NCBI GenBank assembly: GCA_965220745.1
Contig: CBDCQT010000013.1
Location: 672,001-736,000, forward strand
Origin: Alphaproteobacteria bacterium
GTDB taxonomy: Bacteria; Pseudomonadota; Alphaproteobacteria; UBA828
Direction of reading: 5' to 3'
Length of the DNA stretch: 64,000 nt
Numbering within the stretch: the first letter of the stretch is position 1; each line of letters starts with the position of its first letter. The position numbers and the translations under genes were made by a program. Shown here piece by piece: positions 1-64,000 of this stretch. The notes beneath the pieces are model-generated. The model was not told the DNA's origin. It ran no database searches and saw only the letters and a list, made by a program, of their open reading frames with translations.

Positions 1-470
1 TCGATGCCGGAGGCCACGATGTCACCGGCATCGCGGATGCCGAAGGGTTCACGGCGTCGGTCTCGGGCGACGCAGGCGCCAAAGGCGCCGGCCGCATAAG
101 CGGCGACGCTGTCGCTGCTGGCCTCGAAGCGGGATCGCTCGAGGCGGGCGCCCTGGGGACGGCCTCGCTCGCCGTGTCGGCCGATCTCCTGGTCGGGCGT
201 GCGGTGGCGGGGCCGGTATCTGCGGGCTCGGCGGAGGTCAACGGCCGTCTCGAAGCGATGTCCGCCGCCGTCACCGGCGCGCTCACCGCAGACACCTTGG
301 CCGTGGCCGGCACAGCCTCCGTCTCCGGCCCTTCCTCGGCGCAGACGCTGGCGGGAGAGATGCTGACGGCAAGCGGCACCATGCGATCAGGTCGGATCTC
401 GTCCACCGGCCTGCACGGTCCCGATGCCTCCATCGGCTCTCTCAGCGTCGGGAGCTGCGGCGGATGCTGA
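1..470 (+). CDS. PilV-like minor pilin, C-terminal part (5' end outside window)
   Basis: Frame 3 is open from base 3 (DAGGHDVTGIADAEG...), resembling DFGGNDLTGANAME of the next gene. Ala/Gly/Ser/Thr-rich beta-repeat tail ending CGGC; overlaps next gene. Confidence 0.6.
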   Translation, partial: DAGGHDVTGIADAEGFTASVSGDAGAKGAGRISGDAVAAGLEAGSLEAGALGTASLAVSADLLVGRAVAGPVSAGSAEVNGRLEAMSAAVTGALTADTLAVAGTASVSGPSSAQTLAGEMLTASGTMRSGRISSTGLHGPDASIGSLSVGSCGGC

Positions 471-1684
471 CCATGTGCGCAAGCCGCCTTGGCGGCCTCT
501 CGCAAGGTTCGAACCTTGCGCTGAATCGGCGTCATTGCCTGGGACGGAGCCTTCGGCTCAGTCGGGGGCTGAGCCGGGGACTGAGTCTCTTCGGGTCGCT
601 GCTGGCGCTGGGGCTGCTGGGCGCGATGGTGCTCGCCGTGGCGCTCTTCTTCGAGAACAGGGCCATGGACGAGCGCGCCCGCCTCGCCGCGCGCCAGCTC
701 ACCGTGCTCTCCGACGCTGCTGCGAGCCACGTCAGCGGCCGCTTCCCCGCGATGCTGACCGCCCTCGGCGGCGGCTCCTCCGAGCTCACGCTGGCCACTC
801 TTCGAAGCGCCGGCGCGTTGCCTGCCGGCTTCGCGGACGTGGGCGCCATGGGCCGGGGCTACCGGGTGCTCATGCGCGCGGCAGGCGCGGACACCATCGA
901 CCTGCTGGTGACCCAGACCGTGCCGGCGGGCGGGGCGACGCCGGGATCCACCGAGGTGCCCGCATCGGCGCTCTTCGGGGCCGGCGGCAATGCCAGGATG
1001 GGGGTGGTGCTGCCGGACATCCCTGACCGCCTGACGGGTCCGGCGGTGGACGCCGACATGTCTGCCTTCCAGGCCGCCTTCGCTGGCGCACCTCAAGCGG
1101 GTGCGCTGGCGACGCTCAGGCGTCTCGACCACCGCGCCGTCTACGGCGACCAGCTCTATCGCGTCCCGGTGCCCGGCTTCGCCGGCGCCAACCGCATGGA
1201 GACCGATCTCGACTTCGGCGGCAACGACTTGACGGGTGCGAACGCCATGGAGGCGGACACGCTTGCGCTGGAGAGCGATCTCACGGTGGGCGGCGGGCTC
1301 ACGGTGACGGCGGACCTGATGGTGGGCCGCGCGCTGAACGTCTCCGGTTCGGCCGAGGTGGCGGCCGGGGTCACGGCGCAGACCGCGCGGGTGACGGGCG
1401 CTGCGTCGGCGGGCTCGCTTGCTGTCACACACGATCTGAGGGCGGCCAGCCTGACGGCGCAGGGCGCGTTGACGGCGGGCTCGGCCGGGGTGCGCGGCAC
1501 GGTAGCGGCTGGCAGCGCCTCCCTTGCGAGCCTGCAGAGCGGCAGCGTGACGGCCCGGACGGTGACGGCGACGGAGGTTTCGGCTGCCGGCGCCACGGCG
1601 CGGGCGGTGCGGGCCACGGGGCGTGTCGACGCCGCGGAGGCCGGCTTCAGCCGCCTCACCGTCGGACGCTGCTCGGGGTGCTGA
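464..1684 (+). CDS. PilV-like type IV pilus minor pilin / tip adhesin
   Basis: Prepilin-like RG/LSLFGSLLALGLL plus hydrophobic helix; LYRVPVPG...ANRMETDLDFGGNDL matches the shufflon PilV N-terminal constant region; ends CSGC. True start may be downstream. Confidence 0.7.
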   Translation: MLTMCASRLGGLSQGSNLALNRRHCLGRSLRLSRGLSRGLSLFGSLLALGLLGAMVLAVALFFENRAMDERARLAARQLTVLSDAAASHVSGRFPAMLTALGGGSSELTLATLRSAGALPAGFADVGAMGRGYRVLMRAAGADTIDLLVTQTVPAGGATPGSTEVPASALFGAGGNARMGVVLPDIPDRLTGPAVDADMSAFQAAFAGAPQAGALATLRRLDHRAVYGDQLYRVPVPGFAGANRMETDLDFGGNDLTGANAMEADTLALESDLTVGGGLTVTADLMVGRALNVSGSAEVAAGVTAQTARVTGAASAGSLAVTHDLRAASLTAQGALTAGSAGVRGTVAAGSASLASLQSGSVTARTVTATEVSAAGATARAVRATGRVDAAEAGFSRLTVGRCSGC

Positions 1685-1697
1685 GAGGGCAAGCGCA

Positions 1698-2132
1698 ATG
1701 AAGACGAGGTTCCTGCTCCTGCCGATCGCCGCCACCCTGGCTGCCTGTCTCTGGACTTCGAGCGCCATGGCGCAGGCCGGGACGATGCCCGCGGGCTTCG
1801 GCACGCACGGGACAGAGAGGCACGCTGGTAGAGGAAATCATTCTCCTGCAGCGCAGCCTGCGGACAGCACCGCCTCCGGTTCCGCGACGGCGCTCCGGCA
1901 GCGGGCGCTCACCGCGATGGAGTCGCTGCGCGAGGAGATCGCGACGCTTTCCGCGCTGAAGAACGCGCAGGCGGCGCTGCTCTCCCTGAACCAGGCGGGT
2001 TTGGAGTCGGGTGAGATGCCCGCGACCCTCGCCGCCGCGCTCTGCGCCGAGCCCGCGCTTGGCGCGTGGTGCCCTCTGCTGCCCGCCACCTTCGGCACCT
2101 CATCCGGGGAGGACGGCCATGACCGCGACTGA
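1698..2132 (+). CDS. Secreted hypothetical protein (pilus cluster)
   Basis: Signal peptide MKTRFLLL...AMA, coiled-coil middle, lies tightly between neighbouring genes. Confidence 0.55.
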   Translation: MKTRFLLLPIAATLAACLWTSSAMAQAGTMPAGFGTHGTERHAGRGNHSPAAQPADSTASGSATALRQRALTAMESLREEIATLSALKNAQAALLSLNQAGLESGEMPATLAAALCAEPALGAWCPLLPATFGTSSGEDGHDRD

Positions 2133-3468
2133 CCTCGTTCTGATCGCCCTCGTGCTGACGGCCATGGCGGCAGTCGCCGCGGTGGACGCCCGGCGCGCGA
2201 TCGTGGACCCGCGCCTGGTGCTTGCGCTGGTGGGCGCCGGCCTGCTCTGGCGCCTGTTCGGACCGGTCGAGACCGGGCCGTTATGGACTGGCCCCGCAGG
2301 GGCCGCGCTCGGTGTCGCCGTCGTTGCCGTGCCGATCGCGCTCGCGCAGCTGTGTCGCCGGCGCTGGCCGCTCTTTCCCGGCGATGCGATGATGCTGGGC
2401 GGCCTCGGCTTCGTCCTCGGCCCTCTTGGGCTGGGCTGGTCGCTGCTGGCAGGCGCAACCCTGGCCTCCTTGTACCGCGCCTGGCTCCAGCGCCGCCGGG
2501 GCCGCTCCTTCTTCCGGGGGTACTGCCCGCTCGGGCCCGGCATGATGGCCGGCGCCATGGCGGTGTTCGTGTTCGTGAACGCCGACGGGGCGCTCGCGGC
2601 GGACGAGGCGCAGATACCGCTTCCTCCGCAGCATCCGGCCCTGCAAGACGCACCAGCCCCCACTCCCCCACTTGCGCCATCTCGCCCGGGTGCGAGCGTA
2701 GCGGCCGCCGACACACCCGAGCTCGCGGCATCGGAGCTCGCGCCGGTACGGATGCCGCTGCCGTCTTCGCTCGCCGCCAGGGCAGTCGCGATCGACGGGA
2801 CTGAGCCGCTCGCGTTGGCAGCGATCGCGGAACGCATCGCCACGCTGGCGGGCGTCCCGGTGGAGGTCGAGGAGCGGCCCGCGCGTGTCGCGGGCGGCGC
2901 CGTGCGGCTGCCCGATCCGCCGCGAGTGCGTCTCGCGTTCGAAGGGGCGCTGCCCGGCCTGCTGAACCTCGTCGCGGCGCGCGCCGGCTACGACTGGGCG
3001 TACCAGGGCGATCCCTTGGGCGAGCCTGATCCGCTGGACCAGGGCGATCCCCTGGACCGGCGAGATCTGCTGGACCGGCGTAATGCGCCGTGGGCGGAGG
3101 GCGGAATCGTGTTTTACCGCTACCACGATGTCGAGCAGCGCATGCCCGGCATGATGAGGGCCACCCCCGGAAGCCAGGGGGCGGCTGTCGGCCGCGGCGG
3201 CGATGAGGCCGCAGTCTGGCGCATCGACCGCGAGCGGCACGCGACCTTGCGCGCGGTGCTCGAAGAATGGGGCACGCTGGCAGGCTGGTCGGTGGTGTGG
3301 ACCCCCCGGCGCGACTACGCCGTGCGCGCCGATGCCGCCTTCGAGGGCAGATTCCTCGACGCCGTGGACGGACTGCTGGCGGCACCGGCGACGCGGCGCT
3401 CCCTGGTGGCGCTGGCGTATGAGCCCAACCGCCACCTGGTGATCGAGCCGGCGGGAGGCGTGCGATGA
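2119..3468 (+). CDS. A24 prepilin peptidase fused to periplasmic TcpQ/PilL-like domains
   Basis: TM region with AAVDARRAIVD, FPGDAMMLGGLG and CPLGP (A24 motifs); C-terminal TLRAVLEEWGTLAGWSVVW...DYAVRADAAFEGRFLDAV is TcpQ-like. Confidence 0.7.
   Translation: MTATDLVLIALVLTAMAAVAAVDARRAIVDPRLVLALVGAGLLWRLFGPVETGPLWTGPAGAALGVAVVAVPIALAQLCRRRWPLFPGDAMMLGGLGFVLGPLGLGWSLLAGATLASLYRAWLQRRRGRSFFRGYCPLGPGMMAGAMAVFVFVNADGALAADEAQIPLPPQHPALQDAPAPTPPLAPSRPGASVAAADTPELAASELAPVRMPLPSSLAARAVAIDGTEPLALAAIAERIATLAGVPVEVEERPARVAGGAVRLPDPPRVRLAFEGALPGLLNLVAARAGYDWAYQGDPLGEPDPLDQGDPLDRRDLLDRRNAPWAEGGIVFYRYHDVEQRMPGMMRATPGSQGAAVGRGGDEAAVWRIDRERHATLRAVLEEWGTLAGWSVVWTPRRDYAVRADAAFEGRFLDAVDGLLAAPATRRSLVALAYEPNRHLVIEPAGGVR
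3000..3089 (-). repeat. 18-bp family A array, 5 degenerate units
   Basis: GGACC recurs at 3036, 3054 and 3072; encodes YQGDPL-GEPDPL-DQGDPL-DRRDLL-DRRNAP. Confidence 0.85.
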
Positions 3469-4178
3469 GACCGCGCCATCCAGCCGTTCTCGCCGCGCTC
3501 TGCCTCGCTGTGCCTCTCGCCGGCGGCTGCGCTCCGCTGGGGCTGCAGCTCGGAATTGCCACGGAGGCGTCTCCGCCGAAGGCAAGCGAGAGCCTGAGGA
3601 CGGACCCTGCCGGGATACGGCTCGCCGAGGCGGCGGAGCGCGCGGAGGCGGCGCTGACCGCGCTGGCCATGATGCGCGCGGCAGAGATGCCGCCGCGCCC
3701 TGGCGGCATGCTGGCCGAAGCAGCAGGGAGTTCCCCTGTACCGGGAAGTTCTCCCGTGCCGGCGGAGTTGCTGCGCGCGGTGACGATCGACTGGATCGGC
3801 CCGGTCGAGACCCTGGCCGAGGCCCTCGCGCGACGCGCAGAGTACCGTTTCGTCATGGCAGGCGCGCCATCTGTGCGGCCGGTCATGGTCTCCGTCACGG
3901 TCCGGGACACGCCCCTGATAGAGGTGCTGCGGGACCTCGGCCTGCAGGCCAGCAATGCCGCGACCCTGGTCGTCGATGCGAACGGCCGCACGGTCCACCT
4001 CGACTGGACAGGGGAACACCCTGGTCCAGGGGATCACCCCGGTCCAGGGGATCACCCCGGTCCAGGGGATCACCCCGGTCCAGGGGATCACCCCGGTCCA
4101 GGGAAACACCCCGGTCCAGGGAAACACCCCGATTCAGATGAACGACCCGGTTCGGCGCCGGGGCAGGAGGGAACATGA
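3465..4178 (+). CDS. dotD: DotD/TraH-family lipoprotein
   Basis: Lipobox LAGGC; VTIDWIGPVETLAEALA..AEYRF and VLRDLGLQAS are DotD-like; first gene of the dotDCB order. Confidence 0.8.
   Translation: MRPRHPAVLAALCLAVPLAGGCAPLGLQLGIATEASPPKASESLRTDPAGIRLAEAAERAEAALTALAMMRAAEMPPRPGGMLAEAAGSSPVPGSSPVPAELLRAVTIDWIGPVETLAEALARRAEYRFVMAGAPSVRPVMVSVTVRDTPLIEVLRDLGLQASNAATLVVDANGRTVHLDWTGEHPGPGDHPGPGDHPGPGDHPGPGDHPGPGKHPGPGKHPDSDERPGSAPGQEGT
3720..3755 (-). repeat. 18-bp family A, 2 units
   Basis: gcagcagggagttcccct-gtaccgggaagttctccc, encoding GSSPVP twice. Confidence 0.75.
4011..4154 (+). repeat. 18-bp family A array, 8 units
   Basis: ggggatcaccccggtcca four times exactly, plus variants; encodes the GDHPGP tail of DotD. 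Confidence 0.95.
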
Positions 4179-5041
4179 CCCGCATGTGCATATTGCTGCT
4201 GGCCCTCGTGTGCCTCGGCGCCGATATCGCCTTCGGCGCGGACGAACCCCCGATGCTGGAAGCGCTGCTGAAAGCAGAGCCGCCGGATGGGGCGGGAATC
4301 GACGACGGCGGTCTCTCCGGAGAGATGCGCGGCTCCGCCATGCGTTTGTCTGCGCTGACCTTCGGCTCCCGCGCAGGACTGGCCCGGCGGGGCTGGGAGA
4401 TCGCCGCGATGCTGGAGCGCCATGCCCACAAGCTCTCCGCCGTCTACCGCTTCCGTGACCTGATGCTGGAGAAGGACGGCTTCACCGTGATGCCGCCGGT
4501 GCTGGCGGAGACCGACCGTGTCTTCCGGCTCGGCCGCGATGGCGCCCGCGCTGCGAGCGCACGCCGTGTCGTTCGCATCGTCGAGCCCGAGCGGATCGTG
4601 AGTGCCGTGCCGCACTGGCGCGAGTTCCTGGTGCGCGAATGGTCCGGGGCCGAGCTGCCGGCGGCGGTGCTGTTCCCCCGCAGCAGTGCCGAGGCCGCGC
4701 GCTGGCGGCGCTGGCTGCGGGAGGGATGGGAGCACGGCACCGCGCTCGTGGACGACATCTTCGCCGCCGACCTCGACCGCCTGAACCGGGTGTTCGAGGG
4801 GCTGGTGCAGTGGCGCCGGGCTTACCTGGCGGGAATGGTCTCGTCGCCTTCGCTCGAGACGGAACGCATCGCTGCGAGCGGCCACGGGCAGCTGGTGCGG
4901 ATCGGGGAGACCCTCGCGCGCCTCGGCCCGCCGGCCCGCTTCGAGCTCCGGCCCCGGCAATGGAAGGCGCTCCCCTACGCCCCTTCGGGCGGAGGCACCC
5001 CTGCGGGTGGAGGCACCCCTTCGGGTGGAGACACCCAATGA
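4175..5041 (+). CDS. dotC: DotC-family type IVB secretion protein
   Basis: ALTFGSRAGLA, VMPPVLAE, VRIVEPERIVSAVPHWREFL, FAADLDRLNRVFEG; lies between dotD and dotB. Confidence 0.8.
   Translation: MTRMCILLLALVCLGADIAFGADEPPMLEALLKAEPPDGAGIDDGGLSGEMRGSAMRLSALTFGSRAGLARRGWEIAAMLERHAHKLSAVYRFRDLMLEKDGFTVMPPVLAETDRVFRLGRDGARAASARRVVRIVEPERIVSAVPHWREFLVREWSGAELPAAVLFPRSSAEAARWRRWLREGWEHGTALVDDIFAADLDRLNRVFEGLVQWRRAYLAGMVSSPSLETERIAASGHGQLVRIGETLARLGPPARFELRPRQWKALPYAPSGGGTPAGGGTPSGGDTQ
4978..5036 (+). repeat. 18-bp family B array, 3 units
   Basis: cgccccttcgggcggagg-cacccctgcgggtggagg-caccccttcgggtggaga. Confidence 0.85.
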
Positions 5042-6243
5042 ACCGTCGCTGGGCGGACGCCGATCACGCCTTCCCGGCCGCAGGGCTGGACCGCTTCCTG
5101 CTCTGGGCCGCCGATCTCGGTGCCTCCGACATCGCCTTCCAGACCGGCTCCCCCGCCTTCATCGAGGTGGACGGCATCCTGCACCGCGCCACCGGCGCGC
5201 GCCTCGACGGCGTCGTCATGGGCAGGCTCTGCGCGCGCATCTTCGATAACGTCCCTTCCGATGGAAGCACCTCTTCGGGTGGCGGCACCGCAGACGGGAT
5301 CCTGCGCTCGGGCAAGGCCATCGACTGCTCCTATGCCGTGGCCTCCGGACCCAGGGAGTTTCGGCGCTTCCGTTGCAACCTGTCGCCGGTCCTCGCCGGG
5401 CAGCGCTTCGGCATCAACATCACCATGCGGGTACTCCCCGACAGCCCGCCCACCCTGGAGGAGCTGGGCGTCGAGCCGGAGGTCGCGGAGGCGTGGGACC
5501 TCTGCCGGGGCCTCACCCTGGTCACGGGCGTGCCGGGCTCCGGCAAGTCGACCCTGCTCGCGGCAGGGACCAGGCGGCTCCTGGAGAGCGGCGCGGGCCG
5601 CATTCAGTCCTACGAGGCGCCGATCGAGTTCGTCTTCGACGGCATCGCCGGCGACGGCGCGCTGATGTCGTCCTCGGAGGTGCCACGCCACTTCCCGAGC
5701 TTCGCCGAGGGACTGAGGTCCAGCCTGCGGCGACGACCTTCGGCTGTGATCGTGGGCGAGGCGCGGGACCGGGAGACGGTCGAGGCGGTCGTGCGGGCGG
5801 CGGACTTCGGGATCGCAGTGTTCGCGACGGCGCACACGGTTGGGGTAGCCGCCGCCATTCGTCGTCTCCTGGCGGAATTTCCGGCGGACGAGCGCCAGGA
5901 GCGCGGCGCGGCGCTGATCGACGTGATGACGCTGGCGGTGACCCAGGTGCTGCTGCCCAACCCGCAGTGCGATCTCACCCCTGCGGGTGGGCGCACCGCA
6001 ATCCGCGAGTGGCTGCGCTTCGACGGCGCGCTGAAGGCACGGCTGATGGAGGCGCCGCAGGAACGCTGGTCCGGTCTGATCGCGGAAGCCCTGCGGTGCA
6101 CGGGAAACGATCTCGCGGCTGGCGCGGAGCGGGCCTTTCGGGAAGGGCGGATCGCCGAGGCGGACAGGCGACGGCTGACGGCTGCCGCCGCAGCCGGTCC
6201 GCAAGCCGCCGAGCCCGGCACGAGAGGGAGGACATGGCAATGA
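5038..6243 (+). CDS. dotB: DotB/TraJ PilT-like ATPase
   Basis: GASDI, Walker A GVPGSGKST, YEAPIEFV, SLRRRPSAVIVGEARDRET; ATGA overlap with dotC. Confidence 0.9.
   Translation: MNRRWADADHAFPAAGLDRFLLWAADLGASDIAFQTGSPAFIEVDGILHRATGARLDGVVMGRLCARIFDNVPSDGSTSSGGGTADGILRSGKAIDCSYAVASGPREFRRFRCNLSPVLAGQRFGINITMRVLPDSPPTLEELGVEPEVAEAWDLCRGLTLVTGVPGSGKSTLLAAGTRRLLESGAGRIQSYEAPIEFVFDGIAGDGALMSSSEVPRHFPSFAEGLRSSLRRRPSAVIVGEARDRETVEAVVRAADFGIAVFATAHTVGVAAAIRRLLAEFPADERQERGAALIDVMTLAVTQVLLPNPQCDLTPAGGRTAIREWLRFDGALKARLMEAPQERWSGLIAEALRCTGNDLAAGAERAFREGRIAEADRRRLTAAAAAGPQAAEPGTRGRTWQ
5250..5289 (+). repeat. 18-bp family B, 2 units inside dotB
   Basis: cgtcccttccgatggaag-cacctcttcgggtggcgg; a further single unit at 5976-5993. 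Confidence 0.7.
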
Positions 6244-6258
6244 GAGGGGAGACGAGCA

Positions 6259-6540
6259 GTGGAATCGCCGAGCCAGGGGGTTCTCACGTGGCGCGACAGC
6301 ATGCGGCCCGTGCGCTTCTATTTCATCGACGCGCGGCTGCTGGCGCTGTTGATTGTGTGGCTGTTCGTGCCGGCGTGGTGGACGACGGCGGCGGTCGTGC
6401 TCGCGGTTGCAGCGCTCAGGATCGCGGAAGCCAGGGGCTACCGGCTGCACGCGGCGCTGAGGGCGGTACGCGCACGAGCGGCGGGCAGGCGCTCCGCGCT
6501 GCACGCCCGTCGCGTGCGCCGCTTCGTGGATTTCGGGTGA
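6259..6540 (+). CDS. icmT: IcmT/TraK-family protein
   Basis: WRDSMRPVRFYFIDAR followed by two TM helices and a basic tail. Confidence 0.8.
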   Translation: MESPSQGVLTWRDSMRPVRFYFIDARLLALLIVWLFVPAWWTTAAVVLAVAALRIAEARGYRLHAALRAVRARAAGRRSALHARRVRRFVDFG

Positions 6541-7247
6541 GTATCTCGATACCCGGTATCTCGATGCCCGGTATCCCGTTGCCCGGCATTTCGTTGCGCG
6601 GCATCCCGACCCTCGTCTCGACGCCTGTCTCATTGGCGATGTCGACGCTGGTCCCGACGGCAACGTCGATCCGTGCCTCGATATGCGCCGTCGCGATGTC
6701 CGTCTCGGCCGCGGCCATGTTCTCCCCCGCCGAAGCCGACTTCCTCTACGTGCCGCCCCGCGAAGCCTCTGCCGTGGCGGAGAGCGGGAAGGACCGCGCG
6801 CCGGCCGTCCATCGGGCGGCAACGGAAAAGAACGATCGTGCGGGCAACCGAGGCCACGGCAATCACGGAGAGACGACGACGCACATGCACGGGACCGGCG
6901 CTCACCATGCCGATGCCGAGCCACTGGAGAAGAGCGGCTCCGCGGGCCCCTGGCAGGTCCATGCCGGCGAGATGCTGCGCGAAGCGCTGGATCGCTGGGG
7001 AGAGCGCACAGGCGTCGAGGTGCTGTTCCTGACCGACCGGCGCTACCGGCTGCACGAGGGCCGCGCGTTCGAAGGCGCGTTCGACGAGGCGGCACGGGAC
7101 TTGTTCGCCGCCCTCTCCCACCTGCCGCACCCGCCCGCCGGCGAGATGAGGCCGGACGGGCGAACGCTGGCGGTCATGCATCAGGCGAGCGTGCACCAGG
7201 CAAGCCTGCATCGGGCGAGCCCGCGCGGTGCAGGAGGCAGACAATGA
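6537..7247 (+). CDS. TcpQ-domain (PilL-like) protein
   Basis: WQVHAGEMLREALDRWGERTGVEV...YRLHEGRAFEGAFDEA; start uncertain; 15-bp tandem repeats at both ends. Confidence 0.65.
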   Translation: MSISIPGISMPGIPLPGISLRGIPTLVSTPVSLAMSTLVPTATSIRASICAVAMSVSAAAMFSPAEADFLYVPPREASAVAESGKDRAPAVHRAATEKNDRAGNRGHGNHGETTTHMHGTGAHHADAEPLEKSGSAGPWQVHAGEMLREALDRWGERTGVEVLFLTDRRYRLHEGRAFEGAFDEAARDLFAALSHLPHPPAGEMRPDGRTLAVMHQASVHQASLHRASPRGAGGRQ

Positions 7248-8197
7248 GACGCGGAACGGCAGGCCTCGTGCTGGCGTCGGGGCTTCTGATCGCAACGCTG
7301 TCGGCGGCACATTCGGGCAATGCGCACGATGCGGCCCAGACGGATGCCGGGAACGACGTGCCTGTGGTGTCTGCGCTCCGCGCCAACGGCGCGCACATCC
7401 TGACCCTGGGCGAACGGGGCGGGCTCCAGGGGCACTTCGTGGAGCTTGCCAATGGCGACGCCTACGGCCTCTACGTCACGCCCGACGGCCATGCCGTTAC
7501 CGGCCTCCTCTACGGACCCGACGGCACACTGCTCACGGGCCGCCAGATCGAGGCGGCGGGCGGGGAGAGAGGCGCGGCCGCCGAGACGCTGGCGGCGCAC
7601 GGTGCAAGGCGTGCCGCCCGCGATAGCGAGGTCTCCTCCGTCAACTGGAGGTCCGGCGCGGAGGAAACCGCGGGCGGCGCGGGCGGCTTCGCCGACGCAT
7701 ACACCTCCGGTCGCAACGTATCCGCCGTCGAAGCGCTGGACGAGGGCGATCCCCTGGACCGGGACGATGTCTTGTTCCGGCGCGCGGCCTTCGCGTTCGG
7801 CTTCAGCCTCGGGCACACCGGCCCGTTGGCGGTGGTGTTTGCCGATCCGGGCTGCCGCTGGTCGCGCTCGGCGGTGGCACGGCTCGCCCGGCTTGCGCTC
7901 GACGGGCGCCTGAGGCTGCACGCCGTCCCGGTCGGGGTGCTGGGCTCGGCGTCGGCCCGCGAGGCTGCCGCCATCGCCTCCGCCGGCGATCCCGCAATGG
8001 CCTGGTTCGAGGGAGCCGCCGGGCCGGCGAGCCCGGAGGGCGGGCGGCGGATCGCGCGCAACAACGCGCTCTTCGATGCGTGGGGAGCCGGCGCGGTGCC
8101 CCTGATCGCCTGGCGCACTGCCGAAGGCCGTGTCGCCCACAGCCTCGGCGACATCGACGATCTCGATGCCTGGCTGGAGACCCTTCCCCATGAGTGA
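7244..8197 (+). CDS. DsbG/TrbB-like periplasmic thioredoxin-fold protein
   Basis: Signal peptide; LYVTPDGHAVTGLLY; VFADPGCRWS (CxxS); VPVGVLG; GAVP cis-Pro loop. Confidence 0.75.
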   Translation: MRRGTAGLVLASGLLIATLSAAHSGNAHDAAQTDAGNDVPVVSALRANGAHILTLGERGGLQGHFVELANGDAYGLYVTPDGHAVTGLLYGPDGTLLTGRQIEAAGGERGAAAETLAAHGARRAARDSEVSSVNWRSGAEETAGGAGGFADAYTSGRNVSAVEALDEGDPLDRDDVLFRRAAFAFGFSLGHTGPLAVVFADPGCRWSRSAVARLARLALDGRLRLHAVPVGVLGSASAREAAAIASAGDPAMAWFEGAAGPASPEGGRRIARNNALFDAWGAGAVPLIAWRTAEGRVAHSLGDIDDLDAWLETLPHE

Positions 8198-8834
8198 GCG
8201 CAAGCGCGCCATCGCTCAGGCGGTCAACCGCTTCGCCTTCCACCGCGACCAGCACCACAGCTGGCGCAGGGCTGCCGCCTGGCTCCTGCTCTGCAACGCG
8301 CTGACCGTCGCTGCCCTCGCCGGCTACATCGCGCTGCACTCCACCGTCTACATCACCGTGGCCGCCACGCCGGACGGCAGGCTGGTGCCGCTGACGCCGC
8401 TCGACGATCCCATCATGTCCGACGCGGCGCTCAGGAACTGGACGGTCTCAGCGGTGACCGAGGCCTTCACCCTCGGACACCACGACTGGCGCCTGCGTCT
8501 CGCATCGGTGCGCGAGAGCTTCACCGACGAGGGCTACGAGTCCTTCCTGAAGGGGCTGGACGAGAGCCTGTTCCTGGACCGGCTGAGGGACAACCTGCAG
8601 GTGGCCTCTGCCGTGGCGCAGGGCGCGCCGGTGGTGACGGAGACCCGCTACTTCGAGGGCCGTCTCGGCTGGGCCATCGAGTTCCCGCTCCTGGTGACCT
8701 TCGCGGCGGGCGCCCGGAGCGTGAGCCAGGACCTGCTTGCGCGGGTGCTGGTGCTGCGGGTGCCGCTCTCGGAGCGCCCTGCGGGCATCGGCATCGCGCA
8801 GCTGATCGCCGACAAGAGGAGGCCGTCGCAATGA
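8190..8834 (+). CDS. dotI: DotI/IcmL (TraM-like) protein
   Basis: TM helix, then ATPDGRLVPLTPLDDP..SDAALRNW, FTDEGYESFLKGLDES, WAIEFPL. Confidence 0.85.
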   Translation: MSERKRAIAQAVNRFAFHRDQHHSWRRAAAWLLLCNALTVAALAGYIALHSTVYITVAATPDGRLVPLTPLDDPIMSDAALRNWTVSAVTEAFTLGHHDWRLRLASVRESFTDEGYESFLKGLDESLFLDRLRDNLQVASAVAQGAPVVTETRYFEGRLGWAIEFPLLVTFAAGARSVSQDLLARVLVLRVPLSERPAGIGIAQLIADKRRPSQ

Positions 8835-9910
8835 GGACCGGATCAGTGCTCTTTCTGCTAGCTGCCGCTGCGGTGATGGCGACGGTGACCGGGGCCGTTG
8901 CCGCCGGCGACGGGGCATCGGAAGGCGGAGCCGATACCTGGGCCGGCCACGCGGTGTCGGACGACGACGTGGCACGGGGCGGCCGCGCCGCGATGCCGTT
9001 CACGGCGAAGCAGATCGAGGCCCTGGGCCGTCTGCTGCAGGAGACGCAGCGGGCAGCGTCGGTGGCGGCGGACCCGGTACCGCAAGGACGCATCAGGCGG
9101 GTGCGCATCGGCTCCCCCGGAGAGGGCGCGATCCCCATGATCGCGGTGCGCAAGGGCTACGTGACGGCGGTCTCGTTCGCCGACGCCACCGGCGCGCCCT
9201 GGCCGATCGAGGACGCGCTGGTGGATGCACGGTTTCTGTCTGAGACAGTCGTGACTGGGACAGTTCGTCCTGCTGGCGGGGCGGGAGACGATGGCGGTGC
9301 CGGCCGGGGGAGCGGCCGTGTGCCAAGCCACCTTCTGTACCTGTTCCCGCAGGCGCGCTCCCTGCACGGCAACGCGGCGGTCAAGCTTCTCGGTCTCGCG
9401 GAGCCCCTGGTGCTGAGCCTTCGGGGCGGCGGAGCGGACACCGACTTCCGGGTGGAGATCAGGCTGGGGCTGCCCGGACCCAACGCCGAGCCTGCGGCAA
9501 CTGCCCCGTCCGGCTTCCACGCGGGCAATGCGGTGCTTCTGGACCTGCTGGGCGGCATCGCGCCGCCAGGTGCTGAGCGTCTCATGGTTGAAGGTGGCGG
9601 GCGGGACGACCGCGCCTGGCGCGTGAGCGGCGACCTTCTTCTGGTGACCCGCGCGCATCTGCTCTCGCCGGGGCCGTGGGCGGCAGAGCGCGGGGCCGGA
9701 GGCCGCTGGGCCTACCGGCTTCCCGATGTGCCCCACGCCCTGGTGAGCCAGGACGGGGGAACGTCCTTGTCAGGACGCGAAACGCGCCTCGCCTTCCGGG
9801 CATGGGGGGAGAGCGGGGTGCACCACGGAGTTCACCTGGACCGGAGAGTTTCAGCGCACCGGGGAGCTCCGCTGTTTCCGGGGTTGGAGAGAGAGGGAGA
9901 ACGGCAATGA
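8831..9910 (+). CDS. dotH: DotH/IcmK (TraN-like) protein
   Basis: GYVTAVSFADATGAPWPI, GNAAVKLLGLAEPL, LGLPGPNA, RAHLLSP. Confidence 0.8.
   Translation: MRTGSVLFLLAAAAVMATVTGAVAAGDGASEGGADTWAGHAVSDDDVARGGRAAMPFTAKQIEALGRLLQETQRAASVAADPVPQGRIRRVRIGSPGEGAIPMIAVRKGYVTAVSFADATGAPWPIEDALVDARFLSETVVTGTVRPAGGAGDDGGAGRGSGRVPSHLLYLFPQARSLHGNAAVKLLGLAEPLVLSLRGGGADTDFRVEIRLGLPGPNAEPAATAPSGFHAGNAVLLDLLGGIAPPGAERLMVEGGGRDDRAWRVSGDLLLVTRAHLLSPGPWAAERGAGGRWAYRLPDVPHALVSQDGGTSLSGRETRLAFRAWGESGVHHGVHLDRRVSAHRGAPLFPGLEREGERQ
9755..9873. repeat. 18-bp family A units in the dotH 3' end
   Basis: Forward unit gggggaacgtccttgtca (9755-9772); three reverse units at 9820-9873 (HHGVHL-DRRVSA-HRGAPL). Confidence 0.65.
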
Positions 9911-11064
9911 ACGCGAAGGCGAATGGAAGAGCCTCCGGCGCCGGCCGGCTCGCCGTGGCGGCCTTGCCCGCCATGCTGTGCGCGGCGGTCTGGGCCGGAG
10001 CTGTGTGGGCCGACGTGCCCGACAACCGGGGTGTGGGGTTCAACCCCGACGATCCGGTATCGCCGGCATACGGAGAGACGATCCAGGATCGGGACGAGCA
10101 GCGCCTCGGCGATGCGCTGGAGCATGGCGAGACCTTCATCTCCACGGTCGACGGCACGGGACGGGCGCTGCAAGAGGGTCCGCCGCTTCCCCTGGAGCAC
10201 GGGAGCGATCCCGCAGAGGTAGGGAGTGCGTCGCCGGATCCGGCAGTGAAGGCGCCCCGGCCGGTTCCGGCCTACGAAAGCATCAGCCGCCCCCGAACGC
10301 GCGGCCGGGACAGGGACGGCGGTCTCGCGGCGATGATCGGCGCTCTGCTGGAGAGCTGGACCCGGCCGCCGGAGATCGTGCGTCTGCGCTATGCGGATCC
10401 GCAGGAGCGCGGCAGCGATGCGGCGCGGTCTTCCGCAGCTCCGGAACCGCCGGCGCCGGTGGATGACGGCGTGCACCTGCCGCACGTCGCGGCGGGCCAG
10501 GGCTTCTACGCACACACTCTCTATGCCGTGGACTCGGACTATCCCGGTCCCGTGGTGCTGGAGCTGCTGCAGCCGCCGCTGGTGGGCGCGGTGGCGCACG
10601 GCGGCTTCGAGCGCGTCGGGGAGAGGCTGGTGCTCAGGCTTGCCAGCCTGACCTGGCGCGGCCGCACGCATCCCGTGGACGCCTGGGCCGTGGACCCCGA
10701 ATGCGCCTGCTTCGGCATCGAGGGCGAGGTGGACCGCCACTTCCTCGCCCGTGTCGTGCTGCCGGCGGCGGCCCGCTTCGCCGAAGGGTTCATGACCGCC
10801 GCCGCCATGCCGGCACGCACGCTGAGCCTGCAGGACGGCACCGTGCTGCACGAGCGCGGGGCGGGCGAGCGGGAAGCGCTCCACTCGGGCCTCGGGGCGG
10901 CGGCCCGCACCCTGGGCGACATCCTGACGGCCGATGCGCCGAAGGAGACCACGGTGCGCATCCCCCGCAACACGCCGCTGGTGGTCATGGTGGCTCGCCC
11001 GTTCGCAACGCCGCCGGGGGCGGCGGCTGCGTCGTGGCGGGAGAGGACCGATGCAGGGAACTGA
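9907..11064 (+). CDS. dotG: DotG/IcmE (VirB10-like) protein, short form
   Basis: AVDSDYPGPV, DAWAVDP, VDRHFLARVVLPAAARFAEGF, TTVRIPRNTP. Confidence 0.8.
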   Translation: MNAKANGRASGAGRLAVAALPAMLCAAVWAGAVWADVPDNRGVGFNPDDPVSPAYGETIQDRDEQRLGDALEHGETFISTVDGTGRALQEGPPLPLEHGSDPAEVGSASPDPAVKAPRPVPAYESISRPRTRGRDRDGGLAAMIGALLESWTRPPEIVRLRYADPQERGSDAARSSAAPEPPAPVDDGVHLPHVAAGQGFYAHTLYAVDSDYPGPVVLELLQPPLVGAVAHGGFERVGERLVLRLASLTWRGRTHPVDAWAVDPECACFGIEGEVDRHFLARVVLPAAARFAEGFMTAAAMPARTLSLQDGTVLHERGAGEREALHSGLGAAARTLGDILTADAPKETTVRIPRNTPLVVMVARPFATPPGAAAASWRERTDAGN

Positions 11065-11584
11065 CCTCGGCGGCGCAATGATCTCCCTGGTGCGGGACCT
11101 CGATCCCGCGCTCATGGTGCTGATCTCGGTGTGCTGCTACCTGCTTGGGTTTGCAGCCTTCATCCAGGGGTGCGCGCGCCTGCTGCGCCTCTCCGAGGAC
11201 CGCTTCAACGGACCTTCGGTTGCCGGCACCGCGCTCTGCTTCCTGGTCTGCCTGGTCATGACGAGCTTTCCCTCCTGGCTCGCCGCCGGCGGCGAGAGCC
11301 TGTTCGGGCAGGGCACCGCAGCGTCCGCCAGCATCGGTCACGGCAGCCGGGGCGCGGACTACGACGCCGTCATCGGCGCGGTGCTCACCGTCGTGGGCTG
11401 GGTCGGCGTTCTGGCCTTCCTGCGCGGCGCCTTCGTGCTGCGGGCCGCGGCGGACGGCGTGCCGGGCGCAAGCGCAGGCCGCGCCGCCATGCACATGCTG
11501 GGCGGGATCTGCGCCTGGCACATCGAGAGCCTGATCGGTGCGGTGCAGACCAGCCTCGGCATCCAGGTGCTGAGGGTCACGTGA
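11051..11584 (+). CDS. IcmC/DotE (TraQ)-like membrane protein
   Basis: Four TM helices; WVGVLAFLRG, HMLGGICAWHI; position after dotG. Confidence 0.65.
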   Translation: MQGTDLGGAMISLVRDLDPALMVLISVCCYLLGFAAFIQGCARLLRLSEDRFNGPSVAGTALCFLVCLVMTSFPSWLAAGGESLFGQGTAASASIGHGSRGADYDAVIGAVLTVVGWVGVLAFLRGAFVLRAAADGVPGASAGRAAMHMLGGICAWHIESLIGAVQTSLGIQVLRVT

Positions 11585-11595
11585 GGAGAAACGGC

Positions 11596-12015
11596 ATGAC
11601 CAACGCAATCGCACTCCTTCGAGTGGCGACACCCCTTCGGGTGGTTACACCCCTTCGGGTGGCGACACTGACGGCCATCGCGGGCGCGACGCTGTGGGCC
11701 GGGGGGCTGCTTCGGACCCCGCCCGCGCTGGCCGTGTCGTTGGGCGACATGGCCGACAAGGCGGCCACGGACCTCGACGCGGTGCCGGCGCTGCTCGCCA
11801 TCGGCTTCTATATCGTCGGCGCCGCCGTGGCGGGCTTCGGTCTGCTCAAGCTCAAGCGTCACGTCGATCACCCGCAGCAGACCACGCTCGGCTCGGGCCT
11901 CATCGCCATCCTCATCGGCGTGGCCCTGATCGCGGCCCCTGCGGTGATCAACGGCCTCGTCGACACCTTCGGCCTCGGCGGCGCGGTCCAGACCGTCAGC
12001 CGGCCCAGGCTCTGA
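11596..12015 (+). CDS. IcmD/DotP (TraR)-like small membrane protein
   Basis: RBS gaggag; FYIVGAAVAGFGLLKLKRHVDHPQQT..LIGVALIAAP. Confidence 0.65.
   Translation: MTNAIALLRVATPLRVVTPLRVATLTAIAGATLWAGGLLRTPPALAVSLGDMADKAATDLDAVPALLAIGFYIVGAAVAGFGLLKLKRHVDHPQQTTLGSGLIAILIGVALIAAPAVINGLVDTFGLGGAVQTVSRPRL
11612..11668 (+). repeat. 18-bp family B array, 3 units
   Basis: cactccttcgagtggcga-caccccttcgggtggtta-caccccttcgggtggcga; read as PLRVAT, a different frame from the dotC copies. Confidence 0.85.
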
Positions 12016-12046
12016 GAGCCGCGCAACAGATTGGGGAACGAGCCCC

Positions 12047-15000
12047 GTGACCCGCGTTCTCGAAGACGCCCTGGCGGCGAGCTGGACGCTGCGGCGCAAG
12101 CCGCTGGAGAGCTTCATGCTGCCGCAAGCCGCCATCGGCGACGGCATGCTCGCGTGCTCGGACGGCTCCCTGGTCTCGCTCATCCGCATCGACGGGGCGC
12201 GCTCGATGACCGGGGCCGAGGAGCTGGAGCGTTTCGTGGAACTGGCCTGCCGGCGTCTCAACAGCCGCCTGGCTGCGCCCGGTCATGCGCTGCACCTGAT
12301 GCTGGAGCGCGCACCCGACGATGCCGGGACACAGGTGGAGCGGATATGTGCGCGGGCCGGAGCCCAGGCATCTCGGCTCGGCCTCTCACTCAGCGACGTC
12401 CTGGACGAGCGGTCGCGTTATCTGGGCACCCTGCTCGCAGCCGAGAGCGTGATCTTCGCGTGCTGGACCCGGCCCGCGTGCCTCACGGCAGCCGAGGCCA
12501 GGCGGGGCCGCAAACGTCTGCGGCAGTGCCTCAAGGCCTGGCTGCCCGAGGCGGGGGAAGCCCAGTGCCCCGATGCCGTGCTCGACGGACTGGAGCCACG
12601 CCACCGGGCGCTCATGGACGCCATGGGCGCGCTGTTCGACGAGGCCGGCATCGTGGCAGAGCGGCTCGATGACGAGGCGGCGCTCAGGACCATGCGCGTG
12701 CTGCTCAACGGGACGGAGACCACTGCACCCGACTGGCGTCCTGTGACGGCAGAGAACGATACGCCGGCTCGGGCCACCGAGTCCCCCGAAGCGGGGGCCT
12801 TCCCGCCGCCGTTGGCGCCGCAGCTCCTGGTCCGCGATCCGCTGCACGCATCGAACGGCATCCGCATCGGCGGCCGCCTCTACGGCGCAATGGACATGGT
12901 GCTTGGGCCCAGGTGCGCGCGGCCCTTTGCCGAGCTGATGGAAGGCCTGGCCGAGGCGAAGCTGCCCTGCCGCTTCTCGATCCTCATCGAGGGCGGTGGG
13001 ATGCGCCGCCTCGGCGCCGCCGTCGCAAGGGTCTCGTCCGCCTTCCTCGCCTTCTCCCATCCCGACAGCTGTGCGGTGAGAGACGCCATGCGGGCACTTG
13101 CCGAGCAGGACGCTGCGGCGCAGGCGGTCGTCAGGCTTCGCATCGGCATGCTCACGTGGGTGGGAGCGCAGGAAGATGGGGAAGAGCTCGCGCGCCGGCT
13201 CGGGCGCCTCCAGCAGGTCGCCGAGGGATGGGGCGAGTGCGTGTTCTCGCCCCTCGTCGGAGACCCCCTCGAGGCCTTCGCGGCCTCGGTGCCGGGCTTC
13301 TGCTGCGGCGGCACCGCCGAGCCCGCGCTCGCCCCCCTCTCCGAGGCGCTGCGCCTCCTGCCCGTCTGCCGCCCCGCGGCCCTGGCGCGCTCCGCCGGAA
13401 CGGCCCGGCCCGGCGGAAGTTCCCGGAACGGGGGAACGCCCCGGAACGGGGGAACGCCCCGGAACGGGGGAACGCCCCGGAACAGGGAAGCACCCTGGTC
13501 CGCGGTCGACCACATCTTCCGGGCGCCCGACGGCAGGATGCTCCCCTTCTCCTGCAGCGGCGGCGAGGACCACGGCTTCGAGCTGATCCACGGCATCCCC
13601 GGCCGGGGCAAGTCGGTGCTGATGAACAGCCTTAGCCTCGCCCACCTCCTCCAGGGGGGCCAGGCCAGGCTGCCGCTTTCCGCCACCATCGACATCGGGC
13701 CCTCGTCCTCCGGCCTGATCTCGCTGATCCACGAGGCGCTGCCGCCGGAGCGGCGCGCCGAGGCGGGCTGGTTTCCGCTCCGCATGACCACGGCGTGCGC
13801 CATCAATCCCTGCGACACGCAGCTCGGCTGCCGCTCGCCCCTTCCGGCCGAACGCGCCTTCCTGGAGAACCTGGTGGGCCTGATCCTGACCCCTGCGGGC
13901 GTGGCAGGGGTGCCCGACGGCATGCGCGAGCTGATCGGGCCCACCGTGGACCGGGCCTACGGGCTCCGTTCCGATGCCATCGCCGGTGCCGAGCCCAACG
14001 TCTACACGCCCGGCAGGGACGGAGACGTGGACCGCGCCCTGGAGCGCGCCGGACTCGCTCCTTCGGACCTTCCCTGGTGGGAGGTGGTGGACCTGCTCTT
14101 CGATGCGGGCGATGCGGTGGCAGCGTCGCGAGCGCAACGCTACGCGGTGCCGGTATTGGGCGATTTCCTTGCCGCGGTGCGCGAGCCTGCGGTGCAGGGG
14201 CTGGTTGGCGAGGCGGTGCACGGCGCGGGCGGAGAGACCGTGACCCGGGCCTTCATCCGCATCCTCACGTCGCTGGCGGGCTCCTGGCCTGCGATGTTCG
14301 CGCCGACCGCCTTCGATACCGGCGCCGCCAGGGTGGCGGCCATCGACTTGCGCGAAGTGGCGCCGAGGGGCTCGGCCGAGGCCGACCGCCAGACCGCCGC
14401 CTTCTACATGCTGGCCCGCCACGCGCTGACCCGCCATTGGTGGATTGGGGAAGAGGACATCGACCAGGCACCGGGGCGTTCCCCTGTGCCCGAGCGCTAC
14501 CGCGCGTGGCACCGGGAACGCCTGCGGGAGATCCGCGAGACCCCGAAGCGCCTCGCCTTCGACGAGTTCCACCGCACCGGCTCCGCTGCGGCGGTGCGCG
14601 CCCAGGTGGAGCGCGACGCGCGCGAGGCGCGCAAGCACGGCGTCCGCCTCTGCCTCGCCTCGCAGCGGCACGAAGACTTCGGGCCTGCCCTGGTCGAGCT
14701 TGCCAACCGCATCTGGGTGCTGGGGGCGGGCGGCAAGGCGGCGGAGCTGGAGGCGCTTTCCCGGGTGTTCGATCTCAGCGCCACGGTGGCGGACGCGGTG
14801 TCGTACCGGCTCACGGGGCCGGGCCCCGAGGGCGCGCCGGCGCTGCTCATCGCCACCCATCCCGGGGGTCGCCTCGAGCAGGTGCTGCTGAACGCGCCGG
14901 GGCCGGTGGAGCTCTGGGCGCTGACCACCAGTCCGCGGGATGCGGCGCTCAGGGAGCGCCTGTGCGCCCGCCTTGCGCCGGCCGAGGCACGGGCGGCGCT

Positions 15001-15184
15001 GGCCAGGCGCTTCCCCACCGGCACTGCGGGCGCCTGGATCGAGGCGGAGCTGCGCCGGCTGGAGCTGCGCGGCGCAAGGGTGGCCGCCTCCGAAAGCGAC
15101 CTGCTCGACAGGCTCGCGGACGAGCTCGCGAGCGGCGGAACGATCGTTGCAACCATGACCGAGAGGAGAACGGAACCATGTTGA
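12047..15184 (+). CDS. icmB: IcmB/DotO (TraU, VirB4-like) ATPase
   Basis: 1045 aa; DGSLVSLIRIDG, Walker A GIPGRGKS, IDIGPSSSGLIS, INPCDTQLG, FDEFHRT, REARK..V.LCLASQ, GPVELWALTT. Confidence 0.9.
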   Translation: MTRVLEDALAASWTLRRKPLESFMLPQAAIGDGMLACSDGSLVSLIRIDGARSMTGAEELERFVELACRRLNSRLAAPGHALHLMLERAPDDAGTQVERICARAGAQASRLGLSLSDVLDERSRYLGTLLAAESVIFACWTRPACLTAAEARRGRKRLRQCLKAWLPEAGEAQCPDAVLDGLEPRHRALMDAMGALFDEAGIVAERLDDEAALRTMRVLLNGTETTAPDWRPVTAENDTPARATESPEAGAFPPPLAPQLLVRDPLHASNGIRIGGRLYGAMDMVLGPRCARPFAELMEGLAEAKLPCRFSILIEGGGMRRLGAAVARVSSAFLAFSHPDSCAVRDAMRALAEQDAAAQAVVRLRIGMLTWVGAQEDGEELARRLGRLQQVAEGWGECVFSPLVGDPLEAFAASVPGFCCGGTAEPALAPLSEALRLLPVCRPAALARSAGTARPGGSSRNGGTPRNGGTPRNGGTPRNREAPWSAVDHIFRAPDGRMLPFSCSGGEDHGFELIHGIPGRGKSVLMNSLSLAHLLQGGQARLPLSATIDIGPSSSGLISLIHEALPPERRAEAGWFPLRMTTACAINPCDTQLGCRSPLPAERAFLENLVGLILTPAGVAGVPDGMRELIGPTVDRAYGLRSDAIAGAEPNVYTPGRDGDVDRALERAGLAPSDLPWWEVVDLLFDAGDAVAASRAQRYAVPVLGDFLAAVREPAVQGLVGEAVHGAGGETVTRAFIRILTSLAGSWPAMFAPTAFDTGAARVAAIDLREVAPRGSAEADRQTAAFYMLARHALTRHWWIGEEDIDQAPGRSPVPERYRAWHRERLREIRETPKRLAFDEFHRTGSAAAVRAQVERDAREARKHGVRLCLASQRHEDFGPALVELANRIWVLGAGGKAAELEALSRVFDLSATVADAVSYRLTGPGPEGAPALLIATHPGGRLEQVLLNAPGPVELWALTTSPRDAALRERLCARLAPAEARAALARRFPTGTAGAWIEAELRRLELRGARVAASESDLLDRLADELASGGTIVATMTERRTEPC
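13395..13502 (+). repeat. 18-bp family A array, 6 units inside icmB
   Basis: ggggaacgccccggaacg about three times plus degenerate flanks (GGTPRN); one reverse unit at 14468-14485. Confidence 0.9.
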
Positions 15185-16260
15185 CGATGAACAGGGCGAC
15201 GGTGCTGGGCCATGCCGGCCGCGATCCGGAGATGCGCACGCTGCAGTCGGGCGGCGAGGTGGCGCTGTTCAGCCTGGCGACCAGGGAGCGGTTCACGCGC
15301 CGCGACGGCACGGCGGGCGAGGCCACCGAGTGGCACGCCATCGTGGCGTTCGGCAACGCGGCGCAGACGGTGCGCAAGATGGTGCGCAAGGGCGCGGCGG
15401 TTCTGGTCGAGGGGCGCATCGCGACGCGCACCTGGAAGGACAGGACGGGCAGGGAGCACCGGACCTCGGAGATCCTGGTCTCGGGTCCGCAGGCTTGCGT
15501 GAACGTGTTGACGAAGCGCGCCCGGGGGTCGGGCGGCGATGACGATCCGCCCGGCGGCGCTGCGCCGGCAGGGGCGGCGAAAGCCGCGACCGAGGATCCC
15601 GGCGATGACCCCGCAGACGCGGCGGCCGGCTCCGGCGCGGTCGAGGATGCGGGCGCGGACGACGATGCCGACACGGGAACCGGCGCTGCCGCGGACCGCG
15701 CTTCGTCCGACGGTGCGGAGAGTGAGGGGGCTGCCCCGACCGAAGCCGCTGCCGATGCGGCGGGCGCAACCTCCCTTCCGGCAGTCGAAAAGGCTGGGAA
15801 CGAAACAGGTACTCATGCCCCGGCTTGTGCCGGGGACGGACCTGAAGAGGAAGCGAGGCCGGCAGGCGGCGAAGATGCCGGTCCCGGAACCCAGGACGTT
15901 CAGACCGATGAAGCCACCGGCGCGGCCGATGAGGACACCGGCCATGACGGAGGGGATAGCGCGCCCGCCGCTTCCCCGGAGGGAACGGCCTCGGCTGAAG
16001 CGGCATCGGCCGAGGCCGCCACTGCCGGCGTGGAGGGCAGCACGTCGGCGTTGGGAGAGCCGGAGACCGACACATGCGGCGAGCCAGGGTCCGGCGAAGC
16101 GACCGGCAGCGCCGAAGACACGTCCGACGGAGGTGTTGCGACGGGCGACGCCGGTGATGCTGTGACCGGCAAAGCCGAAGCCACCGACGCGGGGGATGCC
16201 GGCAGCGAGGCGGTAACGGCTGGGGTCGAAGGCCGGGCAAGCGATGCCGGCCATGACTAG
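15178..16260 (+). CDS. ssb: Single-stranded DNA-binding protein with very long acidic tail
   Basis: MNRATVLGHAGRDPEMR...FSLATRE...TEWHAIV...VEGRIATRTW OB fold, then ~240 aa rich in D/E/A/G. Confidence 0.85.
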   Translation: MLTMNRATVLGHAGRDPEMRTLQSGGEVALFSLATRERFTRRDGTAGEATEWHAIVAFGNAAQTVRKMVRKGAAVLVEGRIATRTWKDRTGREHRTSEILVSGPQACVNVLTKRARGSGGDDDPPGGAAPAGAAKAATEDPGDDPADAAAGSGAVEDAGADDDADTGTGAAADRASSDGAESEGAAPTEAAADAAGATSLPAVEKAGNETGTHAPACAGDGPEEEARPAGGEDAGPGTQDVQTDEATGAADEDTGHDGGDSAPAASPEGTASAEAASAEAATAGVEGSTSALGEPETDTCGEPGSGEATGSAEDTSDGGVATGDAGDAVTGKAEATDAGDAGSEAVTAGVEGRASDAGHD

Positions 16261-16840
16261 CAGGACCCTTCTCCTCGCGGGTGTCCTGGCACTGGCGCTC
16301 TCCCTCTGGCCGGCAGAAGCCTCGGCGGCCGGCGTGGTGGGAGCTGCCGGTGCCGAGTGTGCGCCGGAGGTGGAACGCGCGCTGATCGAGGGTGCACGCA
16401 TGGGCGTCGAACGCGACGTGGCCGTCCTGCGCCATCCCGACCAGGGCATCCGCGACCCGGACTCGATCCTGGATTTCTCCTGCCTCGACGATCTCTTCGA
16501 TTTCCGGCGCTTCGACATCCTCTTCGATCCGGGCAGGAGCATGTCCGACCTGCTTGGCCTTGTGCAGCGGCGCATCTGCGCGGCTGCACGCGAGGCATAC
16601 CGCGGATACGTCGGCCGCCCCCTCAATGCGGCCCTCTACACCGCGCGCATTCCCCGGCTGCCGGGGCTCGGTCCGGTCCACGTGATCGAGAGCGCGGGGC
16701 GCGCCGGGAGCGCCGAGCGGGACCAAGGCATTCCCCTGGACCGGCGCTTCCCGCTGGAACAGGGCGTTCCGCTGGACCACGGCGTTCCCTTGTACCAGGG
16801 AGTTCCCGTGTTTCGTAGCATCGTGGGAGGCGGTCGATGA
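16244..16840 (+). CDS. Secreted hypothetical protein of the transfer cluster
   Basis: Signal peptide; Cys-containing core (SILDFSCLDDLF); overlaps both neighbours. Confidence 0.65.
   Translation: MPAMTSRTLLLAGVLALALSLWPAEASAAGVVGAAGAECAPEVERALIEGARMGVERDVAVLRHPDQGIRDPDSILDFSCLDDLFDFRRFDILFDPGRSMSDLLGLVQRRICAAAREAYRGYVGRPLNAALYTARIPRLPGLGPVHVIESAGRAGSAERDQGIPLDRRFPLEQGVPLDHGVPLYQGVPVFRSIVGGGR
16720..16809 (-). repeat. 18-bp family A array, 5 units
   Basis: ggaccaaggcattcccct ... gtaccagggagttcccgt; encodes DQGIPL-DRRFPL-EQGVPL-DHGVPL-YQGVPV. Confidence 0.9.
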
Positions 16841-18057
16841 GCACCGAGGCAATGACGACCGGGTCAACCACCGCCGGCGGTAGGGGCGCCCGGCCGCATG
16901 CCGCCGCGACGGGGCGCGCCGGCATGGTGCGGATTCTCCGCGGTGCGTGTGCCGCGGCGGTGGCAGCGATCGCGATCCTGGCGGCATCGCCCGCCGAGGC
17001 GCTTCGCTGCGACCGCACCGACAACGACCGCGCCGAGGCCAGCCGGGCGATCCGGGTCCTGACGGGCGAGATCGACGCCATGGAGCGGGCCATCATCGAG
17101 GCCTTGCGGCTCCAGACCGGCCAGCTCGCGGGCTACACCGCGCAGAGCACCAAGGCGCTGACCCAGGCGCTCGACGCCCAGACCCGTCTCCAGGCCCAAA
17201 CGGCGCGGGAGGTCGAGGAGACGCGGAGCATGAACGCGCACCGGCCGAGCCGGAGCGCGTGCTCGACGGTCACCGGCGTCACCGGTCTCGGGGCGACCCG
17301 GCGCGCCGCCGATGCCCACCGTGCTTCCGCAGGCGAGGTCGAGGCCGGGCGTATCGCGAGCGACCGCGCGGTGGTGGCGGAGGCCGGCAGCGCTGCCGAC
17401 GGCGCGGCGCGGTTCGATACCGTGACCGGGCTCTATTGCAGCCCCGGCCGCGCCGGCGACGAGACCTGCCGGGGCGAAGACGCCTGGCACGGCGTCGATC
17501 TCAGACCTGGAATCCTCCTCGACCGCCGCACGTTCGGCAGCGAAGAGGAACTCCACGCCGCAATCGAGCTCTCGCGCAACCTGGCGGCGCCGGTGGTGCA
17601 CGATCCCCTGCCGCTCGCGTCCGCCGAGACCGACCGGGAGCGCCGGCTGGTGCTGCTGGCGCGCGCCGCAGACGCGCGCACGGCGCTGGCTGCGGACTGG
17701 TTCGGACATGCCCGCAGCCTGCGCGCCCCGGGCGCCGATCTCGGTGCCTGGGCAGATGCCGTGTCCGGCGGACGCGGGCGCGACACGGGAAAGCCGATCA
17801 GCCGCTACGCGCTGATGGAGCTGCTGGCGAGCCGCCGCTTCGAGGATCCCGCCCGGTTCGTGGCGTTGCAGGAGATGTCCGCGGACAACCTGCTGCGCGA
17901 GCTGGCGATGCTGACCTCCATCTCCCTCATGCTCGACTGGGAGCGCTTCCGGCAGGATGAGCGCCGGGGCGCCATGGAGGCGGCGCGGCTGGCTCTCGGG
18001 GTGGAAGAGATGCGCCGCCTGCCGGGCCTCACCGATCCGGGGGCCGCGCCCCGATGA
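16837..18057 (+). CDS. Secreted helical protein, possibly TraW-like
   Basis: Signal peptide, coiled coil, C-terminal RRFEDP..ALQEMS..NLLRELA; sits immediately before dotA. Confidence 0.55.
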   Translation: MSTEAMTTGSTTAGGRGARPHAAATGRAGMVRILRGACAAAVAAIAILAASPAEALRCDRTDNDRAEASRAIRVLTGEIDAMERAIIEALRLQTGQLAGYTAQSTKALTQALDAQTRLQAQTAREVEETRSMNAHRPSRSACSTVTGVTGLGATRRAADAHRASAGEVEAGRIASDRAVVAEAGSAADGAARFDTVTGLYCSPGRAGDETCRGEDAWHGVDLRPGILLDRRTFGSEEELHAAIELSRNLAAPVVHDPLPLASAETDRERRLVLLARAADARTALAADWFGHARSLRAPGADLGAWADAVSGGRGRDTGKPISRYALMELLASRRFEDPARFVALQEMSADNLLRELAMLTSISLMLDWERFRQDERRGAMEAARLALGVEEMRRLPGLTDPGAAPR

Positions 18058-20333
18058 GCATGCGCCTCCTGCGCTTCCTCTTCGCGCCCGAGCTGGGCCG
18101 CTGCCTGGCCGACATGCGCCAAGCCGCCTGGCGCTTGGGCCAGAATGTGCGCGCACTCTCGGACGGGAGTTGTCCCGTAGCAGGGAGTTCCCATGGACCA
18201 GGGAGCTCCCCTGTACCAGGGCGTTGCCCTGCGGCTGACAGAGACCGGCGCTGGAAGCGTCTCCTGGAGCGGGAGCGGCGCCTGCGCACCGTCCTGGGCG
18301 CCGCTCTTTCCGCCGCCGGCTTCGCCTTCGTGTCCCTCGGCGCTTCCGGCCTGGTTTCCGGCGCCGCCGGCGCCCAGACCATCGACCCGGACATATTCGC
18401 GACTGCGGACAACGCCACCCGCGACCTGTTCTCCTTCCTGAGCGACATGGACGTGGCCCGCCACGCCGTCCTCGGCGACATGCTCTTCGTCTTCAACGGC
18501 GGCGTGCTGGTGCTCGCGGGTTTTTTGCTGCTCTGGCACACCGTGGCTGGAACCGTCGACACCGCCCGCACCGGCCGCTGGGGCTTCGGGGCCTGGGAGA
18601 TCGTGCGCATCGTGGCGGCGGTGGCCCTCATGGCCCCGCTTCCGGGGGGCATGAACGGCGCGCAGCACGCCGTGGTCGGATTGGCCACCCTCGGCGGCGA
18701 CTTCGCGGGCGCGGTGTGGACCCCCTTCTCGGAGCAGGCGCTGGGCCGGGGCGATCCCATTGCGCCACGGCCCAAGGCTGCAGCCTGGCGCTCGGCCATA
18801 TCCCGCGTGCTGCTCGCCGAGACCTGCACGCATGTCGCCAACGCCAACGCGCGCCGTATCGGCGACGACCCCTATATAGAGGCGAACGAAGAGCGCGCGG
18901 ACGGCGCGCTGCTGCTCCGCTACGACGGCGACGGCCGGGGCATGCCCCGCGACCTCTGCGGCGCGGTGCGCTTCGACGGCCTCGACGGCGAGGGATCAAG
19001 AGGGATCGCCGCGCACGGCCATCGCAGGGCGATGGAGGGCCTGTTTCCGGCCATTCGCGGTCTGGCCGTCGAGCTGGGAGACCGCTACCTGCCGGGCTCG
19101 CCCGTGCACGGGCAGCCGCTGCCGGACGTCGAGGCTGCCATGAATGCGCGGGGCCTCGCGCTGTCCTATGAGTCCGTCCTTGACGATGCATTGAGCCGCG
19201 CGGCCTCCGAGGAGCGCCTTGCGCTCGAGCGTGCCGTCGCCGAGGACGCGGCGGGCTCGTCGTGGCTCGCGGCCGCAGGCTTCTTCAACACCATCGCGTC
19301 CCGCACCGGCCTCTTCCAGGCCGCAGCCCACAACGTCCCCGACGCAGCGCTTCCCCTGCCCAGCCTCGAGGAGTGGTCGCCGCCGGCTGCGGCGGCGGTC
19401 AAGGGCCTGCTGGGCGCGCTCGCCTCTTCGCGCACCTGGCAACCCGTGTTCTTCGCCGCAGGCGGCGGGGTCGCGGGGACGCTGCCGGCAGCAGGGGGCG
19501 GCAACGGCAGCCTGGTGGCCGGCCTCTTCGAGTTCATCGACCTCGATGCTGTCGTCATCGCCGACAGCGGCAACCCCATCGCCGACCTCGCGGGTTTTGG
19601 GCACGACCTGATTGCCTCTGCATTGAGCGCCATCGGCGCCATCTCCGGCGTCGCCGTGGGCTCCGGTCTGCTGGAATCCATCCCCTTCTTCGGCAAGGGG
19701 CTCGATGCCTTCGAGTCCGTCTGGCGGGTCACCGACGGCTTCGTTTCCACCATCCTCGGCCTCATGCTGATCGCGGGCGCCGTGCTGGCCTTCGTGCTGC
19801 CTGCGCTGCCTTTCATCCGCTTCCTCTTCGGCGTCTTCGGCTGGCTGGTGAACGTGGTGGAGGCGGTGCTCGCCGTCACCGTGTTCGCCGCCGCCCACGT
19901 CACGCGCGGCCAGGAACGTGGACTTGCGGTGCCGGCGACGCGCCAGGGGTGGCTGTTCCTGCCGGGGCTGATCCTGCGCCCGCCCCTGATGCTGTTCGGC
20001 CTCATCCTCGGCTACTTCGTGTTCCTCGCCGCCATCGGCCTGCTCAACGCCATCTGGCTGCCGCAGCTGCGGGACGCGGGCGCCTCGGACGGTCTCGGGC
20101 CGGTCGGCTTCCTCGCGATGCTCACCCTTTACGTGATGCTCTGCTACGCGCTGATGAACGGCGCCTTCAAGCTGATCGACCTGCTGCCTTCTGCGGTCAT
20201 GGAGTGGATCGGCGGGCGCGCCGGCGGCACCGACGACGGCGCGGGCCGTCTTGCGGGCGCCGTCACCGGCGGCATCGCGCGGGCCGGGAGCGGCCGCCTC
20301 ACGGGCCGGCTGCGCGGCGGAAGCGGCGGATAG
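18054..20333 (+). CDS. dotA: DotA/TraY-family polytopic membrane protein
   Basis: MLFVFNGGVL, TVDTARTG, SWLAAAGFF, LPALPFIRF, EAVLA, LILRPPLMLFGL, LIDLLPSAVMEWIGG. Confidence 0.9.
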   Translation: MSMRLLRFLFAPELGRCLADMRQAAWRLGQNVRALSDGSCPVAGSSHGPGSSPVPGRCPAADRDRRWKRLLERERRLRTVLGAALSAAGFAFVSLGASGLVSGAAGAQTIDPDIFATADNATRDLFSFLSDMDVARHAVLGDMLFVFNGGVLVLAGFLLLWHTVAGTVDTARTGRWGFGAWEIVRIVAAVALMAPLPGGMNGAQHAVVGLATLGGDFAGAVWTPFSEQALGRGDPIAPRPKAAAWRSAISRVLLAETCTHVANANARRIGDDPYIEANEERADGALLLRYDGDGRGMPRDLCGAVRFDGLDGEGSRGIAAHGHRRAMEGLFPAIRGLAVELGDRYLPGSPVHGQPLPDVEAAMNARGLALSYESVLDDALSRAASEERLALERAVAEDAAGSSWLAAAGFFNTIASRTGLFQAAAHNVPDAALPLPSLEEWSPPAAAAVKGLLGALASSRTWQPVFFAAGGGVAGTLPAAGGGNGSLVAGLFEFIDLDAVVIADSGNPIADLAGFGHDLIASALSAIGAISGVAVGSGLLESIPFFGKGLDAFESVWRVTDGFVSTILGLMLIAGAVLAFVLPALPFIRFLFGVFGWLVNVVEAVLAVTVFAAAHVTRGQERGLAVPATRQGWLFLPGLILRPPLMLFGLILGYFVFLAAIGLLNAIWLPQLRDAGASDGLGPVGFLAMLTLYVMLCYALMNGAFKLIDLLPSAVMEWIGGRAGGTDDGAGRLAGAVTGGIARAGSGRLTGRLRGGSGG
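18159..18230 (-). repeat. 18-bp family A array, 4 units in the dotA N-terminus
   Basis: gtagcagggagttcccat-ggaccagggagctcccct-gtaccagggcgttgccct plus one degenerate unit. Confidence 0.85.
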
Positions 20334-20707
20334 GTCGATGGGAGGCGATACGCGCCGCATGGCCGAAAGTGCGAGCGGCCTTGCCGCCGCCGCAACGACG
20401 CCGGGGACCGCTGCTGGCGGGCGGCCCCCGGTAGAGGGAGATGCACATGAAGAAGTCTCTAAAGGTGATGGTGACGATCATCGCCGAGCGGACGACGACA
20501 GTCAAGCGGCGGCGGAACTGCAACTGGTATCGGCACCTTCGACCGCGCCCGATGCGAACGTAATGACGGCATCTTGCGGAACCCGGTTGCGACTCACTTG
20601 TGAGGAGGCCCGGCGGGCCGGGCTCAAACGATGCCGGGGGCCGCCCCTGGATGGCACCCCCGGCACGTAACGACACAACTCAGCATGACATCACGAGGAT
20701 AGACACG

Positions 20708-21388
20708 ATGACCGAGCAGGAATCTGCCGTCAAGAGCCGCCGCAGGCGCGCACAAGAGAAGCTCACGCCGCCCCCTCGCTGGCCCGGGGATCCGGAGCAG
20801 GTCGAGGGTGTCGACGTGGACTTCGAGGCCGTCGCCCACGTGCTCGCCAACACCTGCCGTTGGGGCGGCCGCACGCGGCGCTTCTACTCGCTCGCCCAGC
20901 ACGCGCTCACCGCCTCGGAGGAGATCGAGGCGCTGGACGGCGTCGCAGACGAAGACCGCCGCACGCTCGCTCTCCATGCACTCCTCATGACTTCGCGCGC
21001 CGCCTGGCTCGGCGACGCGGAGGGAGAACGCCCCGCATCGGCCCGGGCGTCAGCGCTCGCCAGAACCCACGGCGAGGCCATCGACAGGGCCGTGCGCGAG
21101 GCCGCAGGGCTCGATCCGGAGCCCTGCGAGGAGTGGGCCGAGGTGCTGCGCTTTGTCGACCGCATGACCGATGCCGCAGAGAGGCGCGACCTCGGCGTGG
21201 ACAGCGGCGGCTTCCCCTTCCCGCCGCTGCGCCGCGCCATCCGGCCCCTGGCGCCCGAGGCCGCGGCAGAGCGCTGGCTCGCCCGCTTCAGAGAGCTGGC
21301 AGGCTCTTCCCGCTCCGGCGGCGTCCACGCCGGGAGCGATGCAACCGGTGTCCCGGCGGCTGCCGCCGAGGCGGAGGCCTCACGATGA
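20708..21388 (+). CDS. HD-fold (YfbR/phage nucleotidase-like) protein with degenerate HD motif
   Basis: AHVLANTCRWGG..FYSLAQH...ALLMTSRAAWLGD...AERRDL; the HD dyad position reads MT. Confidence 0.7.
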   Translation: MTEQESAVKSRRRRAQEKLTPPPRWPGDPEQVEGVDVDFEAVAHVLANTCRWGGRTRRFYSLAQHALTASEEIEALDGVADEDRRTLALHALLMTSRAAWLGDAEGERPASARASALARTHGEAIDRAVREAAGLDPEPCEEWAEVLRFVDRMTDAAERRDLGVDSGGFPFPPLRRAIRPLAPEAAAERWLARFRELAGSSRSGGVHAGSDATGVPAAAAEAEASR

Positions 21389-23610
21389 CCGGCGTCGGCG
21401 GGGACACCGGCCGCGGGCTCCGGGTCGCCGCCCGGAGCTTCCGCACATGGCTCAGTCTCGGCATGAAGGTCGCAATGGTCGTGATCGCCGCGGGTCTGGG
21501 CGCCGCAATCCACGAAACCTACGAGAAGACCGCCGAGTACGACCGCTACATCGTGGGTGTCCAGGTCATGTCCGAGATCATGCTCGCCCTGCAGTTCGAT
21601 CCGGACAGGGACAGGACGGTCCTTCGTCCGGACGATACGGAGTATGTCGGCAGCCTGGAAGAGATCGCCACGTTCGAGCCCTACCTCCGCCAGCGTGCCC
21701 GAATGGTGGACCGGGCCGTCGACGCTGCAATTCTCGGCGGCGGTATCGGCGCGGGCCTGGCCGTCGCCGCCCTCTTCGGGCTGCACCTCTTGGGGCGAAG
21801 GCTGGGGCGGGGCCGGCGCCTGCGCGGCGGAGAGCTGGTCAGCCGGAGAAAGCTCGCCTGGCGCACCCTGCCGTGGTGGCGGCGCCTGCCGCTGCCTGGC
21901 CGAGGCCCCGAAGCCTGGCCCTACACTATCGCCCGCATCCCCTGGCCGAAGGGAGCCGAGACCCGGCACACGATCGTCTCGGGAACCACCGGATCGGGCA
22001 AGACCGTGCTCATCGCGGACCTCGTGGAGCAGATCCGGAAGAGGGGAGAACGCTGCATCGTCTACGACAAGATGGGCTCCTATACCGAGACCTTCTTCGA
22101 CGAGCACCGGGACGTTCTCCTCAATCCCCTCGACAGGCGGGCACCCCGCTGGTCCCCCTTCCTCGAGGCCCGCACGGCGCGGGATTTCGACACCATGGCG
22201 GCGGCGCTGATCCCCCGACAGAAGGACGCCGCCGATCCCTTCTGGATCACCGCAGCCCGCCAGCTCTTCTCCCACGGCGCCGCCGTCCTCTGGCAAAGGG
22301 GGGAGACGCGTAACCGGGTGCTGGTGGATCACTTGCTCAAGACCGAGCTCAGCGCGCTCGCCGAGGCCATGGAGGGCACGGTGGCGCAGTCCATCGTCGA
22401 TCCCGCCAACCCGAAGACCGCGCTCTCGGTGCGCGCCATGCTCACCGCCAACATCGGCGCCATGGACCTGCTCCCCGACGAGGGCGATCCCTTCTCCATC
22501 CGCGAGTGGATCGAGCAGGACAGCGGAGGCTTCCTGTTCCTCACCTCGAGGGGCGATCAGCACGCGAGCCTGCGGGGCCTGATCTCGACCTGGCTGGAGA
22601 TTGCCGTCAACGCGCTGCTCTCCCTGCCGCGCAAGGACGCGCAAGGCAACGTCCCGGCACGCCGCACCTGGGTGATCCTGGACGAACTTCCCACCCTGCA
22701 TCAGCTTCCCTCCCTTCGTCCCGGCCTCGCGGAGAGCCGCCAGTTCGGGGGGTGCTTCGTCCTGGGGGTCCAGGTGTTCTCTGCGTTGCGCGACCTCTAC
22801 GGCCGCGACGGGGCAGAGACGATCTCGGGCCTCTGCGGCACGCGCGTGGTCCTGGCGGCGCCGGACAAGGACACCTCGGAGTGGTCTGCCGAGAGCCTGG
22901 GCCGTGTGGAGGTCGAGGCTCTCTCCGAGAGCGTGAGCTACGGGACAGGGGGACGCCCTGGTGCCCCGCACGGCGGCGTGTCCCTGAGCACGCGGCGCGA
23001 CCTGCGCCCGCTGGTGCTGCCGTCGGAGGTGTCGCGGCTGGAGAACCTCTCCGGCTATCTCAAGTTCCCCGGTGCCTGGCCGGTCGCACGGATCGGGCTC
23101 GACTACAGGAAGCGAACCGAAGTGGCCAAGCGCTTCGTGCCGAAGGCGGAGCACGGTGGAAGCAGGCGCTGCAGCACGAAGGAGGAGACGGCCGTCCAGG
23201 GCGCTGCCCCCGTGGCCGATGGCGTAACCGGCAGCGACGCCTATCCTGACCCGAAAGCGCGGCAAACCGACCCAACGTCGACGGTGGAGCGAGCGGTTCC
23301 GGCAACCGCTGCACCGGCCGGCCGGGGAGTCGAGAGGGACGCGTCCGAGGCGGAGATGGCTGTCGGCACCGCCGAAACCATATTCGGTGAGCCGGAGACG
23401 CAGGACGAGGCCGACATCCTGGAGCCGGAGGAATGGGTGCGTGGCGGCGAGGTCCCCGGCGACGCCGGCATCGATGCGCCGAACGAGTCCTGCTGGCGGT
23501 CCGAAGTACTGGCTGCCTCGGCGGGCGCGCGGGACGATCGAGGGGAATCGTCAGGCCAGAAGCGAGGCGAGGGCGAGGCGGACGACGCGAGCGGCCGGTG
23601 GCGGCTGTGA
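21385..23610 (+). CDS. traD: Type IV coupling protein, TraD/TrwB family
   Basis: Two TM helices, LRGGEL, Walker A GTTGSGKT, IVYDKMG, LNPLDRRAPRW, DPFW..AAR, LDELPTL, ESRQFGGCFVLG. Confidence 0.9.
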   Translation: MTGVGGDTGRGLRVAARSFRTWLSLGMKVAMVVIAAGLGAAIHETYEKTAEYDRYIVGVQVMSEIMLALQFDPDRDRTVLRPDDTEYVGSLEEIATFEPYLRQRARMVDRAVDAAILGGGIGAGLAVAALFGLHLLGRRLGRGRRLRGGELVSRRKLAWRTLPWWRRLPLPGRGPEAWPYTIARIPWPKGAETRHTIVSGTTGSGKTVLIADLVEQIRKRGERCIVYDKMGSYTETFFDEHRDVLLNPLDRRAPRWSPFLEARTARDFDTMAAALIPRQKDAADPFWITAARQLFSHGAAVLWQRGETRNRVLVDHLLKTELSALAEAMEGTVAQSIVDPANPKTALSVRAMLTANIGAMDLLPDEGDPFSIREWIEQDSGGFLFLTSRGDQHASLRGLISTWLEIAVNALLSLPRKDAQGNVPARRTWVILDELPTLHQLPSLRPGLAESRQFGGCFVLGVQVFSALRDLYGRDGAETISGLCGTRVVLAAPDKDTSEWSAESLGRVEVEALSESVSYGTGGRPGAPHGGVSLSTRRDLRPLVLPSEVSRLENLSGYLKFPGAWPVARIGLDYRKRTEVAKRFVPKAEHGGSRRCSTKEETAVQGAAPVADGVTGSDAYPDPKARQTDPTSTVERAVPATAAPAGRGVERDASEAEMAVGTAETIFGEPETQDEADILEPEEWVRGGEVPGDAGIDAPNESCWRSEVLAASAGARDDRGESSGQKRGEGEADDASGRWRL

Positions 23611-23712
23611 GAATGATGCGTTCCCCTCGGCCCTTCCGCAGCATGGGCACGTCGGGCGCCGGGTCGACCGGTCGGATTGCCGAAGCGGTGAGCAGCGGGT
23701 GAAACGGGTCCG

Positions 23713-26700
23713 ATGGTCGTCTCGATCGGAGCCATCGCCTCCGCCGCGCAGGGCGTGTCGTATTTCGAGCGGGACGGATACTACACGAAGGGGGATCCCC
23801 AACACCTGAATGCAAGCGCCTGGGTCGGCAAAGGCGCGGATGCGCTCGGGCTACGGGGTCCCGTCGAGCCCGATGTATTCCGGGAGATTCTGGAGGGTAT
23901 CGTGCCTGACGGCTCGGGGCGCCGCCTGGGGCGCCCCGAAAAGGACGGCACCGTCACGCATCGCCCCGGCAGGGACCTCACGTTCTCGGCGCCCAAATCC
24001 GTGTCTCTGGCCGCATTGCTCGGCGGTGATGCGAAGGTCGCAGCGGCCCACGATGCCGCGGTGAGGCGCACGCTCGCCTGGCTGGAGGCGACGACGATCC
24101 AGACCCGCATGAGAGATCCGGAGACCGGAATTCTGGTGCGCGCCGGCGGCCAGAAGATGGTGGCCGCCACCTTTCGTCACGAAGTCTCGCGCAACCTCGA
24201 CCCCCAGCTCCATACCCATGCGGTGATCGCAAACATGGTGCAGGGCGAGGACGGGGGAACACCCCGGTCCGGGGGAACGCCCCGGTCCGGCAAGTGGCGC
24301 ACCATGGCCAATGAACCCCTCTACAGGCGCCAGAAGCCGATCGGCATGGTCTACAGGAACGAGCTCGCGCGGGAGCTGCGGGCGCTCGGCTACGAAGTCG
24401 AGAAGACCCACGCCGACGGGCGTTTCGAGATCGCGGGCGTATCGCGGACCGTCGTCGAGGCCTTTTCTTCCCGCCGCGCGGAGATCGAAGCGGCGATGGC
24501 GGCGCGCGGCCTGGGCGATCCGGGCAGCAATCCGCACCTCGCCGAGCGCGCGGCCCTGATGACGCGCGCCCACAAGCGCGACGTGGACAGGGAGGCGCTT
24601 CAACGGAGCTGGCGCGAGCAAGCGGCGTCGCTGGGCTTCTCGGCAGAGGAGGCGATCAAGGCAGCCCGCAGGCAGCGCTCGATGAGCCCCGACGGCTCGG
24701 GACAGGGGGTTGAGGCGCCCCGCGAGCGGAACGCCGCCGGCAAAGAAGGCGCGACCCCGGGTGCGGCACGCGATGCCGGGCTGGCATCCGAGGCGGTGGC
24801 GTGGGCGACGGAGCACCTCTCCGAGCGCGAGGCAGTGTTCGCTCGCTCCGACCTGCTCGCCGCCGCGCTCGCCTGGAAACCGGGCGCCGTCCCCGTCGAG
24901 GCCGCTGGAACGGCTATCGAAGCGGCGCTCCAGGAGGGCCGGCTGCACGCCGCGCCGGGTTACCGGGGAGCTTCCCTCTCTCCGGGAGACGAGGGCCTGA
25001 CCACGGACATCGCGCTCGCCGACGAGCGCGAGACGATCGGCCTCATGCGCAGCGGCCAGGACAGGGGACGGGTGCTGATGCGCCGGCGAAAGGTACGCCA
25101 GCACCTGCACAAGGGACCGCTCACCGGCGGCCAGAGGCAGGCGGTAACCGCGATTCTCTCATCCAGGGATCGGGTCGTGGGCGTGCAGGGCTTCGCCGGC
25201 ACCGGCAAGACGGCCATGCTGAACCGGGCACGCGCGCTCGCGGAGAAGAGCGGATACCGCATGGTCGGGCTCGCACCCTCCGCCTCTGCCGTGCAGACGC
25301 TCGCGGCCGAGTCCGGCATACAGAGCGAGACCCTGCAGGGCTTCCTCGCGCGCAACGCAGGCGTCGCCGAGGGCAGGCTTGCCCGCAAGGCGGCCCGCAA
25401 GATGCGCGAGGACTTCGCGAAGACCGTTCTGGTGGTGGATGAGGGCTCGCTCGCCTCCACCGTCCAGGCCCGCGACCTGCTCAGGATCGCAGACGCCCTG
25501 CACATTCCCAGGGTCGTGCTGGTTGGCGACGAGAAGCAGCTCGACGCCGTCGACGCCGGCAAGCCCTTCGCCCAGTTGCAGCAGGCAGGCATGCAGACGG
25601 CGGTCATGGACCAGATATTGCGCCAGAGGGAGCCTGCGCTGAAGGAGGCGGTCGAGGCCAGTCTCGCAGGCGACGTCCGCACGGCGTTCGAAAAGCTCGG
25701 ATCCAATGTGGCGCAGGTGAAGGCCGACAACATTGCGGGCGCCGTCGCCGCGCGCTGGCTGAGGCTGTCATCGGAGGAACGTGAAAACACCGGCGTGATG
25801 GCGCCGAGCCACGAGCTCCGCGGCGCCATCAACGGCCACATCCGGGAGCGCCTCGCGAGAGAGGGCGCGATCCACGGCCCCACCTTCCACGGCGAGCAGC
25901 TGGTCTCCCGCGGCTACACGCGGGCGGAGAAGGCGCTCGCCGTCAACTATGCGCCCGGCGACGTGGTGACCTTCCACCGCGCCTACAAGCGAATGGGAAT
26001 CGGCAAGGGCGACGAGCGCCGGGTGGTCGAGGTGGACCGTCGCAGCCGCACGGTGGTGTTGGCGGACGCGAGCGGCGGCACCATCGCCTGGAAGCCCGGC
26101 ATGATCGCGGGTCGTCATGGCGGCAGCGAGGTCTACCGTGCGGAGCCCATTGAGCTGCGCGCGGGCGACCGTATGCGCTGGACCCGCAATGACAAGGGCC
26201 TCGGGCTGGTGAACGGCCGCACTGCCGAAGTGGTCTCGGTGAGCGCCGACCGCGTCTCCTTGCTGCTGGAGGACGGGCGGACGCTCGCGCTCGACAAGGA
26301 TGCCCCGCAGCTGCGCCATCTCGACCACGCCTGGGCTTCGACCGTGCACGCGTTCCAGGGACGCACGGTCGACAGGGTGATTGCCGCGATGGAGGCCAAC
26401 CACCCGCACCTGACGACGCAGAAGAGCTTCTATGTCGAGATCAGCCGGGCGCGCGACCAGGCCGAACTCGTGACGGACGACGTGGTGCGGCTACGGGAGC
26501 GGCTCGAGGCCACGACAGGCGAACGGATCGCTGCGCTGGAAGCGGTTACGCCGAAGAATCGGGACGCAACGGCGAAGGCAGCCGAGGCGACCGGCGAATT
26601 GCCGGCACACACGATGCCCGCGCGCTCGGACGCGGGCGTCAGGCCGCAGGCGGATCGAGGCGCGCCGTTGGACAAACAGACCGAACCGGGTGGCAGGGAA

Positions 26701-26778
26701 CATACTGAAGGCAAACCCGGGCCGAGCGAGCCTGCCCCTCGAAAGCGGATCGAGCTGGAACTGGAGTTGGAACTGTAG
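23713..26778 (+). CDS. MOBF relaxase-helicase (TrwC/TraI-like)
   Basis: SYFERDGYY tyrosines, DLTFSAPKSVS, HEVSRNLDPQLHTH, helicase GFAGTGKT, DEGS, GDEKQL, TVHAFQGRT, FYVEISRAR. Confidence 0.95.
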   Translation: MVVSIGAIASAAQGVSYFERDGYYTKGDPQHLNASAWVGKGADALGLRGPVEPDVFREILEGIVPDGSGRRLGRPEKDGTVTHRPGRDLTFSAPKSVSLAALLGGDAKVAAAHDAAVRRTLAWLEATTIQTRMRDPETGILVRAGGQKMVAATFRHEVSRNLDPQLHTHAVIANMVQGEDGGTPRSGGTPRSGKWRTMANEPLYRRQKPIGMVYRNELARELRALGYEVEKTHADGRFEIAGVSRTVVEAFSSRRAEIEAAMAARGLGDPGSNPHLAERAALMTRAHKRDVDREALQRSWREQAASLGFSAEEAIKAARRQRSMSPDGSGQGVEAPRERNAAGKEGATPGAARDAGLASEAVAWATEHLSEREAVFARSDLLAAALAWKPGAVPVEAAGTAIEAALQEGRLHAAPGYRGASLSPGDEGLTTDIALADERETIGLMRSGQDRGRVLMRRRKVRQHLHKGPLTGGQRQAVTAILSSRDRVVGVQGFAGTGKTAMLNRARALAEKSGYRMVGLAPSASAVQTLAAESGIQSETLQGFLARNAGVAEGRLARKAARKMREDFAKTVLVVDEGSLASTVQARDLLRIADALHIPRVVLVGDEKQLDAVDAGKPFAQLQQAGMQTAVMDQILRQREPALKEAVEASLAGDVRTAFEKLGSNVAQVKADNIAGAVAARWLRLSSEERENTGVMAPSHELRGAINGHIRERLAREGAIHGPTFHGEQLVSRGYTRAEKALAVNYAPGDVVTFHRAYKRMGIGKGDERRVVEVDRRSRTVVLADASGGTIAWKPGMIAGRHGGSEVYRAEPIELRAGDRMRWTRNDKGLGLVNGRTAEVVSVSADRVSLLLEDGRTLALDKDAPQLRHLDHAWASTVHAFQGRTVDRVIAAMEANHPHLTTQKSFYVEISRARDQAELVTDDVVRLRERLEATTGERIAALEAVTPKNRDATAKAAEATGELPAHTMPARSDAGVRPQADRGAPLDKQTEPGGREHTEGKPGPSEPAPRKRIELELELEL
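24253..24288 (+). repeat. 18-bp family A, 2 units in the relaxase DGKWR loop
   Basis: gggggaacaccccggtcc-gggggaacgccccggtcc; removing 36 bp restores DGKWRT. Confidence 0.9.
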
Positions 26779-26784
26779 TCCAAT

Positions 26785-26913
26785 TGCCGCGCTCGCCGGA
26801 ACCGCGCCGAGATAGTGGTGCGCCTGCATCAGGTTGCGGAAGCGGGCCTCGTCCGCCGCCACCACGATGTCAACCGCTACCTCCGAAAGAACCGCCACCG
26901 CCTTCCCGTCCAC
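26785..26913 (-). pseudogene. Fragment of a DUF4338-like IS-associated protein
   Basis: EARFRNLMQAHHYLG motif, truncated against the relaxase stop. Confidence 0.5.
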
Positions 26914-27059
26914 ACGGCTGCCTCACGGCACCTAAAGCGGAACGTGGCGGGGAAGTTCAGAATCACCGTCAACTCGTTGTCAGACGGCACCAATGCTCAA
27001 GGAACGTATCCGCCCTCGCCGGATACCCTGGAGCATGTGGTTCCGGGTCGCTTATCTGG

Positions 27060-27390
27060 TCCCCTGTCAGACAAGGGCATGTCTGCGGTGCAGTTTCAGT
27101 GGCAGCTTGGACTGACGCGGTACGAGACTGCGTTCGGCATTCTGCTCAGCTCCACGCTGGTATGGTGCGGCCCGGCCGCAGGTCGGGGCCGGATCGTGCC
27201 TGGAGACGGAGAGTATGCGGAGGTCGACGAGTCTTATGTTGGAGGCCGGACCCGTGGTGAAGGCCGAGGCGTTCACCACAAGACGCCGGTGGCCGCTGCC
27301 GTCGAAGCCCGCTACAGGAATCCCGACACCGCGCGGGACAGGCGGACGGGTGGCCGCTACGCCGAGCGCGTACGGCTGGCCGTCGAACTC
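27060..27390 (+). mobile_element. IS1595-family transposase remnant
   Basis: KGMSAVQFQWQLGLTRYETAF and AEVDESYVGG...KTPVAAAVE; later DDE residues absent. Confidence 0.7.
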
Positions 27391-27551
27391 ACGGTCGTCC
27401 CTCGTTCCGAACGTCAAGAGCGACACCAAGTGCACGCGCCCAGGGCGCCGCAACCCAATTCGAGCGCCTTGTTTCGAGCTCGCGGGCGGATGGGAACCCG
27501 TCCGGCGCGCAGCTTTCCGTTGGCAGCAGCGCGTGGCGGCGCCCGGTACGA

Positions 27552-28160
27552 TCACGGATGCGGCGGCTCAGCCTGGGCAAGAGCCTCCGCCGCCCAGCCA
27601 GGAACGATCCCGGCGATCCACCAGGCTCCGTCCTTCAGGATCGCAACTTCGCGGTGCGGCCGATCGGGATCGGTGTTGTCGTAGAGCAGGACGTCGTGCG
27701 CGCGCGCAATCGCCGCCGGGAGATTGGCGTGTGAGCGCGCAAACCGCCGCCGCACATCCGCTTCCGGAACATCGTGACCGCCGAGCGCGACCCGGTTGCG
27801 GATGCGATCGAGCGCCTGGTCCGGCGAGGCGACGGACAGGAAGTGAAGGACGATCCGGTAGCCATCACGCCGCGCGGCCTCCATGTGGTGAAGAATGCCG
27901 GAACCGGCAAGCGTCGTCTCCACCAGGTGCGTCCTCCCGGCGGCAAGCGCAGCCTGCCGCCGGCGCAGCGCCTCGCGCGCTGCCTGTCCGGTGGAGCCGG
28001 CGGTCATGCTGCGCGCGATCGCATCGGGGTCGATGATGTCAACGTCGCCGAACCAGGTCGTCCGCGTCAGACTGGACTTGCCACACCCGTTCGGACCGGA
28101 AACAACGATGAGAGTCGGCAAGGCCGCTGCCGGGTCAGGCGGACTTCTGCCCGGGCGCAC
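27552..28160 (-). CDS. Zeta-toxin-like / AAA P-loop ATPase
   Basis: VSGPNGCGKSSL, IDPDAIA, ETTLAG, RIRNRVALGGHDVPE..RRRFARS, LYDN. Confidence 0.85.
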   Translation of the reverse strand: MRPGRSPPDPAAALPTLIVVSGPNGCGKSSLTRTTWFGDVDIIDPDAIARSMTAGSTGQAAREALRRRQAALAAGRTHLVETTLAGSGILHHMEAARRDGYRIVLHFLSVASPDQALDRIRNRVALGGHDVPEADVRRRFARSHANLPAAIARAHDVLLYDNTDPDRPHREVAILKDGAWWIAGIVPGWAAEALAQAEPPHP

Positions 28161-28338
28161 TGAGCACCCGGTCCCCCTCCCTGGTCCGTGCGATATAGGC
28201 GCCGTCCGAACGGACGCCGTAGAGGGTACCGCCAGCCTCGACCTGGGCTGCCAAGTCTGCCCTGATCTGGTCGCGCCAGTCTTTCGGGCGACCCGGTATG
28301 TCGGGCGGCGGCGCGGGTGTATGCCTGTGCTCTCTCAT
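28135..28338 (-). CDS. Small protein, putative antitoxin partner of the zeta-like ATPase
   Basis: 67 aa ORF overlapping the ATPase start. Confidence 0.5.
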   Translation of the reverse strand: MREHRHTPAPPPDIPGRPKDWRDQIRADLAAQVEAGGTLYGVRSDGAYIARTREGDRVLSAPGQKSA

Positions 28339-28698
28339 GCCGCCGACCCTACATTCGACGGTCGCGGCCTTCAACCCGATACAGATCGATACTGCGCGGG
28401 AACAGGCGGCGGCCCGAACGCCCCAAACATGTGCCGACGGCGTCACGCCGCTGCGGGATCGTCCGTCGACCTTCCCGCGAGTTTGACTTGCCCCCACACT
28501 CCGGCGGGAAGGGAGAGTCACGATGTGTCCGTCGCCAGGGCATCACTTTCGTTCGTGATCGACGCGGCGGCTGCGATGATGGGGCTGAGGCGACCCGGCT
28601 CAACGTGTCCAGGTTGAGCGCCTATGCTGCGAGGTGCTGCGAGGAAGCGCATTCCTGCGGGATCGGCGATACGCGGAAACCGGAAAGCGTCCCTCGCT

Positions 28699-29076
28699 TC
28701 AGTCGCTGGCGAGGAGATCCGACTGGGAGAGTCTGGCGTCCCGATGCGTCCTGTCGATCTCTTCGTGGCGTCCCTCGCGGACCAGTTCCTCGCGCTTCAG
28801 CGCCGCGACAAAGTACACGCCGCGATAAGTGCTCTCGATCAGTCTCACCAGTCCACGCGGCAGCGTGCCCTCGACGGAGCCGGCATCGCCGATGGCTGCC
28901 GCCAGGGCGGCATTGCGAACGAACTCGCCGGGTGAATCGTCACGTGTGGACGCCGCCACTTCCACCGCTTTCCACTCCGACTTGGAGAATCTGATGCTAT
29001 GGTTTGTTCGAGTGTCGACGCATTGTCTGTTCGCAAAGCCGTTCGTTCCTTTTGATATGGGCTTGTTCGATGTCAT
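28699..29076 (-). CDS. RHH-like (MobC/TrwA-type) relaxosome accessory protein
   Basis: HSIRFSKSEWKAVEVAA..SPGEFVRNAA strand-helix-helix pattern; adjacent to oriT. Confidence 0.6.
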   Translation of the reverse strand: MTSNKPISKGTNGFANRQCVDTRTNHSIRFSKSEWKAVEVAASTRDDSPGEFVRNAALAAAIGDAGSVEGTLPRGLVRLIESTYRGVYFVAALKREELVREGRHEEIDRTHRDARLSQSDLLASD

Positions 29077-29159
29077 TGTTGCATCCTTCGTGTTTGAGAC
29101 TGGAACGTTCGGCGCTCAAGCCGCCGAACAACTTCTTCGATCGTACAGTTACGAGACGG

Positions 29160-29412
29160 GGTATAGCAGCCGTAGTGCGGCCGCACTACGGGGTTTCGGT
29201 AGCGCAAAACCTACGCGTTGCGATGCAACGCGCTTCTAGAGAAAGCATTGTTTACAAACATACTTTGATCGCACTGCGCTGCAACGCGCTCGCTCCAACG
29301 GCAATTTTGCAGGTTTAATCATGCTCCTGCCAACTTCTGCGCACGATTGCAGCAGGAATTCGGGGAAATAGCATCTTTGCACCCGCGGTGCGTGGGGTGT
29401 GAGAACAGAAGC
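29160..29412 (+). other. oriT of element 1; predicted nic between 29400 and 29401
   Basis: GCACC-CGC-GGTGCGTGGGGTGT^GAGAACAGAAGC matches the F nic core TGCGTGGGGTGT^G, preceded by an R388-like hairpin. Also palindrome cgtagtgcggccgcactacg and direct repeat tgcaacgcgct (29224, 29280); lower GC. Confidence 0.8.
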
Positions 29413-29869
29413 GGCTCCGCCGTAGAGCCGCGACTATGGGGGGCAGTAGAAAGGAGTCAGGGCCCAGCCTCAAGAGCGGGGCAAGGGGGACGATCCGCGG
29501 CAGTTGGCCGGGCGATTGCGCTGGGAACGCAACGGCGTGCTGCACGACCGCATTGGGCAGTGACTGGGGCACGCGATCATGGTCCGCACGATTGACGGAT
29601 CACCATCGTCATCGCCGGTGTCGGGCGTGGTGGCGCCGGGCCGTTCAGGCCCGGCGCCACCAATGTCCGGAGAGCGTCCGGCGACGGCGCGCGAGCGCCG
29701 AGCCAGACGCGACGGGCCGCGGATGGCGGGCCGCGGAACGGATCGCTTGCCGGGAGCGCGGCGGCGGCGCGTAGCGCCGCGACGCGCGACGCGGGGGCAC
29801 GGCGAAAAAGAGAGAGCCGATCCGCGCCGAGGCACGGACCGGCTCCTGGGGGGAGGAGGAAGCGCCGCT

Positions 29870-30790
29870 TCAGGCAGCGACGCTCATGACCGGGATGCCG
29901 AGCTGGCGGGCCTTGTCGACCAGGTTCCCGGTGATGCCTGAGCCGGGGAACGCGATCACGCCCTTCGGCAGCAGGTTCAGCAGCTCGTCGTTCCTGCGGA
30001 AGGGGGCAGCGTTGCCGTGCGTCTTCCAGTCCGGGCGGCACACGACCTGGTCGACGCCGCGCGCGTCCGCCCAGCTCGCCGCGATCTTCTCGACGCCGGG
30101 GCCGCCACCGTGCAACAGCACCATGTCGCCGTACTTCGCGCGCGTGGAGTCGAGCGTGGTCCAGATGGCGTCGGCATCGCTGACGGTCTTGCCGCCGGTG
30201 ATGGCGACGAGGGTGCCGTCGGGCAGGTGCGCACTCGTCTCGCGGTCCTGCCGTGCGCGGCGGAAGTCGCGGGCGTCGATGGCGGCTGAGGTGAGGGTTC
30301 CGGTCTGCGAGGTGTGCGATCCGTGACGCGGACGCCAGACGTCGCCGGTCTCGACACGGTAGGCGTCGGCAGCGAGGTCGCGGAGCTTCTCGAACGCGTC
30401 GCGCCTGTCGCCGAGGTTCTGTGCGCGGTCGGTCAGAGTCTGCAGCTCCCATGCCTTCACCTCGGTGCCGTCCTGCGCGCGCTCGAGGTCGCGCATCTCG
30501 GGCGCGATGCGGTCGACGGCACGGTCGAGACGGGTGACCTGGGAGTGCAGCATGTTGACGAAGCCCCACATCAGGGGCTCGCGCTCGTCGGCCATCTGGG
30601 TGCCGTCGACGGTGACTCCGTCCACCATGACGCGGATGGCCTCGGACAGCGCGTCGATGGCGTCGTCCTCGTCCCAGACCTCGCGGCTGTCGAGCTCACC
30701 GCGCTCAGGGCTGGCGCCGTAGAGCGCGATGCTGTCGCAGACGGCTGCAGTGGCGGAAGCGGATGCGGTAGCGCTGGTGGTGTCGATCAT
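29870..30790 (-). CDS. DUF2493 / YspA-SLOG domain protein
   Basis: VAITGG, LLHGGGPGVEKIAASWA, AAPFRRNDELL, VIAFPGSGITGNLVDKA; N-terminal helical domain. Confidence 0.85.
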   Translation of the reverse strand: MIDTTSATASASATAAVCDSIALYGASPERGELDSREVWDEDDAIDALSEAIRVMVDGVTVDGTQMADEREPLMWGFVNMLHSQVTRLDRAVDRIAPEMRDLERAQDGTEVKAWELQTLTDRAQNLGDRRDAFEKLRDLAADAYRVETGDVWRPRHGSHTSQTGTLTSAAIDARDFRRARQDRETSAHLPDGTLVAITGGKTVSDADAIWTTLDSTRAKYGDMVLLHGGGPGVEKIAASWADARGVDQVVCRPDWKTHGNAAPFRRNDELLNLLPKGVIAFPGSGITGNLVDKARQLGIPVMSVAA

Positions 30791-30924
30791 GACGATCTCC
30801 TTCGGTTCGTCCTCCGAGGCGGTATGCCCCGTCGTGACGTCCTTTTCGGGTCACGCGCGCGCAGCGGAAGCACCTGGCCCTGGAAGCTCTTGGGCGGGAG
30901 TCGGTGCGGAAGGTCGCCGATTTC

Positions 30925-31262
30925 GGTGCGGAAGATGGCGCCGGCGTTCAGGTGGGAACGGTGCTCTGCAGCAAATCCATTCCAGTGGTCATCACGGCGC
31001 CGGGCCGGGCGGGCCCTCTTGGGCCTGCCCGGCGTCTAGGCGCCGCCACGAATGGTTCCGCGAATGGATTTGATGCGGTGCAGCGTGACGCGGCGGCCCC
31101 GCGCCAGGGGCCGGCGCGCTGCAGGACGGGGCGGTTGGTGATTACACGCAAGCCATCTTCACGGTCGGCGACCTTCACGGCCCGCCTTAGAGTTTCCTGG
31201 GCCAGGCCGAAGGGAGCGGAGCGACCGGAGGACCCGCAGGGTTGCTGCAGCGAGCACGTGTG
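30925..31262. promoter_or_regulatory. Conserved structured non-coding element, candidate ssDNA (Frpo/ssi-like) promoter, copy 1
   Basis: Close inverted copy at 44363-44702; long stem caaatccattc (30972) / gaatggatttg (31062). Confidence 0.55.
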
Positions 31263-31501
31263 AGACGATTGGACGAAACGACGGGAAGAGCCTTTGTTGG
31301 AAGCTCCTCCATCTTTGTCTTTGGCAAGCGGAGCGCGCAGCGAGCGTTCGCGAGCGGAGGCGAGAGGGATACCCGCCCGAAGGGACGAGACCGCGCAGCG
31401 GGCTCGGCAGGGTAGCCCGGCCGCGAAGCGGCTCGCCCGAAGTGCTCCTTGAAGGCCGCAGGACAATCCACGAGGGCATGGCATGGTCGAGGGGCCAGTC
31501 A

Positions 31502-31741
31502 TCACGGCCACAACGGATGTGTGTCCACGAGACGCTGCGCCTCGGCGCGGATGCGCGCGCGGTCGTGCACCGAGACGGGGCCGCGATGGTCTTCGGAAAG
31601 ATGGATGACGTAGTAGTGCGCGCCCGCGTTGAGGATGTCTTCCTGCCGGTAGACCTCGCCGACGACGGCGCCGTCCTGGTAGATGCGGGATTCCTCAGGC
31701 GTGATGCGCCGGAAGGTGAGGTCGGTGCGATAGCGTCCCAT
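31502..31741 (-). CDS. Small conserved leading-region protein
   Basis: Paralogue at 43960-44187 (FRR...RIYQDG..VGEVYRQEDILN....YVIHLSEDxRGPV.VH.R). Confidence 0.75.
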   Translation of the reverse strand: MGRYRTDLTFRRITPEESRIYQDGAVVGEVYRQEDILNAGAHYYVIHLSEDHRGPVSVHDRARIRAEAQRLVDTHPLWP

Positions 31742-31798
31742 CCGGGTGCTCCCTTCGTGCCTGGCGGGCGGGTTCTCTCTCTCCATCCCGCGTCTTGT

Positions 31799-32830
31799 TC
31801 ACGCCAGCTCCTGCTGCCCTCTCACTCCCGCGAAGCGGAAGAGGGGCGCGAGGCGCGCGCGCAGAGCGGCGGAGCCGAGCGCGAGCAGGTCGTCGTTGAA
31901 GTCCGCACCCTCGGGAACGAGGACATGGACGGGCACGCCGGCCCGCGCACAGCGGCGGGCGAGGCGTTCGGCCGCCCACTCGCCTTCCGGGTCGTTGTCG
32001 CGGGCAATAACGAGCCGGGCTGTGCCGGCAGGAGGCGCGAACGCGCCGAGGCTGCCGGCGGACAGCGCGGCGGCGGCGACGGTGTCCGGCATCGCGGTGA
32101 CCAGCGACAGCACGGTCTCGATGCCCTCGCCGACCAGCAGCGTGCCGGCCGCCGGGTTGCCGAAGCGCACGGCGAGGCCGTGGACACGGCCGAGCGCCTT
32201 GCGCGGCCGCGCCACGGGCGCTTTGGCCGGGCGCACCGGATCGAGCCAGGTGCGGTGGACGCCGGTAATGGAGCGGTGACCGGGGTGTTCCCCCGGAACA
32301 GGGTGTTCCCCTGCGTCGCCGGTGACGGCGGCGACCAGCGCCGGCAGGCGGCGTATGCCGCCGCCGTCGCGGTAGAAGAGCGAGGGGTGGAAGCGGAGCG
32401 CGGGGAAGCGGCAGCGGTGGATGTGCCGGGCGCGGAGATAGGCCTCGGCATGGGTGCCGTCGATGGCGCGGCAGCGCTGCCACAGGCGGCGCGCCGCTTC
32501 CGTGCGGTCGTATGAGTCGGGGCCGCCGGCGACGGCCGCGGGCGGCAGCGCGAGGAAGGCGCGCGCCTCGGTGAGGGCGGCGCGGAGCGAGCCCGCGCCG
32601 GAGGCGATGCGGATGAGATCGAGCAGGTCGCCGTGCTCGCCGGTGGCCGCATCCGTCCACTTGCCGGGGACGCCGGGCGGCGAGAGGCGGACGAAGAGCG
32701 AGCGCCCGCGGGCGCCGCGAATGTCGCCGGCGGTCCAGTAGCGGCCGTGCTTGCGGCCGTGGGGAAGGTAGCGGCGGCAGACCTCCTCCGCGCGCGCGCC
32801 GAGGGCGGCGGCGACGGCGGTGGCGTTCAT
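31799..32830 (-). CDS. Toprim-domain primase-like protein
   Basis: YLPHGRKHGRYW, GKWTDAATGEHGDLLD, AEAYLRAR, VGEGIETVLS, IARDND, DFNDDL. Confidence 0.85.
   Translation of the reverse strand: MNATAVAAALGARAEEVCRRYLPHGRKHGRYWTAGDIRGARGRSLFVRLSPPGVPGKWTDAATGEHGDLLDLIRIASGAGSLRAALTEARAFLALPPAAVAGGPDSYDRTEAARRLWQRCRAIDGTHAEAYLRARHIHRCRFPALRFHPSLFYRDGGGIRRLPALVAAVTGDAGEHPVPGEHPGHRSITGVHRTWLDPVRPAKAPVARPRKALGRVHGLAVRFGNPAAGTLLVGEGIETVLSLVTAMPDTVAAAALSAGSLGAFAPPAGTARLVIARDNDPEGEWAAERLARRCARAGVPVHVLVPEGADFNDDLLALGSAALRARLAPLFRFAGVRGQQELA
32276..32311 (-). repeat. 18-bp family A, 2 units inside toprim 1
   Basis: gtgaccggggtgttcccc-cggaacagggtgttcccc; absent from toprim 2. Confidence 0.9.
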
Positions 32831-33087
32831 GGCGCGCCTCCGGCGCGCCTGACGGCACCGGCGCGACCGGGACGACGGACAGGATCGGAGAGCATGGGAG
32901 CACCTCGCTCGCGGCTGCCGGGGGAACGCCCGGTCCCGGCCCCTCTCCGACTCCTGCCGGCGCCGGGACGGCGGGCGATGCGCGAAGCGCGAGCCTTGCC
33001 GTCCGGCCGGGAGCGGCTCTGAACGGGCTGCAAAAAGGGGGCCACGCCGAAACGTGGCCCCGAGGGAGAGGGAGAGGCGAATGGAGG

Positions 33088-33225
33088 CTAGGACTTGCGG
33101 ATTGTGCGACTGACGAAGGCCCTGCCCGGACGGAAGCCCTTCATCGCGTCAACCGGCCCGTGGGCACGGCGGACGATCTTGAGGGAATCGCCAACCCTGG
33201 TCCATGTGGCGTAGGTCGTCTTCAT
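33088..33225 (-). CDS. 45-aa hypothetical protein
   Basis: ATG preceded by AGAGGAG RBS; lies in the leading region. Confidence 0.5.
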   Translation of the reverse strand: MKTTYATWTRVGDSLKIVRRAHGPVDAMKGFRPGRAFVSRTIRKS

Positions 33226-33467
33226 GGTTCGTGCTCCTCTGCGGGTGACGGGAGTGAGGGGCGACCTCGCCTCGATCTCCCCTGGGATCACGCGTGAAGC
33301 GCACCCCTCTGACTCTTTGTCGGGACGGCGAGGCCTAGGGAAGGAGCGAAAAAATGGCCGGTCCCGCGCGGGAGGAACGCGGAACCGGCCAGGGTCAGCG
33401 GGAGGGAGGGACCCGCCGAAACGATGTTGGGAGGGGAAAAGTTACAAAGTCGAAATCGTCTAAAGCG

Positions 33468-33499
33468 AAAGCCCGCAGGGAGTTATCCCTGCGGGCTTT
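33468..33499. terminator. Intrinsic terminator downstream of the truncated ssb
   Basis: aaagcccgcaggga-gtta-tccctgcgggcttt. Confidence 0.7.
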
Positions 33500-33520
33500 A
33501 CAGTTCCGGCAATGGGCCCT

Positions 33521-33820
33521 TTAGAAGGGGATACCGGAGCCGTCGTCCGTGTCGGACGGGGCGGCATCGGCGGTGGCCGTCGCCTCACCGTTGGCGGGCG
33601 GGGCGCCGTTGCCGTTGGTGCCGGCAGGCTTGTCCAGGAACTGGACGCGCCCGCCGGGGACCAGCAGGATCTCGGTGGAGAAGCGGTCCGAGTCCTCGCC
33701 GTCCTTGCGCCAGTTGCGGGTCTGGAGCTTGCCCGAGACGTAGACCAGGCGGCCCTTCTTCGCGTGCTTCTCGAGCATGTCGATCAGCCCGTCCTGGAAG
33801 GTGACGCAGCGGTGCCTTTC
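33521..33820 (-). pseudogene. ssb: 5'-truncated ssb
   Basis: HRCVTFQDGLIDMLEKHAKKGRLVYVSGK...DDGSGIPF is nearly identical to the 3' part of ssb 42168-42617; similarity stops at the TEWHR position. Confidence 0.85.
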
Positions 33821-34043
33821 AGTAAGCAGAGGATTCTGCACAGGACACACGCACGCGGAGATACGATCAGGTACGATGAATTGGATGAAAACCGCAGAGT
33901 TCTGCCACTTTTCCGCCATAATGCCGTATCGCACTCCCGACAGGAGCACGCTCCGCTACGCGTCCATTCGACATCAGTCGCTTGCAAGGTGCTTACTGAG
34001 CGCCTACCATGCCCGACCGTCGAAAACTCGCTACACCCGACCC

Positions 34044-35225
34044 ATGCCCAGACGCGCCGAACGCAAACTCTCCAAGCGCACCATCGACGCCCTCGCCGTT
34101 GACGAGCGCGACGCCGTCTTCTGGGACCGCGACCTGCCCGGCTTCGGGGTCAGGGTCTATCCCTCCGGCCGCAAGGTCTACCTCGTGCAGACCAGGGGAC
34201 CGAAAGGCTCGAAGCGGGCAACGCTCGGCCGCCACGGAGACCTCACCCCGGACCAGGCTCGCAAGAAGGCTGCGGACGCCATCGACCGCATCAAGCGCGG
34301 CGAGGACCCGCTCCCGGCTGAGCCCAAGCCCGAGCCCACCGTGGCCGACCTGGCCGCGCACTACATGCGCGCCCATGTTGAGGTGAACTGCCAGCCGGCG
34401 ACCGTGAAGGACTACCGGCGCACCCTCGATCTGCACATCCTGCCCGCGCTCGGGGAGATGGCGCTCGCCTCGGTTGAGCGCAAGCATGCCGCCGACCTCC
34501 ACTACCGGCTTCGCGAGACGCCCACACGAGCGAACGCGGCGCTGAAGATCCTGTCCCACATGTTCGCCCTGGCTCCGGGCTGGGGCTTCGAGACGGGCGG
34601 CAGGAACCCCTGCCGCTTCGTGCGCGGCTATCGGGAGCGCAAGCGCGAGCGCTTCCTGACGCGCGACGAGTACCGCCGGCTGGGCGACGTCCTGGACGAG
34701 GCGGAGAAGGGCCGGATGTCGGTGTACACGGTGACCGCGATCCGCGTGCTGATGCTGACCGGGTGCCGGCGCAACGAGGTCCTTGAGCTGACGTGGGACG
34801 ACGTGGACCGGACCACGGGGGAGCTGCGGATTCGTCACGCCAAGACCGGCCCGCGCCGGGTGCCGCTGACGCCGCTCGTGGCGGAGATCCTTGACGCGCT
34901 CCCCCGCGTGGAGGGCAAGCCCTGGGTGTTTCCGGGCCGGGGCGCCGACGGCCGCCTGGTCAACATCAACGCGCCGTGGCAGGCCCTGTGCGCGCGCGCC
35001 GGGCTCAAGGACGTGCGCATCCATGACCTGCGTCATTCGTACGCCTCGCGCGCGCTGGCGCTGGGCGAGAGCCTGACCACCATCGGCGGTCTGCTCGGTC
35101 ACACGAAGGTGCGGACCACCGCGCGCTATGCGCACCTTGCGCGCGACACGGAGATCGCGGCTTCGGCGAAGATCGGGGCCAGCATCGGCGCCCATGTCCT
35201 GCAGGACGGGACCGAGCCTGCCTGA
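34044..35225 (+). CDS. Tyrosine integrase with N-terminal arm-binding domain
   Basis: FWDRDLPGFGVRVYPSGRK; TGCR, KTG, HDLRH, LLGH, TARYAH. Confidence 0.95.
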   Translation: MPRRAERKLSKRTIDALAVDERDAVFWDRDLPGFGVRVYPSGRKVYLVQTRGPKGSKRATLGRHGDLTPDQARKKAADAIDRIKRGEDPLPAEPKPEPTVADLAAHYMRAHVEVNCQPATVKDYRRTLDLHILPALGEMALASVERKHAADLHYRLRETPTRANAALKILSHMFALAPGWGFETGGRNPCRFVRGYRERKRERFLTRDEYRRLGDVLDEAEKGRMSVYTVTAIRVLMLTGCRRNEVLELTWDDVDRTTGELRIRHAKTGPRRVPLTPLVAEILDALPRVEGKPWVFPGRGADGRLVNINAPWQALCARAGLKDVRIHDLRHSYASRALALGESLTTIGGLLGHTKVRTTARYAHLARDTEIAASAKIGASIGAHVLQDGTEPA

Positions 35226-35252
35226 CGCGGCGTTCGGGGAAGAGGTGCAGCG

Positions 35253-36494
35253 ATGGCGAAGCTGAAGCGGCGGTCGATCTCGCGCCGCACGGTCGACGCG
35301 TTGTCCGTCGACAAGGACACCGTGTTCTGGGACCGGGAGCTGACGGGCTTCGGAGTCCGCGTCTATCCGTCGGGGGCGAAGTACTACATCGTGCAGGTGC
35401 GCGGCCCGGAGGGCTCGAAGCGTCTCACGGTGGGCCGGCACGGCGTTATCACGGCGGACCAGGCGCGGCAGCGGGCGGCGCTGATCATCGCCCGGATCAA
35501 GGCGGGGGAGGACCCGATCCCGGCACCATTGCCGCCATCCCCGGACGGCCCGACGGTCGGCGAGATCGCGGCACGCTACCTTGAGCAGCATGTGGCGGTA
35601 CGCTGCAGGGCGAGCACGGCGAGCATGTACCGGCGCAAGATCGAGCGCTACATCCTGCCGGCCTTCGGCGCGTTGCCGCTTTCTGCGGTGACGCGCGAGC
35701 AAGTCGCGGCGCTGCACTACGAGCTTCGCGACAGGCCGGTGCTGGCGAACCACGTGGTCGAGGTCCTGTCGCGCCTGTTCACCATGGCCGAGTACTGGGG
35801 CCTTGCGGCCGAGGGCGGCAACCCGTGCCGGTTCGTGAAGCCCCACCGGGTGCGTCGGCGTGAGCGCTTTCTGACGGAGGAGGAGTTCACCCGCCTGGGC
35901 CGGGTTCTCGCCGAGGCGGAGACGGACGGCCCGGCGATGCCGAGCACGGTTGCGGCGATCAGGCTCCTCATGCTTACCGGGTGCCGTCGCAGCGAGATCC
36001 TGGAGCTTCGGTGGGACGACGTGGACCTGGAGCGCCGCGAGCTGAGGTTGCGCCACACCAAGACGGGGCCGCGCACGGTGCCGCTGAACCCTGCTGCGGT
36101 GCAGGTGCTGGCGGGGCTGCGGCGGGTGCCGGACAATCCCTGGGTGCTGCCGGGCCGGCAGCCGGGCCGGCGCATCTCGAGCCTCAACGAGCCCTGGCTG
36201 CGGCTTCGCAAGCGTGCCGGGCTGAAGGACGTGCGGCTTCATGACCTGCGTCACAGCTTTGCGTCGCGCGCGCTGGCGCTTGGGGAATCGCTTCCGATGA
36301 TCGCGCGGCTGCTGGGCCACGCCGAGGTGCAGACGACGGCGCACTATGCCCACCTGAGCCGCGAGGCCCTGAATGCGGCAGCGGCCAGGATCGCGGACAG
36401 CATCGGCGAAGACATCCTGCGCGGCAGCGCCGGCCTTCGCGCCGCTGAGAGGCGGGGCCGAGACGGACGCGGAACGGCAGGGGCAAGAGGGTAG
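35253..36494 (+). CDS. Second tandem tyrosine integrase
   Basis: FWDRELTGFGVRVYPSG; TGCR, KTG, HDLRH, LLGH, TAHYAH. Confidence 0.95.
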   Translation: MAKLKRRSISRRTVDALSVDKDTVFWDRELTGFGVRVYPSGAKYYIVQVRGPEGSKRLTVGRHGVITADQARQRAALIIARIKAGEDPIPAPLPPSPDGPTVGEIAARYLEQHVAVRCRASTASMYRRKIERYILPAFGALPLSAVTREQVAALHYELRDRPVLANHVVEVLSRLFTMAEYWGLAAEGGNPCRFVKPHRVRRRERFLTEEEFTRLGRVLAEAETDGPAMPSTVAAIRLLMLTGCRRSEILELRWDDVDLERRELRLRHTKTGPRTVPLNPAAVQVLAGLRRVPDNPWVLPGRQPGRRISSLNEPWLRLRKRAGLKDVRLHDLRHSFASRALALGESLPMIARLLGHAEVQTTAHYAHLSREALNAAAARIADSIGEDILRGSAGLRAAERRGRDGRGTAGARG

Positions 36495-36508
36495 GCCCGG
36501 CTGACCCG

Positions 36509-37180
36509 TCAGTTCGACCCGCAGCAGCGCTCGTAGATCCGCCCCGAGCCGCAGCGACAAGGCGCGCCGCCGACCGCCTCGAAGCCGCCGCGCGCGGCGG
36601 CCATCCCCAGTTCGCCCCCGAATCCTTTGGATAGCGCCCACGCAGCGAGCGCCCGAACGCAGTCCGGGATCAGATCGGACGCGGACCGGCGGATCTCTTC
36701 GACCGCGTCCTCCGCCAGGTCCGAGACACCCTCGCCGATGTCGTTCATCGTCTCGATCATGGCGAGCGAAGCCATGGCCTCCCCATCGCCGCTCGCCCCG
36801 ATCTGCAGCCATGCCTCCGGCCGCAGGCCCTTCGCCTGCCGGAAGCCCCAGACCCAGGGCTCCCACAGCAACTCGCCCGTGCCCGGATAGAAGCCGAGGA
36901 CCACCCTGTATCCCTGTGGATCGCTGGCGAGGTCTTCGGCCACCCGCCGGTAGTGGTCCATGACCGCAAAAGTCGCGTCCACCGACTCTTCGACATCCTC
37001 CGACGCCCTGTCGCCGCCCCATACCAGCGGCAGCCACTCCGCCGGCCCGACCCACTCGGGACAAAGCACGAGCCCGGCGACGAAGCCGTCCAGCTCGACC
37101 ACCGTCATCGCCTCCCGCTCTTCCCCCAGCCGGTCCAGCAGGTCCGTCAGGAACGCGATCTCTTCTCCCGTGTGTCTCAT
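36509..37180 (-). CDS. YecA/UPF0149-family protein with SEC-C motif
   Basis: ELDGFVAGLVLCPEWVGPAEWLPLVWG; WVWGF; C-terminal PCRCGSGRIYERCCG. Confidence 0.85.
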   Translation of the reverse strand: MRHTGEEIAFLTDLLDRLGEEREAMTVVELDGFVAGLVLCPEWVGPAEWLPLVWGGDRASEDVEESVDATFAVMDHYRRVAEDLASDPQGYRVVLGFYPGTGELLWEPWVWGFRQAKGLRPEAWLQIGASGDGEAMASLAMIETMNDIGEGVSDLAEDAVEEIRRSASDLIPDCVRALAAWALSKGFGGELGMAAARGGFEAVGGAPCRCGSGRIYERCCGSN

Positions 37181-37289
37181 GGCGTGGGCATATGATGTCT
37201 GCCGCGCGGCGAGGTCAACGGCGGAGGGCAAGCCGGAGCGCCGCCGCCCTGCCGGCCGGGTCGGCCTGCACAGGGACTTGGATGCGCCC

Positions 37290-37490
37290 CAGGCTGCAAC
37301 GGCTGCGGTTGCACGATTTGAGGCACATCGCCGCCAGCCAGGCCGTCATGTCCGGCGAGAACCTGCCGTTGGTCGGCAAGCTGCTCGGACACTGCAGGCA
37401 CGAGACGATGGCGGGGTATGCCCATCTTGCGGACGCCCACCTTGTCGCCGCGGCTGAACAGGTTGGCTCGGTCATCGCAACGGCTATGGA
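37290..37490 (+). pseudogene. C-terminal remnant of a third tyrosine integrase
   Basis: LRLHDLRHIAASQAVMSGENLPLVGKLLGH...GYAHLAD. Confidence 0.8.
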
Positions 37491-37739
37491 GTCCGCCCAG
37501 CCAAGGGGTTGCCGGATCGATCCCGAAGTCCGACAATCGCCCCTGCGACAACCGGCAGAGACCCGATGTCGGGTCACCTGCTGAATAGAACAGCACCGAT
37601 CCGGCGACGGTTTGGCCACCATCGCCTGGCGCGAATAGGCAGGACTTCTTCGCATTCTCTGCGTGGTTGTCGCATGGCCCGGCACCAATCCCGTGCCGGG
37701 ACACGGACACGATGCTGATCAAGGGAGTGAGAAAGGCGC

Positions 37740-39215
37740 ATGACTTACCCGGATAGAAAATTGGGGCGAGCCGCGACGCTGGCCGTCGCTGCCACGTTCG
37801 CCCTGTCAACTCTTGCTGCCTGTGGCGGTGGCGGCGGTGGAGGCGGACCCACATCGATGATGCCTCCCGGCGGCGGTCAAACGATTCCGACACGGGCAGA
37901 TGCCCTGACAAATTCGGTGACGGCGGCCAACGCGGCCGCCAAGATCGCGCGAGCCGCAGCAGCCCAACCCGCGCCGGGCAGCGTCACGCAGTCCTCGAAC
38001 GTGGACAGCAGAAACATTACGATCGATCAGGTGGAAATCACCGCGCGGCACGGGTCCGGCGGCCCCAGCTTCTCCGTTCGTAACGGCACGGCGTGGTCTA
38101 TCGGCACGAGCGACGGCGATCCCCAACGGATCTCCGGCACTCCGTCGCCGTGGCAAGGCGTCGAGTTGGCCAAGCGCATTGGCGACGGCACACTCTACGT
38201 CGATGCCTACACGGATATCGAAGCGCCCGCGACACGGCAAGTCGGCGGTGGCGACGACGGTACGAGAGATGTTCTGCTCGGGACGATGATCCTGAGCTCC
38301 GGAACCACGATATCCGCCGGCGGCGGAATCTCCGGGCAGCGAGGAACCCTGGACGGCGACCCGGGAACTTTCAACTGCAGCGGGGGATGCACAGTATCGA
38401 ATGGAACCGCGACGAGAGGAATGTGGACGTTTACGCCGGATCGTCCGCCCGGAGCCGTCGATGTTTCGAGTTCCGACACGGTGGCGTGGTCCGGATCGTT
38501 TAACAGCAGTCGTCTTCCGGGAACCCGCAACGGCCAGCAGGGATGGTTCCGCTGCGTTTCGCTGTCGTGTGGCCACAGCACATCGACCGTCAATGGTCAA
38601 ACCCGAAGGATGCTCACAGGGAGTTGGATTTTCGTATCCTCGACGGCGACGACGGTCACGACGCCGGATGCCGACTATCTCGCGGGCGGCGTATGGCTGA
38701 TTGTCCCCGACGATGCGGCCAGCGCTGCCAACTATGAGTTCGGTGCATTCGCCGATGGCAACGATCCGTTCTTGCAGAGCAGGCTTGCCGCCGTCAGGGG
38801 CAGGGCAACCTACACAGGCGACGCGACCGGCGTGTACTCGGCGAAGGAAGCTGGAGAGACTGCCGTCGGGTACCTGGAGGCGGATGTCCGATTGACCGCA
38901 AACTTCGGCGGCGCGACCGACCTCGGCACGATCAGCGGGTCGATGACCAATTTTGTTGTCGATGACTATCCCGAGGAAGGCACATTGATCTTGGGGGCGG
39001 CCCGCATCGGCGCACGGAACGCGGGATTCTTCCAGGGCTCGGTTTCCGACGACGGCGCCAGCGATTCGTATCGTTTCACTGGACACTGGGGCGGCCAGTT
39101 TTTCGGCAACGGGGAGTCGGACGGCAAACCGGGTTCGGTCGCCGGAACGTTTGGCGCGCATTCCACAGACAATGTCGTCAGCTTCGTCGGCGCGTTCGGC
39201 GCTCACAAGCAGTAG
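37740..39215 (+). CDS. TbpB-like surface lipoprotein (Slam/T11SS-type substrate)
   Basis: Lipobox TLAAC plus poly-Gly linker; C-terminal barrel motifs ATYTG.ATG.Y, WGGQFFG, VAGTFGA, FVGAFGA; lower GC. Confidence 0.75.
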   Translation: MTYPDRKLGRAATLAVAATFALSTLAACGGGGGGGGPTSMMPPGGGQTIPTRADALTNSVTAANAAAKIARAAAAQPAPGSVTQSSNVDSRNITIDQVEITARHGSGGPSFSVRNGTAWSIGTSDGDPQRISGTPSPWQGVELAKRIGDGTLYVDAYTDIEAPATRQVGGGDDGTRDVLLGTMILSSGTTISAGGGISGQRGTLDGDPGTFNCSGGCTVSNGTATRGMWTFTPDRPPGAVDVSSSDTVAWSGSFNSSRLPGTRNGQQGWFRCVSLSCGHSTSTVNGQTRRMLTGSWIFVSSTATTVTTPDADYLAGGVWLIVPDDAASAANYEFGAFADGNDPFLQSRLAAVRGRATYTGDATGVYSAKEAGETAVGYLEADVRLTANFGGATDLGTISGSMTNFVVDDYPEEGTLILGAARIGARNAGFFQGSVSDDGASDSYRFTGHWGGQFFGNGESDGKPGSVAGTFGAHSTDNVVSFVGAFGAHKQ

Positions 39216-39244
39216 GTCGTTTACCAACCCGCTTCGAAAGCGGC

Positions 39245-39278
39245 AGAAGGGCAGTCCTGTGGCTGCCCTTCTCGTTTG
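39245..39278 (+). terminator. Hairpin after the lipoprotein gene
   Basis: agaagggcagtc-ctgt-ggctgcccttct followed by cgttt. Confidence 0.55.
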
Positions 39279-39828
39279 TCAGCGATACCCGCATTGATGT
39301 GTCATCTCGCGCTTCCTGTACTACCGCCCGGAAGCCGCGCGGCGAAGCAGAGACTGTCTTCACAAGTGCGCGGTGGGCGCTGCCGCTCAAGCGTCGCTCG
39401 GGCTAAGTGCCTGTACAACGGGCTTTCGTCGCCTGACGGATTGAGCGGGCAGCGCGATGGGGACGCCCTGCGGCGTCCAAATCTCACTGCGGATCGCAGG
39501 TCAGAACCTCGGCCACCCGCCGGTAATGGTTCACGGCCGCAAGCGTCGTGTCCCGACTCTTCGACATCCTCCGACGCCCTGGCGCCGCCCCACACCGGCG
39601 GCAGCCGCTCCGACGGCCCGATCTACTCGGGACGGTCCCCCGCCCCGGTCGTCCCGGGCACTAGGAATCGGCGGCGTCAGTCGAACCGCGCGCCGCCGTC
39701 ACGCCGCTTTCCGTCGTTGACGCCCGTGCGCCGCCATGAGCGAGAGGCTGGCCGTGACGCGGGCGGCGGGGGCGGCGCTGCGGAGCGGGTCCCCGCCGTC
39801 GACAACCACCACCGGGGGAGACGGCAAG

Positions 39829-40152
39829 ATGCGAACCGGCCGGATGTTCCATCGCGACGCGCAGACGTTCCTGGTCCACCTGTTCGGAAGAGGCCTCGAC
39901 GACGAGCGCTACGTGGTCGAGAAGTACCGCTCGCATCCCAACGGACAGATCGAGCCCATCCAGGCGAAGCAGCCCACGACGAAGGGCCGGCGCAGGCAAC
40001 GGCGCACGATCGCGAGCCTGGCCGCCGTCAAGCGGATGCGGCCTGGGCGAGATGAGATCATCGTCTGCACGGCGCTCAACCAGAAAGGATCCGGCGTCCA
40101 GCTCTGGGGCCTCGCGGCCAGCGGTCTCCGCGCCGCCCGCCAGTTGCGCTGA
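39829..40152 (+). CDS. Hypothetical basic protein
   Basis: ATG after GGGGAG; high GC3; ends just before the CxxC gene. Confidence 0.55.
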   Translation: MRTGRMFHRDAQTFLVHLFGRGLDDERYVVEKYRSHPNGQIEPIQAKQPTTKGRRRQRRTIASLAAVKRMRPGRDEIIVCTALNQKGSGVQLWGLAASGLRAARQLR

Positions 40153-40155
40153 TCG

Positions 40156-40977
40156 GTGACCCCGGTCATGCCGCCGGAAATGACCGCCGAGGAGGGGGCG
40201 TGCGGCCGCAGCCGCCAGCAGCGGCTCCGTGCCGCGCGCACCGCGAACGGCCGTTGCCCGCGCTGTGGCAAGGCCGCGCCGGAGCCCGGCCTCAAGCTGT
40301 GCCGTCGCTGTGGCGAGAAGCGCCGCGCCGCCGAGCGTGCCCGCCGCGAGAAGGCGCGGGCCAAAGGTCTCCCCTACGCCGGCCGCGATCCGGAGCGCTG
40401 CCGCCGCGCCGCTCGCGCCGGGGACAGGCAGCGGAGGAAAGCGTGGCGCGACGCGGGACTTTGCACATCCTGCGGGCGCGGGAGGCCCGCCGACCGCCGC
40501 TCCGTCTGCGAGCCATGCGCCGACGCAGCCCGCGCCGCTGCCCGCGCCCGCTACGCCGCGCGCAGAGCGGCCCGTATCTGTGTGCGCTGCAAGCAGACCA
40601 CGGTTGGCGGTTCGTCCAGATGCGGCCGGTGCTCGGCGCTGGAGGCGGAACGCGCGTCTCCCGTACGCCGCAGCTCCGCGCGCAAGAAGCGATACGTCAG
40701 AAGGCGTGCCAGGCATCTTTGCGTTGATTGCGGGGTCGATACGGCGGGTTCAGCGCGCTGTCCGCGCTGCGCGTATCGATCCAATGCACGCGCGCCCATG
40801 CGCCACGACGTGGCGATCTCGCCCTTCTACACCGTGATCGAAATTGCCAGCGGCGCCGATCACGGCACCTACGAAAGCGAGAGCGAGGTGGCGGCCTGCC
40901 TCGTCTTCGCCGGGCTGCGGCCCGACCAGGTGGAAGTGCGGACCAACGTGCCCCTCCTCGCGATTTGCGCGCAGTGA
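40156..40977 (+). CDS. Arg-rich multi-CxxC (zinc-ribbon repeat) protein
   Basis: Eight CxxC motifs: CPRC, CRRC, CTSC, CEPC, CVRC, CGRC, CVDC, CPRC. Confidence 0.7.
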   Translation: MTPVMPPEMTAEEGACGRSRQQRLRAARTANGRCPRCGKAAPEPGLKLCRRCGEKRRAAERARREKARAKGLPYAGRDPERCRRAARAGDRQRRKAWRDAGLCTSCGRGRPADRRSVCEPCADAARAAARARYAARRAARICVRCKQTTVGGSSRCGRCSALEAERASPVRRSSARKKRYVRRRARHLCVDCGVDTAGSARCPRCAYRSNARAPMRHDVAISPFYTVIEIASGADHGTYESESEVAACLVFAGLRPDQVEVRTNVPLLAICAQ

Positions 40978-41142
40978 CCGTCCACACACCGCCAGGCACG
41001 CACCGGCGGGTCCGCCGTGACCTTCCGCAATCTGCGTCCGTCAGGGACGTGCCGGCGGTCAAGGCGCTCTTGCGGACAAATCGCCTTGACGCAGGTCGTG
41101 ACGATCCATGAATGTACTATCTACTAGCGTGAGGGAAGAGCC

Positions 41143-41391
41143 ATGCGCACCGTCTCCCTGATGACCGCCAACCAGGAGTTCTCGAAGCTCGTCCGCGAAG
41201 TCGAGCGCGGCGAGGGCTTCCTGATCACCCGCCGCGGGCGGCCCGTTGCCAAGCTCGTACCCCACAGCGCCGACAAGGACGCCGATCCCGAGTGGGCGGC
41301 GGCCCACCGGCGCATGATGGCGCGGCTGAAAGAGGGAGCGTCGCTCGGCGGCCTCAGGATCGAACGGGCCGCGCTTTATGACCGTGGTTAA
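41143..41391 (+). CDS. Phd/YefM antitoxin
   Basis: ANQEFSKLVREVERGEGFLITRRGRPVAKLVP. Confidence 0.9.
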   Translation: MRTVSLMTANQEFSKLVREVERGEGFLITRRGRPVAKLVPHSADKDADPEWAAAHRRMMARLKEGASLGGLRIERAALYDRG

Positions 41392-41839
41392 GGGGCGCTT
41401 CTCTCTGGATACCAACATTCTGGTCTATGCGGTCGACCGGGACGGCAGCGAGCGGCACTGGCTCTCCATGGAGCTGGTGGGGCGGGCGGCCCGGCGCGAC
41501 TGCGTCCTGACGGTTCAGGCGCTGGCCGAGTTCTTTCATGCCACCACCCGGAAGAACCTGCTCGAACCGTCCGAAGCCGGCCGGTTCGTGCGCGACTGGC
41601 TGGAGGTGTTCGAGGTCGCATCGGCCGACGGCGCGGCTCTCGCCGAGGCGATGGCAGCGGTGGACGAGCACCGGTTCTCGTTCTGGGACGCGATGCTCTG
41701 GGCGACCGCGAGGCAGGCGGGCTGCTCTGTCCTCGTGAGCGAAGACATGCAGCATGGACGCCGTCTAGGCGGCGTGGAGTTCGTCAACCCGTTCGCGCCC
41801 GACGGCCCCCCGGCGATGGCGACGATGTTCGATCTGTGA
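41378..41839 (+). CDS. PIN/VapC toxin
   Basis: LDTNILVYA, QALAEF, SFWDAMLWATA, SEDMQHG. Confidence 0.9.
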   Translation: MTVVKGRFSLDTNILVYAVDRDGSERHWLSMELVGRAARRDCVLTVQALAEFFHATTRKNLLEPSEAGRFVRDWLEVFEVASADGAALAEAMAAVDEHRFSFWDAMLWATARQAGCSVLVSEDMQHGRRLGGVEFVNPFAPDGPPAMATMFDL

Positions 41840-42167
41840 GCTCCGCCGGCTAACCCGAGCTCTGCGCCTCCCGGCTCCGCAGGCCGCCCCGCCCTGGCGC
41901 TCCCGCCGACGCGGCACCGAGCCGCCGCACCCCTCAAGCAAGGGCAACAGCATCCCGCTCTACCGATCCTCCTGGCGCCGAGCGTAGCGCCGCCATAGGG
42001 GCGGCAGGACGTGCGGGCTGCGATGTCCTTGAGAACCCGGCAGGCGTCGGGGCAGGCGGCGGCCGGGAGGAGGAGAGTGGCTTTGGAGAAGTGAACGTGA
42101 GGTGGATCGAGAGAGATCGCCCCGTTCGCCAACCATCGTCAGAACTCGCACGTGAAGGAGCACGATC

Positions 42168-42617
42168 ATGAGTTTCGGACTGAACCGCGCAGAAGTCATT
42201 GGCCGCCTGGGTGCGGACGTCACCATCAACAGCCTCGCCTCCGGCGGGCGCGTGGCCAACATGAGCGTGGCGACCGATGAGTCGTATATCGACAGGGCCG
42301 CCGGCGGCGAGCGGATCGACAAGACAGAGTGGCATCGCGTCGTCAGCTTCCAGGACGGGCTGATCGACATGCTGGCGAAGCACGCGAAGAAGGGCCGGCT
42401 GGTGTACGTCGCGGGCAAGATGCAGACCAGGAAGTGGCGCAAGGAGGGCGAGGACAGCGACCGGTTCTCCACCGAGATCCTGTTGGTGCCCGGTTCGCGC
42501 GTCCAATTCCTGGACAAGCCTGCCGGCACCAACGGCAACGGCACGGCACCGGCCGACGGTGAGGCTCCGCCGGCCGGCGATGCCGCTTCGACAGGTGCCG
42601 ACGGCATTACATTCTAG
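42168..42617 (+). CDS. ssb: Single-stranded DNA-binding protein
   Basis: LNRAEVIGRLGAD, SVATDESY, TEWHRVV, C-terminal DGITF. Confidence 0.95.
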   Translation: MSFGLNRAEVIGRLGADVTINSLASGGRVANMSVATDESYIDRAAGGERIDKTEWHRVVSFQDGLIDMLAKHAKKGRLVYVAGKMQTRKWRKEGEDSDRFSTEILLVPGSRVQFLDKPAGTNGNGTAPADGEAPPAGDAASTGADGITF

Positions 42618-42902
42618 CGACCCTCCCCGCAGCGGGTTCCTACGCCCGCTCGCCCCATGGCCGGCCCCGCGTCCCTCCCGCGCGGGGTCGGCCATTTCTT
42701 ATGCAGCCCGATCCGAGCCCTTCACAGGACGGACGGCGGGGCTCGCGCTTCGCGCGCCGCCCCTCGTCCCGGCGCCGACAAGAGTAAGGAGACGCCGGGA
42801 CCGGGGCGCGTCCCATGCTGCGTCCAGCGAGGTCCCCATGCTCCCCATGACCGCCGACGGTCCCGGCTTCGCCGGCTCCCGCCCACGCCCGAGGAGTGCG
42901 CC

Positions 42903-43883
42903 ATGAACGCGGCCGCCGTCGCCGCAGCGCTTGCCGAGCGCGCCGAGGAGGTCTGCCGCCGATACCTGCCCTACGGACGCCGCCGGGGCCGGTACTGGGT
43001 CGCGGGCGACCTCGACGGCGGGCGCGGGCGATCCCTCTTCGTCCGCCTCGCGCCTCCGGGCGTGCCGGGGAAATTCACCGATGCGGCCACGGCCGAGCAT
43101 GGCGATCTTCTCGACATCGTCCGCCACCGCATCAACGCGCCGACGCTTCGCGCGGCGCTCGACGAAGCGCGCGCCTTCCTCGCCCGGCCGGCCGTGCCGG
43201 CCCAGGGCGCGGGCGACGCCTACGACGCCACCGAGGCGGCACGCCGCCTCTGGCGCCGCTGCCGCGCCATCGACGGCACCCATGCAGAAGCCTACCTTCA
43301 CGCTAGGGGGCTCGCGCGCTGCCGCTTCCCCGCCCTGCGCTATCACCCTGCGTTGCTCTACAGGGGTGTCGGTGGCGTGCGCCGCCTGCCGGCCCTGGTC
43401 GCCGCCGTCACCGGCTCCGATGAAGCCGTCTGCGGCGTGCTGCGAACGTGGTTGCACCCGACCGAGCCCGCCAAGGCGAATGTGAGTCGCCCGCGCAAGG
43501 CGCTGGGCCGCGTACACGGCCATGCCGTGCGCTTCGGCCGCCCCGCCGACGGAGCTTCGCTCCTCGTCGGCGAGGGCATCGAGACGGTGCTCTCCCTGGT
43601 GACCGCCTCGCCCGAGATCACCGCCGCCGCAGCGCTGTCCGCCGGCAGCCTCGGCGCCTTCGCGCCGCCTGCCGGCACAGCCCGCCTCGTCATCGCCAGG
43701 GACAACGACGAAGAAGGCGAGCGCGCGGCTCTCCGCCTCGCCCGGCGCTGCGCGCGGGCGGGCGTCGCCGCCACCGTCATCGTGCCTCGCGGCACCGACT
43801 TCAACGAGGATTTGCTCACCTTCGGTCCCGCCGCGCTCGCCGCCTGGACGGCGGCCGCGCTCGCAGACCGGGAGCCCGGGTGA
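42903..43883 (+). CDS. Toprim-domain primase-like protein (paralogue 2)
   Basis: Same motifs as 31799-32830. Confidence 0.85.
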   Translation: MNAAAVAAALAERAEEVCRRYLPYGRRRGRYWVAGDLDGGRGRSLFVRLAPPGVPGKFTDAATAEHGDLLDIVRHRINAPTLRAALDEARAFLARPAVPAQGAGDAYDATEAARRLWRRCRAIDGTHAEAYLHARGLARCRFPALRYHPALLYRGVGGVRRLPALVAAVTGSDEAVCGVLRTWLHPTEPAKANVSRPRKALGRVHGHAVRFGRPADGASLLVGEGIETVLSLVTASPEITAAAALSAGSLGAFAPPAGTARLVIARDNDEEGERAALRLARRCARAGVAATVIVPRGTDFNEDLLTFGPAALAAWTAAALADREPG

Positions 43884-43959
43884 AGCGGGCAAGGGGCGAG
43901 CCGCATGGAGAGCAGAGAGAGTCCTCTCCGCGCCGGCAGCACGCTACGGGGAGAAGACC

Positions 43960-44187
43960 ATGAGCAGCGACATCAGGTTCCGGCGGGTGGGCGAGAACGA
44001 GGCCCGCGTCTATCAGGACGGCGACCACGTCGGGGACGTCTATCGCCAGGACGACATCCTCAACCGCGGCGCGGTGTTCTACGTGGTGCATCTCAGCGAA
44101 GACCCCCGCGGCCCCGTCAGGGTGCACGAGCGCCATCGCGTCCGCGAGGTCGCCCGCCACCTCCTCGACACCCATCCGATGCTGTGA
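43960..44187 (+). CDS. Small conserved leading-region protein (paralogue 2)
   Basis: Homologous to 31502-31741; RBS ggag. Confidence 0.75.
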   Translation: MSSDIRFRRVGENEARVYQDGDHVGDVYRQDDILNRGAVFYVVHLSEDPRGPVRVHERHRVREVARHLLDTHPML

Positions 44188-44362
44188 GCGGTGACGAGCG
44201 GCACCGGCGGTGTCATCGGCGGCACCGGGAGCGGCTCGCTCTCGATCCCGTCGCCCGGCCCGCGGCCGGCACCGTGCCTCCCATCGCCTCGACGGCGCCA
44301 CGCCGCTCTCTCTCTTGCAGGATACAGAAACAAGGGGTCCGTCCGTCGTGATGTCCGAGGGT

Positions 44363-44702
44363 TCCACGCGTGCTCGCGGCAGCAACCCTGCGGGTCCTTC
44401 GGTCGCTCCGCTCCCTGCGGCCTGGCCCAAGGAACTGTAAGGCGGGCCGTGAAGTTCGGCGACCGTGAAGATGGCTTGCGAGTAATCGCCAACCGCCTCG
44501 TCTCGCAGCGCGCCGGCCCCTGACGCGGGGCCGTCGCGTCACGCTGCACCGCCTCAAATCCATTCGCGGAACCGTTCGTGGCGGCGCCTAGACGCCGGGC
44601 AGGCCCAAGCGGGCCTCCCCGGCCCGGCGCCGTAATGACCACTGGAATGGATTTGCTGCGGAGCACCGTTCCCACCGGCACGCCGGCACCATCTTCCGCA
44701 CC
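44363..44702. promoter_or_regulatory. Conserved structured non-coding element, copy 2
   Basis: Inverted homologue of 30925-31262 with the same aaatccattc/gaatggattt stem. Confidence 0.55.
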
Positions 44703-44834
44703 AGCTCGCCGAACTTCCGCGCCACCCCGCCTAACAGTTCCTAAGGCCAGGTGCTGCCTCTGCGCGCGCGTGAATCAAGAAGGACATCACAACGGGGCAC
44801 AGGGTCCCGGAGGTTGAACCAACAGGAGATCGTC

Positions 44835-45749
44835 ATGATCGACACTACCGCAACTGCTTCCTCCACTGCCACGGTCTGCGAGAGCATGGCCCTCTACGGC
44901 GCAGCGCCCGAGCGCGGCGAGCTCGACAGCAGGGTCGTCTGGGACGAGGACGACGCCATCGACGCGCTGAACGAAGCCATCCGCGTCATCGTCGAGGGTA
45001 TCACCGTAGACGGCACACAGATGGCCGACGAGCGCGAGCCCCTGATGTGGGGCCTGACCAACATGCTGCACTCCCAGATCACCCGCCTCGACCGCGCCGT
45101 CGACCGCATCGCGCCCGAGATGCGCGACCTCGAGAAGGCGCAGGATGGATCGGAGGTGAAGGCGCACGAGCTCGAGACGATGACCGACCGTGCCCGGAAC
45201 CTCGGCGACCGGCGCGACGCCTTCGAGAAGATGCGCGACCTCGCCGCCGACGCCTACCGCGTCGAGACCGGCGACACCTGGCGCCCGAGGCACGGCTCGC
45301 ACACGAGCCAGACCGGACAGCTCACCTCCGCCGCCATCGACGCCCGCGACTTCCGCAGAGCCCGCAAGGACCGCGAGACAAGAGCGCACCTGCCCGAGGG
45401 CACCCTGGTCGCCATCACCGGCGGCAAGACCGTCAGCGATGCCGACGCCGTCTGGAGCACGCTCGACATGGCGCGCGCCAAGTACGGCGACATGGTCCTG
45501 CTCCACGGTGGCGGTCCCGGCGTCGAGAAGGTCGCCGCGAGCTGGGCCGAGGCCAGAGGCGTCAACCAGGTCGTCTGCCGCCCCGACTGGACCGCCCACG
45601 GCAAGGCCGCGCCCTTCCGCCGCAACGACGAGCTGCTGAACTTCCTGCCCAAGGGCGTCATCGCATTCCCCGGCAGCGGCATCACCGGCAACCTCGTCGA
45701 CAAGGCGAAGACGTTGGGCATACCTGTGATGACCGTCAAAGCCGCGTAA
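44835..45749 (+). CDS. DUF2493 / YspA-SLOG domain protein (paralogue 2)
   Basis: Highly similar to 29870-30790; RBS aggag. Confidence 0.85.
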   Translation: MIDTTATASSTATVCESMALYGAAPERGELDSRVVWDEDDAIDALNEAIRVIVEGITVDGTQMADEREPLMWGLTNMLHSQITRLDRAVDRIAPEMRDLEKAQDGSEVKAHELETMTDRARNLGDRRDAFEKMRDLAADAYRVETGDTWRPRHGSHTSQTGQLTSAAIDARDFRRARKDRETRAHLPEGTLVAITGGKTVSDADAVWSTLDMARAKYGDMVLLHGGGPGVEKVAASWAEARGVNQVVCRPDWTAHGKAAPFRRNDELLNFLPKGVIAFPGSGITGNLVDKAKTLGIPVMTVKAA

Positions 45750-45767
45750 GCGGCGCTCGCCTCGACG

Positions 45768-45802
45768 AAGCGGCCGATCCCCGATGCGGGATCGGCCGCT
45801 TT
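45768..45802 (+). terminator. Intrinsic terminator
   Basis: aagcggccgatccc-cgatgc-gggatcggccgcttt. Confidence 0.7.
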
Positions 45803-46029
45803 CGTCGTGTTTCACGACGGGCATCACGAGCGTCGGCCTGTGCGCCGGCACATCGGCATGCGCACCGGAAAACCGAGTGCGTGCGCTCAGGCCGGCGTCG
45901 CCGCGCTTCGCGCTGCCTTGGTCAGTGTCGGCAGCAGCTGCGCTCGCGCCCGGCTCGGCGCTGCGCGCCGTCGCCGGACGCTCGCCTCGCAGCGGCGCGC
46001 GCATGGACTGCGCGCGCTCCCGCTTGTGC

Positions 46030-46705
46030 CGGTGACGATGATCGCGGCGATGAAGATGGCGAGGATGCACCGGCGAGTGCGGCCGCCGACATCGTTCCGC
46101 AAATCACCTTCGACCCATGGACTGCATCTCCCATGCGCGTGCTCGGCGTCAGCGCCGTCGCCGATGGCGACGAGCGCCTCGACGCCTCGCCCGACATCGG
46201 CGCCGCCGCGCCCGAACGGCCAGGCGTCGTCAAGCCCTGCACTCGTGGCGATCAAGGCGATCGGCACGCTGCGCCGATCGTGATCGCCAGCCTCTGCACG
46301 TCTTCCCGGTTGCCCTCCGGCCAACCAGCGCCGGATCGTTGCGGTCGCGTGTCCACCCTCCGCGAAAGCCGACCCTCGGCCCAGTCGCATGCCGCCGTCG
46401 CCGAGTGCTGCACCGGTGCGAGTGTCGCTGCGAGCGCCCCCGCTGCCGAAGATGACCATGACCATGACGATCGCAACGGAGCATCGCCGAGTGCGACAGC
46501 TACCGCCGTGCCGAACTTCACCTCCGGGAGACGAACTGCGAGACCCCTGTGCAGGCTCCCCGTCAGTGCCGCCGCCGATGGCGACGAGCGCTACGACGCC
46601 TCGCCCGACACTGGTGCCGCCTCGCCTGAACGGCCCGGCGTCACCGAGCCCCGCACTCGTGACGATCATGGTGATCGGTCAACTGCGCCTGCCATGATCG
46701 CATGC
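46030..46705 (+). repeat. Diverged tandem duplication, 414-bp period
   Basis: 46147 aligns with 46561, and 46075 with 46489; homologue on the minus strand at ~29570-29690. Confidence 0.7.
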
Positions 46706-46850
46706 CCGATCCGGTCGCGATGCACATCGTTGCGTGCCCGACCCGATCGCCCCTAAGCCCTGCGGACTCCGGTCTTATTCCTGCCGCAATTCAAAAGGGC
46801 TGGCCCTGACCGCTTCTATATCGAACTTGTGTCCCCCTCGACGCTTGCGC

Positions 46851-46990
46851 GCTTCTGTTCTCACACCTGACGCAGCTCGCTGCCAGCCTACGACATCACT
46901 ACGCTCAAGCACGTGGAGGATACGGTCTGCTACGATACTTCGTAGAAGAGCGTAGCTCAGAGGAGCCGGAATAACTGCGTCGCATTTTGC
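46851..46990 (-). other. oriT of element 2; predicted nic between 46863 and 46862 (minus strand)
   Basis: Minus strand reads GCAGC-GA-GCTGCGTCAGGTGT^GAGAACAGAAGC, same GGTGT^GAGAACAGAAGC as oriT1; CTACG/CGTAG repeats; lower GC. Confidence 0.75.
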
Positions 46991-47357
46991 GTCGCTCCGA
47001 GCTACATAAGAATTGTTCCCAATGAAGCAATGACTTGAGCGTCACGTTCGATAGAGCCTCGGGCATGGCGCTCAGATAGACATGGCACTGTTCCCATACC
47101 CGCATCCCGTTCTGCACCCGCATTCGGGGCACGGTCAACTGCTGCACATTGCGTTCGGTAGCGCGTAATCGAGTCAAAATCGACGACAATGTTTCCGTCA
47201 GAGGCCCTCCAATCGTCCAACAAACAACCCCGTTTCAGCTTCAAGGTTCCGCCAAACTCCGGTCACGGCGTCGCGCTGAGCACGATTCACCGTCGCGAAT
47301 GCGCGCCGCTTCACGGAAAATAGTGCGCGCATCGGCGCTGTAGGGGGGAATGGAACC

Positions 47358-47708
47358 ATGCCCGGGACGATCAGCAAGCACATCCGCATCGACGAGGAGC
47401 TCTGGAAACGCCTCGAAGTGGCCGCCGGGGAACAGGACATGACCGCCAACCGATTTCTCGCCGAGCTCGCTGAGCAGTGGCTGGAGACGAGGGAGTGGCC
47501 GCAATCCGAGGTGCAGGTCCGCGTCGCGCGCGCCTCTCTCTTCGCCGCACAGGCCATTGCGCTCGACATGATCGCCGCAGGCCGCAAGACCGAGGTCGAC
47601 CAAATCCTCGAGCATGTGGCCACTATCGTTCCCGGCGTCGCTCCCGAACCGTTGGCGGAGAGAGAGGCGGTCTCGCAGAAGCGTGATCCAGAACGGGAAG
47701 ACTCGTGA
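47358..47708 (+). CDS. RHH-like relaxosome accessory protein (element 2)
   Basis: KHIRIDEELWKRLEVAA...TANRFLAELA; mirror position to 28699-29076. Confidence 0.6.
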   Translation: MPGTISKHIRIDEELWKRLEVAAGEQDMTANRFLAELAEQWLETREWPQSEVQVRVARASLFAAQAIALDMIAAGRKTEVDQILEHVATIVPGVAPEPLAEREAVSQKRDPEREDS

Positions 47709-47956
47709 ACCTTGCGCGCCGTCAGCCGTCGACGGCGGGCGCGGTGCTGCCTGGGCTGGCCTACGGACGCGAGAATTCCATCGTCGGCCCGCTCGACTTT
47801 CCCAAAGTCTCGCTTCACATGGTAGAAGGCCCGAGTTCCGGTGCCATTGGGGGGGCTCAAAAACGTGGACGGCATCAAGAATTTCGCGCCTCTTGTCCCG
47901 GCTGCGGCGCCTGCCGTTGGCGGCCTTCTTGAGCGACTTCGACCGCTGCATGGCTC

Positions 47957-48790
47957 ATGACTGCTGAAGACCGCTCGGCCAGCGGTGCGTCGAACGCCTC
48001 GACGCCGGCAGCAGCGGCACCGGGAAACAGGTTTCTGCCGGGCGTTCCGGGCGCCGACATCGAGCGAATCATCGACGCTGCGCCGGGCAACGAGATCGCC
48101 AGCGGCAAGTTCGACAGCCCGGAGTCCTCCGCTGCGCTCGCCGCCAACGCCTTCGGCCTTTTTCTCCACCGGCCGCAAATGCTACCGGCTTTGCCCGGCT
48201 GCAAGAGCTTGTCATGGCCCGCCCGCTCTCTGTCGATCGAACAGACCGTGCGTTTTCCGTGGCGCGGCGGCCGCCGTCCGGTTCTGGACTGTCTCGTGTT
48301 CACGCCCTCCGCTCTCATCGGCATCGAGTCCAAGCGCTTCGAGCCCTATCGCGGCGGCAAGCCCGCAGAATTCAGCGACGCCTACTGGCGTCCGGTCTGG
48401 GGAGACCGCATGAAGGGATTCGAACGAGTGCGGGATCGGCTTCGCGAGAGCCCACGTCTGTTCGACTTTCTTGATGCGGCGCAACTGGTCAAGCATGCCC
48501 TCGGTCTGCGTTCCGAAGTTCACGGACCGGGCGGACATCGCGGCCTTCTCCCCGTCCTTTACTACGTCTACGCGGAACCTGCCTGCTGGCCCAGAACCGG
48601 GCAGCGCGTCGACATCGCCGCCGTTGCCGCGCACCGGGAGGAGATTGCCCGCTTCGCAGGGCTCGTAGAGGGCGACGAAGTGGCCTTCGTGCCTTGCACC
48701 TACCGGCGTCTGCTGGAGGCGTGGAAGCACGACCGCGGGGAGGAAGTCGCAGCCCATGCGGAAGCAGTGGAGGTGCGCTATTCGCCCTGA
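47957..48790 (+). CDS. PD-(D/E)xK putative restriction-like nuclease (PGN_0703-like)
   Basis: SSAALAANAF, IEQ.VRFPW, LDCLV, IGIESKRFEP, DAAQLVKHALG. Confidence 0.65.
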   Translation: MTAEDRSASGASNASTPAAAAPGNRFLPGVPGADIERIIDAAPGNEIASGKFDSPESSAALAANAFGLFLHRPQMLPALPGCKSLSWPARSLSIEQTVRFPWRGGRRPVLDCLVFTPSALIGIESKRFEPYRGGKPAEFSDAYWRPVWGDRMKGFERVRDRLRESPRLFDFLDAAQLVKHALGLRSEVHGPGGHRGLLPVLYYVYAEPACWPRTGQRVDIAAVAAHREEIARFAGLVEGDEVAFVPCTYRRLLEAWKHDRGEEVAAHAEAVEVRYSP

Positions 48791-48796
48791 CCGCTC

Positions 48797-49669
48797 TCAG
48801 GCGGTCGAATTCATGGGCTCGCTGCGGTCCACCACCTTCTCGGCCGTGCCCACAATCAGCGGGTCCGGCCCTGTTACCACCGCGGGATCACGGTCCGAAT
48901 AGGGCAGGTTGGTGAGAAAGTGCTGCATGCACGCGAGCCGCGCGCGCTTCTTGTCGTCGGACTTGATCACCGTCCACGGCGCGTCGGCGGTGTCGGTGTA
49001 GAAGAACATCGCCTCCTTGGCCTGCGTGTAGGCGTCCCACTTGTCCAGTGAGGCAAGGTCGATGGGCGAGATCTTCCACTGCTTCAGCGGATCGGTCTTC
49101 CGGCTCTCGAACCGGAGCGCCTGCTGCTCCTGGGAAACCGAGAACCAGTATTTGAACAGACGGATGCCGCTGCGCACCAGCATCCGCTCGAGCTCGGGAC
49201 ACTGGCGCATGAACTCCAGGTATTCCGAGCCGGTGCAGAAGCCCATCACGCGCTCCACACCGGCGCGGTTGTACCAGGAGCGGTCGAACAGGACGACCTC
49301 GCCCGCTGCCGGCAGGTGTCGGACGTAGCGCTGGAAATACCATTCGCCGCGTTCGCGGTCGCTGGGCTTTTCCAGAGCCACCACGCGGGCGCCGCGCGGG
49401 TTCAGGTGTTCCATGAAGCGCTTGATCGCGCCGCCCTTGCCGGCCGCGTCCCGTCCCTCGAAGAGGACGACCACCTTCTCGCCGGATTCCCTCACCCAGT
49501 GCTGCGCCTTGAGCAGCTCGATCTGGAGCCCGGCCTTGAGGCGCTCGTACTCGGCTCGCTTCATGCGGTTCGCGTAGGGGTAGATCCCTTCCCGAAACAC
49601 CCGCACAGGGTCTGCCGCGGCCGCTCCCTCCGGCCCCGTTCCGTTTCCCCTTGTCGTTCCTTCCTGCAT
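48797..49669 (-). CDS. ppk2: Polyphosphate kinase 2
   Basis: FEGRDAAGKGGAIKR, WYFQRY, LFDRSWYNRAGVERVMGFC, SDDKKRAR. Confidence 0.95.
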   Translation of the reverse strand: MQEGTTRGNGTGPEGAAAADPVRVFREGIYPYANRMKRAEYERLKAGLQIELLKAQHWVRESGEKVVVLFEGRDAAGKGGAIKRFMEHLNPRGARVVALEKPSDRERGEWYFQRYVRHLPAAGEVVLFDRSWYNRAGVERVMGFCTGSEYLEFMRQCPELERMLVRSGIRLFKYWFSVSQEQQALRFESRKTDPLKQWKISPIDLASLDKWDAYTQAKEAMFFYTDTADAPWTVIKSDDKKRARLACMQHFLTNLPYSDRDPAVVTGPDPLIVGTAEKVVDRSEPMNSTA

Positions 49670-50149
49670 GTCGGGCCTCACTTCGGGATAGATATGCGAC
49701 GGCTCGCCAATGTCCGTCTCGGGCTGGCGACGATCTCCCTCGTCGCTGACGCAATTGTCATCGTCGGCCTCTTCCCTGCTGCCGTCCCGGCGCACGGCGA
49801 TGGAGCAACGGCAGGCGTGTCCGGGGCCGACGAGACAGCCGCTTCACCGATTACCATTTTTTGCTGCGCGGGTTTATGTCCGCAGGACGATTGCGGCGGC
49901 GGCGGCGAATCAACCATACAGCCATCGCGAGCACGTAGCACGCGGCGAGCAATGCGCCACCGGCGATCAATTCGGACGAGGCAGGGTCGAGCGGCACAGT
50001 GCCGCACCTATATCAGAGCGATTGCTTTCGAACCATCAACCTGACCAAGCGGACAACGGTGGGGTGCCCTCGACGAACGCGCGGTACTTGACGACAACCT
50101 CGTGCTCTCAGCCGGCGGACGCAGTGCGTCTCGCCAAGGGACCGCGACG

Positions 50150-50560
50150 AGTTCACCCATCCTGCCCGAGACATCGGTCGGCCCGCGATGGTGGAGAACA
50201 TCGCGGACGGCATTCGCGCGGCGATGGCCGACGCGGGGACCGGCGATCCGGCGGACGTCCACTACGTCCAGACCAAGACGCCGCTGCTCACCATCGACAT
50301 GGTGCGGGACGCGCACGCGCGCTGAGACCTTGGCCGAGGTGGTCCGTGAATTGATGGGGGTTGGCGCACCAATGGCACCATCGGGCTCGGCATCGCGGTC
50401 GTGCTTGGCGAAGTCGCCATGCCCTGGGCCGACGAAATCTGCCACAGCGTCGACCTCTGCTCATCGATCGCCTCGTGCTCGTCGGGCGTGGAACTCGACC
50501 GCGGGAAGATCGCCCTCTTCGGCAATGCGCCGGGGGTCGGCGGGCGCTTCCGCATCGTCC
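50150..50560 (+). pseudogene. Ring-opening amidohydrolase (barbiturase-like) remnant
   Basis: [25 protein letters not shown] followed by a stop; in another frame [13 protein letters not shown]...[13 protein letters not shown]...[12 protein letters not shown]. Confidence 0.75.
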
Positions 50561-50564
50561 CAGA

Positions 50565-51206
50565 TCAAGGGCGGACGCAACATCCATCCAGTATGACTCG
50601 GGTCATCGTCTCGGCTGCGGTGTCGAAGTCATTTCTCGTGAGCCGTCGCTGCCTGAGCACGTCGGCGGCCAACATCCCGAAGTCCGCATAGAACTGGGTC
50701 GCGGACCACAGCACGATGAAGAAGTGGCGCGGGTCCACCGGCGCCATCTTCCCGAGGCGGATCCACTCCTCCACCACATGGGCGCGCTGGTCAGTGACCT
50801 CGCGAATGTGCTGGCGCTGGCGCCGCTCCAGGAACTGCGCGCCGCGCAGGATCTCGTTGGCGAAGAAGCGGGATTCCGTAGCGTGGCGGCGTGAATACTC
50901 GAGCTTCGCGCGAATGTAGGCAGCGATGGCCTCGCGCGGTTCGCGCTCGGACACAATGTGCTCGAAGGCTCGGTCCCATTCCTCGATCAGGCGCTCGATA
51001 ACCGCCGCGTAGATGCTCTCCTTGGTCGGAAAGTAGTAGTAGACGTTGGTCTTCGGCAGGCCGCTGACCCGGGCGATCTCCTTCATGTGCGTGCCGTGAA
51101 AGCTCTTGTCGGCAAAAAGGCCGACGGCGGCGCGCAGGATCTTTTCCTCGTTCCGGGCCCGGATACGCGGCGTCCCCCCCGCATCTTCTCGCTTCGTTTT
51201 CGTCAT
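50565..51206 (-). CDS. TetR-family regulator, RutR-like
   Basis: [60 protein letters not shown]. Confidence 0.85.
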
Positions 51207-51296
51207 GCCTGTGCCCCACCTCACACTACAACTTTCTGCGCTATCGCGGCCGGCCTCAGTCTAACCCCGCTCGGCTGTTGCCGGGCCAGAAATTAC

Positions 51297-51346
51297 TTGA
51301 CGTGCGTGTCACGTTGCCAGATCGTGAAACATGACATTGGTGTCAG
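51297..51346. promoter_or_regulatory. Two candidate RutR-type operators
   Basis: TTGAC-gtgcgt-GTCAC (51297-51312) and ATGAC-attggt-GTCAG (51331-51346) in the divergent promoter region. Confidence 0.55.
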
Positions 51347-51375
51347 GTCCTGACGCATTGGAGCGGTCGGACGCC

Positions 51376-52230
51376 ATGGCGATGCAACTCAGAGCGGCGC
51401 TCCGGGAGTCGCTCGACGGCTGGCAGGAAGACATCGCCTCTCCCTGGCGTGATGTCGTCGGCGATGTCGCGCTGGGTTTCGACGATATGGACCCCGCGCT
51501 CGAGCTCGAACCCTGGGAGCCGATCTTTCCCGCCCGGCGGGGCCGGACCTTTCCCGGCGCGCCGGCGGACGCGCACATGCTCCGCGCCTTCGACGGCATT
51601 GTGCCAGAGGATGTGCGCTGCGTGATCCTGGGTCAGGATCCCTATCCCTGCCCCGCCTTTTCGACCGGGCGGGCCTTTGAGGCCGGCAACGTTTCCCACT
51701 GGCGGGAGCTCGACAAGATGTTCTCCCCAAGCGTGCGCGCGGTCATCCAGCTCATCGTCGGCGCGCGCACGGGCGAGATTCACTACGCCCGGAGCTTCGC
51801 GCAGTGGCCGGCGACGCTGGCTGCCATCGAAGCCGGCGCGGTCGACTTGGAAGCGCCCTCTGCCCTCGCCGACCACTGGGTGAAGTCCGGTGTATTGCTC
51901 CTCAACACCTCGCTCACGCTGACGCGCTTCCGGCGGGAGGGCGATCCCCACCAGATGCGCGGGCACCTGCCGCTCTGGCGGCCGTTCATGGTGCGGGTGC
52001 TCGATCATCTCGCGCGGAGAAGAACGCCGGTCGTTTTCCTGGGCTTCGGCGGTGCGGCGTCTGAGACCCTCGCGGCAGTGGGCCTCAGTGAGGCAAGTGC
52101 GGGCACTGACCAGCGCGTCATCCTCCGCCCGCACCCGGCCGCTGCCGATGCCGTGCTGATGCCGGAGAACCCGTTCACGCTTTGCAACCGGCGCCTCCAG
52201 GCGATAGGCGCAGACCCGGTGGACTGGTAG
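51376..52230 (+). CDS. Uracil-DNA glycosylase family 1-like protein, atypical
   Basis: VRCVILGQDPYP, GRAF, SGVLLLNTSLT, PVVFLGFG, PHPAA; start could be 51331. Confidence 0.8.
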   Translation: MAMQLRAALRESLDGWQEDIASPWRDVVGDVALGFDDMDPALELEPWEPIFPARRGRTFPGAPADAHMLRAFDGIVPEDVRCVILGQDPYPCPAFSTGRAFEAGNVSHWRELDKMFSPSVRAVIQLIVGARTGEIHYARSFAQWPATLAAIEAGAVDLEAPSALADHWVKSGVLLLNTSLTLTRFRREGDPHQMRGHLPLWRPFMVRVLDHLARRRTPVVFLGFGGAASETLAAVGLSEASAGTDQRVILRPHPAAADAVLMPENPFTLCNRRLQAIGADPVDW

Positions 52231-52233
52231 GCG

Positions 52234-53892
52234 ATGCCATACGCGCCCTCCTTCGACTACATCGTCGTTGGCGCAGGCTCGGCGGGATGCGTGCTCGCCA
52301 ACAGGCTCTCGGCCGATCCCGACCGCTCGGTGCTGCTGGTCGAGGCAGGCGGAAAGGACCGCAATCCCCTGTTCCGCCTGCCGATGCTGATGGGCAGGCT
52401 GTTCCACTCCGGCATCTACAACTGGCGCTATCACACCGAGCCGGTGCCGAGCCTGGACGGCCGCTCGCTTTACTGGCCGCGCGGCAAGGTGCTCGGCGGC
52501 TCGTCCACCATCAACGGCATGATCTACGTGCGCGGCAATCGCCACGACTACGACCGCTGGGCCCAGATGGGTTTCACCGGCTGGTCCTATGACGATGTGC
52601 TCCCGGCCTTCTGCCGCTCCGAAGGGCACGCGGAGCGGGACGGGGCCTATCACGGAGGTAAGGGTGAGTTGACCGTCTGCCGAGCGCGCAGCGCCAATCC
52701 GCTCTTCGACGTGTTCGTCCAGGCGGGCCGCGAGGCCGGACATCCCGTCAGCGACGACTTCAACGGGGCCGAGCAGGAGGGCTTCGGCCGGTACGACTTC
52801 ACCATCAGGCGGGGCAAGCGCTGCTCCGCATCGACTGCCTTCCTCAACCCGATTCGAAATCGGCGCAACCTGTCCATCGCCACCGGAAGCCTCGTCCGCC
52901 GCGTGGTCGTCGACGGCAGCCGCGCGACCGGGGTCGAGGTCGCTGGCGGCGCCGACGTCCGCACCATCCGCGCGGCGAGCGAGGTCATTCTCTGCGCCGG
53001 CACGGTCAACACGCCCCAGCTCCTCATGCTCTCGGGCATCGGGCCCGGCGACGATCTGAAGCGGTACGGTATCGACGTGATCCACGAGCTCCCCGGCGTC
53101 GGCCGCAACCTGCAGGATCACGTGGACTGCGTTCTCTCGTACGCGTGCACGAAGCCGGTCACCCTCTATCGCGAGCTCCGGGTAGACAGGATGATCCTCT
53201 CGGTGGCCGAGGGGCTGCTCTTCGGCCGCGGCATCGCTACCACCTTCCCTTACGAGGCGGGCGCCTTCCTCAAGTCCCGGCCGGAAAGGGTGACGCCGGA
53301 CATCCAGGTGCACTTTATGCCGGCGCTGGAGAAAGCGGCGAACCTGCACTTTCCCAAGCCCTTCAGGAAGCCACCGCTTGAGGAGACCCACGGCTTCTCC
53401 ATGCGCGTGGGCCCGGTCAACCCCGAGAGCAAGGGCTGGATCGGCCTGCGTTCCGCCGATCCTGCCGATGCGCCGCTGATCCAACCCAACTATCTGCAGA
53501 GCGAGGCCGACTGCCGCACGACCATCGCCGGTATCCGCATGGTGCGCGACGTGGTGGCGCAGCCTGCCTTCGACACCTATCGCGGCCCCGAGCTTGCGCC
53601 CGGCGAGGCTATGCAGAGCGACGAGGAGTTGACCCGCTGGCTCCGCACCAACGCCATGACCACGTTCCATCCCGTCGGCACCTGCCGCATGGGCACGGAC
53701 CCGCTGGCAGTGGTGGACGCGCGACTCGCAGTACACGGCATCAAGGGGCTCAGGGTCGCCGATGCGTCCGTCATGCCCGTCATCACGAGCGGCAACACCA
53801 ACGCGCCCGCCATCATGATCGGCGAGAAGGCAGCCGAGTTCATTCTCCGCCCGGACCAAGCCCACGCGTCATTGGAAGGGAATCAGCAATGA
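52234..53892 (+). CDS. GMC-family FAD oxidoreductase (choline dehydrogenase-like)
   Basis: DYIVVGAGSAGCVLANRLS, PRGKVLGGSSTINGMIYVRG, VGRNLQDH, FHPVGTCRMG, SGNTNAPAIMIGEK. Confidence 0.95.
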   Translation: MPYAPSFDYIVVGAGSAGCVLANRLSADPDRSVLLVEAGGKDRNPLFRLPMLMGRLFHSGIYNWRYHTEPVPSLDGRSLYWPRGKVLGGSSTINGMIYVRGNRHDYDRWAQMGFTGWSYDDVLPAFCRSEGHAERDGAYHGGKGELTVCRARSANPLFDVFVQAGREAGHPVSDDFNGAEQEGFGRYDFTIRRGKRCSASTAFLNPIRNRRNLSIATGSLVRRVVVDGSRATGVEVAGGADVRTIRAASEVILCAGTVNTPQLLMLSGIGPGDDLKRYGIDVIHELPGVGRNLQDHVDCVLSYACTKPVTLYRELRVDRMILSVAEGLLFGRGIATTFPYEAGAFLKSRPERVTPDIQVHFMPALEKAANLHFPKPFRKPPLEETHGFSMRVGPVNPESKGWIGLRSADPADAPLIQPNYLQSEADCRTTIAGIRMVRDVVAQPAFDTYRGPELAPGEAMQSDEELTRWLRTNAMTTFHPVGTCRMGTDPLAVVDARLAVHGIKGLRVADASVMPVITSGNTNAPAIMIGEKAAEFILRPDQAHASLEGNQQ

Positions 53893-54215
53893 TCGTCGAG
53901 CATCGCACCTACACGTTCCGTCCCGGCACGGTGGAGGGCTGGCTCAGGAAGTACGAGGCGGAGGGCCTGCCGATCCAGCGGCGCCATCTCGGCCGTCTGA
54001 TCGGCGTCTACGTCTCCGAGATCGGCCGGCTGCACCGGGTCGTCCTGATCTGGGCTTACGAAAGCCTGGCCGACCGCGAGCGGCGCCGCGCCGCGATGGG
54101 CGCGGACCCCGCGTGGCAGGCGTTCATCCAGTCAGTCTGGGCTCTGGACGCGATCCAGGAGCAGGACGTGATGGTGATGAACCCCGCGCCATGCTCGCCG
54201 CCCATCGGCGATTGA
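53889..54215 (+). CDS. NIPSNAP-family protein
   Basis: EHRTYTFRPG, SEIGRLHRVVLIWAYESLADRERRR..DPAW. Confidence 0.9.
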   Translation: MIVEHRTYTFRPGTVEGWLRKYEAEGLPIQRRHLGRLIGVYVSEIGRLHRVVLIWAYESLADRERRRAAMGADPAWQAFIQSVWALDAIQEQDVMVMNPAPCSPPIGD

Positions 54216-54292
54216 ATGGTCCGCTGGTGAGGGCCTGACAACGAATTCCAGCCGGGCGCAAGGGGCGCCCGCGGGAGAAGAGGAGAAACGCC

Positions 54293-55366
54293 ATGTCGAA
54301 CAAACCGAATGCGAATGGCCCAGGCGCGCCGCTCGCGCGCCTCAGTCGCCGCAGGTTCCTGGCGGCTACCGCCGGAGTCTCGGCGGTCGTTGGGGCGAGT
54401 ACCACGTTTCCGCTCGCAGCGCGCGCGGACGCTGGTCTGGTCGCCCTGGTCCACACCCAGGCGGCCGGCGACAGCGGTCCCATCGATTCCATGATGGGCC
54501 GACTCAACCAGCTCTCTGAGGCGCAAGGCTTCGAGACCCGCGCCATCTACGCGCAGGACCCGGCCACTTACGAGACGGTGCTGCGCACCCTCGGCGATGC
54601 GGGCGCCTCCATCGTGTTGGGCACCTTCCCGGTCATCTCCGAGGCCTTCAAGGCGGTGGCGCCGCTCTATCCCGACACCAGGTGGATCCAGCTCTTTGGC
54701 GACGCCGTCGACCCGCCAATCGCGAACCTGGTGACGGTCTCCTACGATTACTATCTCGGCTGCTACCTGTCGGGCATCTTTGCCGCGCACGTCTCGCAGT
54801 CGAAGCAGATCGGCTTCATCGGCGGCATCAGCATTCCGCCGATCAACGCCGACTTCAACGCGCTCCAGGCAGGCGTGCACGCGGTCGATCCCGAGGCCAG
54901 CGTTACCGCCGCCTTCGCGGGCTCCTTCCAGGACCCGGCCAAGGGCTACGAGATCGCGAGCCAGATGTTCCTGGACGGGATCGACTACATCCAGACCGAT
55001 TCTGCCGCGACCGACGGCGGCATTATCCAGGCGGCCAACGAGCGCGAGGGCGCCATGGTCAGCGCGCTCGATCCGGCCCAGTACCCTCTCGGACCCGCCT
55101 CCGTGATCGGCGTGGTCAGCCTCGACTTCGGCCAGTCGCTCCATAACGAGACCAGCGCAGCGCTTGGCGCCGACTGGCAGGGCGGGCGGCATGTGCCGAC
55201 CGGCCTTGGCAGCGGCGTCATCGACTTCCTCCGGTCTCCGCTCTATCGGGAGCAGGGGCCTGCGGCTATCGTCGCCCGGTCCGACGAGGCGTGGCCTGCG
55301 GTCGAAGCGGCGCGGGCGGGCATCCTCGACGGATCGGTTTCGGTGCCGTTCAACACGGAGCTCTGA
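54293..55366 (+). CDS. BMP-family (nucleoside) ABC transporter substrate-binding protein, Tat-exported
   Basis: SRRRFL Tat motif; YLSGIFAA, IGFIGG, AGSFQDPAKGYEIA. Confidence 0.85.
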   Translation: MSNKPNANGPGAPLARLSRRRFLAATAGVSAVVGASTTFPLAARADAGLVALVHTQAAGDSGPIDSMMGRLNQLSEAQGFETRAIYAQDPATYETVLRTLGDAGASIVLGTFPVISEAFKAVAPLYPDTRWIQLFGDAVDPPIANLVTVSYDYYLGCYLSGIFAAHVSQSKQIGFIGGISIPPINADFNALQAGVHAVDPEASVTAAFAGSFQDPAKGYEIASQMFLDGIDYIQTDSAATDGGIIQAANEREGAMVSALDPAQYPLGPASVIGVVSLDFGQSLHNETSAALGADWQGGRHVPTGLGSGVIDFLRSPLYREQGPAAIVARSDEAWPAVEAARAGILDGSVSVPFNTEL

Positions 55367-55401
55367 TCGCACTCGCGGACCAGGAGGCGCTCTCGGCACG
55401 G

Positions 55402-56982
55402 ATGACAGACGCGGACCCGCCGGCCCTCAGTTGTCGCGGGATTCGGGTCACATACGGCGAGGTGACGGCGCTCGCCGACCTCGATATCGCCTTCGCGCGT
55501 GGCGCCATCCACGCCGTGGTCGGCCAGAACGGCGCCGGCAAGACGACCTTCGCTCGCGTCGCGGCGGGTCTTGTCCGGCCCGACGCGGGCTCTCTTGCCA
55601 TCGACGGGAGCCCCTTGCGGCTCGGTCGGGTCGCGGGGGCGCGTGCGGCGGGGGTCGAACTCGTTCACCAGAGCTTCGCGCTGCCGCCCTCGTTCACTGT
55701 GGCCGAGGCACTGGAGTTCGGCGCTGGCGGTGGCATCGGCCTCTACGGCCGCCGGCAACTGTTGAGGCGTTGCCGCGAGCGGCTCACAGACCTCGATCTC
55801 GACGTCGATCCGCGCCGGCGTATTCGCGACCTGCCGGTGGAAGCGCAGCAGGGCGTTGAGATCGCCCGCGCGCTGGTAACCGACGCGCGTGTGCTCATCC
55901 TGGACGAGCCGACCGCTGTGCTGCCTCCGGCCGGCATCGAGGCGCTGTTCGAGCGTATCCGCAGACTCAAGCGGCATGGGGTCACGGTTATCCTGATCCT
56001 GCACAAGCTGCGCGAAGTGATGGCGGTCGCCGACACGATCTCCGTCCTTCGTGGCGGCCGGCTGGTCGCGGGGCCCGTCCCCCGCGACCGGGCAGACGAG
56101 AGGCGCATCGCCGAGATGATCGTCGGCCAAGCCGCGGCGGGTTCCGTCAGCGCCGACGATGCCCGGGCGCTCGTGGGGGCGGCGCCGGTTCGTGGCGCGG
56201 CCGCCCGGGATACAAGCGCCTCTGCGGCGCTCGACTCTCACGAATCGGTCCTCGAACTGGCGGACGTGAGCACGGTGAAAGAGCCGGAAGAGCCACCGTT
56301 GGATCGGGTGTCGCTGCTAGTCAGGCCAGGAGAGATCGTCGGCGTCGCCGGGGTTCAGGGCAACGGTCAACGGACGTTGGTGCAGGCGATCGCCGGCCTC
56401 GCCGACACCACGGGCGGAGACATCCACCTGGGTGGCACGCGCGTGAGCCGCTTGAGCCCCGTCTCCCGCCGTGCCCTCGGGCTGCGTGTTATTCCCTTCG
56501 AGCGCAACAGCGAGGGACTCAGCCTCACCAGCGCGCTGTGGGAGAACTGGTCCGTCCGCGAGCTTCTCCAAAAGCCGCTGTTCAGTTTCGTCGATCCGTC
56601 CGCCCTGCGGCTGCGTTGCGATGAAGCGCTACGGACCTGGGGCGTGCGCTATGCGTCCGCGACCCAGAACGCCGGCGCCCTCTCCGGCGGCAACGCGCAG
56701 AAGGTAATTCTGGCGCGGGAAATCGATAAAGACGCGCGCCTCATCGTCGCCGCGCAGCCCGCGCGCGGGCTCGATATCGGTGCCACCGCTTTCGTCTGGT
56801 CGGCGCTGCGCGAGGCGGCCGGACGAGGCTGCGGCGTGTTGCTGATCTCCTCTGACCTCGACGAGCTGTTCGACATCAGCCACCGCCTGGTGGTGATGCT
56901 CTCGGGCCGTGTCGTCGCAGAGTTCGTCCCGCCCTACGACATCGGGGCGGTGGGCCGCGCCATGACCGGGGCGTCCGCGTGA
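55402..56982 (+). CDS. Nucleoside/sugar ABC transporter, duplicated ATPase
   Basis: GQNGAGKTT, ILDEPTAVL, GVAGVQGNGQ, LSGGNAQK, RGLDIGA. Confidence 0.9.
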   Translation: MTDADPPALSCRGIRVTYGEVTALADLDIAFARGAIHAVVGQNGAGKTTFARVAAGLVRPDAGSLAIDGSPLRLGRVAGARAAGVELVHQSFALPPSFTVAEALEFGAGGGIGLYGRRQLLRRCRERLTDLDLDVDPRRRIRDLPVEAQQGVEIARALVTDARVLILDEPTAVLPPAGIEALFERIRRLKRHGVTVILILHKLREVMAVADTISVLRGGRLVAGPVPRDRADERRIAEMIVGQAAAGSVSADDARALVGAAPVRGAAARDTSASAALDSHESVLELADVSTVKEPEEPPLDRVSLLVRPGEIVGVAGVQGNGQRTLVQAIAGLADTTGGDIHLGGTRVSRLSPVSRRALGLRVIPFERNSEGLSLTSALWENWSVRELLQKPLFSFVDPSALRLRCDEALRTWGVRYASATQNAGALSGGNAQKVILAREIDKDARLIVAAQPARGLDIGATAFVWSALREAAGRGCGVLLISSDLDELFDISHRLVVMLSGRVVAEFVPPYDIGAVGRAMTGASA

Positions 56983-58025
56983 GCGGCATCAGCATCCGCG
57001 CGGGCGCGGTGGTCCGCACGCTCGCTTTCATCGTGCTGGCGCTCGCGCTCTGCGGCGTCGTCTTCGAGCTCGCCGGCTACTCGGCGCTCCTGATGCTCGA
57101 AAGCGTCGTCGAGGGCGGCTTCCTGCGCGCGGGCGGATGGGCGCAGAGCCTGCGTTGGGCGCTCCCCCTCTTCATCACCGCGACCGGCGTCGCGATCTCA
57201 TTCCGCTGCGGCTTCTTCAATATCGGTGCACAGGGCCAGTTCTACGTGGGCGCCATCTGCGCCGCCTTCGTCGCCGATGTTCTCGGCGGCGCCCCGGCCG
57301 CCCTCGTGCTGCCGACGACCTTTCTCGCCGGCATGACGGGCGGCGCGCTCTGGGCGCTCTGGCCGGGATATCTCAGGCTCCGCTCGGGCACTGACGAAGT
57401 CATCACGACGCTGATGGGCAATTTCATCGCAGCGCTCGCGTTGGTCTACGTCACCTCCGGCCCGCTCAAGGACCCCTCCGGCACCGGCCAGCAGGCGGCG
57501 AGCCCGCTACTGCCGGCGGCCTATCGCATCAGCGATTCCCAGGGTATCTCGCCCGCCATCATCGGCATCGCAGCCGCCGTCGCGCTCGCCATGTGGGTCC
57601 TGGTCAACCGCACGCCTTTCGGCATGCTGGCGAGCCTGGCCGGGCGGAACCCGACCATGGTGCGCTTTCAGGGTGCGCGCCTCTGGACCCTGGGACTTTC
57701 GAGCTTCCTCATCAGTGGCGGGCTGGCCGGGCTCGCAGGTACCATCGAGCTTCTCGGCCCGACCGGGCGCATCGCGAGCGGCTTTTTGCCCGGCCACGGC
57801 TTCACCGCAGTGCTGATCGCGCTGGTCGCGAACCTCTCGGTGCTCGCGACTGCGGTCGTCAGCATGTTCTTCGGCGGCCTTGCGTCGGCTGCGCTCTACC
57901 TGCCGATCCTCGCCGGCCTACCGGCCGCTGCCATCGACATCTTCAATGCCTCCGTCGCGCTCTTCATCACCGCGAAGTCGGGATTGCTGGACCGCCTGCT
58001 GCGGGCAGCGAGGCTCCCCACATGA
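56979..58025 (+). CDS. ABC transporter permease
   Basis: FNIGAQGQFYVG, EVITTLMGN, GFTAVLIAL. Confidence 0.9.
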   Translation: MSGISIRAGAVVRTLAFIVLALALCGVVFELAGYSALLMLESVVEGGFLRAGGWAQSLRWALPLFITATGVAISFRCGFFNIGAQGQFYVGAICAAFVADVLGGAPAALVLPTTFLAGMTGGALWALWPGYLRLRSGTDEVITTLMGNFIAALALVYVTSGPLKDPSGTGQQAASPLLPAAYRISDSQGISPAIIGIAAAVALAMWVLVNRTPFGMLASLAGRNPTMVRFQGARLWTLGLSSFLISGGLAGLAGTIELLGPTGRIASGFLPGHGFTAVLIALVANLSVLATAVVSMFFGGLASAALYLPILAGLPAAAIDIFNASVALFITAKSGLLDRLLRAARLPT

Positions 58026-58924
58026 CCGAGTTCCACGAGTTCATGGTGGCGATCCTGCGCTCCGGCACGCCGCTGGTCTACGTCACCATGGCGGGCGTCA
58101 TCGCCCAGCGCGCCGGCGTCTGGCACCTCGGCCTCGAAGGCGTGATGATCGTTGGTGCCTGCGCGACGATCCTCGGCATCGTGCTTACCGGCTCGTTTGC
58201 GGCCGCCATCGTCATCGCCTGCGTGCTCTGTGTTGCCGCTTCGGTCCTGCTCTGGTTCGTGATCGAGAAGCTGGGCGCCAACCCCATCATTGCGGGACTC
58301 GGCCTCACGGGGCTCGGAATCGGCGGGACAGCGCTCGCCGTCCAGGCGCTCTTCGGCAGCCTCGCCGCCGTGACCGCACCCTTCGGCGTGCCCAGGCTGG
58401 GCGCCGCTTTCGGCCCCTACGGCGCGCTCTCGATCTTTGTGCTGATGATGCCCTTCGTCGTCTGGAGCATGTGGGTGCTGCTCTGCCGCACGCGCTTCGG
58501 CCTGCGGCTGGCCGCTGCCGGAGAGCACCCGCTGGCGGCGCGCAGCGTCGGCACCGATCCGGCCCGTGTCAGGCTCATCGCGCTCGCCGCAGGCGGGGTT
58601 CTCTGCGCCATCGGCGGCGCTGAGCTCGCAGCCGGCGGCCTCACCATCTTCGCTCAGAACATGACCGCCGGGCGCGGCTTCATGAGCTTCGCCGCCGTCA
58701 TCTTCGGCGCGGGCCACCCCATCGCGGCCGCCTTCGCCGCGATGTTCTTCAGCCTGGTGGGGGTCGCGGGAATCAGGCTGCAGCTCCTGTTCGGCGCGAG
58801 CATCCCGCACGACGTGCTGCTCTCGCTGCCCTATCTGGCGACGATCCTCGGCGTCTGGATCAGCGGCCGTATGCGCGGCGGCGCCAAGGCCGCCACCGAG
58901 GCCTCGGAGCTGCGCGATTACTAG
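58022..58924 (+). CDS. ABC transporter permease
   Basis: QRAGVWHLGLEGVM, TRFGLRLAAAGEHP, MTAGRGFMSFAAVIFG. Confidence 0.9.
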   Translation: MTEFHEFMVAILRSGTPLVYVTMAGVIAQRAGVWHLGLEGVMIVGACATILGIVLTGSFAAAIVIACVLCVAASVLLWFVIEKLGANPIIAGLGLTGLGIGGTALAVQALFGSLAAVTAPFGVPRLGAAFGPYGALSIFVLMMPFVVWSMWVLLCRTRFGLRLAAAGEHPLAARSVGTDPARVRLIALAAGGVLCAIGGAELAAGGLTIFAQNMTAGRGFMSFAAVIFGAGHPIAAAFAAMFFSLVGVAGIRLQLLFGASIPHDVLLSLPYLATILGVWISGRMRGGAKAATEASELRDY

Positions 58925-58959
58925 CGAGTGGGATCATTTGCCCGTAGCCAGACGAGGGG

Positions 58960-59260
58960 CGTGCGCACTGCACGACAGAGCGGCAAGTGATGCGAAAGCG
59001 TGCGGCCAAGGATCGACGGCGCAGGGAACACGTAGGCGCTCTCCGAGCGTGGCTGCCTCCCGAGAATGGCGCGTGCTGGCGCATTGAGAATGACCCGCCT
59101 CGGTCCGGACTTGGCGTCGACGAGACTGAGCGTGTCGCTGCCCACATCCTGCCAGCACAGGGCTACGGATTCGGTCTTCCGGTAGCCGGTCAGCAACAGA
59201 AGGAGGATGAAATCTGCCTGCCGCGCGCGACGGTCGCGCGTCATCGTGGTGATCCAGCAT
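58960..59260 (-). pseudogene. Tyrosine integrase remnant (middle of catalytic domain)
   Basis: QADFILLLLLTGYRKTE..LCWQDV...DAKSGPRRVILN..YVFP. Confidence 0.75.
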
Positions 59261-59550
59261 CCCATGGAGTCGACACACCTCCTCGCGCGAAAGTAAGCGG
59301 GTGAGCGTGGCACCGGGTGGACGTGGGGACCTGACCGCGCTGCCGCCCCCCCTGCCGTGCCTCCGCCCCGCGACCGGCGATAGCCGGCGCCGGCCGACGC
59401 TGTCGATCCTCCCGCAGCCCGCGGGTCGGAGAGGTTCACCAAGACCCTCTTGGCCCGCACGACGACGATTCGGGCGAGGATGGTCGGAGGCGGCAGCGAA
59501 AGAAGCGGGGCATCCGGTGCTACCGAAGCACGAGCGCGGCCAGACTTCCT

Positions 59551-62500
59551 CTACAGTTCCAGCTCGAGCTCGTACTCGTAGGTCTTCTCGCGCTTCGGCC
59601 GCGCAGGCGGAGCAGGCCGTCGATCGGCCGGGGCGGGGTCGCCGACATCGGCGCGCTCCAACGGCGCAGGTGCCGGCGCACCGCGTTCACGGTCCCGCTG
59701 CGGCACAGACTTGGGCTCTACCGGCTGGCGCGCCGCATCGTCCCTGGCCTTGCCGTCCCTCGCCGGACTGTCCGCCGGCGACGGCGCGATGGCTTCGAGG
59801 GCGGCGATGCGTTCTCCCGTCGCCGCCTCCAGGCGCTCGCGCAGTGCGCGGCGGTCGTCGGTCACCAGCTCGGCATGAAGGCGGGCACGGCTGATCTCCA
59901 CGTAGAAGGTTTTTTGGGTGGTCAGATGGGCGTGCTCCGCTTCCATCGCCGCGATCACCCGGTCCACGGTGCGGCCCTGGAACGCGTGCACCGTCGCTGC
60001 CCAGGCCCGGTCGATATGGCGCAGCTGGGGATCGTCCCGGCGCAGCGTCAGAGCCCGGCCGTCCTCCAGCCGGAACGAGACGGCTCTCTCGCCGACCGCC
60101 GACACCTCCGCCGTGCCGCTGTTCACCAGCCCGTGCCTCCTGTCGTTGCGGGTCCAGCACACCCGGTCGCCGCGGCGAAGCTCCATGGCATCCACGGCGT
60201 AGACCTCCACCCCGCCGCGCCGCGCCGCCAGCCTGGCGGGTTCCCAGGCGACGGTAGCGCCATGCTTGCCTTGCAGCGTCACCACGCCTGCGGCGCGGTC
60301 GACAGCTGCGACGCTGATCTCGTCGCCCTTGTCGACCCCGAGACGCTTGTAGCGGCGGTGGAAGGCCACGACATCGCCCGGGACATAGTTCGCGGCAAGC
60401 GACTTCTCGGCATTGGTATAGCCGCGCGAGACGAGCCTCTCGCCATCGATCGCAGGCCCATCGATGACGCCGTCGCGGACCAGGCGCTCGCGGACGATGG
60501 TGTTGGTCTTCTCTCTCAGCGCGTGGCTGGGGGCCATCAGCCCCGTGACCTCCCGCTCTCCGGGCGAGAGCGCAAGCCAGCGCGCGGCGGCAGCGCCCGC
60601 AAGATTGTCCGCCTTCACCTCCGCGACGTTGTCGCCGAGTTTTCGGAAGGCCCGGTGAATGTCGCCGGCGAGGCTGGCCTCGACGGCCTCCTTCAGCGCC
60701 GGCTCGCGCTGGCGCACGATCTCATCCATCACCGCGCACGTCATGCCTGCGGTCTGCAGCTGCGCGAAGGGCTTGCCGGCGTCGACGGCATCGAGCTGCT
60801 TCTCGTCACCCACCAGGATCACACGGGGGATGCGGAGCGTGTCGGCGATCCTGAGAAGGTCGCGGGTCTGCGCGGTGGAGGCGAGGGAGCCCTCGTCCAC
60901 CACCAGCACGGTCTTGCGGAACCGTGCCTTCATGGCCCGCTCGCCCCTGCGGGAGAGCCGATCCTCGGCAACGCCCGCGTTGCGGGCGAGGAAGCCCTGC
61001 AGGGTCTCGCTGGCAATGCCGGCCTCCGCATCGAGAGTGCGCGCCGCAGAGGCCGACGGCGCCAGGCCCCTGACCTCGAAGCCGCGCTTCTCCAGCAGAG
61101 CCCGCGCCCTGTTCAGCATGGTGGTCTTGCCGGTGCCGGCATAGCCCTGCACGCCCACGACGCGATCGTTGTGGGACAGGATCACCTTCACCGCCTCCTT
61201 CTGCCCGGTCGTAAGGGGGCCGTTGCGGAGCGCCTTGTCGACGGCGCGCCCGCGCATGGGAGCAGCACCCCGCCCCTGTCCGCGTTCCATCAGCGCTATG
61301 GTCTCGCGTTCGTCGGCGACAGTCCTGTCGGTGGTGAGCGAATCCCCCGGCACGGGGTAGTCCGCAGCCAGCAGGGTGCCGGCCTTCTCCAGCCGCGTGA
61401 CGGCGGCCTCAGCCTCGCCGATGCTCACCTTGCCGGGATTCCAGGCGAGAGTCGAGGTGAGGAGATCGGTTCGCGAGAATACCGCCTCTCTCTCGGAGAG
61501 GTGCGCCACGGCCCAGGCGGCCGCCCGGTCCACTTCCGCCGTCGTACCAGGCTCCGCCTCCCGGTGCTGGCCTGCACGGGCGAGGGGTCGGTCTCCGTAG
61601 GCCGCCTGCCGGTGCCGGGCCTCGTTCACGAACTCACTTGCGTCGAAGCCCAGTTCCGAGGCCTGCCTCTGCCAGCTCTCGCGCAGGGCGTCCCTGTCCA
61701 CCTCGCGCTTGTGGGCGCGGGTCATGAGCGCCGCGCGCGCCGCCAGATGGGGGTTGCTTCCGGGATCGCCCTGGCTGCGAGCGTCCATCGCCGCCTCGAT
61801 CTCGGCGCGCCTGGTGGAAAAGGCCTCGACGATGGACCGCGATACGGGGGACCGCCCTGGTGCACCCGCGATCTCGAACCGCCCGTCCGCGTGGGTCTTC
61901 TCGATGCCGTAGCCGAGCTCCTCCAGGCCTCTCGCCAGCTCGGCGCGGTAGAGCGCGCCGATCAGCATCTTGGACGCATAGAGCTTCTCGTTGGCCATGG
62001 TGCGCCACTTCGCGGAACGGGGCGTTTCCCCGGACCGGGGCGTTCCCCCGTCCTGACCCTGCACCATGTTGGCGATCACCGCGTGCGTGTGGAGCTGTGG
62101 GTCGAGGTTGCGCGAGACCTCGTGGCGGAAGGTGGCGATCACCGCCTTCTGGTCTCCGGTGCGCACCATGCGGCCGCTGTCTGCATCCATCGTCCTGGTC
62201 TCGACCGCGTTCTTCTCGATCCAGGCAAGTGTCCTGCGCACGGCGGCGTCATGGGCAGCGACGATGCGTTCGTCGCCGCCGATCAGGGCCGCGATGGATA
62301 CGGACTTGGGCGCGGAGAAGGTGACGTCGCGGCCGGGGCGGTGGTCGATCGTACCGTCCCCCAGCCTGCGGCCGAGCCGGCGGCCCGAGCCGTCGGGGAC
62401 TTCGCCCGCGAGGATGTCGCTGAAGACGTCCGGATCGACCGGCCCGGAGAGCCCCAGAGCGTCCGCGCCCCTGCCCGCCCAGGCGCTGGCCTCCCGGTGG

Positions 62501-62589
62501 GCGTCGTCGTCCTTGGCGTAGTAGCCGTCTCGCTCGTAGTAGGAGACCCCCTGGGCAGGCGAGGCGATGGCGCCGATGGAGGCGACCAT
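59551..62589 (-). CDS. MOBF relaxase-helicase (paralogue 2)
   Basis: MVASIGAI..SYYERDGYY, DVTFSAPKSVS, DPQLHTH, GYAGTGKTT; collinear with 23713-26778. Confidence 0.95.
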   Translation of the reverse strand: MVASIGAIASPAQGVSYYERDGYYAKDDDAHREASAWAGRGADALGLSGPVDPDVFSDILAGEVPDGSGRRLGRRLGDGTIDHRPGRDVTFSAPKSVSIAALIGGDERIVAAHDAAVRRTLAWIEKNAVETRTMDADSGRMVRTGDQKAVIATFRHEVSRNLDPQLHTHAVIANMVQGQDGGTPRSGETPRSAKWRTMANEKLYASKMLIGALYRAELARGLEELGYGIEKTHADGRFEIAGAPGRSPVSRSIVEAFSTRRAEIEAAMDARSQGDPGSNPHLAARAALMTRAHKREVDRDALRESWQRQASELGFDASEFVNEARHRQAAYGDRPLARAGQHREAEPGTTAEVDRAAAWAVAHLSEREAVFSRTDLLTSTLAWNPGKVSIGEAEAAVTRLEKAGTLLAADYPVPGDSLTTDRTVADERETIALMERGQGRGAAPMRGRAVDKALRNGPLTTGQKEAVKVILSHNDRVVGVQGYAGTGKTTMLNRARALLEKRGFEVRGLAPSASAARTLDAEAGIASETLQGFLARNAGVAEDRLSRRGERAMKARFRKTVLVVDEGSLASTAQTRDLLRIADTLRIPRVILVGDEKQLDAVDAGKPFAQLQTAGMTCAVMDEIVRQREPALKEAVEASLAGDIHRAFRKLGDNVAEVKADNLAGAAAARWLALSPGEREVTGLMAPSHALREKTNTIVRERLVRDGVIDGPAIDGERLVSRGYTNAEKSLAANYVPGDVVAFHRRYKRLGVDKGDEISVAAVDRAAGVVTLQGKHGATVAWEPARLAARRGGVEVYAVDAMELRRGDRVCWTRNDRRHGLVNSGTAEVSAVGERAVSFRLEDGRALTLRRDDPQLRHIDRAWAATVHAFQGRTVDRVIAAMEAEHAHLTTQKTFYVEISRARLHAELVTDDRRALRERLEAATGERIAALEAIAPSPADSPARDGKARDDAARQPVEPKSVPQRDRERGAPAPAPLERADVGDPAPADRRPAPPARPKREKTYEYELELEL
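61846..62049. repeat. 18-bp family A units in relaxase 2
   Basis: Single unit at 61846-61863 (APGRSP, absent in relaxase 1); two units at 62014-62049 shared with relaxase 1. Confidence 0.9.
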
Positions 62590-62590
62590 G

Positions 62591-64000
62591 TCAGAACTTG
62601 ACCCAGGGCGGCTGCGTCTTCTTCTCTTCCGCCGGCGTGCCGACTGCCGCCTTCTCCGTGCCTTCGCCCGATGAGGACGCGGCTCCGTTGCCGTCAGGGT
62701 CAGCGCTGGCCGGCCCCTCCGCCGTCTCGGGCGGAGGCTCCGCATTGGGGGTCTCGTCGGATTGCCGCGCGTCCGGCGCCGGCACGGCGCCTTCGCCGGC
62801 CGGGTGTGTCAGTCGAGCCGGCGGTCCGCCGGCGCGGCTCGGATCGCGGCTGTCGTCGGGCCTCGGCACGAAGCGCACCGCGACGATGTCCCGCTTCCGG
62901 TACTTCAGCCTGATCCGTGCGACCGGCGAGGGGCCGGGGAACTTCAGGTAGCCCGACAGGTTCTCAAGACGCGATACCTCCGACGGAAGAACCAGGGGAC
63001 GCTCCTCGCGCCGCGTGCTCAGCGTCACGCCGCCGTGCGCGGTCTCGTAGCTCACGCCCTCCGAGAGGGTCTCGACCTCCACTTTGCCCAGGCTCCCCGC
63101 CGACCACTCGGACGTGTCCTTGTCGGGTGACGCCAACACGACCCGGGTGCCGCACAGCCCCGAGATCGTCTGCGCAAGGTCGCGCCCGTAGAGGTCCCGC
63201 AGGGCGGAGAACACCTGCACGCCGAGCACGAAGCAGCCTCCGAACTGCCGGCTCTCCGAAAGGCCGGGATCGAGGCTCGGGAGCTGGTGCAGGGTCGGCA
63301 GCTCGTCCAGGATCACCCAGATGCGGCGTGAGTCGGAGCGCGACAGCGAGAGCAGCGAGTTGACCGCGATCTCCAGCCAGGTGGAGATCAGCCCCCGCAG
63401 GCTCGCGTGCTGGTCGCCCCGCGACGTGAGAAACAGGCAGCCGCCGCTTCCCTCGCGTTCGATCCACTTCCTGATGGAGAAGGGGTCGCCCTCGTCGGGC
63501 AGCACCTCCATGGCGCCGATGTTGGCAGTCAGCATGGCGCGCACCGAGAGCGCGGTCTTCGGGTTGGCGAGATCGACGATGGACTGGGTCACGGTGCCCT
63601 CCATGGCCTCCGCGAGCTCGCTCAGATCGGTCTTGAGCAGACGGTCCACCAGCACCCGGTTACGTGTCTCTCCCCGCTGCCAGAGCACGGCCGCGCCGTG
63701 AGAGAAGAGCTGGCGTGCGGCGGTGATCCAGAAGGGGTCTGCGGCATCCTTCTGGCGGGGGATCAGCGCTGCCGCCATCGTGTCGAAGTCCAGCGCGGTG
63801 CGGGCCTCGAGGAAGGGCGACCAGCGCGGCGCGCGGTCGTCGAGGGGATTGAGCAGGACGTCCCGGCGCTTGTCGAAGAAGGTTTCGGTATAGCTCCCCA
63901 TCTTGTCGTAGATGACGCAACGCTCGCCCCGGCTGCGGATCTGCTCGACCAGGTCCGAGATGAGCACCGTCTTGCCCGAGCCCGTGGTGCCGGAGACGAT
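62591..64000 (-). CDS. traD: TraD/TrwB coupling protein (paralogue 2, 5' end outside window)
   Basis: IVSGTTGSGKT at the window edge; collinear with 21385-23610. Confidence 0.9.
   Translation of the reverse strand: MVSGTTGSGKTVLISDLVEQIRSRGERCVIYDKMGSYTETFFDKRRDVLLNPLDDRAPRWSPFLEARTALDFDTMAAALIPRQKDAADPFWITAARQLFSHGAAVLWQRGETRNRVLVDRLLKTDLSELAEAMEGTVTQSIVDLANPKTALSVRAMLTANIGAMEVLPDEGDPFSIRKWIEREGSGGCLFLTSRGDQHASLRGLISTWLEIAVNSLLSLSRSDSRRIWVILDELPTLHQLPSLDPGLSESRQFGGCFVLGVQVFSALRDLYGRDLAQTISGLCGTRVVLASPDKDTSEWSAGSLGKVEVETLSEGVSYETAHGGVTLSTRREERPLVLPSEVSRLENLSGYLKFPGPSPVARIRLKYRKRDIVAVRFVPRPDDSRDPSRAGGPPARLTHPAGEGAVPAPDARQSDETPNAEPPPETAEGPASADPDGNGAASSSGEGTEKAAVGTPAEEKKTQPPWVKF

Follow-up and report, generated by a model that had tools for sequence, protein, structure and literature searches.

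A putative very small insertional repeat of 18 bp in the transfer genes of an alphaproteobacterial integrative conjugative element

An 18-bp hairpin unit is dispersed through an IncI/Dot-Icm-type integrative conjugative element (ICE) of about 42 kb in an Alphaproteobacteria bacterium of the UBA828 lineage (GCA_965220745.1). New copies are exact insertions of 18 bp or 18n bp with fixed ends, in either orientation and preferentially at AC, and resident copies gain or lose whole units in a slippage-like manner. Every insertion adds a Gly/Pro-rich hexapeptide. It is proposed that the unit is a very small insertional repeat which is seeded site-specifically by a putative enzyme acting in trans and then expanded by slippage, an explanation that we consider moderately probable. 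The window, i.e. the whole stretch of DNA analysed, comprises 64,000 nucleotides of contig CBDCQT010000013.1, from which all window coordinates are taken; genes were called with our own codon-bias caller.

The family A unit has in its best register the sequence CAGGGGAACRCCCYGGTN, with a 5-bp stem, a 5-nt loop and a 3-nt tail, and on direct reading each unit contains the palindromes CCWGG/CCSGG and GGWCC. Every unit folds with a stem of 4-6 bp, the stability being only modestly above that of shuffled sequences (z = -1.3 to -2.2 for family A). The consensus of a preliminary description of this DNA matches the window 19 times with at most three mismatches, against 0.54 expected, a count reached in 0 of 100 dinucleotide shuffles, and with Tandem Repeats Finder arrays of period 18 are seen at 3002-3080, 4009-4131 (6.8 copies, 96% matches), 13397-13487, 16720-16807, 18165-18231, 24252-24290 and 62013-62050. 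A position weight matrix (PWM) trained on 13 distinct seed units yields 46 matches in the window at a score of at least 10; since it was trained on the window's own matches this enrichment is partly circular, a circularity from which matches in other genomes and reversed-pattern controls are free. The dispersed unit first described is confirmed, with a PWM match within a few bases at 17 of the 18 loci then listed; the remaining one, called degenerate at 22639, has no match but coincides with an 18-bp indel (22638-22655) relative to an orthologue. Arrays contain from one to seven or eight units, in keeping with the one to eight tandem copies described. The figure of about 15 affected genes is reached only if the upstream part of the element is counted as well, the window itself giving 11 genes with units scoring at least 13. 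The reported lack of arrays in the integrases and cargo holds, as a single weak match (51065, score 15.2) lies between about 34,000 and 59,500.

It is the DNA and not the peptide that is conserved, as had been claimed, since the 38 matches in the 38 ICE coding sequences fall to a mean of 4.7 (maximum 10) under a synonymous-codon shuffle, i.e. about 88% are lost with the proteins unchanged; shuffling of codon order leaves a mean of 0.12. The excess over shuffled sequence is clear. The units occur in both orientations, as described, and in five of the six orientation/frame classes (the last is nearly absent, with one of 60 sites tallied), giving four unrelated peptide classes, GDHPGP/GEHPGP, GGTPRN/GGTPRS, DQGDPL/DQGVPL and GPGSSP/APGRSP. 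All of these peptides are Gly/Pro-rich and located at domain borders or tails, which would suit selection at the protein level for flexible linkers, or ancestral low-complexity segments lost in some lineages, with the similarity in DNA arising secondarily from the codon bias of a 70%-GC sequence. The arrays do flank the DotD domain (aa 89-181) at aa 86 and aa 182-224, and an insert in the relaxase lies in a gap of a solved structure. A protein-level origin is nevertheless highly improbable, being contradicted by the codon shuffle, by the identical 18-mer in five frame classes with unrelated peptides, and by the variation between sites, most of which have no insert in any outgroup.

Family A sites in the window lie mainly in transfer genes and differ between related elements. 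In the TcpQ-like gene (2119-3468) an array of two clear and two degenerate units (3000..3080, minus strand) encodes YQGDPLGEPDPLDQGDPL, and the whole 90 bp (2999-3088) is missing in the orthologue of element L001. The gene for a DotD-like lipoprotein (3465-4178) holds one or two minus-strand units where the DotD domain begins (3720..3755; site g13), where length varies among elements, and seven to eight plus-strand units encoding GDHPGP repeats in the C-terminal tail (4010..4153). The latter array is 54 bp longer than in L001, and contigs from other public runs differ by 54 and 72 bp. A single minus-strand unit in the DsbG-like gene (7738..7755 in 7268-8197; site g18) is filled in a minority of elements. 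The DotH/TraN-like gene (8846-9910) carries a plus-strand 18-bp insertion (9755..9772) found only in this element, with 0 residues in the 13 others aligned, and a degenerate minus-strand array (9813..9873; PWM scores 12.2 and 10.4) that is a 54-bp insertion relative to L001. Two inserts are present in the 1045-aa TraU/DotO-like gene (12047-15184), namely a plus-strand array of GGTPRN repeats (13390..13501; 108 bp, 36 residues), with a single unit at the same site in element G040_C3, and a minus-strand exact 18-bp insertion encoding APGRSP (14468..14485), whose empty allele in unit orientation is GGGCA^CCAGG. Both the 36-aa and the 6-aa insert are missing from all four orthologues aligned, and element L002 has two 6-aa inserts elsewhere in this gene, which are exact reverse complements of each other.

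Further downstream about five partly decayed minus-strand units (16720..16809; site g26) at the C-terminus of a hypothetical gene (16244-16840) vary in copy number across six elements, and three to four near the N-terminus of the DotA/TraY gene (18165..18230, minus strand, in 18054-20333) differ by 18 bp from the orthologue in L001, which is 96% identical. A plus-strand unit in the coupling-protein (T4CP) gene (22947..22964 in 21385-23610) is an 18-bp insertion relative to element G039_C3b. Two plus-strand units (GGTPRSGGTPRS; 24253..24288) lie in the relaxase domain of the TrwC gene (23713-26778), and the 12 residues that they encode have no counterpart in the solved structure of R388 TrwC (1omh), where the alignment has a gap; a weak minus-strand unit of the same gene (24960..24977, score 12.2) accompanies an 18-bp indel at 24952-24969. 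Two minus-strand units (32277..32312) in the DUF7146-Toprim primase gene (31799-32830, minus strand) are a 36-bp insertion relative to element G044_C1, and upstream of this gene lies the sole intergenic family A unit of the window, an imperfect one (32920..32937, plus strand). The second TrwC relaxase gene (59551-62589, minus strand) has a plus-strand unit at 61846..61863 (g31c258), an 18-bp insertion relative to G040_C3, and two minus-strand units (62014..62049) at aa 181, the protein position matching that in the first relaxase.

Family B has the size and architecture of family A and behaves alike. Its unit consists of CACCCCTTCGGGTGG plus 3 nt, has a period of 18 and is limited to the ICE and backbone clade I. 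The sites given below are on the plus strand. The TraI-lipoprotein gene (4175-5041) has three units at its 3' end (4978..5036; site g14), and their copy number differs between elements. The TraJ/DotB ATPase gene (5038-6243) holds single units at 5268..5285 (site g15), where 2 to 32 residues are found among 20 sequences, and at 5976..5993, where L001 has one more unit. A three-unit array between genes 11051-11584 and 11659-12015 (11612..11668) has a DNA fold z of -3.7. In one nested case a B unit lies within an A unit, exactly at the loop AA^C.

When 34 gene families were aligned across up to 25 related elements, length differences of at least five residues appeared at 56 of 68 unit sites; the unit is present in a single sequence at 12 sites, in two at 13 and in three at 10, and at most sites the insert is lacking in all outgroups. 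A survey of 664 distinct indels between sequences at least 75% identical gives length peaks at 6 aa (100), 12 (42), 18 (14), 24 (7) and 30 (6), compared to 58 indels of 5 aa, 24 of 7, seven of 11 and four of 13; 84 of the 173 indels of 6n residues belong to family A and 22 to family B. The segments are accordingly not ancestral and differ by multiples of six residues, as had been anticipated. Some of the events are recent, filled and empty alleles showing as few as 3/84, 3/87 and 4/66 flanking differences and the flanks of one copy-number change being identical (0/144 mismatches). Since the elements are mosaic, with 100%-identical genes beside 82%-identical ones, events were counted by site, and some of the sharing of units among elements reflects recombination.

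Junctions were defined from 34 events at 20 sites with flank mismatch of at most 15%. The insert ends are fixed (CAGGGGAACRCCCYGGTN), register -1 being optimal in 23 of the 34 events with 12 excess mismatches in total, and not optimal in 11. At the 20 sites the base at -1 of the empty allele is A in 10 cases and the base at +1 is C in 14, and A^C is found in nine against about one expected (AC/GT dinucleotide frequency 4.3%; P = 6e-8). Together with the exact 18n-bp insertions that have no counterpart in relatives or outgroups, this supports the first of two processes put forward in the preliminary description, the insertion of a fixed 18-mer.

No dedicated enzyme would be needed if the nascent strand switched template by microhomology to an existing array, copied one or more 18-nt periods and returned, with slippage expanding the product, a route that we regard as possible but rather unlikely. 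Several targets are already unit-like. The g6 site, otherwise a clean case (3/84 flank mismatches), carries CAGGGGAA and permits seven equivalent registers, as the target is already similar to the beginning of the unit, and insertion there looks homology-driven. A hot spot in the 1045-aa gene used by two elements carries GCAGGG, the CGCC tendency at empty sites resembles the unit's own centre, and the number of equivalent registers has a median of about 3. Random windows of an array are however expected from copying, whereas the ends are largely fixed (register -1 or 0 is optimal in most of the 34 events). The last base of the insert equals the base 5' of the site in only 7/20 sites, estimated to be near chance, so that return microhomology does not extend beyond the single C. 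The hairpin could stall forks and copy choice would account for both orientations, but two to three bases of microhomology are an improbable source of dozens of events in one ICE lineage only, when the other 4.7 Mb, equally GC-rich, gains almost no units. Although the genome has no transposase-like gene that we could find, single seeded units are near consensus even beside arrays with local variants, which again favours site-specific seeding over template switching.

In the 4.82-Mb genome 53 matches score at least 16, comprising 42 in the ICE (C13:662.7-705 kb), four in the neighbouring second relaxase module and six elsewhere; this tally sums to 52 on account of one match at a rounded score of 16.0. 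The transfer region has about one unit per kb (42 in 46 kb), whereas the second relaxase module of the same cell has only four in 26 kb. An order-level scan finds the pattern in 19 of 49 genomes, among them 17 of the 20 further species of the genus and one of 28 in other genera, and 26 of 400 other genomes of the class have only one or two matches each, like the reversed-pattern control. Metagenome and viral scans gave 116 loci (114 + 2), of which only 15 encode ICE homologues; these include all loci with at least three units and four of the nine with two. The unit-rich elements group together as a single clade of the TraU tree, and clustering of the unit is limited to one genus and one ICE backbone clade. 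Unit density tracks the T4SS backbone and not the relaxase; the relaxases of the unit-rich elements belong to two deep clades, and one to six units are still found in elements with a different relaxase. Close relatives of the backbone have 0-6 units, and element G044_C1, with orthologous T4CP and TrwC (64-69% identity), has none in 45 kb.

This restriction to one mobile element, with hairpins possible on both strands, might be expected of functional sites under selection, whether ssDNA hairpin signals for the Toprim primase or SSB, partition or silencing sites, or a self-marking uptake-like sequence. Uptake sequences (DUS/USS) likewise occur at about one per kb, inside genes and in several frames, the element does encode a primase and two SSB-like genes, and each unit contains CCWGG/CCSGG and GGWCC. 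Uptake sequences, however, accumulate by point substitution and not by exact indels, and because site selection alone cannot create exact 18-bp indels an insertion process is needed anyway. Identity within shared unit blocks is moreover 51%, compared to 59% at the third codon positions beside them, and exceeds that of the flanks at only 7 of 18 sites, in a crude test that makes a function only less probable. Old arrays such as 16720-16809 are visibly decayed, position and copy number vary among close relatives, and close backbone relatives work with 0-6 units. The second process of the preliminary description, selection for protein-binding sites, therefore finds no support and appears improbable, and insertion of passenger units is preferred.

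The small dispersed repeats (SDRs) of heterocyst-forming cyanobacteria described by Elhai et al. are reportedly about 20 nt long, single and tandem at many loci and seemingly mobile, and to our knowledge no transposase is known for them. The present unit differs in being exactly 18 nt, almost entirely intragenic, confined to one conjugative-element lineage instead of genome-wide, hosted by an alphaproteobacterial genus, and defined by an AC target and fixed ends. Its copy number changes by whole units as in VNTR minisatellites, but slippage cannot seed new loci, of which dozens are seen. Rickettsia palindromic elements are likewise inserted in frame into unrelated alphaproteobacterial genes and add a tolerated peptide; they are about 150 bp long, with a conserved peptide each and in chromosomal metabolic genes (PMC10969869), whereas the 18-bp unit has four or five peptides, forms tandem arrays and is ICE-restricted. 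PARCELs are described as intragenic, mobile-element-linked tandem repeats with DNA dyad symmetry that are apparently shuffled within genomes, with a conserved 25-residue motif in ORFs of unknown function (PMC2996958); the present unit encodes six residues without a conserved peptide, in conserved T4SS, relaxase and primase genes. REPs are given as 20-40 bp, extragenic and tagged by GTAG or CGTC (PMC3733652). The REP/REPIN-RAYT and IS200/IS605 systems share with the unit a short hairpin, no target duplication and a short specific adjoining sequence, and according to these accounts an HUH enzyme recognises ssDNA structure in trans (PMC3201880, PMC5027513, PMC8266576, PMC3733652). They differ in having two subterminal hairpins instead of one, the target here is a dinucleotide, and the genome (99.96% complete) was searched for a Y1 transposase or RAYT and none was found.

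A structure-specific enzyme acting in trans would carry out the seeding by nicking and strand transfer, on ICE DNA that is single-stranded or extruded as hairpins. A search for co-occurring HUH nucleases, as had been suggested, found only the TrwC type, and the relaxase-helicase of the element (23713..26778, plus strand) would be the most economical candidate; it matches 1omh at 1.2e-54, and its HUH motif and both tyrosine positions align to R388 TrwC. The latter is described as integrating DNA into a minimal target of 17 bp, about the size of the unit, with both catalytic tyrosines required (PMC3264647), although what it integrates is an entire plasmid after transfer, at a site resembling oriT. 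The unit-free G044_C1, with its orthologous TrwC, speaks against this enzyme step, as do the two relaxase clades among unit-rich elements, the units found beside a different relaxase and the sparsely filled second relaxase module. Units are about equal in both orientations (19 plus and 23 minus in the ICE; 27 and 33 over the sites tallied in the alignments), a poor fit to action on the transferred strand alone, and the oriT of the ICE was looked for without being located. An insertion of 18 bp is always in frame, which refines the frame-preserving survival first suggested: the filter is tolerance of the added peptide, and surviving copies would be those in loops, linkers and tails that tolerate it. 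As inserted units drift like unconstrained sequence, they are probably passengers and not functional sites. Among the apparently mobile DNA units of bacteria, this one ranks with the smallest.

Searched with the consensus of the preliminary description and allowing up to three mismatches, the 18-bp quasi-palindromic repeat (the family A unit) gives 19 matches against 0.54 expected, a number that none of 100 shuffles reached, and Tandem Repeats Finder reports seven period-18 arrays of it in the window. The unit had initially been placed at about 18 loci; a PWM based on 13 distinct seed units finds 17 of the 18, and the remaining locus at 22639, although missed by the PWM, still appears as an 18-bp indel against a relative. 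At a PWM score of at least 16 the whole genome contains 53 matches, of which 42 lie in the integrative conjugative element (ICE) that occupies the left part of the window, four in a second module beyond it and six in the remaining 4.7 Mb (the sum of 52 differs from the total by one borderline match). Family A units start with CAGG or CACC, and within the window all but one are intragenic. Every unit, for example those at 4010-4153, includes CCWGG or CCSGG plus GGWCC. Such palindromes are typical of methyltransferase or restriction recognition sequences.

The source genome measures 4.82 Mb at 67% GC in 13 contigs; its genes were called with a codon-bias model trained on its own long ORFs and named with Pfam and NCBIfam. 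The ICE extends from window position 1 to about 33,500 and for about 12 kb upstream of the window, and it carries in one block a T4SS set, a T4CP, a relaxase, thin-pilus genes and an integrase, which makes it an MPF-I element of the IncI1/Dot-Icm (type IVB) kind. Its thin-pilus genes encode a secretin-like protein, a PilQ-type ATPase, PilR, PilS and a shufflon-type PilV, and its secretion genes encode DotD, a TraI lipoprotein, a TraJ/DotB ATPase, DotI, DotH, TraO/DotG, TraQ and DotA/TraY together with a 1045-aa TraU/DotO-like protein and a TraW-like protein. DNA processing is represented by a TrwB-type coupling protein, a TrwC-type relaxase-helicase, a DUF7146-Toprim primase and SSB genes. This gene order is kept in 13 other elements. 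Two tyrosine integrases follow at 34044-36494, and beyond them lies the second module in inverted orientation, with its own primase (42903-43883), a YAcAr gene, a second TrwC relaxase (59551-62589), a second coupling protein, and PPK2, a GMC oxidoreductase and an ABC transporter as cargo; a homologue search found no TraU in this module. The arrangement is thus one of two conjugative or mobilisable modules placed head to head around two adjacent tyrosine integrases (34044-36494, 42903-45749 and 59551-64000; L006:1963-4891). A third integrase and a DDE transposase are located upstream of the window, and an ARAGORN search of the window and its two 20-kb flanks gave no tRNA genes.

Several further features of the ICE were observed. 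The long SSB gene, a 198-aa gene and the TraW-like gene (15178-18057) are 100% identical to those of G030_C95, a related-element contig from the genome of locus L001, which belongs to another species, whereas the adjoining 1045-aa gene is only 82% identical to the same element; the contrast between these identities points to recent mosaic recombination between elements. The product of the SSB gene at 15178-16260 has a C-terminal extension of about 250 residues, and two of 13 other elements align past about residue 125; a separate short SSB-like fragment is found on the minus strand at 33521-33841. After the relaxase, a patch of lower GC content (26800-29900; 65-68% as against 70-73% around it) has no counterpart in the other elements compared and contains an AAA_33/zeta-toxin-like kinase ORF on the minus strand at 27552-28121.

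When 38 ICE genes were shuffled among synonymous codons, with the proteins and their repeat peptides unchanged, the 38 matches were reduced to 4.7 on average (at most 10), and shuffling of the codon order left a mean of 0.12. The units in the window are translated into four peptide classes, set by orientation and frame. Because the synonymous shuffle removes most matches and the peptides differ with orientation and frame, the DNA rather than the peptide is what is conserved, as had been claimed from the first reading. Both orientations are used in the ICE, 19 on the plus and 23 on the minus strand. Among the six combinations of orientation and frame five are common (14, 6, 7, 16 and 16 sites) and the sixth, in which the peptide would be hydrophobic and T-R-V-F-P-W-like, occurs at one site; such a skew would be expected if units inserted at random and their peptides were then subject to selection. 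Read from the sequence, the unit has no stop codon in any of its six frames. Wherever domain borders are known the units lie outside or between domains: the DotD domain covers residues 89-181, with arrays at residue 86 and at residues 182-224, and the solved structure of R388 TrwC shows a gap in the alignment where the relaxase has its 12-residue insert.

Scanning of species-representative genomes with the 1045-aa protein yielded five related loci, from MAGs titled Alphaproteobacteria, Rhodospirillales and Defluviicoccus. In the protein alignment a 36-residue and a 6-residue insert of the window are missing from all four relatives, and one of these (locus L002) carries its own pair of 6-residue inserts elsewhere in the protein. 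At the DNA level the inserts in this gene are exact 18-bp units, those of L002 being reverse complements of the same 18-mer. Over a 23-kb alignment with L001 (84% identity) units are gained or lost in steps of 18, 36, 54, 90 and 108 bp in many genes. Homologues were located in 14 of the 21 genomes of the genus, 13 further elements of 45 kb each were collected together with more contigs and metagenome loci, and codon alignments were made for 34 gene families with 4-25 sequences each. Units are held at 68 alignment sites (64 in a first pass), of which 56 vary in length by at least 5 residues; units fill 12 sites in just one sequence, 13 sites in two sequences and 10 in three.

Among 664 distinct indels between sequences at least 75% identical, lengths of 6, 12, 18, 24 and 30 residues were seen 100, 42, 14, 7 and 6 times, against 58 and 24 for the lengths beside 6 and 7 and 4 for those beside 12. 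These peaks bear out the expectation of indels in steps of six residues. Of the 173 indels at multiples of six, 84 correspond to family A and 22 to a second repeat family, family B, and the remaining 67 include many that resemble decayed units. From the length peaks and the identity of the inserted units it follows that the 18-bp process is the main source of protein length change in this ICE lineage. Slippage alone, as in a VNTR, was rejected as an explanation: copy number does change, yet single units stand at sites that are empty in all relatives. Some events are recent, the filled and empty alleles differing at 3 of 84, 3 of 87 or 4 of 66 flanking bases, and one change in copy number has identical flanks (0 of 144 mismatches). 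Compared with assembled contigs of other public runs, the window shows length differences of 18, 54 and 72 bp at arrays. PWM scores neither rise nor fall with the number of elements that share a site. Of the two origins that the preliminary description had offered, a process inserting a fixed 18-mer is the one supported, by orthologues that have no units and by indels of exactly 18n bp.

The region 2900-5100 was also sought in public sequencing runs. Four runs of one sample have 78-95% of the sampled words, and fifteen further runs have about 27-32%, nine of them labelled sponge metagenome, one metagenome and five with coded organism labels. Contigs in four of these runs represent related elements that differ by whole units at arrays.

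The ends of the inserted piece were defined from 34 events at 20 sites with at most 15% flank mismatch, by finding the 18n-bp segment whose removal gives back the empty allele most closely. The register that begins one base ahead of AGGGG fits best in 23 of the 34 events (18 of 28 in a first pass), with 12 excess mismatches over all events, the next register is optimal in 20, and further registers quickly become worse. The inserted piece is therefore CAGGGGAACRCCCYGGTN, with an ambiguity of one base, since a C is usually present in the target as well. Empty alleles have an A 5' of the insertion point at 10 of 20 sites and a C 3' of it at 14 of 20; the two are combined as A|C at nine of the 20, whereas AC/GT accounts for 4.3% of dinucleotides in these genes (P = 6e-8). 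Not every site follows the preference, and a weaker tendency towards CGCC is seen downstream. Apart from the single ambiguous C, no target duplication (none longer than 1 nt) is present at the junctions. Microhomology on the return side was considered and dismissed, as the last base of the insert equals the 5' flanking base at seven of 20 sites, which is estimated to be near chance; checked by eye, the tail of the unit appears complementary to the 5' flank in about half of the junctions. The unit is thus inserted at its exact length, with fixed ends, with a preference for AC and in both orientations. Reading and an inverted-repeat search of the intergenic regions 20280-20760 and 32780-33560 gave no convincing oriT or nic site.

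Family B forms period-18 arrays of CACCCCTTCGGGTGG plus 3 nt (Tandem Repeats Finder), and in the window it is found at 4978-5036, 5268-5285, 5976-5993 and 11612-11668. The family is confined to the ICE; with up to two mismatches, eight of its 15 genome matches lie inside it, all perfect ones among them. It is built like family A, as an 18-nt sequence of CA, a 3-base G/C run, a loop, the complementary run, TG and a short tail, and both families fold as small hairpins. Its copies number 6-17 in each element of clade I, the unit-rich ICE backbone clade, one in the unit-poor related contig G044_C1 and none in five elements of the unit-poor clade II, and copy number differs between close relatives. 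Nearly all family B events at junctions are changes of copy number within arrays, with few new sites, and many regex matches that show no length variation are probably due to chance. In the DotH/TraN-like gene of two related elements one B unit interrupts an A unit precisely at the AA^C of the latter's loop, and this single nested event suggests that both families follow the same target rule. A regex search for nested units returned ordinary tandem arrays only. Period-15 tandem arrays are also present at 6541-6633 (GTATCTCGATGCCCG, 4.6 copies) and 7177-7229 (TGCATCAGGCGAGCC, three copies). Both are missing from the orthologous region of L001, against which they appear as insertions of 93 bp and 36 bp, and the first gives no sign of a hairpin (z = 0.14). 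Short tandem repeats seem to arise readily in this element as a whole.

Within the order, the pattern with at most one mismatch occurs in 19 of 49 genomes, including 17 of the 20 other species of the genus and one of 28 in other genera, while a reversed-pattern control gave two matches in all. Among 400 other genomes across the class, 26 have one or two matches, the most seen in any of them, and this is close to the control level. A metagenome collection contains 114 stretches with the exact 19-mer and, with two viral loci, makes up a set of 116, of which 96 hold a single unit and are treated as chance-level matches; 15 loci encode homologues of ICE genes, among them every locus with at least three units. 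In a tree of TraU-like proteins the unit-rich elements (15-42 matches per 45 kb) constitute one clade, outside which fall G044_C1 (no matches), clade II (1-6) and the related loci L003-L005 (0-1). The units are accordingly confined to one ICE backbone clade, in which whole units are later gained and lost and two families share one architecture.

The other origin offered in the preliminary description, selection for sites of a DNA-binding protein, was compared with conservation at 18 sites where the block is filled in at least three sequences, a crude test, given the uncertainty of aligning repeats. The pooled identity of the DNA is 0.51 in the unit block, 0.68 in the flanks overall and 0.59 at their third codon positions, and the block is more conserved than its flanks at only seven of the 18 sites. 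Old arrays, such as that at 16720-16809, are visibly decayed. Orthologous units therefore do not rise above the neutral background (0.51 against 0.59) in this crude comparison, which gives selection for binding sites no support. On the same figures a parS-like, ssi-like or uptake-sequence-like family of binding sites was set aside, and by this measure selection on the unit DNA after insertion would appear to leave no sign.

On balance the reading of the units as insertional repeats is favoured, with moderate confidence. Insertion would call for an activity that nicks and joins single-stranded or hairpin DNA in a structure-specific way. The chief alternative is microhomology-guided template switching, with existing arrays as the source; the resemblance of several targets to the unit agrees with this, but the insert ends are fixed and units are nearly missing from the rest of an equally GC-rich genome. 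As for an enzyme of insertion, a search for IS200/IS605-type or RAYT transposases (Y1 HUH, PF01797) gave no matches in the 99.96%-complete genome, while the control search matched six of 14 reference genomes. The single reverse transcriptase (RVT_1) is encoded on another contig, C6, far from any unit, and the only HUH nucleases found are TrwC-type relaxases. Relaxase 1 retains the HUH motif and both tyrosine positions, and R388 TrwC is reported to integrate into a 17-bp minimal target and to require both tyrosines for this (PMC3264647).

A simple relaxase model is opposed by G044_C1, which has an orthologous relaxase and no units, by the presence in unit-rich elements of relaxases from two deep clades, by the second relaxase module of the same cell with only four units, and by the equal frequency of both unit orientations. 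That one relaxase subtype explains the units was rejected, for there is no clean clade association and unit density tracks the T4SS backbone clade. A relaxase step within the insertional reading is accordingly thought doubtful. In its boldest and rather improbable form, this reading would make the units the smallest transposable elements yet described, namely 18-nt single-hairpin elements of at least two families with the structure CA-stem-loop-stem-TG and a 3-4-nt tail, which an enzyme of the ICE, possibly a HUH relaxase, would excise and paste as ssDNA at AC sites while the ICE is single-stranded, so writing hexapeptide linkers into essential secretion, relaxase and primase proteins and becoming the main source of their length change.

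Among known repeats the closest in kind are the small dispersed repeats (SDRs) of cyanobacteria, which Elhai et al. reportedly described in 2008 as units of about 20 nt, dispersed and tandem, sometimes nested and mobile with no known enzyme. As far as that outline goes, the 18-bp unit is likewise dispersed and tandem, polymorphic for insertion and nested in one case; the resemblance is one of kind, not of family membership, because there is no sequence relationship and the taxon is different. REPs are extragenic palindromes of 20-40 bp with a GTAG or CGTC tag (PMC3733652). A REP/REPIN-RAYT system was rejected here, the RAYT gene being missing and the units being 18 bp long, starting with CAGG or CACC and all but one intragenic. 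The units have the hairpin and single-strand logic in common with REP/RAYT and IS200/IS605 systems, but the defining transposase of these is missing. With regard to insertion in the IS200/IS605 manner, beside a short specific sequence and with no duplication of the target, AC is found at nine of 20 empty sites as a preference that is not absolute, and nothing beyond one ambiguous C is duplicated; in structure the unit does not agree, having one hairpin per 18 nt instead of two subterminal ones, no coding capacity where such transposons encode TnpA, and no PF01797 partner. A MITE, a type of element with terminal inverted repeats, a target-site duplication, a length of tens to hundreds of bp and a parent IS, was likewise discounted, as the unit is only 18 bp, duplicates no more than 1 nt and has no parent element in view.

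Rickettsia palindromic elements are about 150 bp long and inserted in frame, each encoding a conserved peptide (PMC10969869); their in-frame habit is matched by the unit, and the size and the conserved peptide are not. PARCELs (PMC2996958) are dyad-symmetric coding repeats linked to mobile elements, as here, but they encode a conserved protein motif of 25 residues. The literature searched, within the terms used, contained no description of 18-bp in-frame repeats in conjugative elements.

Overall, the 18-bp unit is a very small and apparently mobile repeat of a kind already known, which stands out for its size, its exclusively in-frame writing into essential transfer genes, its restriction to one conjugative lineage and its defined ends and target. 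If the units truly move, the lower size limit of mobile DNA would be a single 18-nt hairpin, and one ICE with a defined target and two families would offer a tractable system for the spread of SDR- or REP-like repeats that have no transposase of their own. Should a relaxase or another ICE enzyme be responsible, it would represent a natural activity for placing short ssDNA at a site, of interest for genome tagging. The units are also a sharp marker by which this ICE family can be traced in metagenomes, where the loci with at least three units among the 116 all belonged to it. For the lineage itself, the length of its proteins has changed mainly through one repeated DNA event and not through random indels, which bears on the origin of linkers and loops in type IV secretion proteins, relaxases and primases.

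Follow-up and report, generated by a model that had tools for sequence, protein, structure and literature searches.

The Rickettsia palindromic elements (RPE), reported by Ogata et al. in 2000, are said to be short palindromic selfish repeats that lie in frame within conserved protein-coding genes. They are about 100-150 bp long, occur chromosome-wide and are not known to form tandem arrays. IS200/IS605 elements measure several hundred bp or more, have two subterminal hairpins and encode TnpA. REP elements, as described in PMC3733652, are palindromic, G+C-rich, multicopy repeats of 20-40 bp thought to be moved as single-stranded hairpins by RAYT transposases, enzymes of the HUH (Y1) type. TrwC, as described in PMC3264647, is a MOBF relaxase with two catalytic tyrosines; it cleaves single strands and joins them at a core of 17 bp (14+3 around nic), and looser acceptor sites are tolerated. 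PARCELs are presented in PMC2996958 as coding repeats that stand in tandem, show dyad symmetry, go together with mobile elements and have a patchy distribution.

The repeat considered here is an 18-bp unit found in a 64,000-nucleotide stretch of DNA, referred to below as the window (positions 672,001-736,000 of contig CBDCQT010000013.1, assembly GCA_965220745.1), from Alphaproteobacteria bacterium (UBA828). A search of the literature for such an 18-bp unit found no description. Like an RPE, it is a palindromic repeat that adds a peptide at tolerated positions and sits in frame in conserved genes, homologues of which lack the insert; unlike an RPE, it is 18 bp long, arrayed, restricted to one conjugative-element lineage and subject to a 5'-AC rule, and in size and dispersal it falls outside the RPEs. 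It shares palindromy, G+C richness and a large number of copies with REP elements, but these are extragenic and bear GTAG or CGTC tags, whereas the units are intragenic (within TraD, relaxase, toprim and transfer genes) and reside in a genome without PF01797. The likeness to IS200/IS605 elements lies in a short specific target that is entered on its 3' side and not duplicated, in strand-asymmetric ends and in reliance on hairpins; the mobile piece here, however, is 18 bp with one short hairpin, and TnpA (PF01797) was not found. The comparison with recombination by TrwC is that the elements here encode TrwC-family relaxases and that a unit of 18 bp stands beside a core of 17 bp, but TrwC integrates whole transferred molecules rather than 18-nt pieces, and the unit is only a candidate relaxase substrate. 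PARCELs have in common with it tandem coding repeats, dyad symmetry, mobile-element association and patchiness, yet a PARCEL is a domain of 25 residues (75 bp), and entire ORFs of unknown function are made up of such domains, whereas the 18-bp units are inserted into conserved enzymes. As in an in-frame VNTR, copy number shifts by whole frame-preserving units between close relatives; a VNTR, in contrast, stems from its own locus, while here one unit family occupies more than 40 loci, with single copies in naive sites. A plain slippage-generated VNTR does not fit, the unit not being derived from local sequence (clean single units, 41-45 loci).

Sequence and distribution of the unit

The unit has a consensus of approximately AGGGGAACGCCCYGGTNC, 18 bp that are G+C-rich, quasi-palindromic and free of stop codons in all six frames. 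It contains the dyads GGGG-N4-CCCC and CCCYGG-T-CCRGGG and forms a single short hairpin; covariation between Y12 and R18 was sought in the units and none was seen. At least five of the six reading frames are used, the securely framed sites covering sense phases 0, 1 and 2 and antisense phases 1 and 2. Codon pairs for the same residue differ at frequencies of 0.17 and 0.14 in units, compared with 0.29 in the flanks and 0.42 for G/T/P/R/S codons of the flanks, and variation at synonymous positions is two to three times lower in the unit than in flanking codons. Because so many frames are read and synonymous variation is so low, the unit is a DNA element rather than a protein motif.

Recurrence of the unit exceeds chance, since a position-weight scan of the genome gave 53 matches of at least 16 bits, against one on the reversed sequence. 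This count contradicts an origin by ordinary local tandem duplication, independent in each gene, with G+C-rich composition, or selection for linkers rich in Gly and Pro, accounting for the likeness to a common unit. Periods of 12, 15, 18 and 21 that keep the frame are frequent across the genome, and the units do lie in loops, linkers and termini of proteins, as local duplication would have it. Nevertheless, one 18-mer recurs at more than 40 loci, yields different peptides in five of six frames, occurs as single copies without a local template, is more conserved at its synonymous sites than the flanks are and is missing from 400 other genomes of the class, all of which make such an origin very improbable.

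Within the 4.8-Mb genome, 80 kb of mobile-element DNA (C13:660-740 kb) hold 49 of the 96 matches of at least 14 bits, and among the 118 period-18 tandem-repeat rows of the whole genome the only ones that belong to the unit family are those at C13:665522-696290 and 734013. The host chromosome and the co-resident paralogous elements are nearly devoid of units. A dimer of the unit was present in 16 of 44 genomes of the family, all of one genus, and in none of 400 other genomes of the class. The eight genomes of the genus with at least 13 dimer matches are exactly the eight in which the transfer protein encoded at 18054-20333 has a homologue of at least 87% identity. The unit lives in one lineage of type-IVB (Dot/Icm- or IncI-like) integrative conjugative elements (ICEs), in one genus. 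Hosts of the unit-bearing elements form one genus of sponge-associated Alphaproteobacteria. Relaxases of the family considered below reach up to 18 matches per genome. Two cases count against the explanation preferred below: one genome (G041) has 11 matches to the family and no unit dimer, and the element of another (G040) is unit-rich, yet its relaxase (L021) is of the other clade.

Insertions in paralogous genes

The first-pass annotation had singled out five comparisons in which paralogues differ by exactly 18 or 36 bp. All five differences are real, at coordinates that were right or a few bases off (Table 1), and because outgroups do not have them they are polarised as insertions and not deletions. 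Their boundaries coincide with those of the unit, in constant phase throughout. Four of the five inserts are clear unit copies, the exception being that at 24961-24978.

Table 1. Unit sites, arrays and the genes that carry them, in window coordinates (PWM, position-weight score).
Feature	Position	Strand	Remarks
Unit array in TcpQ-domain protein gene	2999-3088	-	
Array of about 7 units, C-terminal tail (GDHPGP)n of DotD-like protein	4009-4151	+	
Array of second 18-bp unit family (CACCCCTKCGGGTGGNNN)	4980-5036	+	
Second array of unit family 2	11612-11668	+	Fold z -3.0
Unit array inside 1045-aa ORF	13397-13502	+	
Clean single unit in 1045-aa ORF (site 'own 26467')	14467-14484	-	Empty in 6/6 homologous elements
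Unit array, C-terminal end of ORF 16244-16840	16719-16808	-	
Unit array near N-terminus of ORF 18054-20333	18176-18229	-	
TraD1, type IV coupling protein of element 1	21385-23610	+	Pfam TrwB_AAD_bind, E 9.8e-131
TraD site A, degenerate unit in TraD1 (AQGNVP)	22639-22656	+	18 bases missing from TraD2
TraD site B, unit in TraD1 (GGRPGA)	22948-22965	+	18 bases extra relative to TraD2; PWM 14.0 bits
Rel1, MOBF (TrwC-type) relaxase-helicase of element 1	23713-26778	+	Pfam TrwC (PF08751), E 3.4e-83
Two tandem units (GGTPRS x2) between D and GKWR of Rel1	24253-24288	+	36 bp; PWM 23.3 and 22.6 bits
Third 18-bp insertion in Rel1	about 24961-24978	-	Weakly unit-like
Toprim 1 (DUF7146 + Toprim_3)	31799-32830	-	Pfam
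Two units in toprim 1 (GEHPVP, GEHPGH; GEHPVPGEHPGH)	about 32276-32312	-	PWM 19.7 and 21.7 bits
Toprim 2	42903-43856	+	Unit site empty
Rel2, relaxase of element 2	59551-62592	-	Conserved start 62589
Single unit in Rel2, read as APGRSP	61846-61863	+	Antisense to gene; PWM 16.3 bits
Two units at DG-KWR site of Rel2	62014-62049	-	36 bp
TraD2	62591-64000, past window end to about 64588	-	Sites A and B empty

TraD1 and TraD2 match at 357 of 463 aligned residues. Site A is empty in 19 of 23 homologues and filled in four, and one locus (L016) has a pristine unit where that of TraD1 is degenerate; site B, at which GGGAC directly precedes the unit, is empty in 20 of the 23 and filled in three. The toprim units are missing from all four other paralogues of the genome, toprim 2 included (site filled in one of five).

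Rel1 aligns with TrwC (PDB 1OMH) at E 1e-52, the HTHAV sequence (HxH metal motif) included, and the C-terminal helicase of a MOBF relaxase was found as AAA_30 and UvrD_C_2; a longer Rel2 ORF reaching 62745 is probably spurious. The insert of Rel1 at the DG-KWR site falls opposite a gap in TrwC. Among 32 relaxases of the genus this site is filled in 13, empty in 18 and occupied by an unrelated local duplication in one, with copy numbers of 0, 1 or 2; in other organisms it is filled at two of 58 readable loci. The 36-bp insert shared by Rel1 and Rel2 had been read as older than the split of the two elements, which is not borne out by the tree of the 32 relaxases: presence and absence require at least nine changes of state, and Rel1 and Rel2 fall into separate clades, closer relatives of each having an empty site. 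Repeated gain, precise loss or the exchange of short patches among paralogues would fit this pattern better.

The FEIAG-V site is empty in 28 of the 32 genus relaxases and filled in four, and in other organisms empty at 54 of 56 readable loci and filled at two, with 0, 1, 2 or 3 copies in relatives. The Rel2 insert here had been described as a single copy without neighbours; single it is, but a pair of inverted units (62014-62049) is found some 150 bp from it. The third insertion in Rel1 consists of exactly six extra residues around 24958-24978 (divided 5+1 by the pairwise aligner) carried only by L009 and L010 of 29 rows, and its unit alignment score of 12.5 compares with random 95th and 99th percentiles of 11.5 and 16.

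Homoplasy at the DG-KWR site could stem from short-patch gene conversion and not from repeated insertion. On a broader version of this idea, gene conversion or recombination carried a few old insertions between the many relaxase, TraD and toprim paralogues that reside together, and slippage altered their copy number. Genomes with up to 18 relaxase matches and the homoplasious DG-KWR insert agree with such a history, as do unit-poor elements that still have relaxase units at the same two sites (DG-KWR and FEIAG-V); that patches are exchanged is seen in L003, in which 12-15 mismatches to the near-identical L004 and L022 crowd together immediately downstream of the FEIAG site. However, sister pairs differing at DG-KWR have no excess of flank mismatches (1-5 per 20 codons in the interval with the site), L004 and L022, whose flanks are almost the same, show clean differences at both sites, and neither the 41-45 distinct sites in unrelated genes nor the single units opposite four to six empty homologues are explained. 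Spread by conversion is accordingly regarded as unlikely.

Copy number, target and insertion signature

A comparison of seven homologous elements showed variation at 35 of 41 unit sites, for the most part in steps of 18 bp; of the 363 length differences other than zero, 184 are multiples of 18, these lengths being projected from BLAST hits and including draft or metagenome assemblies in which arrays may be misassembled. The site homologous to the DotD-like tail array ranges from 0 to 126 bp in the seven. In contigs from another sponge metagenome, the 13397-13502 array is 18 nt shorter and that at 16719-16808 is 18 nt longer. The copy in G027, 95.8% identical, is 21 bp longer at 18176-18229; two copies with this identity over 12.3 kb differ at one array only. 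Turnover of the unit is a slow process.

At seven sites, exact 18- or 36-bp units stand opposite empty sites in four to six homologous elements. AC lies directly 5' of the unit at 27 of 45 clustered independent sites (background 4.5%, P ~3e-25) and, of 73 distinct contexts, 47 have it ahead of the first unit, with GC a less frequent 5' neighbour on the unit strand. The AC is already there in empty sites, and no preference was found in the 3' flank among the sites examined. Flank duplication is possible at only two of nine inspected sites, and no consistent target-site duplication was found among the clean insertions examined, which sets the unit apart from MITEs, with their terminal inverted repeats and duplication. 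Insertion adds exactly 18 bp, always in the same phase and without target duplication. In the element of the window, units are oriented plus at 6 sites and minus at 13.

Replication template switching, without a dedicated enzyme, predicts much of this signature. An AC-ending nascent strand would leave its template, pair with the ...GGTAC that closes a unit in an array at another place on the element, copy one or more whole units and return to the same AC, giving exact multiples of 18, constant phase and a 5' AC with a free 3' flank, all of which are seen. Both unit orientations are compatible with it, and the hairpin folding of arrays beats that of shuffled sequence (z -2.8 and -3.0, the latter for an array of family 2, though only -0.5 for a two-unit array), which favours stalling and slippage. 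Against it, the donors are always units although units make up less than 2% of the element, and random microhomology switching should copy other sequence too. The last two bases of the unit should also equal the target dinucleotide, as they do at nine of 17 AC single-unit sites but at none of 12 GC sites. Templated insertion over a kilobase range on 2-nt microhomology is not known as an established process in bacteria. Template switching by these steps is possible, but on balance doubtful.

Origin of the unit

Single units that are surrounded by non-unit sequence and face empty sites in homologues support the earlier view that they are of non-local origin: they did not come from local slippage, and their sequence derives from another copy. 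A new site thus receives a preformed unit, copied from one already present. The proposal that it was supplied in trans holds as regards a source in another copy but not as regards a wide supply, the units being confined to one element lineage. The donor was probably the same element rather than a diffusible genome-wide supply, because units are restricted to that lineage and nearly missing from the chromosome and from co-resident paralogous elements.

Since units are the sole donors and element DNA the sole target, the catalyst of insertion may be a structure-specific enzyme that works on element DNA in single-stranded form. An HUH-type nuclease-transferase, such as the element's own TrwC-family relaxase, is put forward as a tentative candidate. 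The host genome, 99.96% complete, gave no match to the Y1/RAYT transposase family (PF01797) in a search whose control was positive in 6 of 14 known genomes. Both orientations of the unit are found on the element, which action on the transferred strand only would not produce. A candidate oriT-like hairpin region at about 29138-29168, judged against the R388 nic region, has no resemblance to the unit.

The differences between paralogues are, in our judgement, probably copies of a very small interspersed DNA repeat that inserts at many sites of an ICE and is then gained and lost in whole copies. Only insertions in permissive places, such as loops, linkers and protein termini, would survive. A resident unit would then grow or shrink by whole units through slippage or unequal exchange, and this may give rise to the arrays of 1-9 copies that differ between related elements.

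The unit and its distribution

A tandem-repeat search of the window recovered many 18-bp arrays of one unit in both orientations, with a unit-strand consensus of approximately AGGGGAACGCCCYGGTNC. Across the 4.8-Mb genome, arrays of this unit were found only at positions 665522–696290 and 734013 of contig C13, among 118 period-18 rows. A position weight matrix (PWM) made from the arrays by coordinates gave 53 matches at ≥16 bits, against 1 on the reversed sequence. At ≥14 bits, 49 of 96 matches fell within 660–740 kb of the same contig, about 45 of those on element 1; element 2 had four and a relaxase on contig C3 had one. A probe of two tandem units (the unit dimer) was present in 16 of the 44 genomes of the family, all from the genus of the window (reversed control, 0), and in none of 400 other genomes of the class (308 genera). 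The eight genus genomes with 13–34 dimer matches are exactly those carrying a homologue of the transfer protein at 18054–20333 with ≥87% identity; the other 13 have 0–6 matches, and a homologue of ≤73% identity or none. The unit is confined to one element lineage.

Relatives of the relaxase come from metagenome-assembled genomes (MAGs) titled as sponge-derived bins and spanning several phyla, and the sequencing runs containing the region are mostly labelled sponge metagenomes. The loci L039–L100, many from sponge-derived bins, encode relaxase domains 60–70% identical to that of the element 1 relaxase (Rel1) and belong to MAGs labelled Alphaproteobacteria, Gammaproteobacteria, Acidobacteria/Bryobacterales, Binatia, Thermodesulfobacteriota and others, which suggests that one relaxase family circulates across phyla in the sponge habitat. 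Paralogues are numerous in four genus genomes (G034, G035, G040 and G041; 11–18 matches per genome), and the window's own genome has four close and several distant copies. A plasmid collection gave no near DNA match and only protein matches below 60% identity, and it supplied no close outgroup.

The two elements

The window (approximately 70% G+C) contains most of element 1 and part of element 2 (table). A Pfam scan found no obvious extra nuclease in either arm of element 1. Two tandem tyrosine integrases (33777–36494) lie at its right end and a third at its left (locus L142, 1918–3117), with DDE and IS110 transposases adjoining; the boundaries of the element may be composite. The long open reading frame call for the element 2 relaxase (Rel2; 62593–62745) adds an arginine-rich extension of 51 residues upstream of the conserved MVASIG start that is probably untranslated. 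Both relaxases end in an acidic, leucine-rich tail (...ELELELEL; 26752–26778 and 59551–59580), their last 60–80 C-terminal residues being otherwise dissimilar; this tail could be a secretion or recruitment signal. A non-coding stretch of lower G+C at 29040–29460, with a perfect 22-bp palindrome (29170–29191) and a small hairpin (29138–29152), may be the oriT of element 1; a perfect 15-bp inverted repeat lies at 29628–29662. A search for oriT through inverted repeats (26700–30000 and 20280–21000) yielded a single tentative candidate at approximately 29138–29168, a 12-mer of which occurs at one other locus among those compared, the copy of the element in genus genome G027. No Rfam family reached its gathering score within the window.

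Features of elements 1 and 2, with the six-residue inserts and the second repeat family
Feature	Position	Strand	Element	Content or basis
Element 1, integrative conjugative element	~18 kb upstream of window to ~36500		1
Left arm			1	Integrase, DDE and IS110 transposases, S24 repressor, pilus genes (Pfam scan)
Transfer system			1	Type IVB; DotD, TraI, TcpQ, DotI/IcmL, DotH/IcmK domains
TraD1	21385-23610		1	Coupling protein
Insert AQGNVP (site A)	22639-22656		1	In TraD1
Insert GGRPGA (site B)	22948-22965		1	In TraD1
Rel1	23713-26778		1	TrwC-family relaxase
Right arm			1	YspA/SLOG protein, toprim protein, two integrases (Pfam scan)
Toprim 2	42903-43856		2
Rel2	59551-62592	minus	2	Relaxase
Insert APGRSP	61846-61863		2	In Rel2
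TraD2	62591 onward	minus	2	Coupling protein
Second family CACCCCTKCGGGTGGNNN	4980-5036, 5268-5285, 5976-5993, 11612-11668			In-frame arrays and singles

Insertions in the paralogues and their polarity

In protein-guided alignments, Rel1 and Rel2 are identical at 658 of 1002 residues and TraD1 and TraD2 at 357 of 463, and the gaps within conserved domains are exact six-residue ones only. Both relaxases also have 12 added residues (GGTPRS twice) between the D and GKWR of a motif whose insert site is written here DG/KWR, and toprim 1 has GEHPVPGEHPGH, which is missing from four other paralogues. PWM scores of the inserts were 14.0 bits at 22948 in TraD1, 23.3 and 22.6 at 24254 and 24272 in Rel1, 19.7 and 21.7 at 32276 and 32294 in toprim 1, and 16.3, 18.6 and 22.6 at 61847, 62013 and 62031 in Rel2. 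A fourth difference in Rel1 is exactly six residues long and is carried, among 29 rows, by loci L009 and L010 only; at a score of 12.5, where the random 95th percentile is 11.5, its DNA resembles the unit only marginally.

Polarity at the relaxase sites was read from six paralogues of the same genome, 32 genus sequences and 62 MAG loci of other organisms. All three sets agree that the uninterrupted motif is ancestral. Of the 32 genus relaxases, 13 have the DG/KWR site occupied (one or two copies), as do 2 of the 58 outside loci that could be read; the second site, FEIAG/V, is occupied in 4 of 32 (1, 1, 2 and 3 copies) and 2 of 56, respectively. In TraD, site A is occupied in 4 of 23 sequences, with a pristine unit in L016 where the window has a degenerate copy, site B is occupied in 3 of 23, and a third site is seen in L026 only. 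The first-pass annotation had proposed that the paralogues differ by exact 18- or 36-bp units; insert boundaries do coincide with unit boundaries and the extra residues are missing in outgroups, in agreement with that proposal. The DG/KWR loop also bears unrelated small inserts, a local GKWD duplication (L025) and four extra residues (L058), which supports a loop tolerant of insertions.

Insertion after AC

At seven sites (e.g., 14467–14484), a clean 18- or 36-bp unit stands opposite an empty site in four to six homologues, and the phase of the insert is identical in every clearly resolved case. These clean units bear out the earlier suggestion that single inserts did not arise locally. On the unit strand, 73 distinct contexts were read for the two bases 5' of the first unit: 47 have AC and 15 have GC. 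Because related elements share homologous sites, which are not independent observations, these were clustered, a rough correction; AC then precedes 27 of 45 and GC 10 of 45, against a background of 4.5% for AC (P ~3e-25, or ~1e-22 after multiplication by 288). The 3' flank shows no preference, and the insertions show no consistent target duplication. Since the empty alleles already have AC, the dinucleotide is part of the target. The fold predicted for the 14467 unit as a single strand has the AC flank paired with the GT at unit positions 15–16, so that the GGGG/CCCC stem continues across the left junction.

A template switch guided by AC microhomology, which would need no dedicated enzyme, reproduces this insertion geometry. 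It leaves the donor specificity unexplained, however, and its prediction that the end of the unit equals the target dinucleotide held in only 9 of 17 AC-target and 0 of 12 GC-target single-unit sites; we consider it doubtful, if still worth carrying.

Copy-number dynamics

Seven homologous elements were compared (that of the window, those of G037, G025 and G035, and three in G034), with the caveat that many of the genomes are MAGs or drafts in which long arrays may be misassembled. Each element holds 19–44 units at 9–19 sites, and projection by flanks gave 41 merged sites, 35 of them variable. Copy number changes by whole units: of the 363 non-zero length differences between pairs, 184 are divisible by 18 and 325 by 3, the lengths being approximate because they were projected by BLAST. 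The DotD tail, for example, measures 126, 72, 72, 18, 18, 0 and 0 bp across the seven. Turnover is slow: over 12.3 kb the G027 copy is 95.8% identical and departs from the window at a single array, by 21 bp; the array concerned (on its contig C72, against 18210 in the window) has a 21-bp variant unit (18 + 3) that keeps the frame. Contigs of relatives (not reads) from another sponge metagenome differ by −18 nt at 13422 and +18 nt at 16801. The transfer genes also contain tandem repeats with a 15-bp period at 6541–6609 and 7177–7221, and one sponge-metagenome contig has 30 additional bases at 7188 in such a repeat.

Timing and patch exchange

The relaxase-domain tree left out the insert columns (a quick search of 291 columns in a recombining gene family); on it, presence at DG/KWR needs at least nine changes, and FEIAG/V needs two for presence and four for copy number. 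Rel1 and Rel2 fall in different clades and each has closer relatives with an empty DG/KWR site, so the 36 bp that they share are poor evidence for the insertion before divergence of the two elements that the first-pass annotation had proposed. Clean differences separate the sister pairs L012/L014, L011/L013, L021/L036 and L022/L004, with no excess of flanking mismatches, and sliding counts in sister pairs found no local mismatch excess at DG/KWR indicative of gene conversion, short tracts being beyond the reach of this test. Patch exchange does happen, as seen in a dense patch of mismatches adjoining FEIAG/V in L003. The homoplasy at DG/KWR may stem from repeated gains at an AC site that tolerates them, from precise loss or from short-patch exchange.

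A DNA element and a second family

Frames were assigned by GC3, which is noisy at gene boundaries, keeping rows with GC3 ≥0.82 and GC2 ≤0.60; assignment by longest stop-free open reading frame gave wrong strands in this high-G+C DNA and was dropped. Genes whose frame is secure read the unit in three sense phases (GEHPGP, GGTPRS and QGNALV types) and two antisense phases (APGRSP and DRGVPL types); on these readings it is a DNA element, not a protein motif. Among the 13 filled relaxases, codon pairs for the same residue differ at 0.17 and 0.14 inside the two units, compared with 0.29 over 60 codons of the flanks and 0.42 over the G/T/P/R/S codons of the flanks; either the units are therefore younger than the sequence around them, or they have been homogenised or are under constraint as DNA. 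Unit positions 12 and 18 showed no covariation in 170 distinct units, and accordingly neither a conserved hairpin structure nor selection on the hairpin is claimed.

A second hairpin-forming 18-bp family occurs in all seven elements, with 4–15 copies each, and a metagenome contig carries one additional copy at 5991. By our count, CAC lies directly 3' in 54 of 59 matches. Once re-phased, this family has the same pattern of insertion after AC, which suggests that one process serves two sequences.

Mechanism and significance

Full-text literature searches turned up no account of an interspersed in-frame unit of 18 bp, nor of repeats of this kind in conjugative elements. To our knowledge, the bacterial repeats that insert into coding sequence are all well above 18 bp. 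The nearest concepts are RPEs, REP/RAYT, the target-specific single-strand insertion of IS200/IS605 elements, and PARCELs. We rate the unit as belonging with selfish palindromic repeats tolerated in coding sequence, among which it is unusual in being so small, in forming arrays, in keeping to one element lineage and in following the AC rule.

Selection would confine surviving insertions to loops, linkers and termini, as TrwC (1OMH) has a gap opposite the DG/KWR insert and many arrays border the end of a gene. Because units alone serve as donors and element DNA alone as target, we favour a structure-specific enzyme as the catalyst, with the element in single-stranded form as its substrate. The simplest candidate would be the resident TrwC-family relaxase, because enzymes of this family cleave and rejoin single strands on a 17-bp core and tolerate less stringent targets (PMC3264647). 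Against this candidate, units lie in both orientations, and unit load and relaxase clade are imperfectly matched. The tentative oriT at approximately 29138–29168 also looks unlike the unit. No Y1 transposase was found in the genome of the window. A more speculative reading, which we think unlikely, is that the unit and the second family are the smallest autonomous-looking mobile DNA: a hairpin "nano-transposon" whose 18-nt single strand would be excised or copied and pasted 3' of AC by an HUH-type enzyme, most simply the element's own TrwC-family relaxase, during single-stranded conjugative or rolling-circle replication, and which, as a parasite of the conjugation machinery or a by-product of it, would rewrite element proteins in frame.

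If these readings are true, 18 bases of DNA would act as a discrete insertion unit with a set phase, an AC target rule and a host range of one conjugative-element lineage, which would point to an as yet undescribed activity that copies, or cuts and joins, single-stranded DNA of the element. They would show a route by which transfer-system proteins gain Gly/Pro-rich loops and tails, and the insertions would chart where TrwC-, TraD- and Dot/Icm-type proteins naturally tolerate added residues, besides serving as fine-scale markers by which element lineages can be followed in sponge microbiomes.
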